The position numbers and the translations under genes are program-made. The notes beneath the pieces were generated by a model. That model did no database searches. It was given only the letters and a program-made list of their open reading frames with translations, and was not told the DNA's origin. From contig NC_043021.1 of the NCBI RefSeq assembly GCF_006345805.1, forward strand, positions 21,142,001 through 21,206,000: DNA of 64,000 nucleotides, read 5' to 3'. Positions 1 to 64,000 of the stretch are shown piece by piece. Numbering within the stretch: the first letter of the stretch is position 1; the number at the start of each line of letters is the position of its first letter. This DNA comes from Octopus sinensis. Taxonomy: Eukaryota.

Positions 1-61
1 AAGAGAGGGAAGACTAATCAGTTGCCCGTATGTGACTTGTACTTTGTTTATCGACCCTGAA

Positions 62-108
62 TGAGCTTATGTGTGAGCTTATGTGTGAGCTTATTGTGTG
101 AGCTTATG
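62..108. repeat. Short tandem repeat, ~12-bp unit tgagcttatgtg x4
   Basis: Directly visible. Confidence 0.8.
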
Positions 109-467
109 AAAGTTGCAGAAAAGAGGTCTTGAAAAAAAAAATGTTTAGGCTCATCATGAGATGCATTTTCACTTTGCACCATGTTGTCCACCTTGTGAGA
201 CAATTGCAGGAGTCTCTACATTGCATTCTCTGGCCCAGAGAAAGTTTTAACAAGATCCTTTACTCTGTCATCTGGTGGGCTGCTAAGGAAATAAGAAGTA
301 GATGAATAGCTTGTGTGGGCTGTACCAACGGTGTACTGAGATGCTCTCAGCCAGTTGAGATAAAAAAAAAAATGGGTTCAATGATGAATTTTACAATGCA
401 TGAGTTTAAGATTGGCTGTTTGTTAGGTACTCCTGTATGCTGGAGGCCCTGTTCTTACAGCAGAATA

Positions 468-850
468 TTACTCTTTTACTCTTTTACATGTTTCAGTCAT
501 TTGACTGCAGCCATGCTGGAGCACCGCCTTTAGTCGAGCAAATCGACCCCGGGACTTATTCTATCAGTCTCTTTTGCCGAACCGCTAAGTGATGGGGACG
601 TAAACACACCAGCATCGGTTGTCAAGCAATGCTAGGGGTACAGACACACAAACACATACATACATATACAAATATATACATATATACGACAGGCTTCTTT
701 CAGTTTCCGTCTACCAAATCCACTCACAAGGCATTGGTCAGCCCGGGGCTATAGCAGAAGACACTTGCCCAAGATGCCACGGTGTGGGACTGAACCCAGA
801 ACCATGTGGCTGGTTAGCAAGCTACTTACCACACAGCCACTCCTGCGCCT
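468..850 (-). mobile_element. tRNA-derived CORE-like SINE, family A (octopus OK/OR-type)
   Basis: Minus strand starts AGGCGCAGGAGTGGCTGTGTGG (A box) ..GGTTCAGTCC (B box), then CORE-like TTGGGCAAGTG, an internal (TA/CA)n tract and a 3' tail ..ATGACTGAAACA(A/T)GTAAAAGAG. About 20 copies in the window. Confidence 0.9.
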
Positions 851-1160
851 AATATGCGGAGGATTTGGGGGTAAGATTTCAGACATGAAAACAGAGCTTG
901 GAATTAATGAGACTTCAAGTAAATTCTGTGGAGGCACATAATTTAGTGTTGCACTTGGGATCATAAGGTTGTGGTTCCAGTTTCTGGACCGGTCAACGTG
1001 TTGTGTCCTTGAGCAAAACACTTCATTCTACATTGCTCCAGTCCACTCAGCTGTAAATTAGTTCCAATTATAGCCAGGAAGTTAATCCTATTACGGACTG
1101 GTGTCTTGTTCAGGAGTGAGTGTTGTAATCTCAGTCATCTATATTCTTTCTATTATTTTA

Positions 1161-1537
1161 TTCTTTTACTTGTTTCAGTCATTTGACTGCGGCTATGCTG
1201 GAGCAGCGCCTTTAATTGAGCAACTCGACCCCGGGACTTATTCTTTTGTAAGCCCAGTACTTATTCTATTGGTCTCTTTTGCTGAACCGCTAAGTTACGG
1301 TGACGCAAACACACCAGCATCGGTTGTCAAGCAATGCTAGGGGGACAAACACAGACACACACACACATATATACGACGGGCTTCTTTCAGTTTCCGTCTA
1401 CTAAATCCACTCACAAGGCTTTGGTCGGCCCGAGGTTATAGTAGAAGACAGTTGCCCAAGGTGCCACGCAGTGGGACTGAACCCGGAACCATGTGGTTGG
1501 TAAACAAGCTACTTACCACACAGCCACTCATGCGCCT
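1161..1537 (-). mobile_element. SINE family A copy
   Basis: Near-identical to 468-850. Confidence 0.9.
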
Positions 1538-1818
1538 ATGATATGCCATGGAACCTAGATTAAGTCCTGACTTTATTAGTCATAGGCCTCATGAAAAAAA
1601 AAAAAAATCAAATTTAGCCAAGACTAATGTTATGCTAAGAAGAAAGATTGAATTCTGTGTCATTAGGGAATGACCATGCATGGTATGCAGGAGAGGGGTC
1701 GTTAGAATCTCCATACAGTGTTGTCAGTGTAAACAATGGATGCACAAGATTTGTAATGGAATCACCGGCAGGCTAATTACAAGAATATCTTTATTTGTGG
1801 CATACATACAATGACATT

Positions 1819-2206
1819 GTGGAGACGCAATGGCCCAGTGGTTAGGGCTGCAGACTCGCGGTCATAGGATTGCGGTTTCGATTCCCAGACCGGGCGTTGT
1901 GAGTGTTTATTGAGCGAAAACACCTAAAGCTCCACGAGGCTCCGGCAGGGGATGGTGGTGATCCCTGCTGTACTCTTTCACCACAACTTTCTCTCACTCT
2001 TACTTCCTGTTTCTGTTGTACCTGTATTTCAAAGGGCCGGCCTTGTCACTCTCTGTGTCACGCTGAATATCCCCGAGAACTACGTTAAGGGTACACGTGT
2101 CTGTGGAGTGCTCAGCCACTTACACGTTAATTTCACGAGCAGGCTGTTCCGTTGATTCGGATCAACCGGAACCCTCGTCGTCGTAACCGACGGAGTGCTT
2201 CCATCC
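1819..2206 (+). mobile_element. tRNA-derived SINE, family B, full length with TSD
   Basis: A box TGGCCCAGTGG, B box GTTTCGATTCC; 11-bp TSD acaatgacatt at 1808-1818 and 2207-2217. Confidence 0.92.
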
Positions 2207-2410
2207 ACAATGACATTAACCATAAACAACATCCAGGAAATAGATTCTCTCAACTAACCTGATGGCCTCTATAGAAGCAGTAAATAGTTTTTGTTATTTA
2301 GGTGATCTAATTAGTAGCAGGAGTGGGTGCTCTGAATGCATAATAGACCAGATCAGAGTACAAATGGGCAGGGTAAAGTTCAGGGAGCTACTACCTTTGC
2401 TGGCCACAAA

Positions 2411-2447
<37 letters not shown>

Positions 2448-3464
2448 ACCTTCGGCACTGTCTCATTTATGCACTCATCCACCTACCCACTTGTTGGTAT
2501 TAATTCTTGTAATGTGCTGGTGGGGGTGGGGCATAGTGCTGGATGCTTCCCCACCACTCAACCTGCTCCACTTTCTCATTTCATTATCCTCCTACACTTT
2601 CTGTCTCTCACTTTCTCATTTCATTATCCTCCTACACTGGCCCATCCCATTTCCCTTGCCTCTTCAATTACTCCTTGCCCCACCCAAATACCTGCCATCT
2701 CTGTTTCATTTTTTTCACAACTACCCTTCCACAAAAATGAGTATTCTTATCATCATACTTCAACACTTCTTGACACCTTGCCCTAAAGTCTTCACTCTCC
2801 TATTCTCACTATCAGTTGTAGGGGCCCTAGAAAAAAATGGGGGTCAGTCTACATTATAAAGTAGTTACTAAATCAAGCAGAGACAATGCAGAGATGAGTC
2901 TTGTGAAGGGTTATGTGCTGGGGCTAAGAAAAAATGCACCCAGTGCACTCTGTCAGCATGGACTGCAGTTGATCTGAGGTTTCTGTGAGGAGCTTGATGT
3001 GACCTATGAACTGGAGCTGCATTTCTAGCTCACTGTTGGTTTTGACGACACCTTACCATGCATATGGCATAGATATATATTTGTTGTGTATAGAATGGAT
3101 TATAATTCAAGTTACATCCTCATGAAGCAAATCTGTATATTCTTGCTATCAGTTGTATGCATGTAGATGTTTTATTTTAAATGAAAATCATACATAAAAA
3201 TTGTCAAGTACATTATTCACAGAGTCTGTATGTACTAAACAAATACAGTATCATTTGGTGTTGAGGGGCTAAAGTATGGTCAACAAACAAGTACAACATG
3301 TCTTGCTTTAGAGGAGATACATGGCTATCCTGCATTATATAAGGGTGGGTGGAATTTGCTAGAAAGAAAGTAGAGATGGTGGTGGTGGGATGCTTGATTG
3401 TCTCAAGATGCAAGAAAGTATGTATAAACCTCTTCTGTATCTATTTTATAAACTAGGAACACTA

Positions 3465-3925
3465 TACTCTTTTACTTGTTTCAGTCATTTGACTGCGGCC
3501 ATGCTGGAGCACCGCCTTTAATCGAGCAACTTGACCCCGGGACTTATTCTTTTGTAAGCCCAGTACTTATTCTATCGATCTCTTTTGCCGAACCGCTAAG
3601 TAACGGGGACATAAACACACCAGCATCGGTTGTCAAGCAATGCTAGGGGGACAAACACTGACACACAAACACACACATGCATATATATATATATATATAC
3701 ATATATACGACAGGCTTCTTTCAGTTTCCGTCTACCAAATCCACTCACAAGGCTTTGGTCGGCCTGAGGCTATGGTAGAATATGGGTACAGGACACCAAA
3801 AAAACGTTGAACACAATGAGAAACGAAAACATAAACACATATAGTAGAATAAGTACCAAGGTGCCACGCAGTGGGACTGAACCCGGAACCATGTGGTTGG
3901 TAAACAAGCTACTTACCACACAGCT
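3465..3925 (-). mobile_element. SINE family A copy carrying a small internal insertion
   Basis: Family A sequence interrupted at ~3783-3839. Confidence 0.85.
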
Positions 3926-3949
3926 ACTTTTTTTCTGCACATTGAACAC

Positions 3950-4745
3950 AGCTATTTCCTTGATGGTAGAAAACTTTTTTTTAGTTGTTAAGTTTACTTT
4001 GAGACCCTTCACTTCCATGTTTTACTTGCATGCATGGAATTTCTTCCCCAAATACATCAAAGATTCTGTTACAGGAATAAGATCAGTAGCAGAGCTAGTC
4101 TTAAGCTTCTCTGTTATGTCTCTCTTTTTTTCTCTTTTTTACTTGTTTCAGTCATTTGACTGCGGCTATGCTGGAGCACCGCCTTTTAGTCGAGCAAATT
4201 GACCCCCGGGACTTATTCTTTGTAAGCCCAGTACTTATTCTATCGGTCTCTTTTGCTGAACCGCTAAGTGACGGAGACGTAAACACACCAGCATCGGTTG
4301 TCATGCAATGCTAGAGGGACAAACACAGATACACAAACATGTACACACACATACATACATATACATATACATATATACGACAGGCTTCTTTCAGTTTCCG
4401 TCTACCAAATCCACTCACAAGGCTTTGGTCGGCCCGAGGCTATAGCAGAAGACACTTGCCCAAGGTGCCACGCAGTGGGACTGAACCCGGAACCATGTGG
4501 TTGGTTAGCAAGCTACTTACCATACAGCCACTCCTGCGCCTGGTTGGAGAATTATAATAAATAGGTTGAGGGCTGAGACTAAATTCATTGTTGACCTTCA
4601 CCTTGTTGACAACGCATCTGCACATAGCTTCTAAGATCTCTTCAAGCCATTCATATCCACCTAATTTTGTCAGAAGCCGCCCTATTACAGAATTAGAGTT
4701 GTTGTCAAAAGCCTTCTGCAAGTTCACTGATGCTAAGAACAGGAC
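3950..4745 (-). mobile_element. RTE LINE reverse-transcriptase remnant, split by a SINE A copy
   Basis: NLQKAFD..GGYEWLEEILEAMCRCVVNKVKVNNEFS (ORF 4440-4727) and KKFHACK*NMEVKGLKVNLTTKK (~3985-4050) resemble RTE RT motifs DLEKAFD and KGLKVN. Confidence 0.7.
4135..4541 (-). mobile_element. SINE family A copy
   Basis: Full length. Confidence 0.9.
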
Positions 4746-4979
4746 TTATTCTAAGATAATTATATATTTTATTTAAATGAGTTCAGCTTAGCATGTTCAT
4801 GGCCCCCCAGTACGACCTTTGCAGACCACAGGTTGGGAAGCACTGGTGTAGAATGTTGTAAATGTTTCCCATATCAAAGTTTGATCTGCTAAAAAAGTTA
4901 TTTTATAGTTCACGGTTAGCAACTAAGGCTGCTAATTTTACCTGCTCCATCCCCTAAATTTGGATATATACGTACATAC

Positions 4980-5150
4980 ATCATCATCGTTTAACGTCCG
5001 TTTTCCGCGCTAGCACGGGTTGGACGGTTCGACCGGGGTCTGGGAAGCCAGGGGCTGCTCCAGGCTCCAGTCTGATCTGGCAGAGTTTCTACGGCTGGAT
5101 GCCCTTCCTAATGCCAACCACTCCGCGAGTGTAGTGGGTGCTTTTTACGT
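4980..5150 (-). mobile_element. Family C repeat: RTE 3'-UTR-derived element ending in (GAT)n
   Basis: Core GGTTGGC.TTAGGAAGGGCATCCAGC.GTAGAAA and tail GGACGTTAAACGATGATG. Other copies at ~14300-14570, 14700-14900, 15262-15515, 20472-20698, 20850-21070, 27131-27385, 29390-29790, 31637-31780, 40640-40930, 44428-44810, 48840-49290, 50140-50320. Confidence 0.8.
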
Positions 5151-6082
5151 TATATATATATATATATAAATTCTTTCTGTCACACTCATTTTGCACTTTT
5201 GCAAACTTACCTACCTACCCACCTATCCTTATTCTCTCTCTCATATTCACTTTTTACATCGAAGGTACACCACCATCTCTCTCTCTCTTTCCAGTAGGGA
5301 AGGCCATGTATCTCTATTGCAAGAGGAGATACATTAATCCTGTCTCTCTTTCATACATTTATATCTTTTAGTATTATGCCCCACTCCTTGGGTATAGTAC
5401 TCACTCACTCACTCACTCACTCATGCTGGAACACTGCCCTTGAAGGGTTTTATCAGTTAAAAGGACCCCAGTGATATTTGAAGTGTGGCACTTCTTTTAT
5501 CAGTTCTTTTGCTGAACTGTTAAGTTACAAAGGCATAAACAAATCAACCCTGGTTGTCAAGTTCTGTCAATCACAAAGACATACACACACAAAAACGTAC
5601 ATACATACATATATATATATATACACACACACACACATACAGGTGAAGGCATGGGTGTACAGTTAAAAAGTTTGCTTCACAACCACATGCTTTTGGTTTC
5701 AGTTCCCCCTGAGTGGTACCTTGGGAATGCATCTCCTACTATTGCTCCAGGCTGGCCAATGTGTTGTGAGTGAATTTGGTGAATGGAAACTGAAGTAAGC
5801 CCATTGAATACACACATACATTTCTATATATCTGTGTGTATGTGAATGTACAGGCATGTGCATGTTTTGCTTATCATCATTTGAGCAAAGTAGTACTGAT
5901 ATTGGCATGACCAGTTTGCTCTGTATTTTTGAAAACTTGTGGAATATAAAATATATATACATATCATCATCATCATTTAGCATTCATGGTTCATGCTGGC
6001 TGGGTTGGACAGTTCGACAGGATCCAAGGACAGCACTGTATTTCTGTGTCTGCTTTGGCATGGTTTCTGTGGATAGATGTCC

Positions 6083-6556
6083 ATCCTGATGCCAGGTGCC
6101 CTTCCTGATGCCAGGCACCCTTCCTGATGCCAGGTGCTCTTCCTGATGCCAGGCGCCCTTCCTGATGCCAGGCGCTCTTCCTGATGCCAGGCGCTCTTCC
6201 TGATGCCAGGCGCTCTTCCTGATGCCAGGTGCCCTTCCTGATGCCAGGCGCCCTTCCTGATGCCAGGCGCCCTTCCTTATGCCAGGCGCCCTTCCTGATG
6301 CCAGACGCCCTTCCTGATGCCAGGCGCCCTTCCTGATGCCAGGCGCTCTTCCTGATGCCAGGCGCCCTTCCTGACTCCAGGCGCCTGACGCCAGGTGCCC
6401 TTCCTGATTCCAGGCGTCCTTCCTGACTCCAGGCATCCTTCTGATGCCAGGTGCCCTTCCTGACATTAAGTGCCTTTCCTGACTCCAGGCACCCTTCTTG
6501 ACGCCAGGCACCCTTGCTGATGCCAGGTGCCCTTCCTGACGCCAGGCGCCCTTCCT
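6083..6556. repeat. GC-rich minisatellite, 19-bp unit cttcctgatgccaggcgcc, ~25 copies
   Basis: Directly visible; the 19-aa periodicity of ORF 5984-6610 equals 3 x 19 nt. Confidence 0.95.
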
Positions 6557-6779
6557 ATGTATCCATTTTCTGAAAAGCAGGTAAGAATTGGTAACTGGAA
6601 AGAAGTTCAATCAGTAAAACATTTTCAAAATCAATTTCTGTCTAAGCTATGGAAAAACAGATGTCAAATGAACAATCTGATGTATATCATGCACATGCAC
6701 ACATGAGGGTTTTACTGAATGTAATGCATAAGTGGGCTTCATTGTCTTTATCATCTGACATCATTCAAACTGCTTGTGC

Positions 6780-7330
6780 TGGTAGAGAAACTTTTCCTCT
6801 ATACAAAGTCTACTTCCAAAGCAATGAATTTGTGCATTTGTGCATTTGTTGAACCCAACTCTCAAAACCTCTTTGAAGAAAATCCAGGTGTGCCCTGTTG
6901 TACTCACTTCTTCGCTGTTATTTTCACCCCATCTACCATCATGTCATTGACCCTGAAAATTTTTCCTTCACTGGCCTGAATAGGTAAATCCCAGAGGGCA
7001 CCAGATTTTGTCTGTATGGTATATGGGGGTGGGATGGGGGATTGGGACTACCCATGCCCCATTTGCTAATTGCCTGGTTTGTTGCCAAGATGCGTGTAGC
7101 CACACATTGCCTTGGGTGAATGTGGGTCAGTTTCAGATTAGTTTCTTCCTTCCTCCTTATGGCTTCTCTAAGTTTTCTAAATGCTTCATTGTACCTCTCT
7201 CTGTTCATGGTACAACTGGTTGGTTGGCATCCTTTTTGTCTCGGGAGACAATGGAGTTGCGCATAAAGTAGTCTAGTCCGGCTTTTACATTTCATGTCCT
7301 GAAACATTTCCTGCTGTGGCTGTGTAGTCC
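6780..7330 (-). mobile_element. Decayed mariner (Tc1/mariner) transposase C-terminal remnant
   Basis: TMNRERYNEAFRKLREAIRRK..ATNQAISKWG..HPHIPYRQNLVPSGIYLFRPVKEKF resembles the mariner TINSE.Y...L..LR.AIRRK and HPPYSPDLAPSD.LF motifs. Confidence 0.7.
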
Positions 7331-7382
7331 TATCAAAGTGTCCTCTCCAGTTTTGCACAGGCCTGGGCTAGAGATAATAAAG

Positions 7383-7635
7383 TCCTGGGTAGCCCAATCA
7401 TCAGGTTTTCTCTCTCGACCTTGCTGATGTAGTCCAAAGGAGTGCAGTGCATTACGTTTGGCACCAGCTTGGTTGCGGGAGCTGCCGGAAGAGTGTCGAG
7501 TCGAACACTAGACCGCCTTCGGGGCTCCACTCCGGATTTCTTTGAAGGTTGTCTCCTTTCCGTAACCCTAGATAGGGGCCCATACCGGGTACTGTCAGCC
7601 GGAGCCAGCTGAGCCCAGAACTCGTGTCATGGTAC
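7383..7635 (-). mobile_element. GC-rich repeat resembling an RTE/BovB-type 5' untranslated segment
   Basis: Motif AAATCCGGAGTGGAG..CAAGCTGGTGCCAAACGTA..CCTTTGGAC.ACATCAGC recalled from RTE-related elements; not verified by search. Confidence 0.4.
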
Positions 7636-7899
7636 AACTACATCCCAGAAAACCATAGAGAATGATGCCCTTGTCACAAGGACTTTCTGTGCTAATTGCT
7701 TGCCTGCATATCACCGTCATGCAAATAGTGGTGGTTGTGTCCAATCATCGTCATCAGCGTTTAACATCCTCCTTCCATGCTGGCATGGGTGAGACAATGT
7801 CTGGCTATAAGGAGAAGACACTTTGCTTGGAAACCAATGAGGCTTGGAGATAGGAAAGGCATGCAGCCATAGAAGATATCTGCTTCAGCAAATTCTGAC

Positions 7900-7938
<39 letters not shown>

Positions 7939-7947
7939 CACAGACAC

Positions 7948-9409
7948 ATGCAACATAAAAGTACATATAGCTACATGTGTACATACACACAACATATGTA
8001 TGTAATATATAAATATATATATATGCACCAGCATGTATATAATACATGCATAAACACACATCATCATACAACACACACATACATATATATATATATTTAT
8101 ATACACACAGCATATATGCATACATATATACATACATAGAATATATACGTATATTACATACATACTTAGAATATATATGTGTATTACATACATACATACA
8201 TACATACAATATATATGTGTATTACATACATATATATATATGTAATACACATATATATTGTATGTATGTGTGTATGTATGTAATACACATATATATTGTA
8301 TGTATGTATGTATGTAATACACATATATATTGTATGTATGTGTGTATGTATGTAATACACATATATATTGTATGTATGTATGTATGTAATACACATATAT
8401 ATTGTATGTATGTATGTATGTAATACACATATATATTGTATGTATGTATGTATGTATGTAATACACGTATATATTGTATGTATGTATGTATGTATGTAAT
8501 ACACATATATATTGTATGTATGTATGTATGTAATACACATATATATTGTATGTATGTATGTATGTATGTAATACACATATATATTGTATGTATGTATGTA
8601 TGTATGTAATACACGTATATATTGTATGTATGTATGTAATACACATATATATTGTATGTATGTGTGTATGTATGTAATACACATATATATATTGTATGTA
8701 TGTATGTATGTATGTAATACACATATATATATTGTATGTATGTATGTATGTATGTAATACACATATATATTGTATGTATGTATGTATGTAATACACGTAT
8801 ATATTGTATGTATGTATGTATGTAATACACGTATATATTGTATGTATGTATGTATGTAATACACATATATATTGTATGTATGTATGTATGTATGTAATAC
8901 ACATATATATTGTATGTATGTATGTAATACACGTATATATTGTATGTATGTATGTAATACACGTATATATTGTATGTATGTATGTATGTATGTAATACAC
9001 ATATATATTGTATGTATGTATATATGCAATACACATATATATTGTATGTATGTATGTATGCAATACACATATATATTGTATGTATGTATGTATGCAATAC
9101 ACATATATATTGTATGTATGTATGTATGCAATACACATATATATTGTATGTATGTATGTATGCAATACACATATATTGTATGTATGTATGTATATATGTA
9201 ATACACATATATATTGTATGTATGTATGTATGTAATAGACATATATATTGTATGTATGTATGTATGTAATAGACATATATATTGTATGTATGTATGTAAT
9301 ACACACATATATTATATGTATGTATGTAATACACACATATATTGTATGTATGTAATATACGTATATATTCTATGTATGTATATATGTATGCATATATGCT
9401 GTGTGTGTA

Positions 9410-9458
<49 letters not shown>

Positions 9459-9577
9459 TGTATGATGATGTGTGTTTATGCATGTATTATATACATGCTG
9501 GTGCATATATATATATTTATATATTACATACATGTTGTGTGTATGTGCACATGTAGCTATATGTACTTTTATGTTGC
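7948..9577. repeat. Fold-back inverted repeat enclosing a ~32-40-bp tandem satellite (gtaatacacatatatatt(gtat)n)
   Basis: 7948-8230 is the reverse complement of ~9290-9577; 8240-9350 is a tandem array. Confidence 0.9.
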
Positions 9578-10260
9578 GTGTGTGTGTATATATATATGTT
9601 TATATATATATACATACATACACGTATGTGTATGTGTATATATATATATGTGTGAGTGTGTGTATGTACACATGTATATGTATGTGTAAGTGTGCATACA
9701 TACATATGTCTAACACCTATGGTTTCCTTTGGATATCATTCCACCAACACCACCATCACAGTTCACATACACACGAACGCCAACAAAATATAATCTTTAT
9801 TGTCAGTGCATATGTCCTCATACAGACACGCACACACTGACACAGTAATTCATAGACACACACTCGCTTTCTATATCTCCTCTCTCTCATGCATATATAT
9901 AAGATGTAGGAACCACCTGCTTCTGTTTCTCCTAAGCATATTTAGCCCGAGGTCAGACCTGGTTGAGCAGACATTTGATGAAGCACATTCCAACATTTCT
10001 GTTTGTTTAGAAGTATAATGCTGTCTAAATTATCTAATCTGTCCTTTGATGCAGTTATTTCAGAAAAATTTGGCTCCTATATCTAGCATGTTGAGTTGAG
10101 CTGCTGTAGGTGCAGGGTGGGTGTGTAGATAAAAAGCTTGCTTCCCAACCATGTGGTCTTGGGTTCAGTCCCACTGTCCAGTACCTTGGGCAAGGGTTAG
10201 GGTTGATTTCATTGTGGATTTCATAGATGGAAACTGAAAAAACTGTTGGGTGTGTATGTA

Positions 10261-10311
<51 letters not shown>

Positions 10312-10379
10312 TAAAATGTGTGTGTGTGTGTTTTTGTCACCACCCCAACTTGACAATTAGTGTTGGTTTATGTCCCTGT

Positions 10380-10636
10380 GTGGAGGTGTGTGGCTTAGTG
10401 GTTAGGTGTAAGTATCATGATCGTAAGATTGTGTTTTCGATTCCTGGACTGGGTGACGCATTGTGTTCTTGAGCAAAACACTTCATTTCACATTGCTCCA
10501 GTTCACTCAGCTGGCAAAAATGAGTAACGCTGTGATGGACTGGCATCCTGTCCACCTGGGGAACACATACGCCATAGAATCTGGGAAACCGGGCCCATGA
10601 GCCTGGCTAGGCTTTAAAAGGGTGCATTTATTTTAC
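10380..10636 (+). mobile_element. tRNA-derived CORE-like SINE, family F, nested in a family A copy (~10108-10808)
   Basis: A box TGGCTTAGTGG, B box TTTTCGATTCC, CORE-like TTGAGCAAAACACTT; TSD ttatgtc(c/t)ctgt at 10368-10379 and 10637-10648. Decayed relatives at ~930-1160 and ~63080-63170. Confidence 0.8.
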
Positions 10637-11291
10637 TTATGTCTCTGTAGCTTAGCAGTTTGGCAAAAAAAGTTCCATAATAGAATAAGTTCTGGGTTAA
10701 AAAAGCAATTAAATACTGGCTTCATTTGTGCCATTTAACCTTTTGAGCAGTGCCCCAGCCTAGCCACAGTCCAATGACTGAAACAAGTAAAAGAGAAAAT
10801 AAAAGATAAAATTTAGCTTTTGGGTTGTCCCAAGTCTTGTGAGATAGGGTAAATGGAAACAGTTGTGAGGCCTGTCAGATAATTAAAAGCCTTTAATTTA
10901 AAGGCCCAGTCTGGTCATATATCAAATCTACTTGAGATAATGATTATATTAAGAATACACACCTTAGGAATACTCAGCCATTTATTTTTGTATAAGGTGT
11001 AAGGAGCTACCGACATAGAGGATGATGTTATTTATCATCATTGTTTTAATGTTCACCTTTCCGTGCTTGCACGGATGGAATTTGTTCAGGTAGATTATCT
11101 ATAGCTGGATGCTTTTCCTGTTGCCAATCCTCACCTGTTTCTGAGTAACCTAATACTTCGCCATGACTAGACACGTTTCCACAGAATATTAGAAATGGAC
11201 ACCAATTGCATGACCATGATACACATTTACAACCATCATACAATGTCAAGGCAAGGAGACAGTAATAAACACACATACACATCCATCTTTC

Positions 11292-11329
<38 letters not shown>

Positions 11330-11342
11330 AATATGACAGGCT

Positions 11343-11690
11343 TCTGCCGCTACGTTCTGAGTTCAAATTCCGCTGAGGTCGACTTTGCTTTCATCCTTTC
11401 GGGGTCGATTAAATAAGTACCAGTTACGCACTGGAGTTGATATAATCGACTTAATCCATTTGTCTGTCCTTGTTTGTCCTCTCTGTGTTTAGCCCCTTGT
11501 GGATAGTAAAAAAATAGGTATTTTGTCTGCTGTTATGTTCTGAGTTCAAATTCCACCGAGGTCAACTTTGCTTCCATCCTTTCAGGGTCGATTAAATAAG
11601 TACCAGTTATGCACTGGGGTTGATATAATCGACTTAATCCGTTTGTCCTCTCTGTGTTTAGCCCCTTGTGGATAGTGAAAAAATAGGTAC
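11343..11690 (+). mobile_element. SINE family D, head-to-tail partial dimer
   Basis: Two units containing GAGTTCAAATTCC..GAGGTC.ACTTTGC..CATCCTTTC.GGGTCGAT and ending AAATAGG. Confidence 0.85.
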
Positions 11691-12518
11691 CGTGCAGTGA
11701 AACCGAACTCAGAACCATGTAGTAGAAGCAAACTTCTTAAGCAGACAGCAACCCTTCTGCCTATATGATAATAATCATGACAATAGTAGTAAGGTGTTGT
11801 CTTAACAAAGGCTTGAAAACAGGAGATGGTTTCAGGGGAGATAAAAAGTTTAGCTGCTGTGTTGTAACATTCTGTTCGTTGATAGAATACAAGCTGAACA
11901 CTGGGTCGATGAATTGACTAATCTTTACTCTTAAATTTCCTGGCATTGTGTCAAATTTGAAAGAATTATGTATCTTAGCATTATGGCAATGCAGTCGAAG
12001 ATGTGTATTTCTCTGTGTATAACAAGAGAAACAGTAAAAATTAATGTTTTTATTCTTCATAATCTTCCTTTAATAACTGTAATAATTACGATTTCTTTTA
12101 TTGGCTACAAGAGCTTAAGACGTTGAGGACTTTTGTCAAAGATGAAATACAGCATATTAAAAGTTGGGGTTTACGTCAATCAAAAGGGAAAACAACAACA
12201 GCCAGGATATAACAAAAGAAATAAAAATAGAATTCAGAAAAATAAATACAATGCTGGAACAGTACTCTTTTTAATTTGCTACAAGGAAATAATTATTATT
12301 GTTATTTCTACTTGGGTTTAGTCTTTCATTCAATAAAATGCACACAAAGGTGCTACAAATATGAGTGGATAAATACAACAAAGTTATATAAAATAGAAGA
12401 TGAAAGAAATGGTACAAGAGCATAAATTTGTGGGAGAGTGTATAAATCGAAATCCCACGAATGACCGTTACTTATTATAGCTATTCTAAGAAAGAGCAAC
12501 CAAATATCCCTCAAATGA

Positions 12519-12669
12519 CGTGGCTGTGTGGTAAAAAAGGTTGCTTCCCAACTATATGGTTCCAGGTTCCATCCCACTCTGTGGCACCTTGGGCTAATGA
12601 CTTCTACTGTAGCCTTGGACTGATCAAAGCCTTGTGAGTGAATTTTGTAGACAGAAACAGAAAGCCCAT

Positions 12670-12729
<60 letters not shown>

Positions 12730-12945
12730 CACACACACACAAACACATATATGAGTGTATTTGTCCTCCTCCATCACCACTGGACAACCGGTCTGGGTGT
12801 GTTTATGTCCATATAGCTTAGAGGTTTGTCAAAGAGACTAACAGAATAAATATCAGACTATAAAAAAAGTAATAAATACTGGGGTTGATAAATTTGAGTA
12901 AAATTCTTCAAGGCAGTGCCCCAGCATGGCCACAATCAAATGGAA
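12519..12945 (+). mobile_element. SINE family A, older diverged copy
   Basis: Head, internal microsatellite and tail all recognisable. Confidence 0.8.
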
Positions 12946-13039
12946 GAAATGCTGCTAAGCATTTTATCCAATGCTCTGATAGTTCTGCCAGCTTGATCCC
13001 TTATTAACAATAATTCTACAAACACACCATCTCAGCAGT

Positions 13040-13785
13040 CACCCTACTTACTTGGGCCAGCCTTGCTACATTCACCTACCTTTCAAGAAATCTATTGGGT
13101 GCAGAAACCAGCACTGCCCTCTCCTTCCTAATATACAGAATGAGCACAGAGATAATGGAGTCCTCCTGATACAGGAAATCCTCCAGATAGGGCCAGTTAA
13201 GAAATTTCACATACAGTTTTGCCTTGACCACTAAGGGCACAAGCCCTCATCCATCTGTTGTTTTCTAATCTACTGGTGCATGCTCAGGGTAGTTTCATTC
13301 CAATTTTGTCATGGTCACCCATGTTTTGACTAATTTGCTGGGGGAGAGAGTACTTCCCTTTCCGAGGGCTTGACCAAAGAAGGAAGTGTTTCTCTTCATC
13401 CACCGCATAACCTCTTTCACCATAACCACCAGACAGATGAACTCCAGATGTCCTACCACCTCCTTAAAGGTGAGCAATGGGGCAACCCTTATGATGGACT
13501 CAATTGAGAGCAACAGCAGCAGTTCAACATAACTCCACAAGCCAGCAATGTTCAGACCGTGGATGTGTGTATGCAGTACAATTTTGCCCATCTTGGACAG
13601 TCAAGACTGGTGGCTTTCCATGTTTGTCAAGTTTATTTCAAGCTGGTAGTGCTGCCAATAGGTACTCCCAGGAATTTCTGAAATTCCTGGAAGTTATTGG
13701 TAGTAGTCCCCAGCCCAAAGTCGCCTGAAATGGACTAGCTACTCCTTCCACATCAATACCTAGGATTTCCCAAAGAGGCTCATCA
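13040..13785 (-). mobile_element. Probable L1/Tx1-type LINE ORF2 C-terminal remnant
   Basis: ..LPA*NKLDKHG..IVLHTHIHGLNIAGLWSYVELLL..SIESIIRVAP..FICLVVMVKEVMRW resembles the decayed post-RT zinc-knuckle region of L1/Tx1 ORF2. Confidence 0.4.
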
Positions 13786-13789
13786 CTCT

Positions 13790-14012
13790 TACTCTCTCTC
13801 TTTTACTCTTTTACTTATTTCAGTCATTTGACTGCGGCCATGCTGGAGCACCGCCTTTAGTTAAGCAAATCGACCCCGGGACTTATTCTTTGTAAGCTCA
13901 ATACTTATTCTATCGGTCTCTTTTGCCGAACCGCTAAGTGACGGGGAAGTAAAAACACCAGCATCGGTTGTCAAGCAATGCTAGGGGGACAAACACAGAC
14001 ACACAAACACAT

Positions 14013-14059
<47 letters not shown>

Positions 14060-14229
14060 TATATACGACAGGCTTCTTTCAGTTTCTGTCTGCCAAATCC
14101 ACTCACAAGGCATTGGTCGGCCCGGGGCTATAGCAGAAGACACTTGCCCAAGATGCCACGCAGTGGGACTGAACCTGAAACCATGTGGTTGGTTAGCAAG
14201 CTACTTACCACACAGCCACTCCTGCGCCT
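13790..14229 (-). mobile_element. SINE family A copy
   Basis: Full length. Confidence 0.9.
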
Positions 14230-15194
14230 ATACTCATACTTAGTTTTCTATATATCATTAAAGTAGATGACAAATGACTGGGTAACTTGCTGTACTTGGG
14301 AAGACACATCAGGCTAAGTGAAATTGTTGTTTAGGGCCATTGCAATTGACATGTACAAGACACCCATGCTGGTGACACCTAAAGGCACCTGTGCCAGTGA
14401 CATGTAAAAGGCACCCAGTACACTTTGTAGAGTGGTTGGCATTAGGAAGGGCATCCAGCCATAGAATCCAAGCCTAAACAGACTGGAGCCTGGTTCAGCT
14501 CCCCGGCTTACTAGCTCCAGTCAACTTGTCTAACCCCTGCTATCATCAAAAATGGGCATTAAATGAAAATAAAAACAAAAATTAATATATAAACAAACAT
14601 TAATATATACAAAGGGTAGATCAAGATTTCTCTAAATTTAAAGCAGAGTAGCTGTAACTTTAAGTTGTGACACGTGCAAGTGATCTGTAACAGGCACTCA
14701 TTCTGGTGACACATAAAACGCACCCATACTGGTGGCATGTAAATGGCACCCAGTACACTCTGGAGTGGTTGGCCTTAGGAAGGGCATCCGGCCATAGAAA
14801 CCAAGCCAAAACAGACTGGAGTTTGGCACAGGTCTCAGGCTTACCAGCCCCAGTCAGACCATCTTATCCATGCTAGCTTGGAAAGCAGTCACTAAATGTT
14901 GACGGTGAACTTCTGTTGACTGCATTACCTGGCTGATAGAGGGTGGCAGGGTGACGAGTGCTTGACAACATTCTGGATTCCTGGTACCTAATCTTTGTCG
15001 TTTTCTCCACCCAAGATCATAACTCCATCAAAGAGAGGAGCTTCAGGAAAATGGGTCATACAAATGGAGACCACACATGCTCACAGTCCAGGAAAATTTC
15101 AGGTGGTAACGAATAACATAACTTGTATGATGCTGCTATTTTACAACCATCACATGATGTCATGATGAGGGTTCAGACACACATGTATGTGTGT

Positions 15195-15235
<41 letters not shown>

Positions 15236-15780
15236 GATTTATATATGCATATGTATGTATATCGTCATCATCATCATTTAGCATCCGCTTTCCATGCTAG
15301 TATGGGTTGGATGGTTCAACTGGGGTCTGGGAAGCCAGAAGGCTGCACCAGGCCCAGTCTGATCTGGCAATGTTTCTACGGCTGGATGCCCTTCCTAACG
15401 CCAACGACTCCGTGAGTGTAGTGGGTGCTTTTTAAGTGCCACCGGCACAGGTGCCAGACAGGGCTGGCAAACGGCCACGGTCGGATGGTGCTTTTTACGT
15501 GCCACCGGCATGGGGGCCATGCATATATACACACACAAACACACATACACAATGGGTTTCTTTCAGTTTCCATCTACAAAATCCACTCACAGGGCTACTC
15601 TGGATCAGGGTTATAGTAGAAGACACTTGCTTGAAGTACCATGCAGTGGGACTGAACCCAATACCACACAACTGGAAAGTAAGCTTCTCAACCACACAGC
15701 CATGTTGACATACACACACACACATATGCATATTACATATAAACTATGGAAGATAGATTATATATGCACATTTGTTTATC

Positions 15781-15990
15781 TCTCTCTTTACTCTTTTACT
15801 TGTTTCAGTCAGTTGACTGCGGCCATGCTGGAGCACCGCCTTTAGTCGAGCAACTCGACCCCGGGACTTATTCTTTTTGTAAGCCCAGTACTTATTCTAT
15901 CGGTCTCTTTTGCCGAACCGCTAAGTGACGGGGACATAAACACATCAGCATTGGTTGTCAAGCAATGCTTGGGGGACAAACACATACATG

Positions 15991-16054
<64 letters not shown>

Positions 16055-16230
16055 AATACATATATACGATGGGCTTCTTTCAGTTTCCGTCCACCAAATC
16101 CACTCACAAGGCTTTGGTCGGCCTGAGGCTATAGTAGAAGACACTTGCCCAAGATGCCACGCAGTGGGACTGAACCCGGAACCATGTGGTTGGTAAGCAA
16201 GCTACTTACCACACAGCCACTCCTGCGCCT
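15781..16230 (-). mobile_element. SINE family A copy
   Basis: Full length. Confidence 0.9.
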
Positions 16231-16690
16231 ATCTGTATAATATATACACGAGTGCAATGCACATACAATGCCACATACCTGTTTGCTCATGAATGGGTAT
16301 ATAATGCCATGTACCTGTCTGCTTATGAATGGGTGTGTGTGTACACATTCATAGTATGTTTATGAATGCTATAATAGTAATAGAAGCACATCAAAAAGTG
16401 GTAGTGGCAGATTCACTGCATCTACAACACATTAACATGGCATTTGTTTAAGCTTGTTGTATTTGTTCAACACGTGGTGGTCAGCTCTGATTGATCCCAT
16501 TCCAGCTGTGACCATCCAGCGATTCTTTTCAAACATAAAACATTTCTAGAAGTATGTTTATCAATGTTGGCTTTACTGTGAAAGTGAAGTTAAGTCTGAT
16601 GTGAGGAATGTATTGGTTGTTATTTCTAGCAGATAAAGTGATACAGCATTTTACCACATTTTAAAATATTATACATTTATACACGCACTC

Positions 16691-16722
<32 letters not shown>

Positions 16723-17278
16723 CACACACACACACACACATAATTATATATACATATACATAGGCACACATGCATATAGATATACTTAGACTTGCATATA
16801 TATATATATATATATATATACATACACACACATATATACACACATCTACATATACACACACATACAATATCTATCTTATCTGCCTATCTTATACGTCTGT
16901 CTGTCTATCTATCGATCTATGTGCATATATATGCATACATACAGGTTATATTTAAACACACACACACTAAATATGTGTGTGTGTGTGTGTGTAGACAACG
17001 TATAAAAGTATAGTGTGAAGTTATAATTTTTTTAACTGTCAACTTCAAAGCTGTGTTTATACATGTGTCTGCTTATAGAAATATATGATTGATTGTGTGT
17101 GTGTGTGTGTGTGTGTTTTATGTGTGTGTATATGCGTATCATCATTTTATATCTGCTTTTCATTTTGGTATGGGTTGAACAAGTTTTTATGATCTGAATT
17201 CTTTTTCATACTGGATCTAATACTGTCAAAGGCTTGTGCTCGCACACATCATTTTGACTCTGTTTCTACAGATGGATG

Positions 17279-17665
17279 GTGGAGGCGCAATGGCCCAGTG
17301 GTTAGGGCAGCAGACTCGCGGTTGTAGGATCGCGATTTCGATTCCCAGACCGGGCATTGTGAGTGTTTATTGAGTGAAAACACCTAAAAAGCTCCACGAG
17401 GCTCCGGCAGGGATGGTGGTGATCCCTGCTGTACTCTTTCACCACAACTTTCTCTCACTCTTACTTCCTGTTTCTGTTGTACCTGTATTTCAAAGGGCCG
17501 GCCTTGTCACTCTCTGTGTCACGCTGAATATACCCGAGAACTACGTTAAGGGTACACGTGTCTGTGGAGTGCTCAGCCACTTACACATTAATTTCACGAG
17601 CAGGCTGTTCCGTTGATCAGATCAACCGGAACCCTCGTTGTCGTAACCGATGGAGTGCTTCCACC
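17279..17665 (+). mobile_element. SINE family B with TSD, inserted in a family C-like element
   Basis: TSD acagatggatg at 17268-17278 and 17666-17676. Confidence 0.92.
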
Positions 17666-18117
17666 ACAGATGGATGCTCTTCCTATCACCAACCACTTTA
17701 CAGAGTGTAATCAATGCATTTTCATTAGCAAGGTTCTTGGTGAGACAAGACCAAAGGGACCTCACAGCCATACTTTACCTCTGATCACAAATTTCTGTAG
17801 GAGAGCTTATGAGGGGGATTTTCATCATGGTACCAGCATATGATTGGGGTTACTTGTAGCCTCTAAGTGTAGAGGTTACTCAATAGCCTAAGGTGTGTAC
17901 TATCAATCAGGTAATGTAATCAAGGGTGGATGCAGGTTTGCAGTGGGGTGGGGTGGGGTTAACAGAAGGCCAGAATGGGTGGGAGAAAGAAGCATCTGTA
18001 GGATGGTTTGGACAAGCTATTGAGATAGAGAGGGATTTGTGTGTGTGCGTGTCCGTGTGTGTGTCCCCATGTGTCTCTATGTGTGTGTGTCCGTGTGTCT
18101 CTATATGTGTGTGTCCA

Positions 18118-18156
<39 letters not shown>

Positions 18157-18157
<1 letters not shown>

Positions 18158-18476
18158 GGTGCAGACATGGCTTTGTGGTAAGAAACTTGCTTCCCAGCCA
18201 CGTGGTTTTGGGTTCAGTCTCATTGCATGGCACCTTGGGCAAGTTTCTTCTACTATAGCCTCGGGCCAACCAAAGCCTTGTGAGTGGATTTGGAAGGCGG
18301 AAACTGAAAGAAGCCCGTTGTGTATGTATATATAATATAAACTTAGTGGTTCGGTGAAAGAGACTGATAAAATAAGTACCAGGCTTACAAAGAATATGTC
18401 CTGGGCTCGATTTCTTCAACTAAAGGTGGTGCTCCAGCATGGCCACAATCAAATGACTGAAACATGTAAAAGAAAA
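18157..18476 (+). mobile_element. SINE family A copy with internal deletion
   Basis: Head and tail are present. Confidence 0.85.
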
Positions 18477-18564
18477 GAATGTGTGTGTGTGTATATATAG
18501 ACTACACATGCACACACATACACATAAATTTAATGTACAATATATGGATTTATATAATCCAGTG

Positions 18565-18890
18565 ATAATAATAATAATATAATAATGAAATTATTGTATA
18601 CAGTGCTCAGGTGCACCATAACTTGTCAGTATATGCAGTAATGTACAAATGTCTGGAAAGCGAACAATGCATGAGTCAGATACATGCTTGTGTGTGTATG
18701 GAGGGGAGAAAATCAGGTGTAGTGTTGGCGAATCTCAGAAAGCATGGAAGTTTTGAAGGATGCAGTGCTCCGACAACTAACAACTGATGCCGGCAGTTTG
18801 TTCCATGCTTCAGCAACTCTCAGCGTGAAAAAATGTTTCCTGAAGTCATGGGAGCTGTGCTGTTTTCTGACTTTGTAGATATGTCCACGA
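18565..18890 (-). mobile_element. CR1-like LINE 3' end (same family as 19470-19955)
   Basis: Near-identical to 19470-19800; ends in an (ATT)n tail. Confidence 0.85.
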
Positions 18891-19099
18891 AAAAGATCCT
18901 CTAGTGGACCAGGCTACAAACTACATAGTAAATGAATGCATCGGAGCATAATGTAGAGTCTTATGCAGTTGAAATCCAGTCAATCTAATCAGTGAAAATT
19001 ATTTCATGAGGAATATTGGAATATTAAGAAAATCAGGCGGTTTGGTGAAATAAATGCATTCATCTCATACCTCCTGCCTGTCTTTATATATTCTTTTTC

Positions 19100-19460
19100 T
19101 TTCATTCTTTTACTTGTTTCTGTCATTTGACTGTGACCACAGAACTTATTTTTTGTAAGCCTAGTACTTATTCTACCAATTTCTTTTGCCGAACTGCTAA
19201 GTTACGGGGACGTAAACACACCAACATCAGTTGTCAAGTGATGGTGGAGGGACAACATAGGCACAAAGACACACATACATAAATACATATATTTTTGTAT
19301 ACGATGGGTTTCTTTCAGTTCCCTTGTACCAAATCCACTCACAAAGCCTTGGTTGGCCCAAGGCTATAGTAGAAGACACTTGCCCAAGGTGTCATGCAGT
19401 GGGACTGAATCTGTAACCATGTGGTTGGGAAGTGAGCTTCTTACCACACAGCCATACCTG
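19100..19460 (-). mobile_element. SINE family A copy
   Basis: Diverged, with an internal deletion. Confidence 0.8.
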
Positions 19461-19469
19461 CATTATATA

Positions 19470-19955
19470 TAATAATAATAATGAAATTATTGTATACAGT
19501 GCTCAGGTGCACCACAACTTGTCAGAAAGTGCGTATAAAGTATATGCAGTAATGTACAAATGTCTGGAAAGCAAACAGTGTATGAGTCAGATACATGCTT
19601 GTGTGCGTATGGACGGGAGAAAATCAGGTGTAGTGTTGGCGAATCTCAGAAAGCATGGAAGTTTTGAAGGAGGCAGTGCTCTGACAACTAACAACTGATG
19701 CCGGCAGTTTGTTCCATGCTTCAGCAACTCTCAGCGTGAAAAAATGTTTCCTAAAGTCATGGGAGCTGTGCTGTTTTCTGACTTTGTAAATATGTCCACG
19801 GGTGTTAGACAGGTGGAGTTTGAAAAGGTGCTCAGAGTTATTGTTTGTAAGATGGTTGATAATTTTATGGGTGTCTGCCAAGTCAGCTGCCAGACGTCGG
19901 AGTTTCAACGTGTCCAGGCCCAGGGAAGTAAGGCAGTCAGAATATGGCAAATGCC
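19470..19955 (-). mobile_element. CR1-clade LINE 3' end (ORF2 C-terminus + 3' UTR)
   Basis: LPYSDCLTSLGLDTLKLRRLAADL..NTRGHIYKV..RKHFFTLRVAEAWNKLPASVV..FKT is the typical CR1 C-terminus. Decayed copies at ~23110-23460 and ~52345-52652. Confidence 0.9.
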
Positions 19956-21727
19956 TTATGTAGGCTTTTATTTTGATATGGTGGCTTAGGCTGGACAAGA
20001 CTTACTGAGGCTGTATTCCACAGCTGGGTGCTCTTCCTGTTGCCAGCTCTCACCTGTCTCTAAAAGCAAGGTAATATTTCCTATGGCCAGACATGTTTTT
20101 CACAGAAGACTGGAAAGCATTGCTTGTATGACAGTGACACTCATTTTACAACCATCATGTGATGACTTCAGCTCTCACTCACACACACAACAGGCTTATA
20201 AGATATTGACCAACCCTTGAGGTTATAACAGATACTTGTCAAAGCTGCCACAAGATGGGATGGAACCTGAAATCCCATGGTTGCAAAATAAGCCCCATAA
20301 CTGCACATCCATACCTACACACACACACGCTCTCACTATTTAATTATCTTTGATTGCTGCCTCATACCATCAAACATTCTCTACTCTCCTCACTTATTCC
20401 TGCACTCGGTCCTACCTACTTTATATCTTAAAGGTCCACTCTAACACTTCATCACCAATTTCCAGCTCTACCGTAAAAAGCACCTTCTGTCCGTGGCCGT
20501 TTGCCAGCCCCGTCTGGCACCTGTGCGGGTGGCACATAAAAAGCACCCACTACACTCACGGAGTGGTTGGCGTTAGGAAGGGCATCCAGCCGTAGAAACA
20601 CTGCCAGATCAGACTGGGCCTGGTGCAGCCTTCAGGCTTCCCAGACCCCAGTTGAACCGTCCAACACATGGAAAGCGGACGCTAAATGATGATGATGACC
20701 CCATACAACTGTCTCTTCTAAAACGTGAATAGTTATGTACCTAATCATTCAGTGACAAACCTGTTCTGTTTTGGCTTTCTTCTCTCATAATTGACCTCTC
20801 TCTGTCTACTCCTAGCATAAAGTCCATCTTCCTCACTCAAGATTTCATAGTCTTTCAAGTTACAAGGTAGTCTCACCGGTGTTGCTGGCACAAAAAACGG
20901 CACTTCAGTACATGCTGTAAAGTGGTTGGCATTAGGAAGGGCATCCAGCCATTGAAACCATGCTAAGGCAGAAACTGGAGCATGATGTGCTCCTTGGGCC
21001 CCATCAGATTCTGTCAAAAAATCCCAACCTAATCCAACATGGAATTTGGATGCTAAACGATAATGATGATAATGTTTCTGTGCCATTTGGTGGTAACCAA
21101 AGAACTTGCTTATAGTTTCATTATTTCTGTATTCTCTGCTGTTGATTTGGTTGGTTGTTTGATCTCTTCAAATCCTAAAGTTGTGAAACAATCAGTTTGT
21201 TTCTTTGTTACTTTCATTTTTCTTATTTTTCTTTCATTCTACTTTGTCTGCTTTCTTCCTTTGTTTTCTTTCTTTCCACATTTCCTTTTCTTTTATTTCT
21301 TTTTCTCTTTTCGTTCTTTTCTTATTTTAATCTCTAAGCATCCTTCCCTTCTTCCTTCCTTCCTTCCAAACTTTGTAAATGGGTTTGGACTAAAATACTT
21401 GAAAAGGATTTAAAGCATTAAGTTCTTAACCATTTTCACCATTGCACTAGCTATCTGCCTGCCTGCCTGTCACACACACACACACACCACACACACACAC
21501 ACACACACACCACGACACTCTCTTTCTGTCTCTTTTATTCTTCTTTGGTACCAGTTAAAGTGGACATGAATTAAAAGAAGCAGGATGGCTGGGGAACCTA
21601 CAAATTATGGGAATTTCTTCTTGCTAAAATTCTAATAGGTTTGCCAACAAACTATTAGCTAATGATTTGCTTTTTCCCTCACAGACAAAACAAAAAAAAA
21701 TGAAAATGATTGTTGGTGGTTCACTCA

Positions 21728-21759
<32 letters not shown>

Positions 21760-22451
21760 CTATGCAAATGTGTGTGATGTCTACTATGTATAAATATGTG
21801 TGTGATGTCTACTATGTATAAATATGTGTGTGCATGAGTTATGCAAATTTGTGTGTTGTGTCTACTGTGTATATACGTGTGTGTGTGTGTGTGCATGCAT
21901 CTGCTGTGTATATTTTTGTGCGAATCTGTGTGTTTGTAACTTTGCATGTTTTTTTGCTTTTTTTTGCATGTCTGTTTTTGTTTTTGGTTGTTACATTTAT
22001 TTTTATAATTTTTGCCTTCTTTATACTTGGTTGATCTTTATAAATACCGGTGGATGTATTTTGGGAGAAAGTGAAAACAAAAACGCCCCCCCCCAAAAAA
22101 AACACACACACACACACGCACGCACGCACACAAAGCAAAAAAAAAAAAGAAAAACCGGGAGAGAACAATAACATCAATGAGAACAACAAAAAGAACAGCA
22201 ATAATATTAAACAAACATCTCTTTTCCATTGCCGCTCCTCAATACTTTCATCACATTTCCATCGCAGCGAGTATGCAGGTGGTACATGCTAGCAGAGTGA
22301 TTACAAATCACTTGCTGGCTTTGATTTCATTTATTGAAGTTGGCGAGAGACAAGGCATGTTATGTTCTCTCATTGAATTGTTCTATGAGAATGTTAGATG
22401 TTTGTTAGTCGGGTAATATAAATATATATACTTTACAGCAAACTGATTCTC

Positions 22452-22488
<37 letters not shown>

Positions 22489-22519
22489 CCTGTGTGTGTG
22501 TGTGGTGTGTGTGTGGTGT

Positions 22520-22836
22520 GTGTGTATGAACTGTTGTGTGTGTGGTGTGTGTGGAGGACCCTGTGTGTGTATGAACCTGTATGCGTTGTGTGTGTGTGTG
22601 TGTGAACCTGTATGCATGTGTGTGGGTGTATGAACCTGTATGCGTGTGTGTGGTGTGGTGTATGAACCTGTAGCGTGTGTTTTGGTGTGTATGAACCTGT
22701 ATGCATGTGTGTGTGTGTGTATGAACCTGTATGCATGTGTGTGTGTGTGTGTATGAACCTGTATGCATGTGTGTGTGGTGTGTGTGTGTGAACCTGTATG
22801 CGTGTGTGTGTGTGTGTGTATGAACCTGTATGCATG
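22520..22836. repeat. Minisatellite, ~28-32-bp unit gtatgaacctgtatgc(a/g)(tg)n, ~10 copies
   Basis: Directly visible within a (TG)n field. Confidence 0.9.
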
Positions 22837-22878
22837 TGTATGTGTGTCTGTGTCATATGTGTGATATGTATATATATT

Positions 22879-22919
<41 letters not shown>

Positions 22920-23746
22920 GTATGTATGCACGTGTATGTATATTTTGTGTGTATATATATGTATGTGTGTATACACACATGTATGTATATGTATTATATA
23001 TATACACATGCACACATACATGTATAATTTGTGTGTGTGTGTGTATATATATAATTTTATACATAGATATACTCACATATTTGCATATACATACACATGT
23101 ATGTATGCTAATAATATTGTTAATGAGCCTATTATATATAGTGCTCAGGTGCACTGTAACTTGTTGGAAAAGGGTAAATGAAAGGACGGAAAACAGCAGT
23201 AAGTCAAATAATACAAGACTGCAATGAAAGCTAAAAGTACATGCGCACAGTGTAAAGCACAGGAAGACAGAAAAGTGAACAGAATTAGAGCCAGGAGAAG
23301 TGGATGCATTTGACATGTCAGGAGGAGTGTTGGCGAGTTTGGGGGAAAGCATAGGCATTTTGGAAGATGCAGTGTGTCCTGACAGCTAATAAGGGACACA
23401 GGTGGTTTGTTCCATGCTTTGACAACTCTGAGTGTGAAATATTATTTCTGAAGTTCGTGTATAGATGTGTACGTATATATGCATATGTATATATTATATA
23501 TGCATGTGTGTATATGTGTAGAGTGTATATATATATATATATAATATTATTATATAGATATATATATACATATGCGTGTGTGTGTATGTGTATGTATGTT
23601 ATATATATACATACACATGCGTGCGTGTCGATGTGTATTATGTTTTATATATATAATATTATATATATATCTATATACCATACACATTTTGTGTGTATGT
23701 ATATATATATATATATTTATACATACATACATATATATACATACAC

Positions 23747-23808
<62 letters not shown>

Positions 23809-23904
23809 CACACGTGTAGTATAGTATGTATGTATGTATGTATAAATCTATATATATATATACTACAACACACATGTGTATGTATATATATCTATATATA
23901 TATA

Positions 23905-23935
<31 letters not shown>

Positions 23936-24012
23936 ACATCCATACACATACACAGACACGCACGCATGTGTATGTATATATATATAAACAACATACACAA
24001 TAACACACCCGC

Positions 24013-24054
<42 letters not shown>

Positions 24055-24079
24055 GCATGTCTATGTATAGATATATATA

Positions 24080-24141
<62 letters not shown>

Positions 24142-24529
24142 GATACTTGTGTTTGTGTGGATACATATGTATATACATGCATACTCATGCATGTTTGTTT
24201 CATTTGTACAAACACACAAAAGGACATGTTTGTATATTTATATGCATATTTAGGTGTGTGTATGTATACACACACACACACACACACACAGACAAATGCA
24301 TGTTTGTTCCATCTGTTGGGAATTTTCAAAGTTTAGCTGCCCCAGAACAGCACTGTATTCCATAGGTGTACCTACAACCCTGGATATGGTTTTCAAGGAT
24401 TGGTTCATTGAAGATGAAACAGAGAAGGCATGAAGGAATATATCTGAATATATAGTGGCAGGAATGAGATATGAAGATGAGACAAACATACACCAACGGT
24501 ACAACGAAGTTCTATATGGCTTCAGCCCC

Positions 24530-25650
24530 TGTTTTGGAAGACCAGCAATCTGTAGAGCTCACTGAGGACGTCTTGCAAAGCCTGGTCGAACAAAATCTCA
24601 TCGTAACTGTTGAGGAACTAGCGGAGAATCTTGGATTTGGTCATTCATCTATGCCTGTGTGTCATCAGAAAAGCCAGCAAATTGGGTCAGTGAGTTCTTC
24701 AAAAACTTTCTGAGTCTAATCTCGTGCAGAGAGTGAATATGCACTCTTCTTTGCTGTCGTTTCCCAAATGAACCTTTTTTGGATTGAATAGCGACTGGTG
24801 ATGAGAAATGAGTTCTCTATAAAAATGTCAAGCACCGAAGACAGTGGGTAGGGAAAGGAGAAACACTGGCACCCCAGGCTAAAGAAGGTCTTCACTGATG
24901 TAAGGTGTTGTTAATCTATTTGGTGAGATATGAACTTTTAAACTCAAAATCAAATGATAACAAAGGAGATCTACAGTGAGCCGCTTGAGTGGCTTAACCC
25001 TTTAGTGTTCGAATTATTCTGACAAAATTTATGCTTCTTCATCTACACTGTTTTGAATTAATCATTCATTAATCTTGTAGCTATGAAATTTTGATGAGGT
25101 AGCTGTTAATTTTTAAAATGATATTGTAGGGTTGGTATGAGAGACCATATCTGGCCAGTTTGAACATAAAACATGCAGAATATTTTTGGCCGGATATGGC
25201 CAGTTTAAATGCTAAAGGGTTAAGTCAGTACCAGAAGAAAAAGGACCATCTTTGGTTTTAAGATGAAAGGTGTTCTTCCATCAGGATAATGCTTGGCCAC
25301 ATACAATGAGGATGACATTCCAAAAGCTGGAGCAGTTTGAATGGGAAACAATGCTTCACGCACCATATTTACCAGACATTGCCCAATATGATTATCATTT
25401 ATTTTGCAGTCTTCAAAATCATTTGGACGGAAAAAAATATGAATTCTATGGACGACGTGAGAACAGTGCTGGAGGAGTATTTTCGTTATGGACAAGTGAA
25501 TTTTGGTAGACGGGTCTTGCAAGTCTACCAGATAGATGGAAGAGAAAATGGAGAGTTTATTTTAAATTAAAAAAGAACCTTGTTCATCTTAATTTTGAAA
25601 AATAAAAGAAGTATAAAAAAAAAACACATTATTTATGGGATGACCCAATA
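24530..25650 (+). mobile_element. Decayed mariner transposon (transposase pseudogene + right TIR)
   Basis: HTH TVEELAENLG; catalytic ATGDEK(W)VLYKN; FHQDNAWPH; HAPYLPDIAQYDYHLFCSLQNHL (YSPDLAPSD-like); terminus ..ATTTATGGGATGACCCAATA followed by TA. Confidence 0.9.
24998..25219. mobile_element. TTAA-flanked MITE (piggyBac-like ends) inserted in the mariner ORF
   Basis: TTAA|CCCTTTAG...CTAAAGGG|TTAA (TSD 24994-24997 and 25220-25223); removing it restores the reading EWLKSV. Confidence 0.9.
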
Positions 25651-25892
25651 TATAGTTGAAGTGATGGGAAACAAAAAGACAAAAGGATACAGAAAATAAT
25701 GTAGTTAAACCTTAGTAGCACAGGCGTAGTTGTGTCATAAGACGCCTACTTCCTAACAACACATTTCTGGGTTCAGTCCCACTGGATGGCATGTTGGGCA
25801 AGTGTCTTCTACTGTAGTTTTAAGGCTGACCAAAGCCTTGTGAGTGGATTCTGAGACAGAAATAAGAGCCCATTATATATATATATATATAT

Positions 25893-27030
25893 AAATCAAT
25901 AAATGGTGGGGTTGTGTTGACCGCATGTGGAGAATGATAAGCAAAGAGAAAAATTGTAAAAAGGCAGAATGCTAAATTGAAAGAAAATTTTAATGAAAAT
26001 GGGTGTATGGAAAAATTTTGAAAAATTGATAAACTATACATATATTAATTCAAACTGGTTTTCATAATAATGTGACTTTTCAAGAATTGTAAAGAAAAAA
26101 AATTTTTTTTTAATGTGAGGAGGGGGAAAAAAGAAACTTGTTTTTTGTTTTTTTCAAAAAAATAATAATAATAATAAATATGTACAAAAATTAAAAAATA
26201 GGTACTCCGATACATTGTAAAGTCTTTGTGTATCTTGAATTTAATGACAGTTCACGAAAAAATTACCTTGAAGTATTGAGATCCAATGGGATTAAATCCA
26301 TGTGTTGTTTAATTCAATTAAGAGTGTCTCTTAAGTGGATGGCAAAACAGGAAGTAGTAATAGTCCAGTTCCTGTGTTGTGAATAAGGGGAGACAACTCT
26401 ATGGGTTTTAAGCTCTTCAATTTGTGTTTATCAATTTTTTGTAATAAAGGGTGTTAATAAACCTTAAATATAAAATTATTATTTTAGCTTCATTTGCATT
26501 ATCTTTTTTTATATAATTGTTTGCTGACTTAACATTCAGATTTAACAACACTTTATTTATATTGTTTTTTCTAATTATATAAATTTGCATAAACCAATTT
26601 ATAAATTACATTTCAGATTGTTATTTCATATATAACAACAACAATAATAATAATATAATATAATAATATTAAAGAATATAAGTTTTAGCTTGAAGTGATG
26701 ACTGCATGGTATCCTTATATATTTGTGTTAGTCCATCTGAAGAATGAGGTAGAAAAAGAAGTATGATCAACGAGGAGTTTGCATATTAAGATGGCGTTTT
26801 GATATTTTTCATAAAGGATCTCCTTGTTAATTCTCTCCTGTGTGGTGATTCCGTCTTTACATTGGTAGAAGGGGAATATGTAGAATTTGGATTTTTGTCT
26901 TTAGCGCATGAGTCTATGTGGTCACTCGTGGGATTTGCCGGTATTCCGGGAGATTTTATTTGTCTTTATGCACCGCTTCTCTTTTACGTAACGGAGGCTC
27001 GTTTGTCCAACATAATTATGTTGGTAACCA
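25893..27030 (-). mobile_element. Penelope-like element 3' end (GIY-YIG C-half + 3' UTR), cut by the assembly gap
   Basis: Near-identical to 34094-35455; GYQHNYVGQTS at the gap edge. Confidence 0.88.
26047..26088 (-). ncRNA. Candidate minimal type-I hammerhead ribozyme (U3-A8 variant), copy 1
   Basis: AAUUC-UUGAAAA-GUCAcauuaUUAU-GAAA-AccagU-UU-GAAUU; stem II and loop III carry mutations relative to copy 2. Confidence 0.5.
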
Positions 27031-27130
27031 NNNNNNNNNNNNNNNNNNNNNNNNNNNNNNNNNNNNNNNNNNNNNNNNNNNNNNNNNNNNNNNNNNNNNN
27101 NNNNNNNNNNNNNNNNNNNNNNNNNNNNNN
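27031..27130. other. Assembly gap (100 N)
   Basis: Run of N. Confidence 1.
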
Positions 27131-27422
27131 TGTCTTGCAAGTTACTTGGTGACCCTGCCAGTGCAGGTGCCACTTAGGGCATCAAGCTGTAAAAACCTTG
27201 TCAAAATTGACCTTGCCTGTGCTGGTGCTACGTAAAAAGCACTCAGTCCACTCTGCAGGGTGGTTGGTGTTAGGAAGGGCATCCAGCTGTAAAAACCATG
27301 CCAAAAGAAACACAGAAGTCTGGCCAGCTTCTAATAAACCATCCAACCCATGCCAGCATGGAAGGTGGACGTTAAAGGATGATGATATATATATATACAC
27401 ACACACAACACACACACACACA

Positions 27423-27634
27423 CATGAGATGGTGCTGAAAAGTTCCTGGTTTTGGGTAAAAGAAAATACAGGAGGATGAGTTAACTGTGATTTTGTTCGA
27501 CATATTCCCCTCTCAGATTCACACACTTATTGCGGCAGTTCTTCAGTTTTTCTGTAAAAGAACTCAGAAGATTGTGCTCCCAACCAGGCCTTTCACAATA
27601 CCCTTAAAGCCAGGGACTTTCAGTACCTCCTTAT
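27423..27634. mobile_element. Mariner-derived MITE
   Basis: Imperfect TIRs GGTGCTGAAAAGTTCCTGGTTTT / AAAGCCAGGGACTTTCAGTACC. Confidence 0.7.
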
Positions 27635-27844
27635 ACATGTGTTTATTTTTTTATGACTGTTTTTTTTTCTTGCTAGTATAGGTTAGACAAATGGATTACT
27701 GAGTCATTGAGGATTTCCTTTCTGTTATTAACCCTTGTTTTCCAAAGAAAATATATCTTATTTCTAATATTTTTAAAGGTAGGGGAAAATAACATCAAGG
27801 TTTCTGTCTGTAGCTGATCATTATTTGGAAATGTACAAAAATAA

Positions 27845-27875
<31 letters not shown>

Positions 27876-28584
27876 TGTGTAGACATGGTTGTGTGGTTGA
27901 GAAGTTTGCTTCACAACCTGATGGTTTTGGGTTCAGTCACACCGTGTGGAACCTTCAGTTAGTGTTTTCTGATATAGTCCTGGGACCAAAGCCTTATCGT
28001 ATGATTGGATGGTCGTGCATTGATGCTGATTAAACAGACTTGTGTTCAAGGGGCTGCAGCCCTAGTCATCCTGTTTTTTTTTCTTCTCTCTAGATAAAAT
28101 GCTTCCTCTAGAAATACATCATCCAATGTTTTTCTGTTTTAAGATAGAAATACATGATTTGAGAGACTTGGTTGTTATTTCTGGCAGCTCAAATGAACAC
28201 ACATTGGGTCATGTTTGTGTGTGTATGTGTACAGTGTACATGTGTGTTCATACATATGTGTGTGCGCATGTGTTATGATGAATGTGTGCTTATGTCTTTG
28301 TGAAAATAGAGACCATAACAGCATACGTAATATTATCCCCATTGGGGGGAATTACTTACATGTTAATATGTCATTAATTTTCCCCATTTTCATAAAATTC
28401 AAATATGGTTTATTTCTTATTTTTGTTTTTCAATTTTAATTTTGTAAGTGCTGTATTCTGTTTCTTCATCATTTGATATAAAACACCCCCTGAAGAGATT
28501 TCAAATGGCTTGATTCTGTAAAGCTATTATCTCAAATGCTCTAAACTGTCATAAAATAATTTTTCATCTTCTTCGACTATTGCC

Positions 28585-28617
<33 letters not shown>

Positions 28618-29804
28618 TCTTTTTGCTATAGGCAGAAGGCCTGAAATTGTAGAGTAGGGGCCTAGTCGATTATATCGACTCAACCAGTACTTATTTTATC
28701 AACCCTAAAATGATGAAAGACAAAGTTGACCTCGGTGAATAATGACAATAATAATGGTTTCAAATTTTGGCACAATGCCAGCAATGTGGGGGGGAGGGGG
28801 AAGTGATTACATCTCCCCACATCCCCAACGCTCAAATTGTACTTTGTTTTATCAACTTTGGAATGATGAAAGGCAAAATTGATGTTGGTGACATGAGAAC
28901 TAAGAACATGAAGAGCTGAAAGAAGTATTGCTAAGCCTTCTGTCTGTTTGTCACATTAATGGTTTCAAATTCTGGCACCAGGCCAGCAATTTTCAGTGCG
29001 GTGGTGATGGTGGTGGTGAGCAAGACAATTATGTTATCCCTAATACTTGATTGGTATTTTATCAGCCTCAAGAGGAGGAAAGGCAAAGTTTACCTAGGTA
29101 GGATTTGAACTCAGAACATAGTCAGAAGAAATATCTCAAAACAGTTTCTGATGTGCTAATGATTCTGCCAGCGAGCTGGCAAAAACCTTTATTCAGTTAC
29201 TTCATAATAAAAAGGATAAGGATAATACACAATCAGAAAACCCTGTCTAGCCAAGAAAATATATTACCTTACTTGGAAACAAGTGAGGCCTGACAAGATG
29301 AAGGGCATCTGGCTGTTGAAAATCTGCCTTGACAAATTGTGTCTGATCCATGGAAGCAAGGGAAACTGGGCATTAAATGAAGTTATATATCATCATCATC
29401 ATCGTTTAGCGTCCGCTTTCCATGCTAGCATGGGTTGGACGGTTCAACTGGGGTCTGGGAAGCCAGAAGGCTGCACCAGGCCCAGTGTGATCTGGCAATG
29501 TTTCTACGGCTGGATGCCCTTCCTAACGCCAACAACTACATGAGTGTAGTGGGTGCTTTTTACGTGCCAACGGCACAGGTGCCAGATGAGGCTGGCAAAC
29601 GGCCACAAACGGATGGTGCTTTTTACGTGCCACCGGCACGAGGCCAGTCAGGGCGGCGCTGGCAACGGCCACGTTCGGATGGTTCTCTTACGTTCCACCG
29701 GCACTGGTATCTCAGCTGCAATTTCCATTGATCGATTTCGATTCTGATTCTCACTTGTCTCAACAGGTCTTCACAAGTAGAGTTCTGTGTCACAAGTAGA
29801 GTTT

Positions 29805-29837
<33 letters not shown>

Positions 29838-29893
29838 GCACACATATATATAAATCAAAGTATACAATATTATATATCCATTATAGCCGATTT

Positions 29894-29971
29894 TACCAAC
29901 TGGTTTCACACTATGGGTTCAACAGAGTGTTAGGTAAATCCAATTATGTAACCCTGCACTCATCAGAGGTA
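29894..29971 (-). ncRNA. Candidate type-I hammerhead ribozyme with long stem II (decayed)
   Basis: UACCU-CUGAUGA-GUGCAGGGUU..AACCCAUAGUGU-GAAA-ccag-UU-GGUA. Confidence 0.55.
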
Positions 29972-30559
29972 GCCGTTAGGGAAATATGTATCCCATTGGT
30001 AGGCTGCTGGTATATAATCTTAGTTACTTAAGTGAAGTCTCTTTATTCTGATGGCCAAATGTATAGTGGTTAACACCTCTGTTACTGCTTATAGATGTGG
30101 CATTTGAATCCTTTGGGTGATATTACTTTTTTTCCATTTTTTTTTCTATTATGAATTTATATTAAACAATTTTAATGCTATGAAATCATATTTTACAATA
30201 TATTAACTGAATGGTTTATGTTATAGTAGGTTATTGCAAATAGAAATAGAATTTTAAGTAGTACTACATTTGTATAAGACATGCCGTTTTTTTGTATTTT
30301 TAATTGTATCAAAAAAATTACCTGCCTAACCCTAACCAAAACCCTGATGAGACAGCATTACAGATGGGAGATTGAGCATTGCAGGCTAGGGAGCTAAATG
30401 AGCATAAGTCTGATATGTGCAATAGTTGTTAATAATAGATAAAAGATATTGAAAACAAGCCAAAATATTACTATGTGTTTGTTCAAATGTATGAAACATT
30501 GTTTATGGTACATTGACATATATGTGGGAGCCACATCATCTCATTATACCGTCTTCCTC

Positions 30560-30961
30560 TCTCTTTACTCTTTTACTTGTTTCAGTCATTTGACTGCGGC
30601 CATGCTGGAGCACCACCTTTAGTCGAGCAAATCGACCCCGGGACTTATTCTTTGTAAGCCCAGTACTTATTCTATCGGTCTCTTTTGCCGAACCGCTAAG
30701 TGACGGGGACATAAACACACCAGCATCGGTTGTCAAGCAATGCTAGGGGGACAAACACAGGCACACACACACATACATATATATATATACATATATACGA
30801 CAGGCTTCTTTCAGTTTCCGTCTACCAAATCCACTCACAAGGCATTGGTCGGCCCGGGGCTATAGCAGAAGACACTTGCCCAAGATGCCACGCAGTGGGA
30901 CTGAACCCGGAACCATGTGGTTGGTTAGCAAGCTACTTACCACACAGCCACTCCTGCGCCT
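30560..30961 (-). mobile_element. SINE family A copy
   Basis: Full length, close to consensus. Confidence 0.9.
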
Positions 30962-31448
30962 CTGCATACATAATCAACACCTAATTTGAGTCATTCATTA
31001 TATAATGAATTTGTTGCTTCTGAGAAACTGTGTTTTGTTAATTGTCTAAATTAAAAATTCTAGAAAGATGAAATGAATGTTAAACTTTGATTTACCAGTC
31101 AGCTATTTGCAATGAGTGAATGACAGCAAAATCATTGTGGTGCTGTGACACCCTAGTGGCTGACCATAGTTACATAGAACATCAGAAGCAGAAACACAAG
31201 TTTTCATCTTATATCACAGTTCACTTGAACAAAATATAAACAACTATGCAGTTGAACTATGGTACTAATATATTCTTCAATTTGTTTCAGTCATTTGACT
31301 GCAGCCATGTTGGAACACCACCTTAAGGGGTTTTTTTTTAGGCGAACAAATCAACCCCAGGACTTATTCTTTATAAGCCTAGTACTTATTCTTTTGGTCT
31401 CTTTTGCCAAACTGGGGGGGGGGGACAAACATAGATACAAACACACAA

Positions 31449-31479
<31 letters not shown>

Positions 31480-32119
31480 CATACACACACACACATACAT
31501 GATGGGCTTCTTTCAATTTCCATCTACCAAATCCACTCTCAAGGCTTTGGTCTGCCCAAGGCTATGGTAGAAGACACTTGCCCAAGGTGCAATTAACTCG
31601 GAACCATGTTACCACACAGTCATCAATTTACGGTTTCATCATCATCATCGTTTAGCGTCCGCTTTCCATGCTGGCATGGGTTGGACGGTGCAACTGGGGT
31701 CTGGGAAGCCAGAAGGCTGCACCAGGCCCAGTCTGATCTGGCAGTGTTTCTATGGCTGGATGCCCTTCCTAACGCCAACCCTTATTCAACATTGTCACAT
31801 TATTGTACTTACTTGCACCGAATCATAAATTTTTCACTACAGAAATATTTTATGATGAAACACAAAATTCTTTTCCCTACAAAACATCCTTGTAAAATAG
31901 GGGTGCATCATCTTATGCAAGGGTGCATCTTCTATGATGGCAAATACGATAAATGGTTTTGTAGCAGTGTATATATTGCAATGAACAAGCAGAAACTAAA
32001 ATTTGAACTCAGAACCATGAAGTACTGAAATCATGCAATTCCTTCATTCTTTTTTCATATCAAAACTACTGTTTATAATCTAATAAAATTTTCTCCAGAC
32101 TCAGAGATTTCTGTCATCG

Positions 32120-32815
32120 TGTGTGTGTATATGAGTGAGCAAATGAGGGTGTGTGTGTGTGTATGCATATGCATGTCAGTGTGTAAATATGTATGTACAA
32201 TGTTGTGTGTGTGTGTACGTGTACATACACACAGATAAATATACTTGCATGTCCGTATGTGTATATACATATATAAATATATATGTATATAATTATATAT
32301 GCATGCTTGTATATAAGTATATATGTATGTATATATAAGCGTATATATGTATGTATATATATATATGTGTATATATGTATGTATATATATATATGTGTAT
32401 ATATGTATATATATATATATGTGTATATATGTATGTATATATATATATGTGTATATATGTGTATATATGTATGTATATATATATATGTGTATATATGTAT
32501 ACATATGTATATATATAAGTATATATGTGTACATATAAGTATATATATATAAGTATATATATGTGTGTTTGTGTGTGTATATATATATATATGTATATAT
32601 GTATGTATGTATGTATATATGTATGTATGTATGTATATATGTATGTATGTATGTATATATGTATGTATGTATGTATATATGTATGTATGTATATATGTAA
32701 GTATGTATGTATATATGTAAGTATGTATGTATATATGTATATGTATATATATAAGTATATATATATGTATATATATAAGCATATATGCATGCTTGTACAT
32801 AAGTATGCATTATAT
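32120..32815. repeat. Compound (TA)/(TG)/(TATG) microsatellite field
   Basis: Directly visible; similar fields at ~16680-17130 and ~22860-24290. Confidence 0.9.
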
Positions 32816-34257
32816 ACATTGTGGCATGTCACAATGTATTTTTTGTTTCATGAAAGTGAGAAGAAAACAAAACAAAAATGTAATTGCATCCTGATTAACT
32901 TGGTGACAGTATAAATTGTAGATGGAGCTAAATGGAGGGAGCTTCTGTTCCAATTTGCTCACTTCACATAAATGGAAACCAGACATTAATTCTACAGAGC
33001 CATGTGGTGAAAATTTGTGTGCAGTGAAGTATCGTTGAAAATATCTAAGAGTTAACCACTTAAGTCATAAAATGTCTAAGAACTTCAATTATGAAGTCAA
33101 GACTCTGTATGCTGAGATGTGCTGTGTTGCATCTTCCCTTCTTTGAAAATATATATTCATAAAAGCAACATGTCTATGTACGTAGTGGTGTGTGTTTTCC
33201 TTCTTTGCTTTTATTTTTTTCCTGCATATACCAGATAGTGAAATAATTTTTTTTTGTCTTCAAATTACATACATTTTGAATGAAAACAAAAAAAAGTGAG
33301 TTAATTTTCATAAAGTCTGAAAAATAAAAAGATGAAAATAAATAACTTCTTCGTTGAACTTGTTAAAACTTTAACAACTGATTGGCAGATATAGAAAGAC
33401 CAAAATAAAAAAATTTCAAAAAATAGGTATTAAAAAAAAAACTCACCATATCTAATGATTGAATTCTATTGCAGAAAATTGTTATATAATGATATAACAA
33501 AAAAGAAAAAAAACAAACTCAGGTAAAAAAAAAAATACTTGAAATATGACAATAATGAAAAGTGAAAGCAATCCATTGTAAATGTTATGTTATTTAAAAA
33601 AATGAAAAAATTCTCTCAATGAGGTTTACCTGAATACTATTGGGTAGAAAAACATCTTGAGATTTTCGGGTTGAGGCCCTTCATTTATGATGAATAAAGT
33701 TTGAGAAAAGATTAATGATCATCTCTGCCTTGCGGTAGCAGCTAATGATAGAGCTTGTGCATAAAGTAGATAGATCTGTCTTTGTCAGTTTGACTTGTTT
33801 AGTGAAGGAAGGTACAAGTTTGATCGTGTGGTTAAGAAGATTTGTTCATGGTCCCACATTTCCAGGTTCAACCCCACTACGTGTTACTATAAGTGTTCTT
33901 CTAATATAGCAATTCCTTATGAATGGAATTTGATAGATGGAAACTGTACAGAAGTTTATCATGTGTATATGTATATGTAACGACAAAAATAGAGGTAGAG
34001 AAAATCACATCTTTAATTGTAATTTGATGTATATTAGTGTGTATATATGTTTCTGTGCATGTAGCTGTAAGCAATATATATATATATATATATAAATCAA
34101 TAAATGGTGGGGTTGTGTTGACCGCATGTGGAGAAATGATAAGCAAGGAAAAATTGTAAAAAGGCGGAATGCTAAATTGAAAGAAAATTTTAATGGAAAT
34201 GGGTGTATGGAAAAATTTTTTTGAAAAATTGATAATATATATATATATATATATATT

Positions 34258-34300
34258 AATTCAAACCGGTTTTTCATCATAATGTGACTTTTCAAGAATT
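34258..34300 (-). ncRNA. Candidate minimal type-I hammerhead ribozyme (U3-A8 variant), copy 2
   Basis: AAUUC-UUGAAAA-GUCAcauuaUGAU-GAAA(A)-AccggU-UU-GAAUU, in the sense of the Penelope ORF, with palindromic loop CCGG. Confidence 0.6.
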
Positions 34301-34893
34301 GTAAAGAAAAAAATTTTTTAAAAGTGTGGACGGGGAAAAAGAAAATTACATTGTTTTTTGCAAAAAAATAATAATAAATATATACAAAAATTAAAAAATA
34401 GGTACTCCGATACATTGTAAAGTCTTCGTGTATCTTGAGTTTAATGATAGTTCACGAAAAAATTACCTTGAGGTATTGAGATCCAATGGGATTAAATCCA
34501 TGTTTTGTTTAATTTAACTAAGGGTGTCTCAAAACAAGAAGTAGTAGTAGTCCACTTCCTGTGTTGTGAATAAGGGGAGACAACTCTATGGGTTTTAAGC
34601 TCTTCAATTTGTGTTTATCATTTTTTGTAATAAAGGGTGTTAATAAACCTTAAATTATAAAATTATCATTTTAGCTTCATTTGCATTATTTTTTTTATAT
34701 AATTGTTTGCTAACTTAACATTCAGATTTTAACACTTTATTTATATTGTTTTCTAATTATATAAATTTGCATAAACCAATTCATAATTACATTTCAGATT
34801 GTTATGTCATATATAATAAAAATAATAATAATAATGATATTTAAAGAATATAAGTTTTAGCTTGAAGTGATGACTGCATGGTATCCTTATATA

Positions 34894-35127
34894 CAAGGTG
34901 GTGAGCTGGCAGAAACGTTAGCACGCCGGGCGAAATGCGTAGCCGTATTTCGTCAACCGCTACGTTCTGAGTTCAAATTCCGCCGAGGTCAACTTTGCCT
35001 TTCATCCTTTCGGGGTCGATAAGTTAAGTAGCAGTTACGCACTGAGGTCGATGTAATCGACTTAATCCGTTTGTCTGTCCTTGTTTGTCCTCTCTGTGTT
35101 TAGCCCCTTGTGGGTAGTAAAGAAATA
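34894..35127 (+). mobile_element. SINE family D with 14-bp TSD inside the Penelope 3' UTR
   Basis: TSD ggtatccttatata at 34880-34893 and 35128-35141; the empty site is present in the other Penelope copy (~26708). Confidence 0.95.
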
Positions 35128-37389
35128 GGTATCCTTATATATTTGTGTTAGTCCATCCATGAAGAATGAGGTAGAAAAAAGAAGTATGATCAATGAGGAG
35201 TTTGCATATTAAGATGCGTTTTGAATTTTTCAATAAAGGGATTCTCCTTGTTAATTCTCTCCTGTGTGGTGATTCCGTCTTTACATTGGTAGAAGGGAAT
35301 ATGTAGAATTTGGGATTTTTGTCTTTAGCGCATGAGTCTATGTGGTCACTCAGTGGGATTTGCTGGTATTCCGAGAGATTTATTTGTTATTTATGCACCG
35401 CTACTCTTTTACGTAACGGGAGGCTCGTTTGTACAACATAATTATGTTGGTAACCAGTGCATGTGAGAATGTAGATAAAGTTCTCGGAGGAACAGGAGAA
35501 GTTGGTCTTGATTTTAAACTTCGTTCCTTGTTTGAAGATAAATTCAGAGCCTTCAAGTAGGAAGGGGCAGGTGCCACAGTTTGGGTGTGCACATTTTTTA
35601 ACTGCTGGGGGTGGATGTGGTGTGTGAAGTTTGGCATTTGTCAAGAGTTTTTTTTAAGATTTGTGTTGCCTTTTACATTTGAGGATTTTGTGTGTATTTA
35701 TGTTTTTCATTTTTGGGTCTGTTGACAGTAGACTGAGGTTTTGTATGATTGTTGTGTATGCTTCGATATTTTTGGGGTTGTAGGTAGAAATGTATGGAAG
35801 TATTTTGGGGTTGTGTGTGGTGTTGGGTTGGGTGGTTTTCAGTGTAATGTTGTCTAGTTCTTTGGTGCATTTTATTCCATACTCTATAAGGGTGGAGGGA
35901 TATTGGCATTGTAATAGTGTTTTTTTGAGGTCTTGAAGGCGTATTTCTCGAGTTTTTGGAACCGAGACAATGGTGCATACCCTTTTAGCTAAGTTAAAAG
36001 GGATATTTGTCTTGGTGTGTTTTGGGTGGCATGAACTAAAGAGGAGGTATTGTTGTGAGTCTGTAGGTTTGTGGTAGATGTCTGTTATGATTTGGTTCTT
36101 AGGTGTTTTTATAATTAGGAGATCAAGGAAAGGGAGATGATGTTTGCTTAATTCCATAGTGAATTGGATGTTGGGATGTATGTTGTTCAGTATGGTTTTG
36201 AATTCCAGAAACTTTTCATAAGATTCTTTCCATATGATGAAACAATCATCCAAATACCTTTTCCAGTTTTCCATTAGGTAGGTGTGGAAAACATGTCCAA
36301 ATTTCTGGCGTGATATCTCATAGAGTGATAGTTCGAAGAAACCCATTATGAGGTTTGCAAGGACTGGCGCAAGCCTTGGTACCCATCGCAATACCACATT
36401 TTTGATGGTAGTGTGTGTTGTCGAAGAGGAAATAATTGTTTGTCAGAATGAACTTGAGTGTTCCGTAATAAAGGTCTTGTGAATGCGGTCAGGGAATGTC
36501 TCTGGGTGTTTTTCTAGCCAGAAATCAATTGCCTCAATACCATATTCATGTGGGATGTTGGTGTAGAGGTTGATGACATCAAAGGATACCAGGAGCGCCT
36601 CCTCGTTAACTGTTTTCGGGAGGTGTTTGAGCATGTCCAGATCATCCCTAATGAAACTTTTGATGTGGGTAAGGAAAGGTTTCAAAAGGATGTCTAGGAA
36701 ATTACTCAGGCGGTGATATATATATATAATATATATATATATATAGGTAGATAGGTATGTATAAAGGGGCTCTGTAAAGTGTGACACATAACCAATGATT
36801 GGGTTCAGTGGCTAGTGTAGTATGGCATGTATTTATTGTGGGACACTGATCAGTGGAAGTGCACAATGGCCTAAAATTTCTAAAACCTATGTAATTATTT
36901 CAGAATTTTGATGAAACCTGTATAGCATTAAATACCAAACCTGTTTTCTGCTTATTATGTGTTTGTGTGCATATATTTATGTGTGTATGTATGCAAAATT
37001 CAGGGTTAAGAAGTTTGCCCACTCAATTCAATTATCATGGTCTTGATTTTCATTTAGAGAGTATCCAATAATGATATAAGCCATTTTAGAACAATATTAA
37101 TATATATTTTAACGGCATAGACAAACGTGGAAGGAAAGAGCTCATTACTCTTCAAATGGCCCCCAAGACTGCTGGGAAGAGAGGGAAGGAGGAAGTTATT
37201 CTCCGATGAGAGATCTGGCCTGAATGCTTACAACAGAGTGAATTCTGCTGAAAGTACCTGAGAGTCAGGTGTTATTAAACCAGGTAACAGAATCTAGAGG
37301 GTATTAGATAAAGAAATGAGATTATATGATGCACAACCTATGTCACTGAGGAGCATTATCAATGCACTGAAGGCAGACATGGTAGACTT

Positions 37390-37801
37390 GGTGAGCTGGC
37401 AGAAACGTTAGCACGCCGGGCGAAATGTGTAGCTGTATTTTGTCTGCCGTTATGTTCTGAGTTCAAATTCCACCGAGGTCGACTTTGCCCTTCATCCTTT
37501 CGGGGTCGATAAATTAAGTACCAGTTACGCACTGGGGTCGATGTAATCAACTCAATCCGTTTGCCTGTCCTTGTTTGTCCCTCTCTATGTTTAGCCCCTT
37601 GTGGGCAGTAAAGAAATAAGTATTTCGTCTGCCGCTACGTTCTGAGTTCAAATTCCGCCGAGGTTGACTTTGCCCTTCATCCATTCGGGGTCGATAAATT
37701 AAGTACCAGTTACGCACTGGGGTCGATGTAATCGACTTAATCCGTTTGTCTGTCCTTGTTTGTCCTCTCTGTGTTTAGCCCCTTGTGGGTAGTAAAGAAA
37801 C
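37390..37801 (+). mobile_element. SINE family D dimer with TSD
   Basis: TSD catggtagacttggt at 37378-37392 and 37802-37816; the second unit starts at ~37621. Confidence 0.9.
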
Positions 37802-38288
37802 CATGGTAGACTTGGTCAGCTGAACACTACATTTGCTATCCCTTTTTATTTAGTCAGTGGTTTGCATCTTAAAGTTGTTTGGTGTAAGTAAGGCTATTGA
37901 TGTCACAGCTGTTTCTGTGTATATGTGTTATATTTATTTGGACCAAGTGAGAAAGATGGTGTTTTTAATACGTTGTTGAAGTAGTGCTCTGGGGTGTTGC
38001 GCATGTTTGGATATTTGGAAGTAAAATTTCTTGTAGTGATAGGGACTGTGAGGAGTTGAAACTTCAGTTACCCTTAGCTGATATTGTAAAAAATGGATCT
38101 GAGATAGCCAAAAGGGAAATGTGTAGTGTTTCTACTATCTCTTAGGTATAAAAACTACATGTAAGGTTTTAGCTATCATTAAATTAGGTGAGTCACATGT
38201 AGGGTTTTTTCTCTAAAAATCACATGAAGTTTATAACTACTATTTAATTATGAAAATTATGAATAAGCTTTTAAATTATGAGAATTAA

Positions 38289-38510
38289 CCCTTTTGCACT
38301 TAAACCAGCCACATCCGGCCCAAATATGCTACCTGTTTTATGTTCTAACCAGTCAGAGCCAGTCTATCTCACCTGCCCTTCAATGTTATTCTCAAAATGT
38401 ACAATCACATCATCGAAATTTCAAAGCTACAAAATAATGCATGATTAATTAAAAAAACAATGTGAATGAAAAAGTATTGCATTTGACAGAATAATCTGAA
38501 AATAAAAGAG
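38289..38510. mobile_element. TTAA MITE, diverged copy
   Basis: TTAA|CCCTTTTG..TAAAAGAG|TTAA; body matches 55922-56140. Confidence 0.8.
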
Positions 38511-38656
38511 TTAAATCTAGGGTTTTTGGGTAGTGTTAATTTATGATGATTATAATTTCAATAGCTAGAGGCCTAATCTGCATGCAAAATTGAAGAGTAT
38601 GCTTGTATGAGATGAACGGATCATATGCTGAGTGGAAAGGAGATATACATGCACGT

Positions 38657-38888
38657 AGGCGGCGAGCTGGCAGAAACGTTAGCACGCCGGGCGAAATGCG
38701 CAGCCGTATTTCATCTGCCATTATGTTCTGGGTTCAAATTCCGCCGAGGTCGAGTTTGCCTTTCATCCTTTTGGGGGTCGATAAATTAAGTACCAGTTAC
38801 GCACTGGGGTTGATGTAATCGACTTAATCCGTTTGTCTGTCCTTGTTTGTCCCCTCTATGTTTAGCCCCTTGTGGGTAGTAAAGAAAT
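38657..38888 (+). mobile_element. SINE family D with 16-bp TSD
   Basis: TSD agatatacatgcacgt at 38641-38656 and 38889-38904; A-box-like AGCTGGCAGAAACG and B box GGTTCAAATTCC. Confidence 0.93.
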
Positions 38889-40194
38889 AGATATACATGC
38901 ACGTGCACACACACACACTGTAGAAGGGGAAAATAATAACTGAGTTTAGAGGTAGGAAGGAAATATTTAAAACCAAGTAAGAATTGTTCAGTGAGAACTC
39001 GGAGAACAGGAATTCACTGATATGGAACTGCTAAGTAGATTCTTCCTAGCCTATGCTTACTTCAGAAATCTAGATATTTCTTCAAAAGTATTGATGATGA
39101 TGATAAAGAAAGATTAGTGCAGTAGTTTCTGTATCATTATGCTGGATAATTTCAATATTGCCAGCGTTATAATGTGAAGGAATATCTCGAAGAAACCAAT
39201 TACATAAAATTGCACTCTTACCAGAATTGTTCTCTTACCATTCAAGTTATTAAGCCCTGTTAAACACTGCATCTCCAATCCATTGGAAAGATTTCTTTCT
39301 GAGATTACGCATTATTGGCATAATCATCATCTTTGTCCTCATTATCATCTGTCTCATTTCTGACATTATTTTTGTGTATCATCATTTATACTATCTTTCC
39401 ATCAAAATCATCACAAATTTAAAAAAAAAAACACAAAATTATATTAAATATTTAATTAAGATTCCCTACTGCCATTAATTTTGATGCATTTCTCTCTTCT
39501 GTCAAGTTGTCTTTCCTTGGTTTGTCTTTATTACCATAATAAGCTCTGCTTTTTAAAGTACCAAATTTTTCCATCTTCACTTATCCTTCATGTTGTCTCT
39601 CACTCCAAAATGAGACAGCCCGAGCTAGACTAGTGTCCTACCTAAATGATGGAAATGTAAGATTTACCTGTCATTAAAATACATCTACCTCTGTAAAATC
39701 TAAAGATTTTTGGCACTGTTCCCATTAAACAATAGAAATCCATACAGATATTAGCTAGAACTAGATCCAAATGTTGAATGTAGCCTTCCCTCATTAAAAG
39801 AGAAAAACCACTTGGTTTTGGGTTGAGTCCCACTGCATAGAATCTTAGACAAGAATCTTCGATAGCCTTGAGTTGGTCAAAGATTTGTGGGTGAATTCAG
39901 TGGACAGAAACCGAAAGAAGCCTGTTGTGTGTTTGATTACATTTGTGAACCATGAAAATTATGAGCTACAAGTGTTGCTGTTAGTTATCATGTCAACAAA
40001 TCATCTGCTAGCTTTATACTCTGAAGATGAGTGAAATAAGAGATCTCTTATTATTTGAAAAACAGGTATGGTTTAGCAACAAGAATGACAACTGGCTGAA
40101 AAACAATGCTTCAATAATATGATATTCATCTAAGCCATGTTAAATTGGAAAAAACAGATATTAAACAAACAAATGATATCTATCTATACACATG

Positions 40195-40225
<31 letters not shown>

Positions 40226-40233
40226 TATATATA

Positions 40234-40582
40234 TCTTTATATATAAAAGTAAGGTTGTGTATCTGTCTCCTACGATTTAGATTCCTAACTACTCCCACAT
40301 TCATATCGAGCCCTTCTGGGTATTAGCGCACGTCTACGATGAGTCTACGATTTTAAAAATAATTTACCATCATTTTTTCCATTTTAATGCATTTTTTCGC
40401 TATTATATAAGGGAAGTAACTCTCTAAAAAGTCTACGATGAGTCAACGATTTAAAAAAAATTTACCATAATTTTTTTCCCATTTTTAATGCATTTTTTTG
40501 TTATTTTTTGGCTATAACTCTCTAAAAATGCTTTATAGTTATTTTCCTTACAAACCTGAGCAACGCCGGGTGATACTGCTAG
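40234..40582 (+). mobile_element. Non-autonomous Helitron
   Basis: A|TCTTTATATATAAAAG start, subterminal hairpin CC(T)GAGCAACGCCGGG, CTAG|T end, no TSD, internal ~70-bp duplication. Confidence 0.85.
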
Positions 40583-40614
<32 letters not shown>

Positions 40615-41004
40615 AGATAATTTTTTTTATGTCTCGCCAGTACTTGGTGACCCTGTCAGTGCAGGTGCCACTTAAAAGCACCCAGTCCACAATGAAAAGT
40701 GGTTGGTGCTCGGAACCTTGCCAAAACTGACCTTGCCTGTGCTTGTGCCACGTAAAAAGAACCAAGTCCACTCTGCTGAGTGGTTGGTGTTAGAAAGGGA
40801 ATCCAGCTGTAAAAAACCTGCCAAAACAGTCACAGAAGTCTAGTACAGGCTTTCGCCTGGCTGACTCTTGTGAAACCATCTTACCCATGCTAGCATGGAA
40901 GGTGGACGTTAAATGATGATGATGATGATGGTAAGTAACTTGACATGAGAAACCATATATACCATCTTTATTCATGATGCAAACAATATATCTTCTTTTA
41001 TCTT

Positions 41005-41370
41005 CCTTTACTTGTTTCAGTCATTTGACTGCAGCCATGCTGGAGCACTGCCTTTAGTCGAGCAAATCGACCCCGGGACTTATTCTTTGTAAGCCCAGTA
41101 CTTATTCTATCGGTCTTTTTTTGCTGAACCGCTAAGTGACGTAAACAATGCTAGGGGGACAAACACAGACACACAAACACACACGGATACATATATATAT
41201 ATACATATATACGATATGCTTCTTTCAGTTTCCGTCTGCCAAATCCACTCACATGGCATTGGTCGGCCCGGGGCTATAGCAGAAGACACTTGCCCAAGAT
41301 GCCACGCAGTGGGACTGAACCCGGAACCATGTGGTTGGTTAGCAAGCTACTTACCACACAGCCACTCCCG
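41005..41370 (-). mobile_element. SINE family A copy
   Basis: Small internal deletions. Confidence 0.88.
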
Positions 41371-42402
41371 TTACTTGGTGATCTCACTGGTGCTGGGGCC
41401 ATGTAAAGAGCACCCCATACACTTTGTAAAATGGTTGGTATTAGAAAGGGTATTGAGCTGTAGGAACTATGCTAAAGTAGACAGAAGAAATTTGCAGTCT
41501 TCTGACTTGCCAGCTTATATCAAACTGTCCAATACATGTCAGCATGGAAGGTAGATGTTAAATGATAATGGTGAAATGAAGATTTATGTATGTATATAGA
41601 CACAGATGTGACTGTTTTGTTAAGGAGCTTGTTCCTAGCCATAAAACGCATGGGAAAGTGTCTTCTACCTTAGCCCGGGGCTGATCAAAGCCATGTGATT
41701 GTGTTTGAGGGAGAGAAGCTGAATAAAGTCTGTCACTTATAAATGTTTATGCATATGTGTATGTTTGTGTATGATGGTGGTATATGAGCATCACTGTTAT
41801 ACAAGCGGTGTTGATCATTTCCAGTCTTCCACATAAACATGTCTGGCCTTGGGGAAATATCAACTTGCTTGGAAACATTTGAGGGTTGGTGACAGCAGCA
41901 ACATCCGGCCATAGAAAATCTTCTTCGACAAATTCTATAAGATCCATGCAAGCATGGAAAAGTGGATGCTGAATGATGATGATGATGATGATTTGGTGTT
42001 TTCTTATAACATAAAAGTGTCTAGAGTAAGCAAGTGTCTCTTTTTCAGTTTATGTGGCATGACAGAGTAACTGATAAAACAGTATTGATGTGATGCGTGG
42101 ACATCCATTTACTATATTACTATACTCAAAATCATATCCGTAAGACATGCTATAACAATGAAATAATACTGGCTATTTATATATAAAATCTCTTTCAGCT
42201 CTAGGAATTTTCCATGAAAAACACTGGTGGTGATGGGGGGGGGGTGTATGTGTATGACAATCACAATATACATGATCATGTTTTCATATTCTGAGTCTAT
42301 GAGATGTGATAGTTTGTCAAATTTGACGATGACCTAATAACTGCCAATAAATATGTAAAACGAAAAAAAATAAATGAACATAAGAACTCTTAACTCTTCT
42401 AC

Positions 42403-42568
42403 AGGCGCAGGAGTGGCTGTGTGGTAAGTAGCTTGCTAACCAACCACATGGTTCCGGGTTCAGTCCCACTGCGTGGCATCTTGGGCAAGTGTCTTCTGCT
42501 ATAGCCCCGGGCCGACCAATGCTTTGTGAGTGGATTTGGTTGACGGAAACTGAAAGAAGCCTGTCGTA

Positions 42569-42623
<55 letters not shown>

Positions 42624-42830
42624 ATGTGTTTGTGTGTCCGTGTTTGTCCCCCTAGCATTGCTTGACAACCGATGCTGGTGTGTTTACGTTCCCGTCACTT
42701 AGCGGTTCGGCAAAAGAGACCGATAGAATAAGTACTGGGCTTACAAAGAATAAGTCCTGGGGTCGACTTGCTCGATTAAAGGCGGTGCTCCAGCATGACC
42801 GCAGTCAAATGACTGAAACAAGTAAAAGAG
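42403..42830 (+). mobile_element. SINE family A copy
   Basis: Full length on the plus strand. Confidence 0.92.
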
Positions 42831-43539
42831 TATAAGAAGGTGAGAAAGAAAGAAGAAAATGGAAGGTGGTGGTGCTTAGTTATAATGTTTGTTCATTGTT
42901 GATCAGTGAAGACATCTGACTTAAAACCATGCAGCATCTCAACTGAGGACACATTCACACAGGAAGGGGTGGGCAGGGAAAGACTCGCTATTGCTCCTGC
43001 TTCTGGAACACCCTTTATGTACCTGAAACAATGGAAGTGATGTTATTTCATTGTGGCAAATGTGTGATAGCTTCATTACCACAATGAAAGGTTCACCATA
43101 TGAAGTTCCTGGGAGTTGCCGCCATAACTAATAACTAACTACCGAGGACCATAACTAACTACACAACACTCCAACAAGGGGTGTAGTTGCATGGTAGAGA
43201 GCTTATAACTCTGACTGCTCTCAACTACATTACACCTGCCATACACCTGTAACAATGGCTCTGGCAGGATTTCATTTTCACAACAAATGCACAGAATACC
43301 TCAGCCACCACAACAAGATTTTTTTTAACCATTAGCTGGAGGTCTGTTAGGGTCCATAGTCTTTTTAGATACAAGTGCTAGACTAGTGCAAGTTTCGTTT
43401 TTAAATTGAGAAAGAACTGTGTGTCATCAAACTCATTCTCACTCAATATGCATGGTGACAAAATAGTCAAGACAACCCAGCTTGTATGAAAATGCAGGTG
43501 AAAGTCTAAGTGGCTTAAGTGATCTTCAGTCTTCTTAAT

Positions 43540-44018
43540 AAACATACAGCATCTCGAAAGGGTCCAGAAGCTGGCTACCCGCATTGTTCTTGGTCTCAAG
43601 AATTTGTCTTAGGAAGAAAGGCTGAAGACGCTTGACCTTTATTCTCTAGAAAAATGCCGCCGCCGTGGTGATCTCATTCTTGCTCACAACATCATAAGCG
43701 GAAAGTGTAACCTCTCAAAAGAGCTGTTCTTCACTCCTGCTCCAGAGCGTCGGCTGCGGGGTCACTCCGAAAAGCTCTATCTGCAACGATTTCATCTCAA
43801 TTGAAGGAGAGGGACTTTCTCCGTCCGGGTTGCGGATCCATGGAATAAGCTGCCAGACGAGATGGTGAAGATGCTGACAACCGCTCGGTTCAAAGTCTCC
43901 CTTGACCACAATTGGCCTGAACTCTTTACATGAACACCACCCTGTACATAACTCCATGTTCCCCTACATGGCCTTGCTTTTTGCTTTTTGAGCCAAAAAT
44001 TAACTAACTAACTAACTA
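43540..44018 (+). mobile_element. CR1-clade LINE 3' end (second family) with (TAAC)n tail
   Basis: HLERVQKLATR..EERLKTLDLYSLEKCRRRGDLI..LRGHSEKL..FSVRVADPWNKLP..FKVSLD. Confidence 0.9.
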
Positions 44019-44811
44019 ATATCATGTTACTTGGTGTGTGTCCAGGGCATATAACATCATTACAGATGTTTACTCTGCTTCATGGTCTGTAGCTGAACAT
44101 GATGGTATGTTGCAACCTGCACCAGTTAACACCATAGCCTTGGGTTAGTCCTAGTATTGGATAGAAGATTACTGGATGGACTGTATGTATAATTTAAGGG
44201 TTTAGCTTTGTTGCTCCATGTCTCAAAATTAAACCCTGAGAATTACATTGAGGATAAACTTATCTGTGGAATGTTCAGAGGGCATGGGTGTGTGATTAAG
44301 ATGCTCACTTTGCAACCACATGGTTTCGAGTTCAATCTCACTGTGTGGCACCTTAGGCAAGCGTTTTCTACTATAGCCCTGTTATGTATATGTATGTGTG
44401 TGTGTGTGCATATATATATATATATATATCATCATCATCATCATCGTTGTTGTTTAACGTCCGCTTTCCGTGCTAGCACAGGTTGGACGGTTCGACCGGG
44501 GTCTGGGAAGCCAGGAGGCTGCACCAGCCTCCAATCTTGATCTGACAGTGTTTCTACAGCTGGATGCCCTTCCTAACGCCAACCACTCCGTGAGTGTTGT
44601 GGGTGCTTTTTACGTGCCAGGGGAGGCTGGCAGCAGCCAAGATCGGTTGGTGCTTTTTACATGCCACCAGCACAGAGGCCAGTCAAGGCGGCGCTGGCAT
44701 CGGCCACATTTGGATGGTGCTTTTTACGTGCCACCGGCACAAATATCACAACTACTATTTCCATTTGATATTTATTTTGATGTTTATGTACTTGACTCAA
44801 TAGGTCTCCTC

Positions 44812-44843
<32 letters not shown>

Positions 44844-45539
44844 TATAGTGTGCAAATCTTTGTGTCCCCCAACACTACTTGATAACTGGTATTGGTTTGT
44901 TTACACCCCCTTAACCCAGTGGTTCAGCAAAAGAGACATAGGATAGGTACCAGACTTTAGATATCTACTGGGGTTGATTTCTTTGATAAAATCCATCAAG
45001 GTACTGCTCCGGTATGGTCTCAGTCCAATGACTGATAGGAGTAAAAGAAGACATATTTAAATTCAATGAGAAGTAATTCAGTTGATCAAACAGTCAACAT
45101 ACAATGTCTTAGAAATTGACAGAGATCTCTTTACTTTTGTTCATATGGGGCAGAGTGTTCATGACATTGGAGAAGGAAGGAGAATTGGAGATCATATTTC
45201 AACCTCTTATTTTGTCTGAGAGTAAATGATAGTATAAGAGGGTACAGTACTCCTTGTCTTTCAAAAGTCAATGAAAGGGGAGAACACTTATAACATAAAT
45301 AATTGCTTTCTGCACTGCAAAGGGCTTCTAAGGGTCAATGATGTGTGTCTGGTTCTATATCATTGAAATGAGAGATAAATTGCTTGCTGGATAAAGACTA
45401 AGCTTTGTAACTAGGTTTAGCAACTGACCAAAGCTGAAGTATTTTGTTGTTCTAAAATGGAATCCTTATCTTTTTGTGATGCAGCTTTTTTCCTTTTAGC
45501 AATGTCAACATCTGTGATGATGTTGATATGGGAGATTAC

Positions 45540-45930
45540 CTGGAGGTGCAATGGCCCAGTGGTTAGGGCAGCGGACTCGCGGTCATAGGATCGCGGTTTC
45601 GATTCCCAGACCGGGCGTTGTGAGTATTTATTGAGCGAAAACACCTAAAAAAGCTCCACGAGGCTCCGGCAGGGGATGGTGGTGATCCCTGCTGTACTCT
45701 TTCACCACAACTTTCTCTCACTCTTACTTCCTGTTTCTGTTGTACCTGTATTTCAAGGGGCCGGCCTTGTCACTCTCTGTGTCACGCTGAATATCCCCGA
45801 GAACTACGTTAAGGGTGCAAGTGTCTGTGGAGTGCTCAGCCACTTACACGTTAATTTCACGAGCAGGCTGTTCCGTTGATTCAGATCAACCGGAACCCTC
45901 ATCGTCGTAACTGACGGAGTGCTTCCACAC
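45540..45930 (+). mobile_element. SINE family B with TSD
   Basis: TSD atgggagattac at 45528-45539 and 45931-45942. Confidence 0.92.
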
Positions 45931-46229
45931 ATGGGAGATTACTGGAGATTGTGCCAGATGTATTTTTGATTTGTGTGCTGAGAACACAAATAGTCACTGA
46001 TTCATGTGTCACTTTTTACTTGTTTCATCATTCATTGGGCTGTGATTACACAGGGGCACTATCTTGAAATGTTTTATCAAACAAATCAACTCCAGTACAT
46101 ATCTTTTAAAGTCTGGTACTTATTCTATTGGTCTATTTTGCTGAACCACTTAGTTATGAGGATGTAAACATATAGATGTGTTGAGCAGACCTAATTCCAG
46201 CCATAACTGTAAAATCATTTGTTTTTCAT

Positions 46230-46560
46230 AGTGCAGGAGTGGCTGTGTGGTAAGTAGCTTGCTTATGAACCACATGGTTCTGGGTTCAGTCCCACTGCGT
46301 GGCACCTTGGGCAAGTGTCTTCTACTATAGCCTCGGGCTGACTAAAGCCTTGTGAGTGGATTTGGTAGACAGAAACTGAAAGAAGCCTGTCGTATATATG
46401 TATGTGTGTGTATATGTTTGTGTGTCTGTGTTTGTCCCCCACCAAAATCGCTTGATAACCGATGCTGGTGTGTTTATGTCCCCGTAACTTAGCAGTTTGG
46501 GAAAAAGAGATCAATAGAATAAGTACCAGGCTTACAAAGAATAAGTCCCGGGGTCGATTT
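46230..46560 (+). mobile_element. SINE family A copy, 3'-truncated
   Basis: Runs from the head to GGGGTCGATTTG. Confidence 0.88.
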
Positions 46561-47082
46561 GAATTCTGTTAACATCCCAACACCCAATGATTTATTTTGT
46601 CAACAAATAACCAAACAAAATGATACTAACTCTAACTCATCTCATTCTAAAATCAACTTAATGTCTAGATTTGTATTTTTAAAAAATGTATGGTCATGGC
46701 TCTAATTAGATCTGTTCAATTAGATTTTGCCAAGGGCTAAACAATAATAACAACAACAGTAATATTTCTCTGAAACTGGTCTTTACTTTACTGTCTTCAT
46801 CTTCATCATTGTTCTAACATTCACTTTTCCTTGCTGGCATGGGTTGCACAGAGTTAATTGAGGCAGATGTTTCGTGGTTGGATGCTCTTCCTGTTGCCAA
46901 CTCTCACTTGTTCCTGAGCAAACTAATATATTTCTGTAGTCAGGCATGTTTTCACGGGATATAAAAAATGAATGACACTGCTTTTGTGAGGGCGATGCTG
47001 ATTCACAATTATCACACAATGTAAAGACAAGGAGATGCAAAAAAAAAAAAAGCATACAACACATAAACATATATACCTAGAC

Positions 47083-47285
47083 CAGTGCTTTTCAACCTTT
47101 TCGCTGGAGCGGAACCCCAAGAAAACATTTCACTGGCTCGAGGAACCTCTGTGCAATAATTTAATTGTTTTATGCACACATATCTGCACAGGAGAATTAA
47201 AAATTACTGTCGATTTTTAGCATTTTTGTAACTTCTTGCGGAACCCCTGGACTGGTACTGGCGGAACCCTGGTTGAAAACCAGTG
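47083..47285. mobile_element. hAT (Charlie-like) MITE with 8-bp TSD
   Basis: TIRs CAGTGCTTTTCAACC / GGTTGAAAACCAGTG; TSD acctagac at 47075-47082 and 47286-47293. Confidence 0.92.
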
Positions 47286-47297
47286 ACCTAGACACCC

Positions 47298-47727
47298 GCG
47301 TGGTCGTGTGGTAAAAAGCTTGCTTCCCAGCCACATGGTTCCAGGTTCAGTCCTACTGCGTAACACCTTGCCTAAGTGTCTTCTACTATAGCCTTGAACT
47401 GACCAAAGCCTTGTGAGGGGTTTGGTAGGTGGAAAATGTAAGGAACCTGTTGTGTGTATATATATATATACACACACACACACACATCTGTTTATGTATG
47501 TGTGTGTATCTGTCTTTGTGCCAGTGTTTGTTCCCCACCAGTGCTTGACAACCAGTGTTGGTGTGTCTATGTCTCTGTAGCTTAGCGGTTTGGCAAAGAG
47601 ATCGATAGAATAAGTACCAGGCTTAAAGAAAAAGATGAAGTGGGGTTGATTCATTTGACTAAAAATTCTTCAAGGCAGTGCTCCAGCATGGCCACATTCT
47701 AATGACTGAAACAAGTAGAAGATAAAA
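47298..47727 (+). mobile_element. SINE family A, older copy
   Basis: Head, microsatellite and tail present. Confidence 0.85.
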
Positions 47728-47901
47728 TATATACACACACACATTACACTCAGACATGCTATATATAAAGGGCTCCTTCCAGTTTTTGTCTACCAAATCC
47801 ATTCACAAGTCTTTGGTTGACATGGGACTATAGTAGGTGCCATACAGTGGGACTGAACCTGAAACCATGTGGTTTCTCCTTTAGTGGAAGAAGAAATGTA
47901 T

Positions 47902-48099
47902 TCTCTTTTACTCTCTTTTACTTGTTTCAGTCATTTGACTGCAGCCATGCTGGAGCACCGCTTTTAGTCGAGCAAATCGACCCCGGGACTTATTCTTTGT
48001 AAGCCCAGTACTTATTCTATCAGTCTCTTTTACCGAACCGCTAAGTGACGGGGACGTAAACACACCAGCATCGGTTGTCAAGCAATGCTAGGGGGACAA

Positions 48100-48138
<39 letters not shown>

Positions 48139-48303
48139 CATACATATATATATATGACAGGCTTCTTTCAGTTTCCGTCTACCAAATCCACTTACAAGGC
48201 TTTGGTCGGCCCGAGGCTATAGCAGAAGACACTTGCCCAAGATGCCACGCAGTGGGACTGAACCCGGAACCATGTGGTTGGTTAGCAAGCTACTTACCAC
48301 ACA
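47902..48303 (-). mobile_element. SINE family A copy
   Basis: Near full length. Confidence 0.9.
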
Positions 48304-48708
48304 ACTGTAATTGTAGTGCCTTTTTTCGTTTAGTTTTCAATGGACTGAGCTTAGTTATACTTGTTAGTTTATCAGAATCTTTATTTATAATTTGTATATT
48401 TGTAGTAGGTGTGGTGAGAGATTTAAATGCTTTTTGTGCTAAATGAGGTAAAGTAAAAAAAAGAGATTAAAAAAGAACTGTAAAATAGAACTACTTTCTA
48501 TCTTAATGAATTGAAAAAATCATTTACGACATGTAAAATGTTTTTCTTTTGATTGAATCAGTGTTTTATGATTGTGAAAGGGTTAATTTTTTGTTTTTCT
48601 TTTTAATATCATTCTATGCCAAATTCTCTACCAAGAATATATTTTCAGGATGTTAAAGACTAGAATTACATTTAAATAAAATTGAATTTTAAGTTCTATT
48701 AAAACTGA

Positions 48709-48772
<64 letters not shown>

Positions 48773-49321
48773 TGTATATGTGTGTATATGTATATATGTG
48801 TATATATGTAAATATGTGTATATATGTATATAAATACATATCATCATCATCGTTTAATGTCCGTTTTCATGCTGGCATGGGTTGGAGCGTTTGACTAGGG
48901 ACTGGCAAGCAAGGAGGTCGCACCAGGTTCCAGTCTGATCTGGTAGTATTTCTACAGCTGGATGCCCTTCTTACTGCCAACCACTCTGATAGTGTAGTGG
49001 GTGCTTTTTACATGGCACTGGCACGGGAGCCAGTCAGGCGGCACTGGCATTGGCCATGTTCAGATGGTGCTTTTCACTTGCCACCAGCTCAGGGAGCCAG
49101 TCAGTTGGCACTGGCAACAACCCACACATGCTTGGTTCATATTGCATGCCACCAGCACGGGAGCCAGTCAGGCAGCACTGGCATCGGCCACAACTACAAT
49201 TTCCATTTGATTGTGATTTGATTTGAATTTTGATCTTGATTTTACTTGATTCAATATGTCTCCTCAAGCACAGAATGTTGCCCAATGATTCAAAGGTACA
49301 TTTTGGGGAAGGCCAGTTTAT

Positions 49322-49382
49322 GGGATTACCTTAGGTTTCTCGTCCATAAAAGGTTTAGTTTTATGGAGTATCGTCAGATCCC
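49322..49382 (-). ncRNA. Candidate type-I hammerhead ribozyme enclosed by a 14-bp inverted repeat
   Basis: GGGAU-CUGACGA-UACUCCAUAAAA cuaaacc UUUUAUGGACGA-GAAA-CCuaaGG-UA-AUCCC. Confidence 0.72.
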
Positions 49383-51669
49383 AAAACCTGTTACTGGCCT
49401 TCCCCATTTTTAATATATACTGCTCTATATCATAGAGTGTGCTTCTTTCGGATTTGTTTTTTACAGATGATACACACACACACACATACAAACACACACA
49501 CACACACACACAACACAACAGGCTTCTTTCAGTTTTCATCTACCAAATCCACTCACAAGGCTTTGGTCAGCCTGAGGCTATAGAAGATACCTGGCCAAGG
49601 CAACATACTGGAACTGAAGCCAGAACCATGTGGTTGAGAAGCAAGCTTTTTACCACACAGCCAAAACTGTGCCTATATATATATATATCATCATCATCAA
49701 TGTAAAGTCCACTTTTTCATGCTTGCATGAAATTTACTAAGGTAAATGAATGACACTGCTTTTGGTGATAGTTGCTTACAACAATCATGAGACATTGAGG
49801 CAAGGACACAATAAGGGTTAGGGATTGAACAGAAGACCATGTGTTTGAGAGACAAACATCTTACCGCACAGACATGACTACACCTATATACACATGAAAA
49901 TAGGAATTAAAGAAATCTAAGTAAATATTGTTGCTGAGTGATCCATGCAAAATTCTGGCTAACATAATATCAAGATTCATGTGCGTTTAATCCACATGGC
50001 ATTCCATACAAACTGTAACTCCGAGAAGATACACTAATCAGTTGGTTATCTCTATTCCTGTATTATACTCTAACCTCTCACCTGGCACACAGCCACTTTC
50101 CTCAGTTCCACGCCCTCTTCCAGCTGAGAGGTCTTTGTCTCTCAAGTTTCTTGGTGACCACACTGGTGTTGGTGCCACATAAAAAGCAACCCAGTACATT
50201 TTGTAAACTAGTTAGCCTTAGGAAGGGTATCCAGCAATAGAAGCCATGCCAAAGCAATGGAGACTGGTACAATCCTCTGGCTTGCCAACATAGATGGATG
50301 TTAAATGATGATGATGATCATCATCATTGTTTAACTGTCATTTTCTATGCTAGTATGGGTAGGATGGATTGGAAAGAGCTGAGGAGCCAGAGGCCTGTGC
50401 CACGCTCCAGTATGGTTTCTATAGGATGTACTTCCTATGTATTGCTGTATATATTACTGAGAGCAGTAAGATTGAGGTGTTTGGGACCATGTCTACTCAA
50501 TTTAATTCTTTTATCCTTTAGTTGTTTCTGTGACTGTACTGTAACATCATTTTGAAGGGCTTAGTTGAATAAATTGGCCCCAGTACTAATTCTTTTTTCC
50601 TTTTTAAAGTTAGTACATATTCTATCAGTCATTAGGAGAAACAAAAGAGTAGGACACAGTGACAGTGATGAGAGAAGAGAGATGGATAGGGAGGCATGCA
50701 GTTAGCTAATTCAGAAAAGTAGATGATGTAGATGAGGCCGAAAGGAGGAAACTGCATCTGTGTGCTATTGGTTATAGCATGTTTATGAGTGAATCATTGC
50801 CAAGCATCCCAGCCTGTTTTTAAAAATTAGAGGATGAGAAAACCTGTATTTGTGACCTCTCACACAGGTGCTTGCACAATGGTGAGATTGATGGGGATGC
50901 TGAACGTAGTTGGAGAGATGACTGTGTGGTTATGGAGCTTGCTTTGCAACCATGTGGGTTTGGGTTCAGTCTCACTGCATGACATCTTGGGCAAGTGTCT
51001 TTTACTATAGTTCCAGGCTGACCAAAATCCTTGTGAGTGAATTTGTAAAATGGAAATTGTGGAAGCCTATCGTGTTGATGTGTATGTGTGTTGGTTTGTT
51101 TATGTCCCTGTATGATGAATTTTTTTTATTATATCCATTATGTAAATGTTTAAGCTAGTTTTGTATGTTTTATTTATTTTCTTTTTTGCTTAAAAAATTT
51201 TAGTCATACTTTAAAAAAAAAAAAAAAGATGGCATGTCAGCCTTGATAGTCAAACAAACTGAAAAGTCAGAATGATTTTAGATTTTTGATTCTATTAATG
51301 TATTTAAAAAAATAAGTATTCATGTAAAATCCATATCCATATAGAAGTTGTTTCCACCTGAGAGAAAGAGGGAACCCAATATTTAAAAAAAAACAACTCA
51401 TTATTATTATTATCATTACTTTTTATTTTTGGTATAAATGGCTCTTTGGCAATCAATCAAGTATATCTTGATAGCTTTGATGGATATTCTCCAAAATAAG
51501 CCAGTAAAAGTCTGAAAATAATCTGAAAAGCTTTCTTATTTTGTCTGCTTTTTTGATCTTTTCTTCATTTTCACTGTGAATATTAAGTGACTGAGGAAAA
51601 TTGGACAGAGTATATTTTTCTCTGATGTCATGTTTTAGTGAAATTGCATAGGTAAAGACAGACAAGAGA

Positions 51670-51712
<43 letters not shown>

Positions 51713-52654
51713 ATATATATATATGAAATAGGCACTGAAAAATAAATCATTTGTGGTCATTTGTTTTTGAATTGGTTTAAATTGAACATGTCAAAGACGA
51801 AACAGTAGTTTTTCCGTTCACTCTTTCCCAACCGATATTTTTGATGCGATACCCTGTTTGTGTTTTAATTAGTTTTTTTTTTAAATAATCAAAAAGAGAT
51901 TTGGAGGGATATAACGAAATAAATTTTACATTATTAAGCTGATAATCCCACCAAGATCGGCTTTGCTTTTGTTATAATGGAGTTGATAAAATATAAATCA
52001 GGTGCTGTTAATAAAGTCAATGGGCAGTTTAGTTGGAGACATTAGTGATTTGGAAGGAATGCTCTTTGGTTTTTGTTCAGGCTTTCTACACAATGAGTTC
52101 AAATTCTGCTAAGGTCAACTTTGCTTTCCATTCTTTCATGGTCAATAAAAAAAGTATCTTTCCAGTACTAGGTCAGCTTAACATTCTTTTCCTGTGGAAG
52201 AAATCCAGCTGTGTTCATTCCTGGAAAGGGAGGGAGTCAACCAGATTTAAAATAATGCCCAAAATGTGCTTTATATTGTGGCATAATCCCTATGACACCT
52301 TGAAGAGTTGCAGGCTCAAGGAAGAAAGGAACCTGTCTCTTGAAATAATGATGTAATGAACTTATTGTATACATTGCTCAGGTGCACACAATTCATCAGA
52401 AAAAAGTAACCAAACCTGCATGAACAGTATATAGAATACACACAGTAAGTGAACAGTGAATGTCTCTCTAAATAGAAAAAAACCTCAAAAAAACGTGGCT
52501 GTTGGCGAATTTCAGGAACGTGAAAGTTTTGAAGGATGTGTCTTGACAGCTAACAACTGATGTGAGTAGTTAATATCATGCTTTAGCAATTCTGAGTATG
52601 AGAAATTTGTTTCTGAAAGTCATGGGTGCTGCATTGCTTTTTTGATTTTGTAAG

Positions 52655-52815
52655 CGTGTCTGTGTGGCAAGATGATTGCTTCCCAGCCACGTAGTTTTGG
52701 ATTGTGGCTCCTTGGGCAAGTGTCTTCCACTATTGCCTTTGGCCAACCAAAGCCTCGTGAGTGGATTTGGTAAACAGAAACTGAAAGAAGCTTGTTGTAT
52801 ATAGATATGTATATA

Positions 52816-52850
<35 letters not shown>

Positions 52851-53040
52851 CCCCTTCCCTGCTATCACCGCTTGATAACCAGTGTTGGTGTCTTTACGTC
52901 CCCATAACTTAATGGTTCAGTAAAAGAGACTGATAGAATAAGTACTGGGTTTAAAAAATAAGTCCTGGGGTCAGTTTGTTCAACTAAAAGTCCTCATGGT
53001 GTTGCTCCATCATGGTCGCTGTCAAATGACTGAAACAAGA
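52655..53040 (+). mobile_element. SINE family A, diverged copy inserted in a CR1 3' end
   Basis: CR1 sequence stops at ~52652 and resumes at ~54537. Confidence 0.8.
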
Positions 53041-53383
53041 AAAACTAGGAAAGTACTTGGAGAGTGCAGACCTCCACCAAGCAGCTCATTCCCACCCATA
53101 TACATGCATGCTGAAAATTGCCCAATTTCCCAAACCAACACTGGCAAAAACATAACCTCCTTGGTGGGGTTAAAAAAAAAAAACTCAGCCATATGATTTA
53201 AAAAAAAAAAACCTTTAAAAACAGGAATCATCATCACACATCATACCACTCCTGTTGCCATTGTAACCACTGATACTATTTTATCCTCCTCCCATATTTA
53301 TCTTGACCATCTTCATCATCAACACTGTCTCTGCTTTCACCACAATCACTGTCAAAACTATAATCATCACAATAAATTTCTTT

Positions 53384-53640
53384 ACATAGTTGAAAATCCA
53401 TTACCTGATACTCATGGGACCAAGATTGTTGCAGATTTTTGATTTTTCGAATTTTGGAGTGCTTTATTAAAAACAAAATTGTGTCTACAAAATGGAACAG
53501 TTTGAGGATAGAAACCAGGTCTAAACACAATAGCTTATAGACATACTCTGAATGTAGTTCTATATAAATCTTTAGTAATTTTTTTTTTATACCTAAGACC
53601 ATCAGAAATGTTAAGATATCAGCCTCTACCCACGTTGTCC
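53384..53640. mobile_element. Tigger/pogo-like (MER46-like) MITE remnant
   Basis: Motifs TGGGACCAAGA..GATTTTTCGAATTTTGGA, GTCTAAACAC and ACCATCAGAAA recalled from Tigger4/MER46-type elements. Confidence 0.45.
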
Positions 53641-53664
53641 TGCTTTGATTAAAAGGTTACAGTA

Positions 53665-54150
53665 TAGATTAGATTACTTAGATAAGTTTCGGCCGAAGTT
53701 GACTCAGGCCATGTCTAATTTAATAGCACCACCTGGAAGAAATACACAGTCAGCTCTGGGGAACCGTAGCCCATTCAAGCAGAGGGTTATTGTTTCCAAA
53801 GACATATCTGGATGTGGGTGGTTTATCTGGTATTTGTTGGGGGTAATCATCTAGGGATTGTTTGAATGCCGTGAAGTTACTTTTCTCCTTTATGCGTGTC
53901 TGGCATGATGCTGAAGAGAGCAGGGCCATTTGAGGTGAAATAGTTCTGTCATAGTTTTGTGATATGACATGAACATTTCTGTAGTGGATGGATGGCAGGG
54001 GGAAGCCTTGGACAAATTTTAAAGATGGGCATTGTTGATGGAATATTTTCCACATCATACAGATGATATAGAGCTCACAGCGGCAGTGAAGGGAGCAAAG
54101 CCTGAGCTTTTTGAGTCGATCCCAATAGTCAAGGCTTGTCATGTCATCCT
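53665..54150 (-). mobile_element. CR1/L2-group LINE 3' end (third family)
   Basis: LDYWDRLKKLRLCSLHCRCELYIICMMWKI..AFKQSLDDYPQQIPDKP, followed by a short (AATCT)-like tail. Confidence 0.8.
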
Positions 54151-54152
54151 CC

Positions 54153-54530
54153 GCAGACCTCCACCAAGCAGCTCTTTTTAGGATAGATACACAAATAAAA
54201 TTACTAACAGAGAAACGAAAATAAACTTTGGCAACAGCAACACCACCATAGGTTATGTGGAAACGATGAACGTGTTTTCAAGTGAGTTAATCAAAGAATG
54301 TAACATTGTAATACTTCATATAAAGTAAATATAACAAATGAAAAATCCTTCCCAGATCTCTACCAAAATTTCATCATCTGTTCCTTGTGTCATTACCAAC
54401 TTTTCCTGTAAGTTTCATCAAATACCGTTCACAACATTTTGAGCTATTTTACACACAGGCACATAGACAGACAGAGGGACAGACGGACAAACCAATGCCG
54501 ATGAAACCTCCTTCTTTGGTGGAGGTAATA
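54153..54530 (-). mobile_element. Helentron-associated (DINE-1/HINE-like) non-autonomous element; distal end probably at 53045-53087
   Basis: Minus strand begins TTATTACCTCCACCAAAG, has a (GTCT)-rich tract and an inverted subterminal CTTGGTGGAGG; the distal piece ends ..CCTAG|TT. Confidence 0.6.
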
Positions 54531-55452
54531 AAAAAAATGTCCACAAGTGTTAGACATGTAGAATTCAAAAAAGTGCCGAAGGCACTTTTGGAAAAAATCT
54601 TGTGGGGGACAAGGCATTATGCATATGTTAGAAATCATTATTAAAGTGGTGTTTTGAATAGAATTTAATCAAAGATTTTCGAGTATAAATTATGAAAGAT
54701 GAAAGGTTTTAATTTACATAGGAACAATTCATAATTGGTAGTTTTGTAATCATTAAACCGGAGGTGGTCTTATGTGGATTGGCATCAAGAAAGTCAAATG
54801 CTTTAGTCTTTAGAGTTGTTATTCAGACCATATTTAGAATCTAGTTTATTTCATTTCAATGTATATGAAAAGTCATCAAGAAATAGACAGGTTTTTTTTT
54901 TGGTTTTTTAGTTTTAATTTGTTTTTTTTATTTATTTCTGTTCATTTGTTTCCAGTTTTAAAAAATTTCTTTCATTTCTTCATTCTTCCTATAACTCATT
55001 TTTCATTGTTTATTCTCTCTTTTTGTTCTTTCTTACATATATATGAGTGTATGTATAAACAATATATATAAAAGTAGGTATCACTATAAATTTTTGAAAG
55101 TTATTACAAGGTAATTTCTGCTGTACTTTTTCTTGGAGAACATCCAAAAAGAAACATTTGGATACCCCGTTTATGAAATTTAGATGAATGTTTTAGGAAA
55201 TATGACAATTTGAATGATCAATGAAATTGTTGAAATTTTACCTAATTTGTGTAAATGAATAAGTAGCTATGTATTATATATTATCAGGCGGGGTGCCACA
55301 ATTAACACATTAACTGAAAAAAACCCCACAAAATATTCTCCAATTCTTTGCCTGTCCATAAACAATTAAGATTGCAGCAGGTATTAATGATATTCTAACT
55401 GAAAATTCATCAGGTGTTGTCCATTTGTTGTCCCTTGCAACTGAGGATATTA

Positions 55453-55608
55453 CTCCTTACTCCTTTACTCCTTTATTTGTTTCAGTCATTTGACTGCGGC
55501 CATGCTGGAGCACCGCCTTTAGTCGAGCAAATCGACCCTGGTACTTATTCTTTGTAAGCCCAGTACTTATTCTATCGGTCTCTTTTTGCCGAACCGCTAA
55601 GTGACGGG
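55453..55608 (-). mobile_element. SINE family A, 5'-truncated tail fragment
   Basis: Tail only. Confidence 0.88.
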
Positions 55609-55921
55609 ATTTATTGTTCATAAATTGAAAAATTTCAGTTCAACTTTTAAATCTGTGAACCCATCAGCTGTTGTTGGATTTGTCACCATTCCCACTGCCA
55701 ACTTATATCACATTGACTTTTATCAAATCTGGTGTCCTCAAAACAGTTGAACTTGAACAGCAAAGATTAAAAAGTGTATTATATGACTTAAATGAAATCA
55801 TATGAAACTTAAATTCTACATTTGGGTTCATGGACAGTTTCCTGGCACCAATGAATTGCTAAAGACCATAAAAAAATGAGTAGGAAAGGTGCATCATATA
55901 TCACATAAGATATATGTTTAA

Positions 55922-56140
55922 CCCTTTAGTATTTAAACCGGCCATATCTGGCCAAAATATTTCATCTGTTTTATGTTCAAACTGACCAGATCCAGGCTCT
56001 CACACCTACCCTACAATGTTATTCTACATTAGGTAATTACACCATCAAGATCTTGAACATATGAGATAATGCATGATTAATTCAAATCAATGTGAATCAA
56101 TAAGCATTATGTTTGATAGAATAATCAGAACACTAAAGGG
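55922..56140. mobile_element. TTAA MITE (piggyBac-like ends)
   Basis: TTAA|CCCTTTAG..CTAAAGGG|TTAA; reverse orientation to 24998-25219. Confidence 0.9.
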
Positions 56141-58963
56141 TTAACAAGTTATGTGATGGGCATCATGTCACTTCTGACACCACTATAATGCAGCTTTGTT
56201 GCAATTTTCTTGTTTACAGTTATTTTGATATAAATCTTGATGGTGGTTGGCTAGATAATCGTTACGGAAAAGTGAAAATCAGCATTTGTGAAAATGTTAA
56301 CATTACAACAAAAAATATCTGACTGTATTCAAAATCAGGGAAAAGACATATTTAAAAAAAATTACATAGGTCTTTCATGGCCTACAAAATAATTCATTGG
56401 ACAATATGATTTTTATTGATGAATATAAACCAATATTTCTCTAATACTGTGGCTGTCTCCAATTTATGGTGTTCTATAGTGATACCTAATAAAAGCAATA
56501 CATTGCTGTATATTTGGATCAAAATTCAGCCTTGGTAAATAGTTTCAGGCTGTAGCCACTTATTGAATTAATAAAAGATATAAAAGATAAATAATTTAAT
56601 TTCATATATTTTTTACTTTTTTTCAATACCCCACCCCACCCCTCCATCTTTTATCTGTCTTGAGTTTGTTTCTATCTTCAAGCAGTGCATTTAACACCTT
56701 CAAAAGGCATTTAACTCTGTTTGCCCAAGGCTTTATGTTTAATAGAGAAAAATTGTTAATTAAAATTTTAATTGTGGTAGTGATGACTATAGTGGTGTTA
56801 TTAAATTTTTTGAAAATTCTTTGAGATTTTATGTCAAGACAAACTCACAATACTCTAGTGATTTTACCATGGATTCCAGTACAGTGGATTTCACTTAGTT
56901 TCATTAAAGATCATATCTTTCATGTCATCGTTCAACCCCAAGACAGTGCTGATCAAGCAAGCTTATGATCAGAAGCATTTTAACCATCACCATCCTGTAA
57001 TTTTATTTCAGGACTAAGTTATTTAATGTATCCTCATTTGTATTAATAAATTCTCTTTCTGAGGTAATTTTTGTTTCATTTAATGTTAAGATAGTGGGGG
57101 GGGGGGTTGTCTACAAAATATGTGTATGGTTCCTTTGATTTTCGGAAAATTGTATAATGGGTTCCACATCAAAATAAATTTTGGAATCAGTGCTAACTAT
57201 CTATAAATATTTTGTAGATAAAAATAAAGACAAGACACTGCTAACACAAAAGTCAGACACAATACTGACTTGTAAAACTTTATTACACTTGTTGATATAT
57301 CATGGTTGCAACATGAAATATTGGGTCCTTGTTAGCTATTAACGTTTAAGTCCTAACATTATCACACTCAATAAGAAGCTTCACATTGATAACTCAATCT
57401 GCTAAAGATGGCCAAATTTTCCTCAAATAGCATTCTGAAAGTAAAAAAGGACACATTTTGGTAATGTAGTTCTGGATAGATAATTTAAATTTTGGCACAA
57501 GGTTAGCAGTTTTTTAGGGGCTGAGGCAAGTCGATTATATCAACCCCGATACTTGGCTGGTATTATATTTTATTGACTGCAACAGGATGAACAGTAAAGT
57601 TGATCTTGGTGGCATCTGAACTCAGAATGTCAAGCCAGAAGAAATGTTGCTAAGTGTTTTGTCTGACACAATAACAATTCTACCAGCTTACTGTCTTAGT
57701 CCTGGATATATAGATAAGATGGATGATCACGGCTATGATGTCTTTGAATATAGACAAACTTAATCATAACTGAATAACAACAATAATGGTATTTCCAGAG
57801 AAAAAAAAGTAAAATTATTTGAAAATTTCCATCAAAAATAAATAGACTAAAAGGCCAAGGCAAAATACAAAACAATCAACAATCACTAAAACATTCAGAT
57901 TCCATGACCCGGAGGGAGCTTTGATGTGGCTTTTAAGATGTCTGAGTATCAACATTTTGATTTTAACTTCATCTTTTAATCTATTTGATGGTTACAACCT
58001 CACTTAAATGTTCTTTTATGGATTGATGTTGTTTGCTCAGAGACACAGACAGCGAACAAAAGTTTATTTTAATGCTGTGTTTTACGGACATAATGGTTTC
58101 ATTACTTAGACTAAACATTCCTGTTTATAGCTGTTAAGTGATGTCACACACCGTTCAGAGGTGGCGAGTTGTCGTCATCATCATCGAACGTATGGGTTGG
58201 ACTGTTTGACAGGATCCAACAAGTCACAAGACTCTATTAAGAACCAATGTCATCTTTTACATAGTTTCTATGGCTAGATACCCTTCCTCATGCCAACCAC
58301 TTTTTAGAGTCTGCTGGTTGCATTTTCACTGCTACCAACTCCAGTGTTGTCACCAACTAACTTGCAAGACAAAAAGAAAAAGCTCTTTCGACTGAGTGTG
58401 GTGGTGGTGGTGGATGTATATGAGTGATGGGGAAGTGGCTTTATGCCAGGTTTTCGAATGTTCGAGTATGATAGAGGGATGAGTACAGGTTGTCTCACGA
58501 TAGAGGAGAAACATGGCTACTCAGCATTTAGGGTGGTTGTGTGTAACCGGAAAGAAGATAGAGATTGTGGTACCGAACCGAGGTGCCAGAGTGAATGCTC
58601 AAGGTACAAGTGAGCACAAGAGAGAACCCAGAGAGTGGATCAAGGGGAAGAGAGTGTGGGGAGTGAGTTACAGCTAGCCAGAAATGGGGATGGAAGAGAA
58701 TGTAGTGAGTGAAAATATGATTGATGAGAAATATTGATCTGGAGAGAGAAGATAAGATGAGAAGGACAGAAGTGGCTCAGGAAGGAGGATATATCAGAAA
58801 GTAGAGGGATGATGAGCAAGGTGATGTACAGTGGCAGAGATGGAGGTCAGAAGTACACAAGGGTTTTCTGTAATAAATGGGGTGACTGTGGTGGAAGGTG
58901 GCATCAATGGCAGATATGAGAGAGTTTAGTTAATGAAAGCAGATATGAGGAGTGTTAAAGATA

Positions 58964-59130
58964 AGGTGGCAAGCTGGTAGAATTGTTAGTATGTTGGGTG
59001 AAATGCTTAGTGGCATTTCGTCCATTTTTATGTTCTGAGTTCAAATTCTGCTGAGGCCGACTTAGCATTTCATTCTTTTGGGGTTGATAAAATAAGTACC
59101 AGTAGAATACTGGAGTTGATGTAATTGAAC
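58964..59130 (+). mobile_element. SINE family D, diverged copy
   Basis: GGTGGCAAGCTGGTAGAA..GAGTTCAAATTC..AAGTACCAG. Confidence 0.75.
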
Positions 59131-60097
59131 TTAACTACTCTGCTGAGCCATGTTGAACCAGAGTGACAGAATAAGCTCATCAAACCAGTATCATCTCAAG
59201 CTCAAATTCATGGCCTCCACATCAGACTATGGTTGGTGAAGAAGAAAACATGCTGAGGCCTCGTTTTGCAGTAAACTGAACATGGGCAACCCAATCCAAA
59301 GAAGATGAGGTATGCCAGGTCTAAGATGTAGCTCAGAAGAGAGGGAAATATAATTGAAGGTGCAGAAAAGGGATGATTGGTGAAGAATTCTGTGCGTAGG
59401 AATGAGAGTGAGGAATGGATATTAATAGAAAGTGGTTCCAATGTGAGATGATAGTGTTACTTAACCCGAGGTCTTCTCTGATTGAGCAAACTTATGTTCA
59501 AAGGTATTCTGTGTCTTCCCTGGACAGGGTTTCCCAACGTCTCAGGCAGCCGGGGGTATTTGTCTCCCCTTCGTAAATGTATATAAGGACACAGGAAAAA
59601 TGTGTCAAAGCCATCAGGAGGCGTCGATGCTTCCTAGGGCTAAACAGCGGTGGTGAACCCCCCTACTGTCACGTTCATGTTAGATTGATAGTATACAACC
59701 CTTCTATCGTCCCACCACCGTACATGTCTCTATGAGAGATTTAGAAATTTAGTATTTCTGATTTATATAACTGTCACGTATCAATAACTAGTAATTATCA
59801 TTGTCTTAACATGTTGACTGTTTATAAATTAGCTGCTAAAAAGATATTTATGCATTTGTTGCTTTAATTCCACGTTAGTTCTAATTAGACTAACCATTAA
59901 CTGAAAAACGTCCCAGTTAGGACCAGCCTGATTTATTTCCATGCACAGAGGACAACATTATTTACTGCATCCTTTTTGTTTTTTTTTTAAGATAATAAGG
60001 TTGAGATTGAAGTGGTATTTAACTTCAGTTTCTGGCAGGACAAGTAACTATGTAGAGAAACCCTCATTGTGTTGTGTTTGTAAATTAGTGTGACTGG

Positions 60098-60441
60098 GCC
60101 CGATGCCAGTGCTGCCTCGACTGGCTTCTGTGCCGGTGGCACATAAAAAGCACCATCCGAACGTGGCCGATGCCAGCGCTGCCTTGGCTGGCTTCCGTGC
60201 CGGTGGCACGTTAAAAGCACCAACCGATCGTGGCTGATGCCGGACTCCCCTGGCACCTGTGCCGGTGGCACGTAAAAAGCACCCACTACACTCACAGAGT
60301 GGTTGGCGTTAGGAAGGGCATCCAGCTGTAGAAACACTGCCAGATCAGACTGGAGCCTGGTGCAGCCCCTGGCTTCCCAGACCCTGGTCGAACCGTCCAA
60401 CCTGTGCTAGCGCGGAAAACGGACATTAAACGATGATGATG
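60098..60441 (+). mobile_element. Family C (RTE 3'-UTR-type) element with three internal GCCGGTGGCAC...AAAAGCACC subrepeats
   Basis: Ends AAACGATGATGATG; probable TSD tgtg(a/g)ctggg. Confidence 0.85.
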
Positions 60442-60681
60442 TGGCTGGGGGCACTTGCTCTGCTTCTAAATTGTATGCCCCGTTGAATGTGTGCTTCTTC
60501 TCTTATATCATTAACTGCTTATCACTTTAAACCAGAGATTAAATGATTTAATTTTTCCTGTTGTGTAGTATTTAGTGAATGTTGCGCTCGATCTGATATG
60601 AAACCAGCTAATCATGTTTAGAATGTGTCTTGAAAGAAACTTGTGTTTGAATCAGCATTGAAACATCAAAAGTTCAAACAT

Positions 60682-60800
60682 CGGGTTCAGTCCCACTGCG
60701 TGGCATCTTGGGCAAGTGTCTTCTGCTATAGCCCCGGGCCGACCAATGCCTTGTGAGTGGATTTGGTAGACGGAAACTGAAAGAAGCCTGTCGTATATAT

Positions 60801-60832
<32 letters not shown>

Positions 60833-61033
60833 CTGTATGTGTTTGTCCCCCTAGCATTGCTTGACAATCGATGCTGGTGTGTTTACGTCCCCGTCACTTA
60901 GCGGTTCGGCAAAAGAGACCGATAGAATAAGTACTGGGCTTACAAAGAATAAGTCCCAGGGTCGATTTGCTCGACTAAAGGTGGTGCTCCAGCATGGCCG
61001 CAGTCAAATGACTGAAACAAGTAAAAGAGAGTA
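60682..61033 (+). mobile_element. SINE family A, 5'-truncated
   Basis: Starts at the B box. Confidence 0.9.
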
Positions 61034-61299
61034 AATGTTTCTTCTGTAATAAAAGAGCCAGTAGATGTAGTGTGTTAGTGAATGAGTCAGTCTTTGACAA
61101 TCAATCTAATAGTTTTTCTCACTACATAGTCTAGTATGTTTATGTGTGTGTGTGTGTGTGGTAGCAGCAATGTTTTAGTTACTAAACCCCCTTCTCTTTC
61201 TTGGTTTAATGAGGATGAGAAGATGCTTTCAATAAGATCAACACCAGTGCTTGGCTGATATTTTATTCACCCTGCCAATTTTGTGTGGCTAGCCACATT

Positions 61300-61530
61300 C
61301 TCCATTCAGCTGATCAATGGTACTTGAAAACAGCCATGACTTGGGGACCACCTGTCGGAGAGTGTAAAAGGGATAGGCTGAAAATCACATGGTGGCAGGC
61401 ATTTCTTGATAACTGACCCGAAGACAGTCAACATTATGTAGCATGAAGGAGCAAAAGTAGCAGCTGACCAAAACCAGGGGAAGAAGCTTGCCATCCAATG
61501 TGCTGAGTAGCATAAGAAGCTTAAGCTAAA
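61300..61530 (+). mobile_element. RTE LINE C-terminal remnant
   Basis: KTAMTWGPPVGECKRDRLKITWWQAF..VAADQNQGKKLAIQCAE resembles RTE W.P.G.RKRGRPK.TW..DR..W. Confidence 0.65.
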
Positions 61531-61597
61531 AAGAAAAAAGGCCAGAAATGTGAAAGTATATTCAACCAGAAGTGTACATGTGAGTAACAGCAACAGT

Positions 61598-61793
61598 GTG
61601 GAGGCACAGTGGCCCAGTGGTTAGGGCAGTGGACTCACGGTTGTAAGAACGCAGTTTCGATTCCCAGACCGGGCATTGTGAGTGTTTATTAAGCAAAACA
61701 CCTAAGCTCCACAAGGCTCCGGTGGGGTGGGGGTGGTGAACCTCACTGTACCCTTTCACCACAACTTTCTCTGACTCTTTCTTCCTATTTCTG
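61598..61793 (+). mobile_element. SINE family B, 3'-truncated diverged copy
   Basis: Head matches 1819-2010. Confidence 0.85.
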
Positions 61794-62596
61794 CCACAAA
61801 GCAGAGGAACCATGGTGTGGCCCACTATGGTGTGGTAAACTTTCAGACCCTAGTCTAGATTGCGAATCCTCTGTACCCCAGGATGGTTCAGCTCTCCACC
61901 CATTAAAAGCCATCGTTTATGGAGTGTGGATAACAATGTAACTTTTTGTGCCCGTGCAACTGCCAGTCTATCGCATGTGGTGGGTGGATCTTCAAGTTGC
62001 CGCACACATTCTTAGTAGCTTAGCGTAGGCTCGAATTAGAGATTATTCTTTGTGGCTAATGGCATGAGTCCTGATTAGAAGAAGACAGCAACAGTGGTCC
62101 CAGATAACTGAGCAATACTTCCATATGAGTCACATGAGTATTTTATTCAAGATTGGCAATTGATCAGAGTGGAAATATATTTTGGTCCAGAAAACTCTAT
62201 TGACATTATCCCATCACCTCTTCATAACATTAATGCATGAAGGTGCTGCTGTGCTACATATTTGGCATAGCTTCTGAAGCTGGGTGTTTTTCCTAACACC
62301 AACCACTTATCATGAGTGGACTGGGAACATTGTATCATAGCACCGGTACTAAAGAGCTTGTCTTCTCAGTCATACATTGTTTCTATTCATTCACCAAACA
62401 CTTGGCAGTGTACACTACCTTTTGTCATGATAACGGCGCAATCAATTACATCAGTTCCACTACTGGTCTGGTATTTTATTTTATTGAACACATAAAGAAG
62501 AGAGACATAGTCAACCCTGCTTGGATTTGAACCTAGACTTTAGATAGATAATAGTAAATATTGCATGCCATTTGTATGGCATTTTAGCAGTTTCAA

Positions 62597-62975
62597 GAGT
62601 GGGTGTGTGGTAAGTAGCTTGCTAACCAGCCACATGGTTCCGGGTTCAGTCCCACTGCGTGGCATCTTGGGCAAGTGTCTTCTGCTATTGTCTCGGGCCG
62701 ACCAATGCCTTGTGAGTGAATTTGGTAGACGGAAACTGAAAGAAGCCTGTCGTATATATGCATGTGTGTGTGTTTGTGTGTCTGTGTTTGTCCCCCTCGC
62801 ATTGCTTGACAACCGATGCTGGTGTGTTTACGTCCCTGTCACTTAGCGGTTCGGCAAAAGAGACCGATAGAATAAGTACTGGGCTTACAAAGAATAAGTC
62901 CCAAGGTCGATTTGATCGACTAAAGGCGGTGCTCCAGCATGGCCGCAGTCAAATGACTGAAACAAGTAAAAGAGT
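62597..62975 (+). mobile_element. SINE family A copy
   Basis: Near full length. Confidence 0.9.
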
Positions 62976-63293
62976 AATACTTTTGATTATGAGCTGTCTT
63001 GTTTATGCAACAACATCTTCTTGCTCCTTCATTCCATAAAATGTCGACTGTGTTCAGGTCATCAGGAAATTCCTGCCACCGAGATCGTGAGATCATGGTT
63101 TCAATTCCTAGACAGGGTGATGTATTGTGTTCTTAAGCAAAACATTTCATCTCACATTGCTTTGCGATCACTTCGACACCTGATGTGTGGCACACAATGC
63201 ACCCACTCAGGCACACACATTTGATCACTGTAAACAATTCATTTGTGCAGGTCATTCGGCAAATGCTCATATGTCATCTTTGAAAGGAGAGTT

Positions 63294-63335
<42 letters not shown>

Positions 63336-63338
<3 letters not shown>

Positions 63339-63837
63339 ATCAATATAGGGTGGCAAAAAATTTTGTAGAATTTTTTTGCCACCAGCGGCCTAGTGGGAAA
63401 AAATTAAATAGTCATAGACCATTTTTAAGTTCAACATCAACAATCAAGGAACGGCCATAATAGGCCATTCACCCACTAGAAATAACAGCCAAAGCTTCAA
63501 CCGCAAATAAAAATCAATTCCGTAAACCAGGAGAAAATCTTCCATAGGCCCTCAGATTCTTCAGTAAGAAATAGCCTATTTCTTAGGCTATTTCTTACTG
63601 AAGGCTATTTCTTACTGAAGAATCTGAGGGCCTATGGAAGATTGGCTTGATTTAATTTAATCAGGTTAGTTTACCATTAAACAGCAGATGAAACGGTGCA
63701 TCGTATAAGAAATTACAGGGTAAATGTTTTTTAAATTTTCTCCTGGTTTACGGAATTGATTTTTATTTGCGGTTGAAGCTTTGGCTGTTATTTCTAGTGG
63801 GTGAATGGCCTATTATGGCCGTTCCTTGATTGTTGAT
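63336..63837. mobile_element. (TA)n-flanked fold-back element carrying a hammerhead ribozyme; probable Penelope-like pseudo-LTR insertion
   Basis: Inverted arms 63436-63538/63735-63837 and 63536-63577/63602-63643. Confidence 0.7.
63607..63713 (+). ncRNA. Type-I hammerhead ribozyme with intact core and long stem II
   Basis: Stem I AUUUCUUA/UAAGAAAU; CUGAAGA (63615-63621); stem II AUCUG/CAGAU; GAAA (63690-63693); stem III CGG-ugca-UCG; predicted cleavage after GUA at 63705. Confidence 0.85.
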
Positions 63838-63857
63838 ATATATATATATATATATAT

Positions 63858-64000
63858 GAAGCACGGCCTTTGAACATTAGGCCTCACCAAGGCAATGACT
63901 AGTGATCGAGACCTTTGGAAATATGCTGTGCTTGAGAAGACCTGGCAAGCCAAGTGGGACCATAACCTGTGGCCTATGCCAGGGGTGCAACTAGCCCACT
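63858..64000 (+). mobile_element. RTE LINE extreme C-terminus running into a family C-type 3' UTR
   Basis: KHGL*TLGLTKAMTSDRDLWKYAVLEKTWQAK contains the DRxxW C-terminal RTE motif. Confidence 0.8.

What the first reader, a model, noticed from the sequence alone, without database searches (positions are those of the whole stretch)
25873..63857. Window-level system: several unrelated ribozyme-bearing retroelements homing to (TA)n tracts
Seen: five hammerhead motifs from four non-homologous contexts in 64 kb. The Penelope copy at 34094-36713 and the fold-back element at 63336-63837 have (TA)n on both sides, the copy at 25893 begins in the (TA)n that follows a SINE A head, and the 29.9-kb motif follows a (TA)n. 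Inference: SINE A spreads microsatellite landing pads that ribozyme-carrying Penelope-type elements then target, implying a large unannotated population of self-cleaving RNAs in this genome that could cut host pre-mRNAs when in sense.
Basis: inference. Interest (0 to 1): 0.75.

Follow-up and report, generated by a model that had tools for sequence, protein, structure and literature searches.

The report
Penelope-element hammerheads landing in TA repeats
Four different families of Penelope-type jumping genes here carry hammerhead-shaped RNA motifs, predicted to cut themselves, and mostly end in TA repeats, which is known behaviour for such elements; in the one subclass counted genome-wide most motifs have a swapped core base pair that standard searches would miss, while the SINE supplies only a small share of the landing sites and cutting of host RNA is untested.

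Summary
The observation largely holds. Five type I hammerhead motifs from four repeat families lie in the window; one is intact, four are decayed. Family A is a Neptune-type Penelope-like element (PLE), family B a Hydra-type PLE, family D a young 490-bp tandem non-coding element (retrozyme type), and family C has PLE architecture but no coding partner found. Element 3' ends abut (TA)4+ in 104 of 160 cases against 2.6% background. Intact motifs occur 6 times in 800 kb of evenly sampled genome against 0.05 per shuffle, roughly 20,000 genome-wide. One stem-III class gives 7,095 exact matches (control 144): 5,241 with U3-A8, 1,143 with A3-U8, only 100 with the canonical C3-G8. The SINE landing-pad idea is weak: SINE A's inner microsatellite borders 7 of 103 termini against 126 of 1,428 background tract sides. 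Cleavage, expression and intron strand bias are untested. PLE hammerheads, their abundance and (TA)n targeting are published; the dominance of swapped cores, and A3-U8 in particular, is the possibly new part.

The parts
34094..36715 (-). Family A: 5'-truncated Neptune-type PLE copy (RT thumb, CX4CX2C linker, GIY-YIG; ORF broken by stops and a frameshift), 3' UTR and ~45-nt tail, (TA)n on both sides
   Evidence: intact relative L125 gives RVT_1 E 9e-8 and GIY-YIG E 0.002, below cut-off
34258..34300 (-). Family A hammerhead with U3-A8 core; this copy decayed (G-U at the base of stem II, extra A in stem III)
34894..35129 (+). Younger SINE inserted into the family A copy, with a target duplication of about 13 bp
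25893..27030 (-). Second family A copy (3' UTR and end of GIY-YIG), 89% like the first, cut by an N gap
26047..26088 (-). Family A hammerhead, decayed (stem II mismatch, stem III palindrome broken)
25717..25873 (+). tRNA-like head half of SINE A; the family A copy sits in its inner (TA)n at 25874-25893
   Evidence: tRNA-like reading from A/B-box resemblance, recalled
29847..29983 (-). Family B: short 3' fragment of a Hydra-type PLE; hammerhead at 29890-29972 with C3-G8 core and long stem II, decayed in stems I and II; (TA)n at 29807-29836
   Evidence: CxCX5C linker upstream in L106
49304..49465 (-). Family C: fold-back 3' fragment (inverted tail plus direct copy); hammerhead at 49322-49382 with C3-G8 core, base of stem II imperfect
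63336..63837 (+). Family D: head-to-head fold-back of a 490-bp tandem non-coding unit, (TA)n at 63298-63335 and 63836-63857
63607..63713 (+). Intact type I hammerhead: stem I 8 bp, C3-G8 core, 68-nt stem II, self-complementary stem III, predicted cut after 63705
   Evidence: hammerhead fold -29.2 against minimum -30.7 kcal/mol

Best explanation
The window holds copies of four distinct repeat families that each carry a type I hammerhead motif near a 3' end that usually abuts (TA)n; two families are Penelope-like retroelements, and the other two are likely their non-coding passengers. Likely mechanism: the GIY-YIG endonuclease of an autonomous Neptune- or Hydra-type element nicks a (TA)n tract, its RT primes there on the element RNA, and incomplete or fold-back copying leaves 5'-truncated, inverted or tandem copies with one of two 3' ends (with or without a 45-65-nt tail). 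The hammerhead would release the element RNA from a tandem precursor, probably as a dimer through its palindromic stem III, and is kept under selection in active lineages while single genomic copies decay. Any (TA)n serves; they occur about once per kb and SINE A supplies about a tenth of them.
For: Shown: RT and GIY-YIG with CX4CX2C linker in A; CxCX5C linker and CxxC in B-linked L106, matching the Hydra definition in PMC8557442 section 11. Two 3' ends and inversions in all four families. 3' ends at (TA)4+: A 37 of 46, B 18 of 34, C 23 of 52, D 26 of 28; background 2.6%. A 5' ends or breaks at (TA)4+ in 11 of 29, at 11 different element positions, which favours target over tail. In 30 loci picked by motif alone, position 3 and 8 were left free yet paired in 30 of 30 (U-A 20, A-U 9, G-C 1), 19 of 30 had PLE coding sequence upstream in sense, and 26 of 30 had (TA)5 within 170 nt downstream against 11.8% background. 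Strict scan 6 hits in 800 kb against 0.05 per shuffle over 20 shuffles. Known: PLE hammerheads and dimer dependence (PMC4209133); (TA)n bias of Neptune, Naiad and Hydra (PMC8557442).
Against: No cleavage or expression was measured. No coding partner was found for C (0 of 30 loci with tblastn hits to the A protein within 1.5 kb) or D (2 overlapping loci of 30, the RT lying about 1 kb away beyond a (TA)n); that query also missed the Hydra ORF in B, so the C blank is weak. D 5' ends met (TA)4+ in only 2 of 13 rows (two rows are internal folds). Loci were the top-scoring hits, not random copies, and related copies are not independent events. Target duplications cannot be read inside (TA)n. Clade assignment rests on motifs, not a tree.
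Confidence: 0.85

Rival explanations
1. SINE A spreads the (TA)n pads, and the ribozyme elements depend on or prefer them.
For: 104 SINE A heads in 800 kb, 50 with an inner (TA)4+. About 6 distinct loci of 165 show a SINE A split by an element (L011, L033, L042, L073, L078/L089, L085). Two of the five window copies touch a SINE A microsatellite.
Against: Inner SINE A microsatellite beyond 7 of 103 termini against 126 of 1,428 background sides (p = 0.59); any SINE A contact 18 of 103 against 201 of 1,428 (p = 0.38); SINE outer ends 9 of 103 against 69 of 1,428 (p = 0.10). Tracts born in SINEs too old to align would be missed.
Confidence: 0.07
2. The (TA)n is made by the elements: added as a tail during reverse transcription or expanded afterwards from their AT-rich ends.
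For: All four families end in short TA-like letters that could seed slippage.
Against: (TA)n also meets 5' truncation points at many positions; insertions split pre-existing SINE microsatellites; some ends meet (CA)n, (CT)n or (ATC)n instead. Some lengthening after insertion is not excluded.
Confidence: 0.08
3. A host-level system: sense-oriented intronic copies cut pre-mRNAs often enough to shape gene expression.
For: Roughly 20,000 intact motifs by extrapolation; D copies are nearly all intact (29 of 29 loci, overlapping) and often tandem, so they could dimerise in one transcript. Xenopus retrozymes are depleted from introns (bioRxiv 10.64898/2026.07.22.740005), which fits a cost.
Against: Four of five window motifs are decayed; B intact in 7 of 29 and C in 10 of 29 of even the best-matching loci. 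Minimal PLE hammerheads showed no monomer cleavage and low dimer cleavage in vitro (PMC4209133). No strand test was possible.
Confidence: 0.1
4. The motifs are chance matches in AT-rich repeats.
For: Four window motifs fail the strict scan; three of the five fold no better than shuffles.
Against: 7,095 against 144 reversed-pattern matches; 6,484 of 7,095 carry one of three Watson-Crick 3-8 pairs against 19 of 144 controls; 72 of 74 exact family A matches are U3-A8.
Confidence: 0.01

Closest known systems
Neptune-clade PLEs (PMC8557442; find passages read)
   Same: Single ORF with RT, CX2-5CxxC linker, C-terminal GIY-YIG with CCHH; partial tandems, inversions, optional tail; microsatellite targeting; hammerhead in the 3' repeat
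   Different: Family A's hammerhead has a U3-A8 core; clade not tested by tree (Nematis shares the linker)
Hydra-clade PLEs (PMC8557442 section 11, read)
   Same: Family B: CxCX5C linker, CxxC near the end of the endonuclease, canonical-core hammerhead, (TA)n insertions; clade already known from molluscs
   Different: Only one decayed coding copy examined in full (L106) and a piece in L108; RWK and DKT motifs not seen
Metazoan non-LTR retrozymes (PMC7229834, passages; bioRxiv 10.64898/2026.07.22.740005, part 1 of 5 and passages)
   Same: Family D: non-coding tandem unit with one type I hammerhead per unit
   Different: Unit of 490 bp with a 68-nt stem II; dispersed short arrays with PLE-style inversions, two 3' ends and (TA)n flanks; circular RNA not shown
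Minimal PLE hammerheads with U3-A8 core (PMC4209133, parts 1-2 of 4 read; PMC3088659, passages)
   Same: Type I, short palindromic stem III, thousands per genome, U3-A8 covariation (about 1,300 in Schistosoma)
   Different: Here swapped cores are about 90% of one class, and A3-U8 (1,143 matches) and one G3-C8 case occur; these two were not in the passages read

Membership tests
EN+ Penelope-like element (family A) | RT plus C-terminal GIY-YIG in one ORF | tested here: met
   782-aa frame in L125; RVT_1 above cut-off, GIY-YIG E 0.002 below cut-off; window copy 88% identical
EN+ Penelope-like element (family A) | Optional 3' tail, partial tandems and inversions | tested here: met
   two 3' ends about 48 nt apart; inverted and tandem pieces
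Neptune clade (family A) | CX2-5CxxC linker and CCHH motif | tested here: met
   CX4CX2C, two further Cys and two His in the L125 translation
Neptune clade (family A) | Groups with Neptune, not Nematis, in an RT tree | not tested
   no named reference RTs were fetched
Hydra clade (family B) | CxCX5C linker, CxxC near the endonuclease end | tested here: met
   L106 translation, broken frames; L108 piece
Hydra clade (family B) | RWK and DKT motifs in RT; tree position | not tested
   outside the fetched flank
Type I hammerhead | Core with 3-8 pair, GAAA, UH, stems I-III | tested here: met
   intact at 63607-63713; family-level in A 26 of 29, B 7 of 29, C 10 of 29, D 29 of 29 loci; 3-8 covariation
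Type I hammerhead | Self-cleavage after position 17 | not testable with these tools
   needs in vitro transcription or end-mapped RNA
Non-LTR retrozyme (family D) | Non-coding tandem unit, hammerhead in each unit | tested here: met
   490-bp period; longest frame 47 aa
Non-LTR retrozyme (family D) | Expressed as monomeric linear and circular RNA | tested here: inconclusive
   only contigs of runs not on record as RNA
PLE derivative (family C) | Linked to a PLE ORF | tested here: inconclusive
   architecture fits; no hit to the family A protein in 30 loci, a query that also missed B's ORF

The most novel reading that the evidence does not exclude
This genome's PLEs have repeatedly swapped the hammerhead 3-8 core pair: at least four pairings (C-G, U-A, A-U, one G-C) occur in families linked to RT, with canonical cores near 1% of one large class. 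If A3-U8 ribozymes cleave, this is a natural core variant in over a thousand copies that CUGANGA searches miss, PLE families called ribozyme-less may need re-screening, and tens of thousands of motifs give a ready test of selection against sense-strand ribozymes in long introns.
Probability: 0.4. Interest if true: 0.55.

Novelty: new variant of a known kind. Interest (0 to 1): 0.4.

Why it matters
It places a large, mostly search-invisible set of hammerhead motifs in one animal genome and offers natural covariation across the catalytic core, useful for descriptors and for asking why PLEs keep a ribozyme. The family range from intact tandem (D) to decayed single copies (B, C) makes the intron strand-bias question directly testable once an annotation is laid over it. 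The headline system itself, ribozyme-bearing PLEs in (TA)n, is already described.

Tried and rejected
Rfam scan: microsatellite hairpins fill the best 150 of 358 rows; no hammerhead among those shown. A first candidate motif in family A's 3' UTR (plus-strand position near 34590) was rejected: no intact-core version in the genome (0 matches); the real motif lies about 330 nt further 3'. The plus-strand core-like word at 26737 has no stems and is antisense. Pfam found nothing in the two window RT pieces. Sequencing runs: no RNA holder listed on record; contigs of four runs cover the D unit in pieces with no end at the predicted cut, which contigs cannot show anyway. Host gene: 107 of 111 open frames plus known repeats scanned (105 from the list and two added), none above Pfam cut-off; a read lay over 44.5-64 kb gave no result, so gene and strand stay unknown. 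Earlier scan notes: none. Lunse et al. 2017 on PLE hammerhead variants is not held and may already describe A3-U8. Searches for print: 'hammerhead' with 'A3-U8' 0 papers; with 'C3-G8', 'natural', 'variant' 2 papers; 'octopus hammerhead ribozyme' 7 listed, none on this; a 2026 octopus repeat annotation has 0 occurrences of 'ribozyme' (PMC13282606, passages). In one search L108 was read on the wrong strand; one search has the right one. Supplements of all papers were not opened and may list such cores.
Full report
Setting. The window is G000:C25:21142001-21206000 in a 2.72-Gb animal genome. Its main SINE looks like that of octopuses; this is recalled and comes from no call. (TA)6+ runs occur 0.95 per kb in the window and 0.96 per kb in 80 evenly spaced 10-kb samples, so TA neighbours must be judged against a high background.

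Observation. A structure-aware scan found one intact type I hammerhead, at 63607-63713 (+), and none in 100 window shuffles. Its hammerhead fold is 1.5 kcal/mol above the minimum. Four more motifs emerged from family alignments: 29890-29972 and 49322-49382 (minus strand, canonical core, damaged stems), and 26047-26088 and 34258-34300 in the two Penelope copies (U3-A8 core, damaged). The four families share no significant DNA similarity beyond one 26-nt AT-rich match. Each is a repeat: 1,706, 1,431, 1,746 and 859 first-look candidates for A, B, C and D, and 633 exact matches to a 32-nt piece of D.

What the families are. A encodes RT, a CX4CX2C linker and GIY-YIG; intact 782-aa frames exist elsewhere, which fits Neptune by motif. 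B copies extend upstream into a broken ORF with a CxCX5C linker and CxxC, the Hydra signature of PMC8557442 section 11, where almost all families insert into (TA)n. D is a 490-bp unit without ORF in tandem and head-to-head arrays, with a 71-76% relative at L183: a retrozyme-type element. C shows only a short 3' part with inversion and two ends; no partner was found. All four have two alternative 3' ends and fold-backs, the PLE pattern described in PMC8557442 and PMC3846280 (passages).

(TA)n termini. Of 160 de-duplicated 3' ends, 104 meet (TA)4+ within 6 nt (A 37 of 46, B 18 of 34, C 23 of 52, D 26 of 28), against 6,042 of 228,160 random positions. The counts include window copies and, for C, several internal breaks. 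Older families score lower, and many misses meet a decayed TA run or another microsatellite. For A, 11 of 29 5' ends or breaks also meet (TA)4+, at 11 different positions; for D only 2 of 13 rows do. An independent set chosen by motif alone had (TA)5 within 170 nt downstream in 26 of 30 loci (in L250 the run is internal) against 11.8%. Targeting is the better reading than a tail, but empty sites were not examined.

SINE landing pads. SINE A carries an inner microsatellite: 50 of 104 heads in 800 kb are followed by (TA)4+. Insertions into it happen: about 6 distinct loci among 165. But the inner microsatellite lies beyond 7 of 103 termini against 126 of 1,428 background sides (p = 0.59), so there is no preference and SINE A gives about a tenth of tracts. 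SINE A also abuts (TA)n at its own outer ends (69 of 1,428 sides), so it may share the target rather than only supply it (inference).

Size of the population. The strict scan gave 6 hits with a Watson-Crick 3-8 pair at 5 loci in 800 kb, all from families other than A-D except the D relative, plus one non-paired hit; allowing a 3-bp stem I gave 8. Twenty shuffles gave 0.05 on average. By hand this scales to about 20,000-27,000 genome-wide, with a Poisson range of about 7,500-54,000. A genome-wide pattern for one minimal class, with positions 3 and 8 free, gave 7,095 matches against 144 for the reversed pattern: 5,241 U3-A8, 1,143 A3-U8 and 100 C3-G8; controls 11, 7 and 1. In the first 30 loci all 30 paired at 3-8, and 19 had PLE coding sequence upstream in sense. 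These are copies of a handful of families, not independent events, and some have weak stems; yet swaps between families point to selection on the pair. This class is not the whole set: in the 800-kb sample 5 of 8 paired hits were canonical.

How it likely works. Shown: the anatomy, the covariation, the TA contacts. Inferred from known PLE biology: endonuclease nicking of (TA)n, target-primed reverse transcription, mobilisation of C and D in trans, and dimeric self-cleavage that frees element RNA from tandem transcripts. PMC4209133 (parts 1-2 read) reports no monomer and low dimer activity for minimal PLE hammerheads; PMC7229834 (passages) reports efficient dimers and circular RNAs for retrozymes. 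Cutting of host pre-mRNA is plausible mainly for intact tandem D arrays and is untested: no host exon was found and no RNA evidence was usable.

Novelty and verdict. PLE hammerheads in thousands per genome, U3-A8 cores (PMC4209133; PMC3088659 passages), (TA)n targeting (PMC8557442) and retrozymes as PLE derivatives (bioRxiv 10.64898/2026.07.22.740005) are in print. My searches found no report of A3-U8 cores or of hammerheads in this animal group's PLEs, but one key paper could not be read. Verdict: real feature, known kind, with a possibly new core variant; the SINE part of the claim is not supported. Interest 0.4.

Noticed in passing
G000 genome-wide; L244-L246, L254, L256-L257, L260-L264, L267: A very abundant young PLE family (about 50% aa identity to A) with a U3-A8 hammerhead and only a 3-bp stem I dominates the listed matches of the minimal class.
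   Followed up: partly
L247:1500: A G3-C8 core downstream of a PLE ORF remnant; single case, stem II imperfect.
   Followed up: no
L220:1094: Hammerhead-like motif with unpaired C3/C8, followed by a long (TA)n; may be a decayed copy or another core variant.
   Followed up: no
listing, e.g. G000:C1:182078659-182079400: A further tandem family with a period near 360 bp, canonical core and frequent head-to-head inversions: another retrozyme-type element.
   Followed up: no
L165:820, L180:3562-4002, L181:9798, L204, L233:5058: Five more unrelated hammerhead families in 800 kb of sampled genome, several with long AT-rich stem II inserts.
   Followed up: partly
window 34894-35129 and 37435-37800: A second SINE type, inserted into the Penelope copy with a target duplication of about 13 bp, and present as a 185-bp tandem pair further on.
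   Followed up: no
L033-L036, L052, L123: Some family A 3' ends are followed by (CT)n or (CTAT)n before (TA)n, continuing the element's last letters: possibly slippage at priming.
   Followed up: no
window 6084-6556, 8111-9354, 32256-32787: A 19-bp G+C-rich minisatellite (25 copies) and long 34-38-bp and 6-8-bp TA/TG-derived arrays.
   Followed up: no
L161:3696-5399: A long open PLE frame at 58% identity to A, about 1 kb from a D fold-back and separated by (TA)n: clustering in tracts rather than linkage.
   Followed up: partly

Follow-up and report, generated by a model that had tools for sequence, protein, structure and literature searches.

U3-A8 hammerhead motifs in a Penelope-like element of Octopus sinensis and paired 3-8 changes among related families

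Does the 3' region of a Penelope-like element in Octopus sinensis encode a hammerhead ribozyme in which U3-A8 has taken the place of C3-G8, and does this replacement hold across the element's family? The question was raised by a stretch of 64,000 nucleotides (contig NC_043021.1 of assembly GCF_006345805.1, positions 21,142,001 to 21,206,000, hereafter the window) from a microsatellite-rich genome of 2.72 Gb. The original prediction had read such a motif in two Penelope copies, with a UUGAAAA box for the usual CUGANGA. The minus-strand letters agree with this reading: the motifs belong to two copies, 89-94% alike, of the same Penelope-like family and have the orientation of its ORF, and C3>U and G8>A occur together in each. 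The features of the two copies are as follows.

34258-34300, minus strand: minimal type I hammerhead with U3-A8 core, copy 1; damage: one A too many in the GAAA run, and C11.1>U
34296-34300, minus strand: stem I of copy 1, 5' strand AAUUC
34289-34295, minus strand: core box of copy 1, U3 U4 G5 A6 A7 A8 A9, with U3 at 34295 and A8 at 34290
34276-34288, minus strand: stem II of copy 1, 4 bp and a 5-nt loop; G10.1-C11.1 in the family, G.U here
34263-34275, minus strand: G12-A13-A14, palindromic helix III (AACCGGUU in the family) and U17 of copy 1
34258-34262, minus strand: stem I of copy 1, 3' strand GAAUU
34072-35189, minus strand: 3' UTR or pseudo-LTR of copy 1; it extends about 190 nt beyond the cut site, to a (TA)n run
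35190-36715, minus strand: RT/GIY-YIG frame of copy 1, 5'-truncated and frame-broken
26047-26088, minus strand: hammerhead copy 2, with stem II broken and CCGG>CCAG; predicted dead
25871-27030, minus strand: Penelope copy 2, end of the endonuclease region and 3' UTR, stopping at the assembly gap 27031-27130

On the minus strand, copy 1 reads AAUUC-UUGAAAA-GUCA(CAUUA)UGAU-GAAAAA-CCGG-UUU-GAAUU (34258-34300) and copy 2 reads AAUUC-UUGAAAA-GUCA(CAUUA)UUAU-GAAAA-CCAG-UUU-GAAUU (26047-26088; U3 at 26083, A8 at 26078). Predicted cut sites are 34263/34262 and 26052/26051, respectively. The private damage originally described for each copy was seen again, together with one lesion that they share, C11.1>U at a CpG, which leaves a G.U at 10.1-11.1. 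As single strands the window copies folded no better than shuffled sequences (z of +1.9 and +1.6), an uninformative result that is expected of a motif working as a dimer. An Rfam scan of the window at gathering score returned no hammerhead, and there was none among the 61 matches at E ≤ 10 over positions 25000-37000. Given this poor folding and the lack of an Rfam match, the case for a hammerhead rests on the family.

Relatives were collected with a 381-nt query, which gave 1,725 candidates genome-wide, of which 40 were scored. By the sequence criteria of PMC8557442, the host is a Penelope-like element of Neptune/Nematis type and appears Neptune-like. This placement follows from the partial tandems, inverted 5'-truncated copies and (TA)n targets of the family, which also has an optional tail, and from its 3' ends, which fall into two classes about 45 nt apart. 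The RT/GIY-YIG frame of copy 1 has 94-96% nucleotide identity to its best-matching relatives, such as those at loci L041 and L059. The L041 protein contains a CX2-5CxxC linker ahead of the endonuclease as well as a DKG motif, which together define the Neptune and Nematis clades (PMC8557442), and its ORF matched RVT_1 (E-value of 9e-8) and, below the curated cut-off, GIY-YIG (E-value of 0.002) in Pfam. Pfam searches with the two ORF fragments of the window and with ORF1 gave no match, although the DNA of the window fragments has 94% identity to that of the L041 type. Rather than a single ORF, the family has an ORF1 of about 497 aa with a Pro/His-rich tail, which overlaps a Met-less RT-EN frame. 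In full-length elements, these overlapping frames were read at the following coordinates.

L043:5673-7172, minus strand
L043:3394-5742, minus strand
L045:5560-7060, minus strand

A U UUU UUA slippery heptamer lies in the overlap at 16 element loci, and the RT-EN frame is likely read by a -1 frameshift; a frameshifted ORF1 is allowed in some Penelope-like clades (PMC8557442, Fig. 1 legend). The hammerhead is situated about 680 nt past the stop codon of the ORF. In the tandem at L045, the UTR with the hammerhead occurs both after the ORF and before ORF1, which is the location of a pseudo-LTR, and the cut site is about 175 nt ahead of the ORF1 ATG.

Several further repeats were observed in the window. 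A dispersed repeat of about 235 nt interrupts the copy 1 UTR at 34899-35132, an insert that copy 2 does not carry, and further copies of it are found at 37389-37800, 38657-38894 and 11343-11689, some of them head-to-head. Positions 6007-6589 hold a 19-nt tandem array with two long minus-strand open frames. Short minus-strand frames at 19624-20001 and 53750-54277 give the impression of C-terminal pieces of LINE reverse transcriptases.

A family-wide non-canonical core had been predicted from the two window copies, and the genome-wide family bears it out. U3 was constant and A8 nearly constant in 34 aligned copies. The scaffold of the window's clade was found in 658 copies with U3 compared to none for the reversed pattern, and 654 of 662 scaffold copies genome-wide have U3-A8. 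The eight exceptions each differ at a single site (four at position 3, four at position 8; controls 0), and C3-G8 does not occur on this scaffold. N7 is A, C or U depending on the subfamily, and loop II differs between subfamilies as well. Sister subfamilies whose UTR similarity is as low as 72-78% have retained the motif, and both stems persist there through double changes, A-U>U-A for stem I and A-U>G-C for stem II. In eight hand-picked rows, 92.7% of the cells pair, and 14 of 500 shuffles scored as high, which is modest support. The family motif is closed by a stem I of 5 bp and has a stem II of 4 bp with G10.1-C11.1; the palindromic helix III AACCGGUU is followed by U17, and both A15.1-U16.1 and an H at position 17 are present. 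Members of the window's clade have no extra nucleotide between A9 and G10.1, and two other U3-A8 families have one more base ahead of the stem II GUC. As foreseen, CUGANGA patterns miss the family motif, and in the window Rfam misses it too.

The youngest sister subfamily, which has intact ORFs of 782 aa, has one U fewer after CCGG (20 of the 52 clade sites examined). This implies that the GAAA run has gained an A or that position 17 is a G. Other hammerheads tolerate an insertion in the GAAA run (PMC3088659) as well as G17 (PMC3884650), and relaxed selection in the intact-ORF subfamily is possible.

We determined how widespread the four 3-8 pairs are with patterns that share a GAAA-(N)-CCGGU tail, none of which includes stem I. 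There were 8,791 U3-A8 matches in the genome compared to 85 for the reversed-pattern control (spacer 11-18), and, with a spacer of 8-18, 1,522 A3-U8 matches compared to 367, 180 C3-G8 matches compared to 52 and 143 G3-C8 matches compared to 62. Together with the 658 to 0 ratio on the clade scaffold, the U3-A8 count contradicts the initial concern about a chance match in the AT-rich context. Among the matches listed, hits form families, many of them just downstream of the end of a Penelope ORF. Two scaffolds were tabulated by eye among the matches listed. The first 100 of 127 matches to scaffold one comprised 80 A3-U8, 15 G3-C8, three A3-C8 and two G3-U8, and the first 100 of 300 matches to scaffold two comprised 59 U3-A8, 34 C3-G8, six C3-A8 and one U3-G8. 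Fisher P values on such tables overstate the association, as the copies are related and the events few. The C3-G8 copies at L143 and L144 have a stem II in common with a U3-A8 family.

The stems of these motifs are also maintained. Across 15 distinct A3-U8 or G3-C8 motifs, whose 3-8 state was set by the search patterns and whose stem I was not, 90.4% of the cells pair compared to 70.3% in shuffled rows (0 of 500 as high), and double changes were found at seven of nine pairs, including all five stem I pairs. A stem I of at least 3 bp was present in 79.5% of 171 distinct sites and in 17.1% when the arms were shuffled. The motif follows the ORF in at least five lineages of elements, with stems that are different but self-consistent; for some of these lineages, protein identity to the window's clade is no more than about 50-60%. 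We also considered whether non-canonical cores had replaced canonical ones genome-wide, which was ruled out by 3,979 matches to CTGANGAG..CGAAAC compared to 394. Since canonical hammerheads with other stems III are common, the non-canonical excess is limited to the CCGG class.

A phylogenetic tree was built from 30 hand-picked copies out of 66 that were linked to an ORF, all from this genome; the rows left out include duplicates, misaligned pieces and a mislinked nested copy (second motif at L056). An A3-U8 family joins the U3-A8 clade of the window (98/99). Two further U3-A8 families fall elsewhere, as does a mixed clade of A3-U8 and G3-C8 copies (100/100). Given the starred branches, the U3-A8 label must have changed at least twice and the G3-C8 label at least once. 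The tree is unrooted and gives no direction for these switches, and it contains no C3-G8 families, which have no ORF nearby. On shared scaffolds, positions 3 and 8 vary in concert, and at least three switches are needed to explain the element tree.

Positions 3 and 8 pair in the cleaving conformation of the hammerhead, as seen in the full-length crystal structure. Mutant data support this role: C3G and G8C each kill a Penelope hammerhead, and the double mutant partly rescues it (PMC11167929). The paired changes in the octopus families suggest that selection keeps the catalytic fold.

Several other hammerhead-bearing elements were found in the genome. An element of 355-360 nt forms inverted-plus-tandem arrays at (TA)n sites (L150:3570-4870, and at L148, L151 and L193-L196), with one hammerhead per unit and no Penelope ORF found beside the arrays. 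Its C3-G8, U3-A8 and C3-A8 subfamilies are 84-97% alike, and its C3-A8 lineage occupies at least four loci, two of which are tandem pairs; this spread of a mismatched core counts against selection on the catalytic fold. It resembles the non-LTR retrozymes (PMC7229834; bioRxiv 10.64898/2026.07.22.740005) in having tandem units with a type I hammerhead each and no ORF nearby; this retrozyme-like element is a related family, distinct from that of the window. At L153:2820-4010 (minus strand), three tandem units of about 577 nt each carry an A3-U8 hammerhead with G17, and relatives of these units have A or U at position 17. A frequent U3-A8 family at L156:5663-5720 (plus strand), L095, L100 and L107 has a perfect stem I of 6 bp and two extra bases between stem II and GAAA, and lies about 1.9 kb past the ORF end.

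The motif was modelled as a monomer and as a dimer. The intact motif at L059 folds as a monomer at -3.6 kcal/mol with no hammerhead, and the minimum-energy fold of its homodimer has the double-hammerhead topology at -19.5 kcal/mol (strict model -16.9). For copy 1, the double-hammerhead model reaches -12.5 kcal/mol versus -17.7 for a different best fold, and for copy 2 it is at +8.2. In several families, the dimer minimum-energy fold is likewise not the double hammerhead, so dimer folding is only supportive. An A3-U8 family (L138 and L063) has a stem II of just 2 bp with a 4-nt loop, and its dimer minimum-energy fold is exactly the double-hammerhead model, at -15.3 kcal/mol.

Our preferred reading, in which we place considerable confidence, is that the Penelope-like pseudo-LTR carries a minimal type I hammerhead whose clade has U3-A8 for C3-G8, that intact members likely cut themselves slowly as double hammerheads, and that both window copies have decayed and are predicted to be inactive. 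The self-complementary AACCGGUU would hold two motifs together, one RNA being cut after U17 by the core and stem II of its partner. Cuts at both pseudo-LTRs of a tandem transcript would free a unit-length RNA, which may be ligated into a circle, as circularisation has been proposed (PMC4209133). The element's protein may help folding, for which there is precedent in an anole element, where cleavage by the Penelope hammerhead requires it (PMC11167929). As the motif is built for dimerisation through its palindrome, a monomer assay would probably be negative even if the motif is active. In such a dimer, one RNA would contribute the core and the other the cut site, so an intact partner could still cut in trans a copy whose 3-8 pair is broken. 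Such trans complementation would let lineages cross the mismatched states between U3-A8 and A3-U8, which are two transversions apart, and would explain the spread of the C3-A8 lineage.

It is conceivable, though in our judgement unlikely, that a once active hammerhead has become a passenger, either across the window's clade or, at a minimum, in the youngest subfamily there, and that the elements spread without cutting. The junction of GAAA and the cut site is altered in the very subfamily whose 782-aa ORFs are intact, Naiad elements do well although they lack canonical hammerheads (PMC8557442), and in the anole element hammerhead mutants leave in vitro insertion unimpaired, with no RNA reads ending at the cut in the accessible part of that report (PMC11167929). 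Genomic footprints of cleavage are also missing: the 5' ends of copies were considered as marks of the cut site and dropped, as one of 32 breakpoints fell within 3 nt of it while 1.1 were expected. Against a passenger, double changes in stems I and II arose within the window's clade, the core survived about 25% UTR divergence, and the two possible alterations of the junction are those tolerated elsewhere. Less probable still, and by our estimate very unlikely, is that the fold is kept for protein binding or for RNA-RNA pairing through the palindrome. The palindrome is the most constant part of the motif, albeit by design of the search, the predicted stability stems from dimerisation, and such motifs have low rates in vitro (PMC4209133). 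However, the covariation concerns positions 3 and 8, whose tertiary pairing belongs to the cleaving conformation, U4, G5, A6, A9 and GAAA are unchanged around them, and a binding site would be unlikely to accept all four pairs yet shun mismatches.

In favour of a chance resemblance in AT-rich repeat sequence, multiplied by copy number, the UTR is very AT-rich, the window copies fold worse than shuffles and have no Rfam match, and transposition by itself yields high counts. This explanation has difficulty with the self-consistent stems of at least five element lineages that have the motif 3' of the ORF, and with stem I, which was outside the search pattern and yet was far more frequent than with shuffled arms. 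It is largely refuted by the stem I shuffles and the pairing test on 15 motifs, and we give it almost no weight.

How does the octopus motif compare to known systems? U3-A8 was already published for Penelope hammerheads, in Cercyon of S. mansoni with about 1,300 hits (Cervera and de la Pena 2014, PMC4209133), so that part of the finding is not new, and the window motif adds one more case to a variant already in the literature. Cercyon and the octopus element have a minimal type I pseudo-LTR motif and a dimer design in common, and the supplement row S. mansoni(4) shows a UUGAAAA core with U17, as in the window's clade (PMC4209133). Unlike the Schistosoma motif, that of the octopus has a 4-bp stem II, a longer palindrome (AACCGGUU) and no extra base between A9 and G10.1; this extra nucleotide is common in published metazoan motifs and not obligatory, and U17 is common in published motifs as well. 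A3-U8 and G3-C8 come from related octopus families and did not appear in the accessible part of PMC4209133. Short palindromic stems III and dimer cleavage are likewise described for the Penelope hammerheads of Drosophila, rotifer, shrimp and mosquito (PMC4209133), and the dimer-cleaving variants of Lunse, Weinberg and Breaker, as reviewed in PMC6765202, share the palindromic stem III and the link to Penelope. In these small-helix-III hammerheads, the 3-8 pair is canonical where it is readable (PMC4209133, PMC6765202), unlike in the octopus families.

The Poseidon element PAc of Anolis carolinensis (Frangieh et al. 2024, PMC11167929) also has a hammerhead at the junction of pseudo-LTR and ORF, two 3' end classes that make a tail, and AT-rich targets. 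PAc has C3-G8 and a single ORF, whereas in the octopus element about 175 nt separate the motif from a following ORF1, which overlaps RT-EN. The expectation that U3-A8 is a tolerated natural variant agrees with published examples, including a U3-A8 hammerhead that is active in vitro (PMC3088659). In these, Perreault et al. 2011 described covariation from C3-G8 to U3-A8, as here; they give few U3-A8 examples, compared to thousands of copies and two more pair types in the octopus (PMC3088659). In the literature searched, G3-C8 occurs only as an engineered variant (for instance in PMC11167929 and PMC3884650). The literature searched, which also included PMC8495972, PMC6155905 and PMC6962438, contained no report of natural A3-U8 or G3-C8 families, nor of octopus or cephalopod hammerheads of either type; the variants of Lunse et al., which lie outside it, may show them. 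As far as we searched, four natural 3-8 pairs with repeated switches are new, and this novelty is uncertain.

A broader proposal is more tentative, and we hold it to be somewhat less than an even bet. U3-A8, A3-U8, G3-C8 and C3-G8 may each be fixed in separate Penelope families of this genome with repeated switches between them, A3-U8 and G3-C8 being unreported as natural families. The double transversions may have been crossed by trans complementation of dimers through the shared ACCGGU palindrome, which could also shelter mismatched 'cheater' lineages, and about ten thousand ribozymes may have been missed by CUGANGA searches.

Penelope hammerheads cleave poorly in vitro, proved dispensable for insertion in the single element that has been reconstituted, and have been regarded as potential parasites of their host elements (PMC4209133, PMC8557442, PMC11167929). 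The set of four pairs bears on whether these hammerheads function, and the recurrent paired changes at 3 and 8 speak, by comparison among families, for selection on the catalytic fold. The octopus families supply matched natural sequence pairs for kinetic tests. Surveys based on CUGANGA descriptors count too few ribozymes, and may record elements in error as having no hammerhead.

What the first reader, a model, noticed from the sequence alone, without database searches (positions are those of the whole stretch)
49304..49406. Stand-alone hammerhead inside a perfect 14-bp inverted repeat
Seen: minus-strand CUGACGA..GAAA-CCUAAGG-UA with a 6-bp stem I (UGGGAU/AUCCCA) and a 9-bp stem II helix. The motif is bracketed by tggggaaggccagt (49304-49317) and actggccttcccca (49393-49406), which extend stem I past an internal loop, as in full-length natural hammerheads with loop-bulge tertiary contacts. 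No Penelope ORF is nearby; it lies immediately upstream of, and on the same strand as, a family C RTE-type element. Inference: either a retrozyme/pseudo-LTR fragment or a ribozyme that defines the 5' end of a non-autonomous retroelement RNA. The base of stem II (U-A followed by two mismatches) is atypical.
Basis: partly seen in the sequence, partly recalled or inferred. Interest (0 to 1): 0.75.

Follow-up and report, generated by a model that had tools for sequence, protein, structure and literature searches.

The report
Fold-back Penelope fragment with hammerhead
The hammerhead-like motif is really there, but it is the tail-end module of a very common Penelope-like jumping gene, and the 14-base inverted repeat around it is the seam where two cut-down copies lie head to head, so this copy is likely an inert insertion scar of a known kind.

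Summary
On the minus strand, 49383-49321 carries CUGACGA...GAAA...UA with three helices, and a perfect 14-bp inverted repeat brackets it. None of 200 shuffles of the window gives a motif this strong.

It is not stand-alone. It is a repeat: 1670 first-look candidates, and 80 copies with an exact core. In full copies it lies about 120-150 nt after the end of an ORF. Homologues of that ORF fold as a telomerase-like reverse transcriptase and carry a GIY-YIG domain. That makes it the pseudo-LTR hammerhead of a Penelope-like element (PLE).

The window copy has no ORF. It is two 5'-truncated copies that abut head to head. The 14-bp repeat is the stretch both arms share. Other copies have other junctions, so the arms are not a conserved extension of stem I.

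The proposed link to the downstream repeat fails: 3 of 57 loci on the same strand, 3 of 57 on the opposite strand.

A second PLE lineage keeps the same fold with different stems. Cleavage is unproven: RNA-seq shows no read ends at the site.

This scan made the same reading before on other DNA. It is a known kind, of low interest. A young 492-bp tandem hammerhead family at 63596-63790 deserves its own look.

The parts
49304..49392 (-). Direct arm: a 5'-truncated copy of the PLE 3' end. It runs from 9 nt upstream of stem I to the unit end (..ccttcccca), holds the whole hammerhead-type motif and has no tail.
   Evidence: blastn against a natural full 3' end (L041 2756-2846): 90.1% over 91 nt. 79-93% identity to other genomic copies.
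49393..49472 (+). Inverted arm: a second, more severely 5'-truncated copy in the opposite orientation. It holds the last 14 nt of the unit plus the ~70-nt optional tail.
   Evidence: blastn: window 49393->49472 (plus) = L041 2833-2917, 84.7% over 85 nt, abutting the direct arm with no gap. The same tail follows the unit in L016, L041, L042 and L051.
49393..49406 (-). 5' arm of the 14-bp inverted repeat. It is the inner end of the inverted arm (reverse complement of the unit's last 14 nt).
49304..49317 (-). 3' arm of the 14-bp inverted repeat. It is the last 14 nt of the direct arm (the unit end).
   Evidence: The 21-nt end motif occurs 165 times exactly in the genome, control 0.
49321..49383 (-). 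Type I hammerhead-type motif: stem I 49383-49378 / 49326-49321; core CUGACGA 49377-49371; helix II 49367-49359 / 49351-49343 with loop 49358-49352; GAAA 49339-49336; helix III 49336-49328; predicted cleavage between 49327 and 49326.
   Evidence: The covariance model built from 43 family copies scores it 99.5 bits.
49473..49520 (.). (TG)n/(CA)n microsatellite next to the tail end of the inverted arm. It is the likely insertion target.
   Evidence: Copies of the family are commonly flanked by (TA)n or (TG)n. This was not quantified.

Best explanation
This is an ORF-less insertion scar of a Penelope-like retrotransposon (PLE): two 5'-truncated copies of the element's 3' end lie head to head, and the direct arm carries the element's hammerhead-type motif, which in full, tandemly arranged elements would likely self-cleave the transcript. 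SHOWN: the motif and the inverted repeat are there. The window holds exactly two abutting arms, L041 2756-2846 on the minus strand and L041 2833-2917 on the plus strand. The 14-bp repeat is therefore the 14 nt (2833-2846) that both arms contain. The module is a high-copy repeat. In full copies it sits about 120-150 nt after the end of an ORF whose homologues have a telomerase-like RT fold and a GIY-YIG domain. Copies end either at the unit end or after a ~70-nt tail. Two in three sampled loci have an abutting inverted partner. A second PLE lineage in the same genome has the same core, helix III type and position, with different stem sequences. INFERRED: the two-armed form arose at integration. 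Target-primed reverse transcription would start at one of two AT-rich sites of the RNA, most often on (TA)n or (TG)n targets, and a strand or template switch then yields the inverted partner, as described for PLEs. The hammerhead would act on multimeric PLE RNA, probably as a dimer through its self-complementary helix III (ACCUAAGGU pairs with itself at 8 of 9 positions). The window copy has no ORF, no partner ribozyme and an irregular base of helix II, and probably does nothing.
For: Repeat status: 1670 first-look candidates and 66 scored matches; 80 exact-core copies with control 0; 165 exact 3'-end anchors with control 0. Link to the ORF: L011, L012 and L030 run from the module upstream into an ORF. 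In 10 of 19 further loci found with the ORF protein, the module lies downstream on the same strand. L047 shows one reading frame series with ..YRDD.., a CxC..C linker, a GIY..YIG-like part and the C.LC..E end, then the module, then (TA)n and the N-terminus of a next PLE ORF. ORF identity: 47 homologues of 577-862 aa. Pfam GIY-YIG hits 7 of 27 aligned members and RVT_1 1 of 27; P0025 scores 25.6 bits on GIY-YIG, above the 22.6 cut-off. An AlphaFold model of P0002 has pLDDT 90, and its best PDB matches are TERT (3du5_A, E 7e-9), then DRT2, retron, group II, R2 and LINE-1 RTs. Atlas neighbours carry RVT_1, GIY-YIG and HTH_animal. Architecture: two abutting arms in the window; an inverted partner in 38 of 59 loci; 3' ends at the unit end in 25 of 59 and after the tail in 16 of 59; different junctions in different copies. 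Hammerhead: 0 of 200 shuffles reach its strength. Lineage B (L053, L055) has CUGAAGA-C-8 bp helix II-GAAA-CC-AAU-GG-UA about 120 nt after its ORF end, followed by a homologous tail and (AT)n. It has 280 first-look candidates, and 4 of its listed places lie just downstream of ORF hits. The family-A covariance model finds lineage B (29 bits, E 4e-5). In the joint alignment 5 of 6 stem I pairs differ on both sides, with a covariation score of 0.332 against 0.159 in shuffles (0 of 500 reach it). Literature: PLE hammerheads lie in pLTRs, have a long helix II and a self-complementary helix III, and pairs occur on opposite strands 100-700 bp apart (PMC4209133, main text read). An inverted 5'-truncated partner, a tail at one end and a bias for microsatellites are described for PLEs (PMC8557442, passages). 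Two RT start sites explain the tail (PMC11167929, main text part 1 and passages).
Against: No Rfam hammerhead model matches the window copy at E<=10. The same search also misses lineage B and the young tandem family, so this test is insensitive here. Variation within the family shows no covariation above shuffles (112-132 of 500 shuffles reach the observed values), as expected for decaying dead copies; it adds no support. The G10.1-C11.1 pair, called highly conserved in PLE hammerheads (PMC4209133), is absent from the window (U-A plus two mismatches), from most family copies and from lineage B (A-U). The cross-lineage covariation rests on only two lineages and on a model-fitted alignment. RNA-seq of a related species label (X21-X23) covers the module in both orientations about equally, is continuous across the predicted cut and shows no pile of read ends there. 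Pfam finds nothing in the octopus-type ORF fragments themselves, so the RT and GIY-YIG calls rest on homologues that are 30-41% identical. The tail is ~70 nt, longer than the 30-40 bp described.
Confidence: 0.85

Rival explanations
1. Non-autonomous retrozyme. The ORF-less hammerhead units would form their own family, transcribed, self-cleaved, circularised and copied back by PLE machinery, with the window copy as one member or a fragment of one.
For: ORF-less copies far outnumber ORF-linked ones. One direct tandem pair with a 557-bp period exists (L016/L028). A 2026 preprint argues that animal retrozymes derive from PLE pLTRs (10.64898/2026.07.22.740005, abstract only). Symmetric palindromes with the hinge at one recurrent point (16 of 59 arms start at L041 2730-2739) could be copies of one amplified unit.
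Against: Head-to-tail arrays are the mark of retrozymes. Here 38 of 59 loci are head to head, and their junctions vary. No back-splice or other joints appeared in the RNA-seq lay (table 5). Arm-to-arm distances give a star-like pattern that supports neither view. The excess of short copies is what 5' truncation of any TPRT element produces.
Confidence: 0.07
2. The motif is real in sequence but is not a ribozyme. It would be a conserved structured part of the PLE 3' end (for example an RT-binding or initiation signal) that resembles a hammerhead, with no cleavage in vivo.
For: G10.1-C11.1 is missing and the base of helix II is irregular. There are no Rfam hits and no read ends at the site. For an anole PLE the hammerhead was not needed for insertion in vitro and no reads ended at its site (PMC11167929, passages). 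Metazoan PLE hammerheads cleave poorly in vitro (PMC4209133). 5' ends of copies avoid the interior of the module (0.13 per nt) and pile up just outside it (0.75-1.19 per nt), as if it were handled as a block.
Against: All 11 fixed core positions plus U-H are kept in two lineages whose stems differ. That is hard to explain for a mere hairpin signal. Helix III is self-complementary in both lineages, as in dimer-forming hammerheads.
Confidence: 0.2
3. A ribozyme that defines the 5' end of the downstream 'family C' (RTE-type) repeat RNA.
For: In the window the repeat starts a few nt after the module on the same strand. L014 repeats the whole composite (68.7% identity over 709 nt), and L011 and L085 have it within 100 nt on the same strand.
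Against: Same strand within 150 nt in 3 of 57 loci, opposite strand in 3 of 57, absent within 150 nt in 51 of 57. The repeat is simply abundant. The module's own constant neighbour is the PLE ORF upstream.
Confidence: 0.02
4. A chance hammerhead-like string inside a fold-back DNA transposon or MITE, or a C/D-box snoRNA.
For: Long palindromic copies look like MITEs (L018, L020, L027). Rfam snoZ122 matches at 23.1 bits, E 0.55.
Against: The 'terminal inverted repeats' are two copies of the 3' end of an RT/GIY-YIG element, with variable inner ends. 0 of 200 shuffles reach the motif's strength. The snoRNA hit is far below its gathering score of 38 and lacks a proper C box.
Confidence: 0.02

Closest known systems
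Minimal type I hammerheads in the pseudo-LTRs of Penelope-like elements (Cervera & de la Pena 2014, PMC4209133)
   Same: Position between PLE ORFs. CUGANGA/GAAA/UH core. Long helix II (8-9 bp). Short helix III whose strand is self-complementary. Mostly solitary copies from truncated PLEs. Pairs on opposite strands a short distance apart.
   Different: No G10.1-C11.1 pair. The base of helix II is irregular: U-A plus two mismatches in the window, and a CG/CG register with single bulges in most copies. Helix I is 6 bp rather than 4-5. Activity is untested.
Insertion architecture of EN+ PLEs: pLTR, adjacent inverted 5'-truncated copy, optional tail at one end, microsatellite targets (Craig et al. 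2021, PMC8557442; Frangieh et al. 2024, PMC11167929)
   Same: Two arms head to head. The tail is on one arm only (window; 6 of 6 symmetric palindromes inspected). There are two alternative 3' ends. Flanks are (TA)n or (TG)n.
   Different: The tail is ~70 nt rather than 30-40 bp. The window copy is extremely short (169 bp in all). The PLE clade was not assigned.
Animal non-LTR retrozymes (Cervera & de la Pena 2020, PMC7229834, listing/abstract only; Li et al. 2026 preprint, abstract only)
   Same: ORF-less type I hammerhead repeats, probably mobilised by PLE machinery.
   Different: Retrozymes are head-to-tail arrays that give circular RNAs. This family is mostly head to head or solitary. The other family in the window (63596-63790) fits that description much better.
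LINE-1 twin priming / 5' inversion (recalled, not read here)
   Same: An inverted, truncated partner made during target-primed reverse transcription.
   Different: A different element class. Here the inverted arm sits upstream of a direct arm of the same 3' end, giving a palindrome.

Membership tests
Hammerhead ribozyme, type I | Conserved core C3-U4-G5-A6-N7-G8-A9 ... G12-A13-A14 ... A15.1/U16.1-H17 | tested here: met
   CUGACGA 49377-49371, GAAA 49339-49336, UA 49328-49327
Hammerhead ribozyme, type I | Three helices around the core, with helix I open and helices II and III capped | tested here: met
   Stem I 6 bp, helix II 9 bp, helix III 3 bp including A15.1-U16.1. 0 of 200 shuffles reach this strength.
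Hammerhead ribozyme, type I | G10.1-C11.1 pair closing helix II | tested here: not met
   The window has U-A, then A/G and C/C. Most of the 80 exact-core copies read UACGCC...GGACGG or CpG-decayed forms of it.
Hammerhead ribozyme, type I | Match to an Rfam hammerhead covariance model | tested here: not met
   No hammerhead family at gathering score or at E<=10. The same search also misses lineage B and the 100%-identical tandem family, so a miss says little.
Hammerhead ribozyme, type I | Site-specific self-cleavage | not testable with these tools
   Only indirect evidence: no read ends at the site in X21-X23. 6 of 80 anchored copies start within 6 nt of the site.
PLE pseudo-LTR hammerhead | Lies in the repeat between PLE ORFs | tested here: met
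   Met at family level: 10 of 19 ORF loci have the module downstream on the same strand, and L047 shows ORF-module-(TA)n-next ORF. In the window itself there is no ORF.
PLE pseudo-LTR hammerhead | Unpaired nucleotide between A9 and 10.1 | tested here: inconclusive
   Clear in lineage B (C or U). In family A a U can be read as unpaired only in the CG/CG register, which the window copy has lost.
PLE pseudo-LTR hammerhead | Self-complementary helix III / loop 3 (dimer formation) | tested here: met
   ACCUAAGGU pairs with itself at 8 of 9 positions. Lineage B ACCAAUGGU does likewise (read).
PLE pseudo-LTR hammerhead | Compensatory changes among copies | tested here: inconclusive
   Within the family it is not above shuffles. 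Between two lineages 5 of 6 stem I pairs changed on both sides, with 0 of 500 shuffles reaching the score, but that is two lineages only and a model-fitted alignment.
Penelope-like element (EN+) | Telomerase-like reverse transcriptase | tested here: met
   For a homologue, not the octopus-type copy itself: the P0002 model (pLDDT 90) has TERT as its best PDB match at E 7e-9. A YRDD motif is present in L047 and L053.
Penelope-like element (EN+) | C-terminal GIY-YIG endonuclease in the same ORF | tested here: met
   L053 has RT motif and GIY..YIG-like motifs in one 327-aa open frame. Pfam GIY-YIG hits 7 of 27 homologues, and P0025 is above the cut-off. The octopus-type fragments alone give no Pfam hit.
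Penelope-like element (EN+) | Partial tandems, inverted 5'-truncated partners and an optional tail | tested here: met
Non-LTR retrozyme | Head-to-tail arrays of ORF-less hammerhead units | tested here: not met
   One two-copy tandem among 59 loci.
Non-LTR retrozyme | Circular RNA of unit length | tested here: inconclusive
   No joints in the lay of three RNA-seq runs. These are poly(A)-type short-read libraries of a related species label, so absence is weak.

The most novel reading that the evidence does not exclude
The hammerhead module is handled as a unit during Penelope retrotransposition, and it is sometimes cut in vivo. In a sample anchored only on the last 21 nt of the unit, 5' ends avoid the interior of the module (7 of 80 over 52 nt). 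They pile up just outside its 5' edge (12 of 80 over 16 nt, among them the window's own start at AACAGG) and at an ATAT hinge (25 of 80 over 21 nt). A small excess (6 of 80 over 7 nt) starts at or within a few nt of the predicted cleavage site. If that excess comes from cleaved RNA being copied, genome scars would be the first in vivo record of PLE hammerhead cleavage in a cephalopod-type genome. The two-armed mini-copies could then be a self-propagating fold-back parasite of PLEs.
Probability: 0.15. Interest if true: 0.55.

Novelty: new member of a known kind. Interest (0 to 1): 0.2.

Why it matters
The finding itself matters little. It adds one more genome, close to Octopus by the only named protein hit, to the animals whose Penelope-like elements carry hammerhead motifs. 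It also shows a variant without the usual G10.1-C11.1 pair. Its practical use is as a caution: a 'stand-alone ribozyme clamped by a perfect inverted repeat' can be the routine two-armed scar of PLE integration. The breakpoint statistics and the young tandem hammerhead family at the end of the window are the parts that could feed the open questions of what PLE hammerheads do and how animal retrozymes arise.

Tried and rejected
- Rfam over the whole window at gathering scores: 0 hits. Rfam at E<=10 on 49150-49560: no hammerhead, only a chance-level snoZ122 hit. Rfam at E<=10 on L053, L013, L104 and L067: no hammerhead, many microsatellite-driven miRNA hits.
- Pfam on ORF fragments of L031, L047, L033, L053, L055 and L067: nothing for the family in question. 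The only hit was RVT_1 at E 0.022, on a different neighbouring PLE in L031.
- First homologue search with the 187-aa RT piece: one hit only, a gene model of Octopus bimaculoides that holds a TE fragment.
- Profile of 27 homologues against PDB sequences: only chance-level ASXL1 hits.
- Search for sequencing runs: no RNA holder listed.
- Lay of three raw RNA-seq runs: no joints and no pile of ends at the cleavage site.
- Arm-by-arm distances in palindromic copies, to tell 'formed at each insertion' from 'amplified as a unit': the pattern is star-like and undecided.
- Within-family covariation: not above shuffles.
- Relaxed hammerhead scan (one core mismatch allowed) downstream of 20 divergent ORF loci: only L053 passed.
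- A by-eye tally of CpG-decay states at the base of helix II in the 80 exact-core copies: TG/TG and CA/CA combinations looked over-represented, not the compensatory ones. I draw nothing from it.
- Earlier scan notes for this genome: none.
Full report
**1. What is in the sequence**

Read on the minus strand, 49406-49304 is: tggggaaggccagt - aacaggttt - UGGGAU - CUGACGA - uac - UCCAUAAAA - cuaaacc - UUUUAUGGA - cga - GAAA - CC - uaa - GG - UA | AUCCCA - uaa - actggccttcccca.

- The repeat finder confirms the outer arms (49304-49317 / 49393-49406) as 14 nt, 100% complementary, and helix II as 9 bp.
- A type I hammerhead descriptor that I wrote finds this site.
- In 200 dinucleotide-preserving shuffles of the whole window, both strands, it finds 0.125 relaxed hits per window and none at the observed strength.
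- The hammerhead fold closed by the outer arms (-40.5 to -41.0 kcal/mol) is level with the minimum free energy fold (-41.1). Without the arms it is only -14.0.
- Rfam finds no hammerhead family, either at gathering scores or at E<=10.

**2. It is a repeat, in more than one form**

The own genome is 2.72 Gb, and the window is C25:21142001-21206000.

- A search with 49290-49450 gave 1670 first-look candidates and 66 scored matches.
- An exact pattern for stem I, the core, GAAA, helix III and stem I occurs 80 times, control 0.
- The last 21 nt of the unit occur 165 times, control 0.

Printing 36 copies showed three forms:
- copies that run upstream into other conserved sequence (L011, L012, L030);
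- long palindromes in which a reverse-complement copy of the module faces a direct copy (L018, L020, L027);
- short forms like the window, in which the reverse-complement arm is cut down to a stub, at a different point in each copy (L002, L003, L004, L006, L010, L019).

**3. The parent element**

L011, L012 and L030 align for about 330 nt upstream of the module, and that stretch reads as the end of an ORF.

- A search of the genome with 113 aa of it gave 5631 first-look candidates.
- In 10 of the 19 new loci fetched, the module lies downstream on the same strand. In 2 it is inverted upstream. In 7 it was not found within the ~3.3-kb locus fetched (~1.5 kb beyond the protein match on each side).
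- L047 shows a frame series with ..GLYRDDILA.., a CxC...C linker, a GIY...YIG-like part and a C.LC..E end. Then come the module, (TA)n and the N-terminal part of another such ORF.
- L053 has the RT motif and the endonuclease motifs in one 327-aa open frame.

Pfam sees nothing in these fragments. The evidence for the ORF's identity comes from homologues:
- 47 homologues of 577-862 aa exist.
- GIY-YIG is hit in 7 of 27 aligned members and RVT_1 in 1 of 27.
- P0025 passes the GIY-YIG cut-off.
- Atlas neighbours carry RVT_1, GIY-YIG and HTH_animal.
- An AlphaFold model of P0002 (pLDDT 90) has telomerase RT as its best PDB match (3du5_A, E 7e-9), followed by DRT2, retron, group II intron, R2 and LINE-1 RTs.

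A telomerase-like RT with a C-terminal GIY-YIG domain defines an endonuclease-bearing Penelope-like element. I did not assign the clade.

**4. What the window copy is**

blastn of a natural full 3' end (L041 2300-2925) against the window gives exactly two pieces:
- 49392->49304 on the minus strand = L041 2756-2846 (90.1%);
- 49393->49472 on the plus strand = L041 2833-2917 (84.7%).

They abut without a gap. The direct arm starts 9 nt upstream of stem I and stops at the unit end. The inverted arm holds the last 14 nt of the unit plus a ~70-nt tail, and it ends at a (TG)n run. The 14-bp inverted repeat is simply positions 2833-2846, which are present in both arms. There is no PLE ORF anywhere in the 64 kb.

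**5. The architecture is typical of the family and of PLEs**

Among 59 loci centred on the module:
- 38 have an abutting inverted partner;
- 3' ends fall at the unit end in 25 and after the tail in 16;
- in all 6 symmetric palindromes inspected, one arm has the tail and the other does not.

This matches published descriptions of PLE insertions: an inverted 5'-truncated copy next to the pLTR, a tail at one end only, and a bias for microsatellites (PMC8557442, passages). The tail has been explained by two internal start sites of reverse transcription (PMC11167929, main text part 1 and passages). Cervera and de la Pena (PMC4209133, main text read) describe PLE hammerheads with a long helix II and a self-complementary helix III. 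They report them mostly as solitary copies, and sometimes as pairs on opposite strands 100-700 bp apart.

The same reading was reached before in this scan on other genomes.

**6. Is the motif a hammerhead in more than looks?**

For:
- A second PLE lineage (L053, L055) has GUUUAGAGAAA-CUGAAGA-C-AUGUCUAG-uucaug-CUAGAUAU-GAAA-CC-aau-GG-UA-UUUUUCUAAAC about 120 nt after its ORF end. A homologous tail and (AT)n follow it.
- That lineage has 280 first-look candidates, and four of its listed places lie just downstream of ORF hits.
- A covariance model built from 43 family-A copies finds lineage B over its full length (29 bits, E 4e-5).
- In the joint alignment 5 of 6 stem I pairs differ on both sides. 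95.5% of cells pair, against 40-64% when partners are slid.
- Helix III is self-complementary in both lineages.

Against, or neutral:
- That comparison has only two lineages and uses a model-fitted alignment.
- Within family A the variation is no better than shuffles.
- G10.1-C11.1 is missing.
- RNA-seq of a related species label covers the module in both orientations, runs on across the predicted cut (L041 2822/2823) and shows no pile of ends.

Cleavage is therefore plausible for intact elements, as dimers, but it is unproven. For the window copy, whose helix II base has two further changes (UACUCC...GGACGAG), it is doubtful.

**7.

- The downstream repeat (49298-48850) lies within 150 nt on the same strand in 3 of 57 loci and on the opposite strand in 3 of 57. 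There is no specific linkage. L014 is an old duplicate of the whole composite.
- Direct tandem copies occur once (L016/L028, 557-bp period).
- In full elements the outer 5' arm is replaced by ..aagaggucaugggcc. Only a 4-bp GGCC/GGCC pairing could extend stem I there.

**8. An extra: where copies start**

I took the first 80 of the 100 listed exact matches to the 21-nt unit end and mapped how far each runs upstream. Three pairs among them are local or segmental duplicates.

| Start point of the copy (nt upstream of the 21-nt anchor) | Copies (of 80) | Span (nt) |
|---|---|---|
| Within a few nt of the predicted cut (2-8) | 6 (one is an internal deletion) | 7 |
| Interior of the module (9-60) | 7 | 52 |
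| Just outside its 5' edge (61-76) | 12 | 16 |
| Around an ATAT hinge (77-97) | 25 | 21 |
| Further up (98-165) | 18 | 68 |
| Run on beyond 165 nt | 12 | - |

The window's start at AACAGG recurs in L146, L150 and L171. The module is thus copied as a block. The small excess at the cut site is a hint only, because a falling truncation rate near the 3' end would give the same picture.

**9. Verdict**

This is a real motif, a known kind of element and a known kind of scar. The interest is low.

Noticed in passing
window 63500-63790 (motif 63607-63713, + strand): A second type I hammerhead-type motif: AUUUCUUA-CUGAAGA-[65-nt helix II closed by AUCUG/CAGAU]-GAAA-CGGUGCAUCG-UA-UAAGAAAU. It belongs to a very young family. 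There are 1071 first-look candidates, and the 40 best matches are 100% identical over 188 nt. Several lie in head-to-tail arrays of ~490-492 bp (3.5 units at 99% in L104). No P0002-like ORF occurs in the six loci fetched. In the window it again has inverted stubs upstream. It looks like an active non-LTR retrozyme and is more interesting than the finding examined.
   Followed up: partly
L031 348-1070 (-), L047 1366-2409 (+), L033 907-1902 (-): In this PLE family the GIY-YIG region is split by a long N/S/T-rich low-complexity insert (~150-200 aa) between the GIY-like and YIG-like motifs. Lineage B (L053) and L067 have a short insert or none.
   Followed up: no
L020 2646-2723 (+), L029 (-) 1986-2057, L035 (-) 556-643, L085 336-366: Further hammerhead-type hits of my descriptor, with fully palindromic helix III strings (CGAUCG, CACGUG, CGUACG, CAUG) and long helix II inserts. 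The genome seems to hold several hammerhead repeat families.
   Followed up: no
L067, oriented 2136-2261: A perfect small palindrome of two facing minimal hammerhead motifs (CCAC-CUGAAGA-U-UGUC..GACA-U-GAAA-CGAUUG-UA-GUGG) lies about 1.1 kb upstream of a compact GIY-YIG ORF fragment.
   Followed up: partly
L031 2906-5549 (-): A different PLE with ..YGRYIDDIIG.. and ..SLYIGQTGRRLADRFAEH.. motifs (Penelope/Poseidon-like in look) lies 1.3 kb upstream of the family-A copy on the same strand. RVT_1 scores E 0.022.
   Followed up: no
80 exact-core copies listed: The two CpGs at the base of helix II (UACGCC / GGACGG) decay in step more often than independently: by my by-eye tally TG/TG 8 and CA/CA 7, against about 4 expected each. 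This is not the compensatory pattern. It may reflect subfamilies or strand-biased decay.
   Followed up: no
window 44161-44228 (-): A weak full-length match of the family-A covariance model (14.7 bits, E about 1). It may be a badly decayed copy.
   Followed up: no
window 49473-48801 vs L014 1068-1685: The whole composite (two-armed PLE scar plus the downstream repeat) recurs once elsewhere at 68.7% identity over 709 nt. That is an old duplication of the composite, not a mobile unit.
   Followed up: partly
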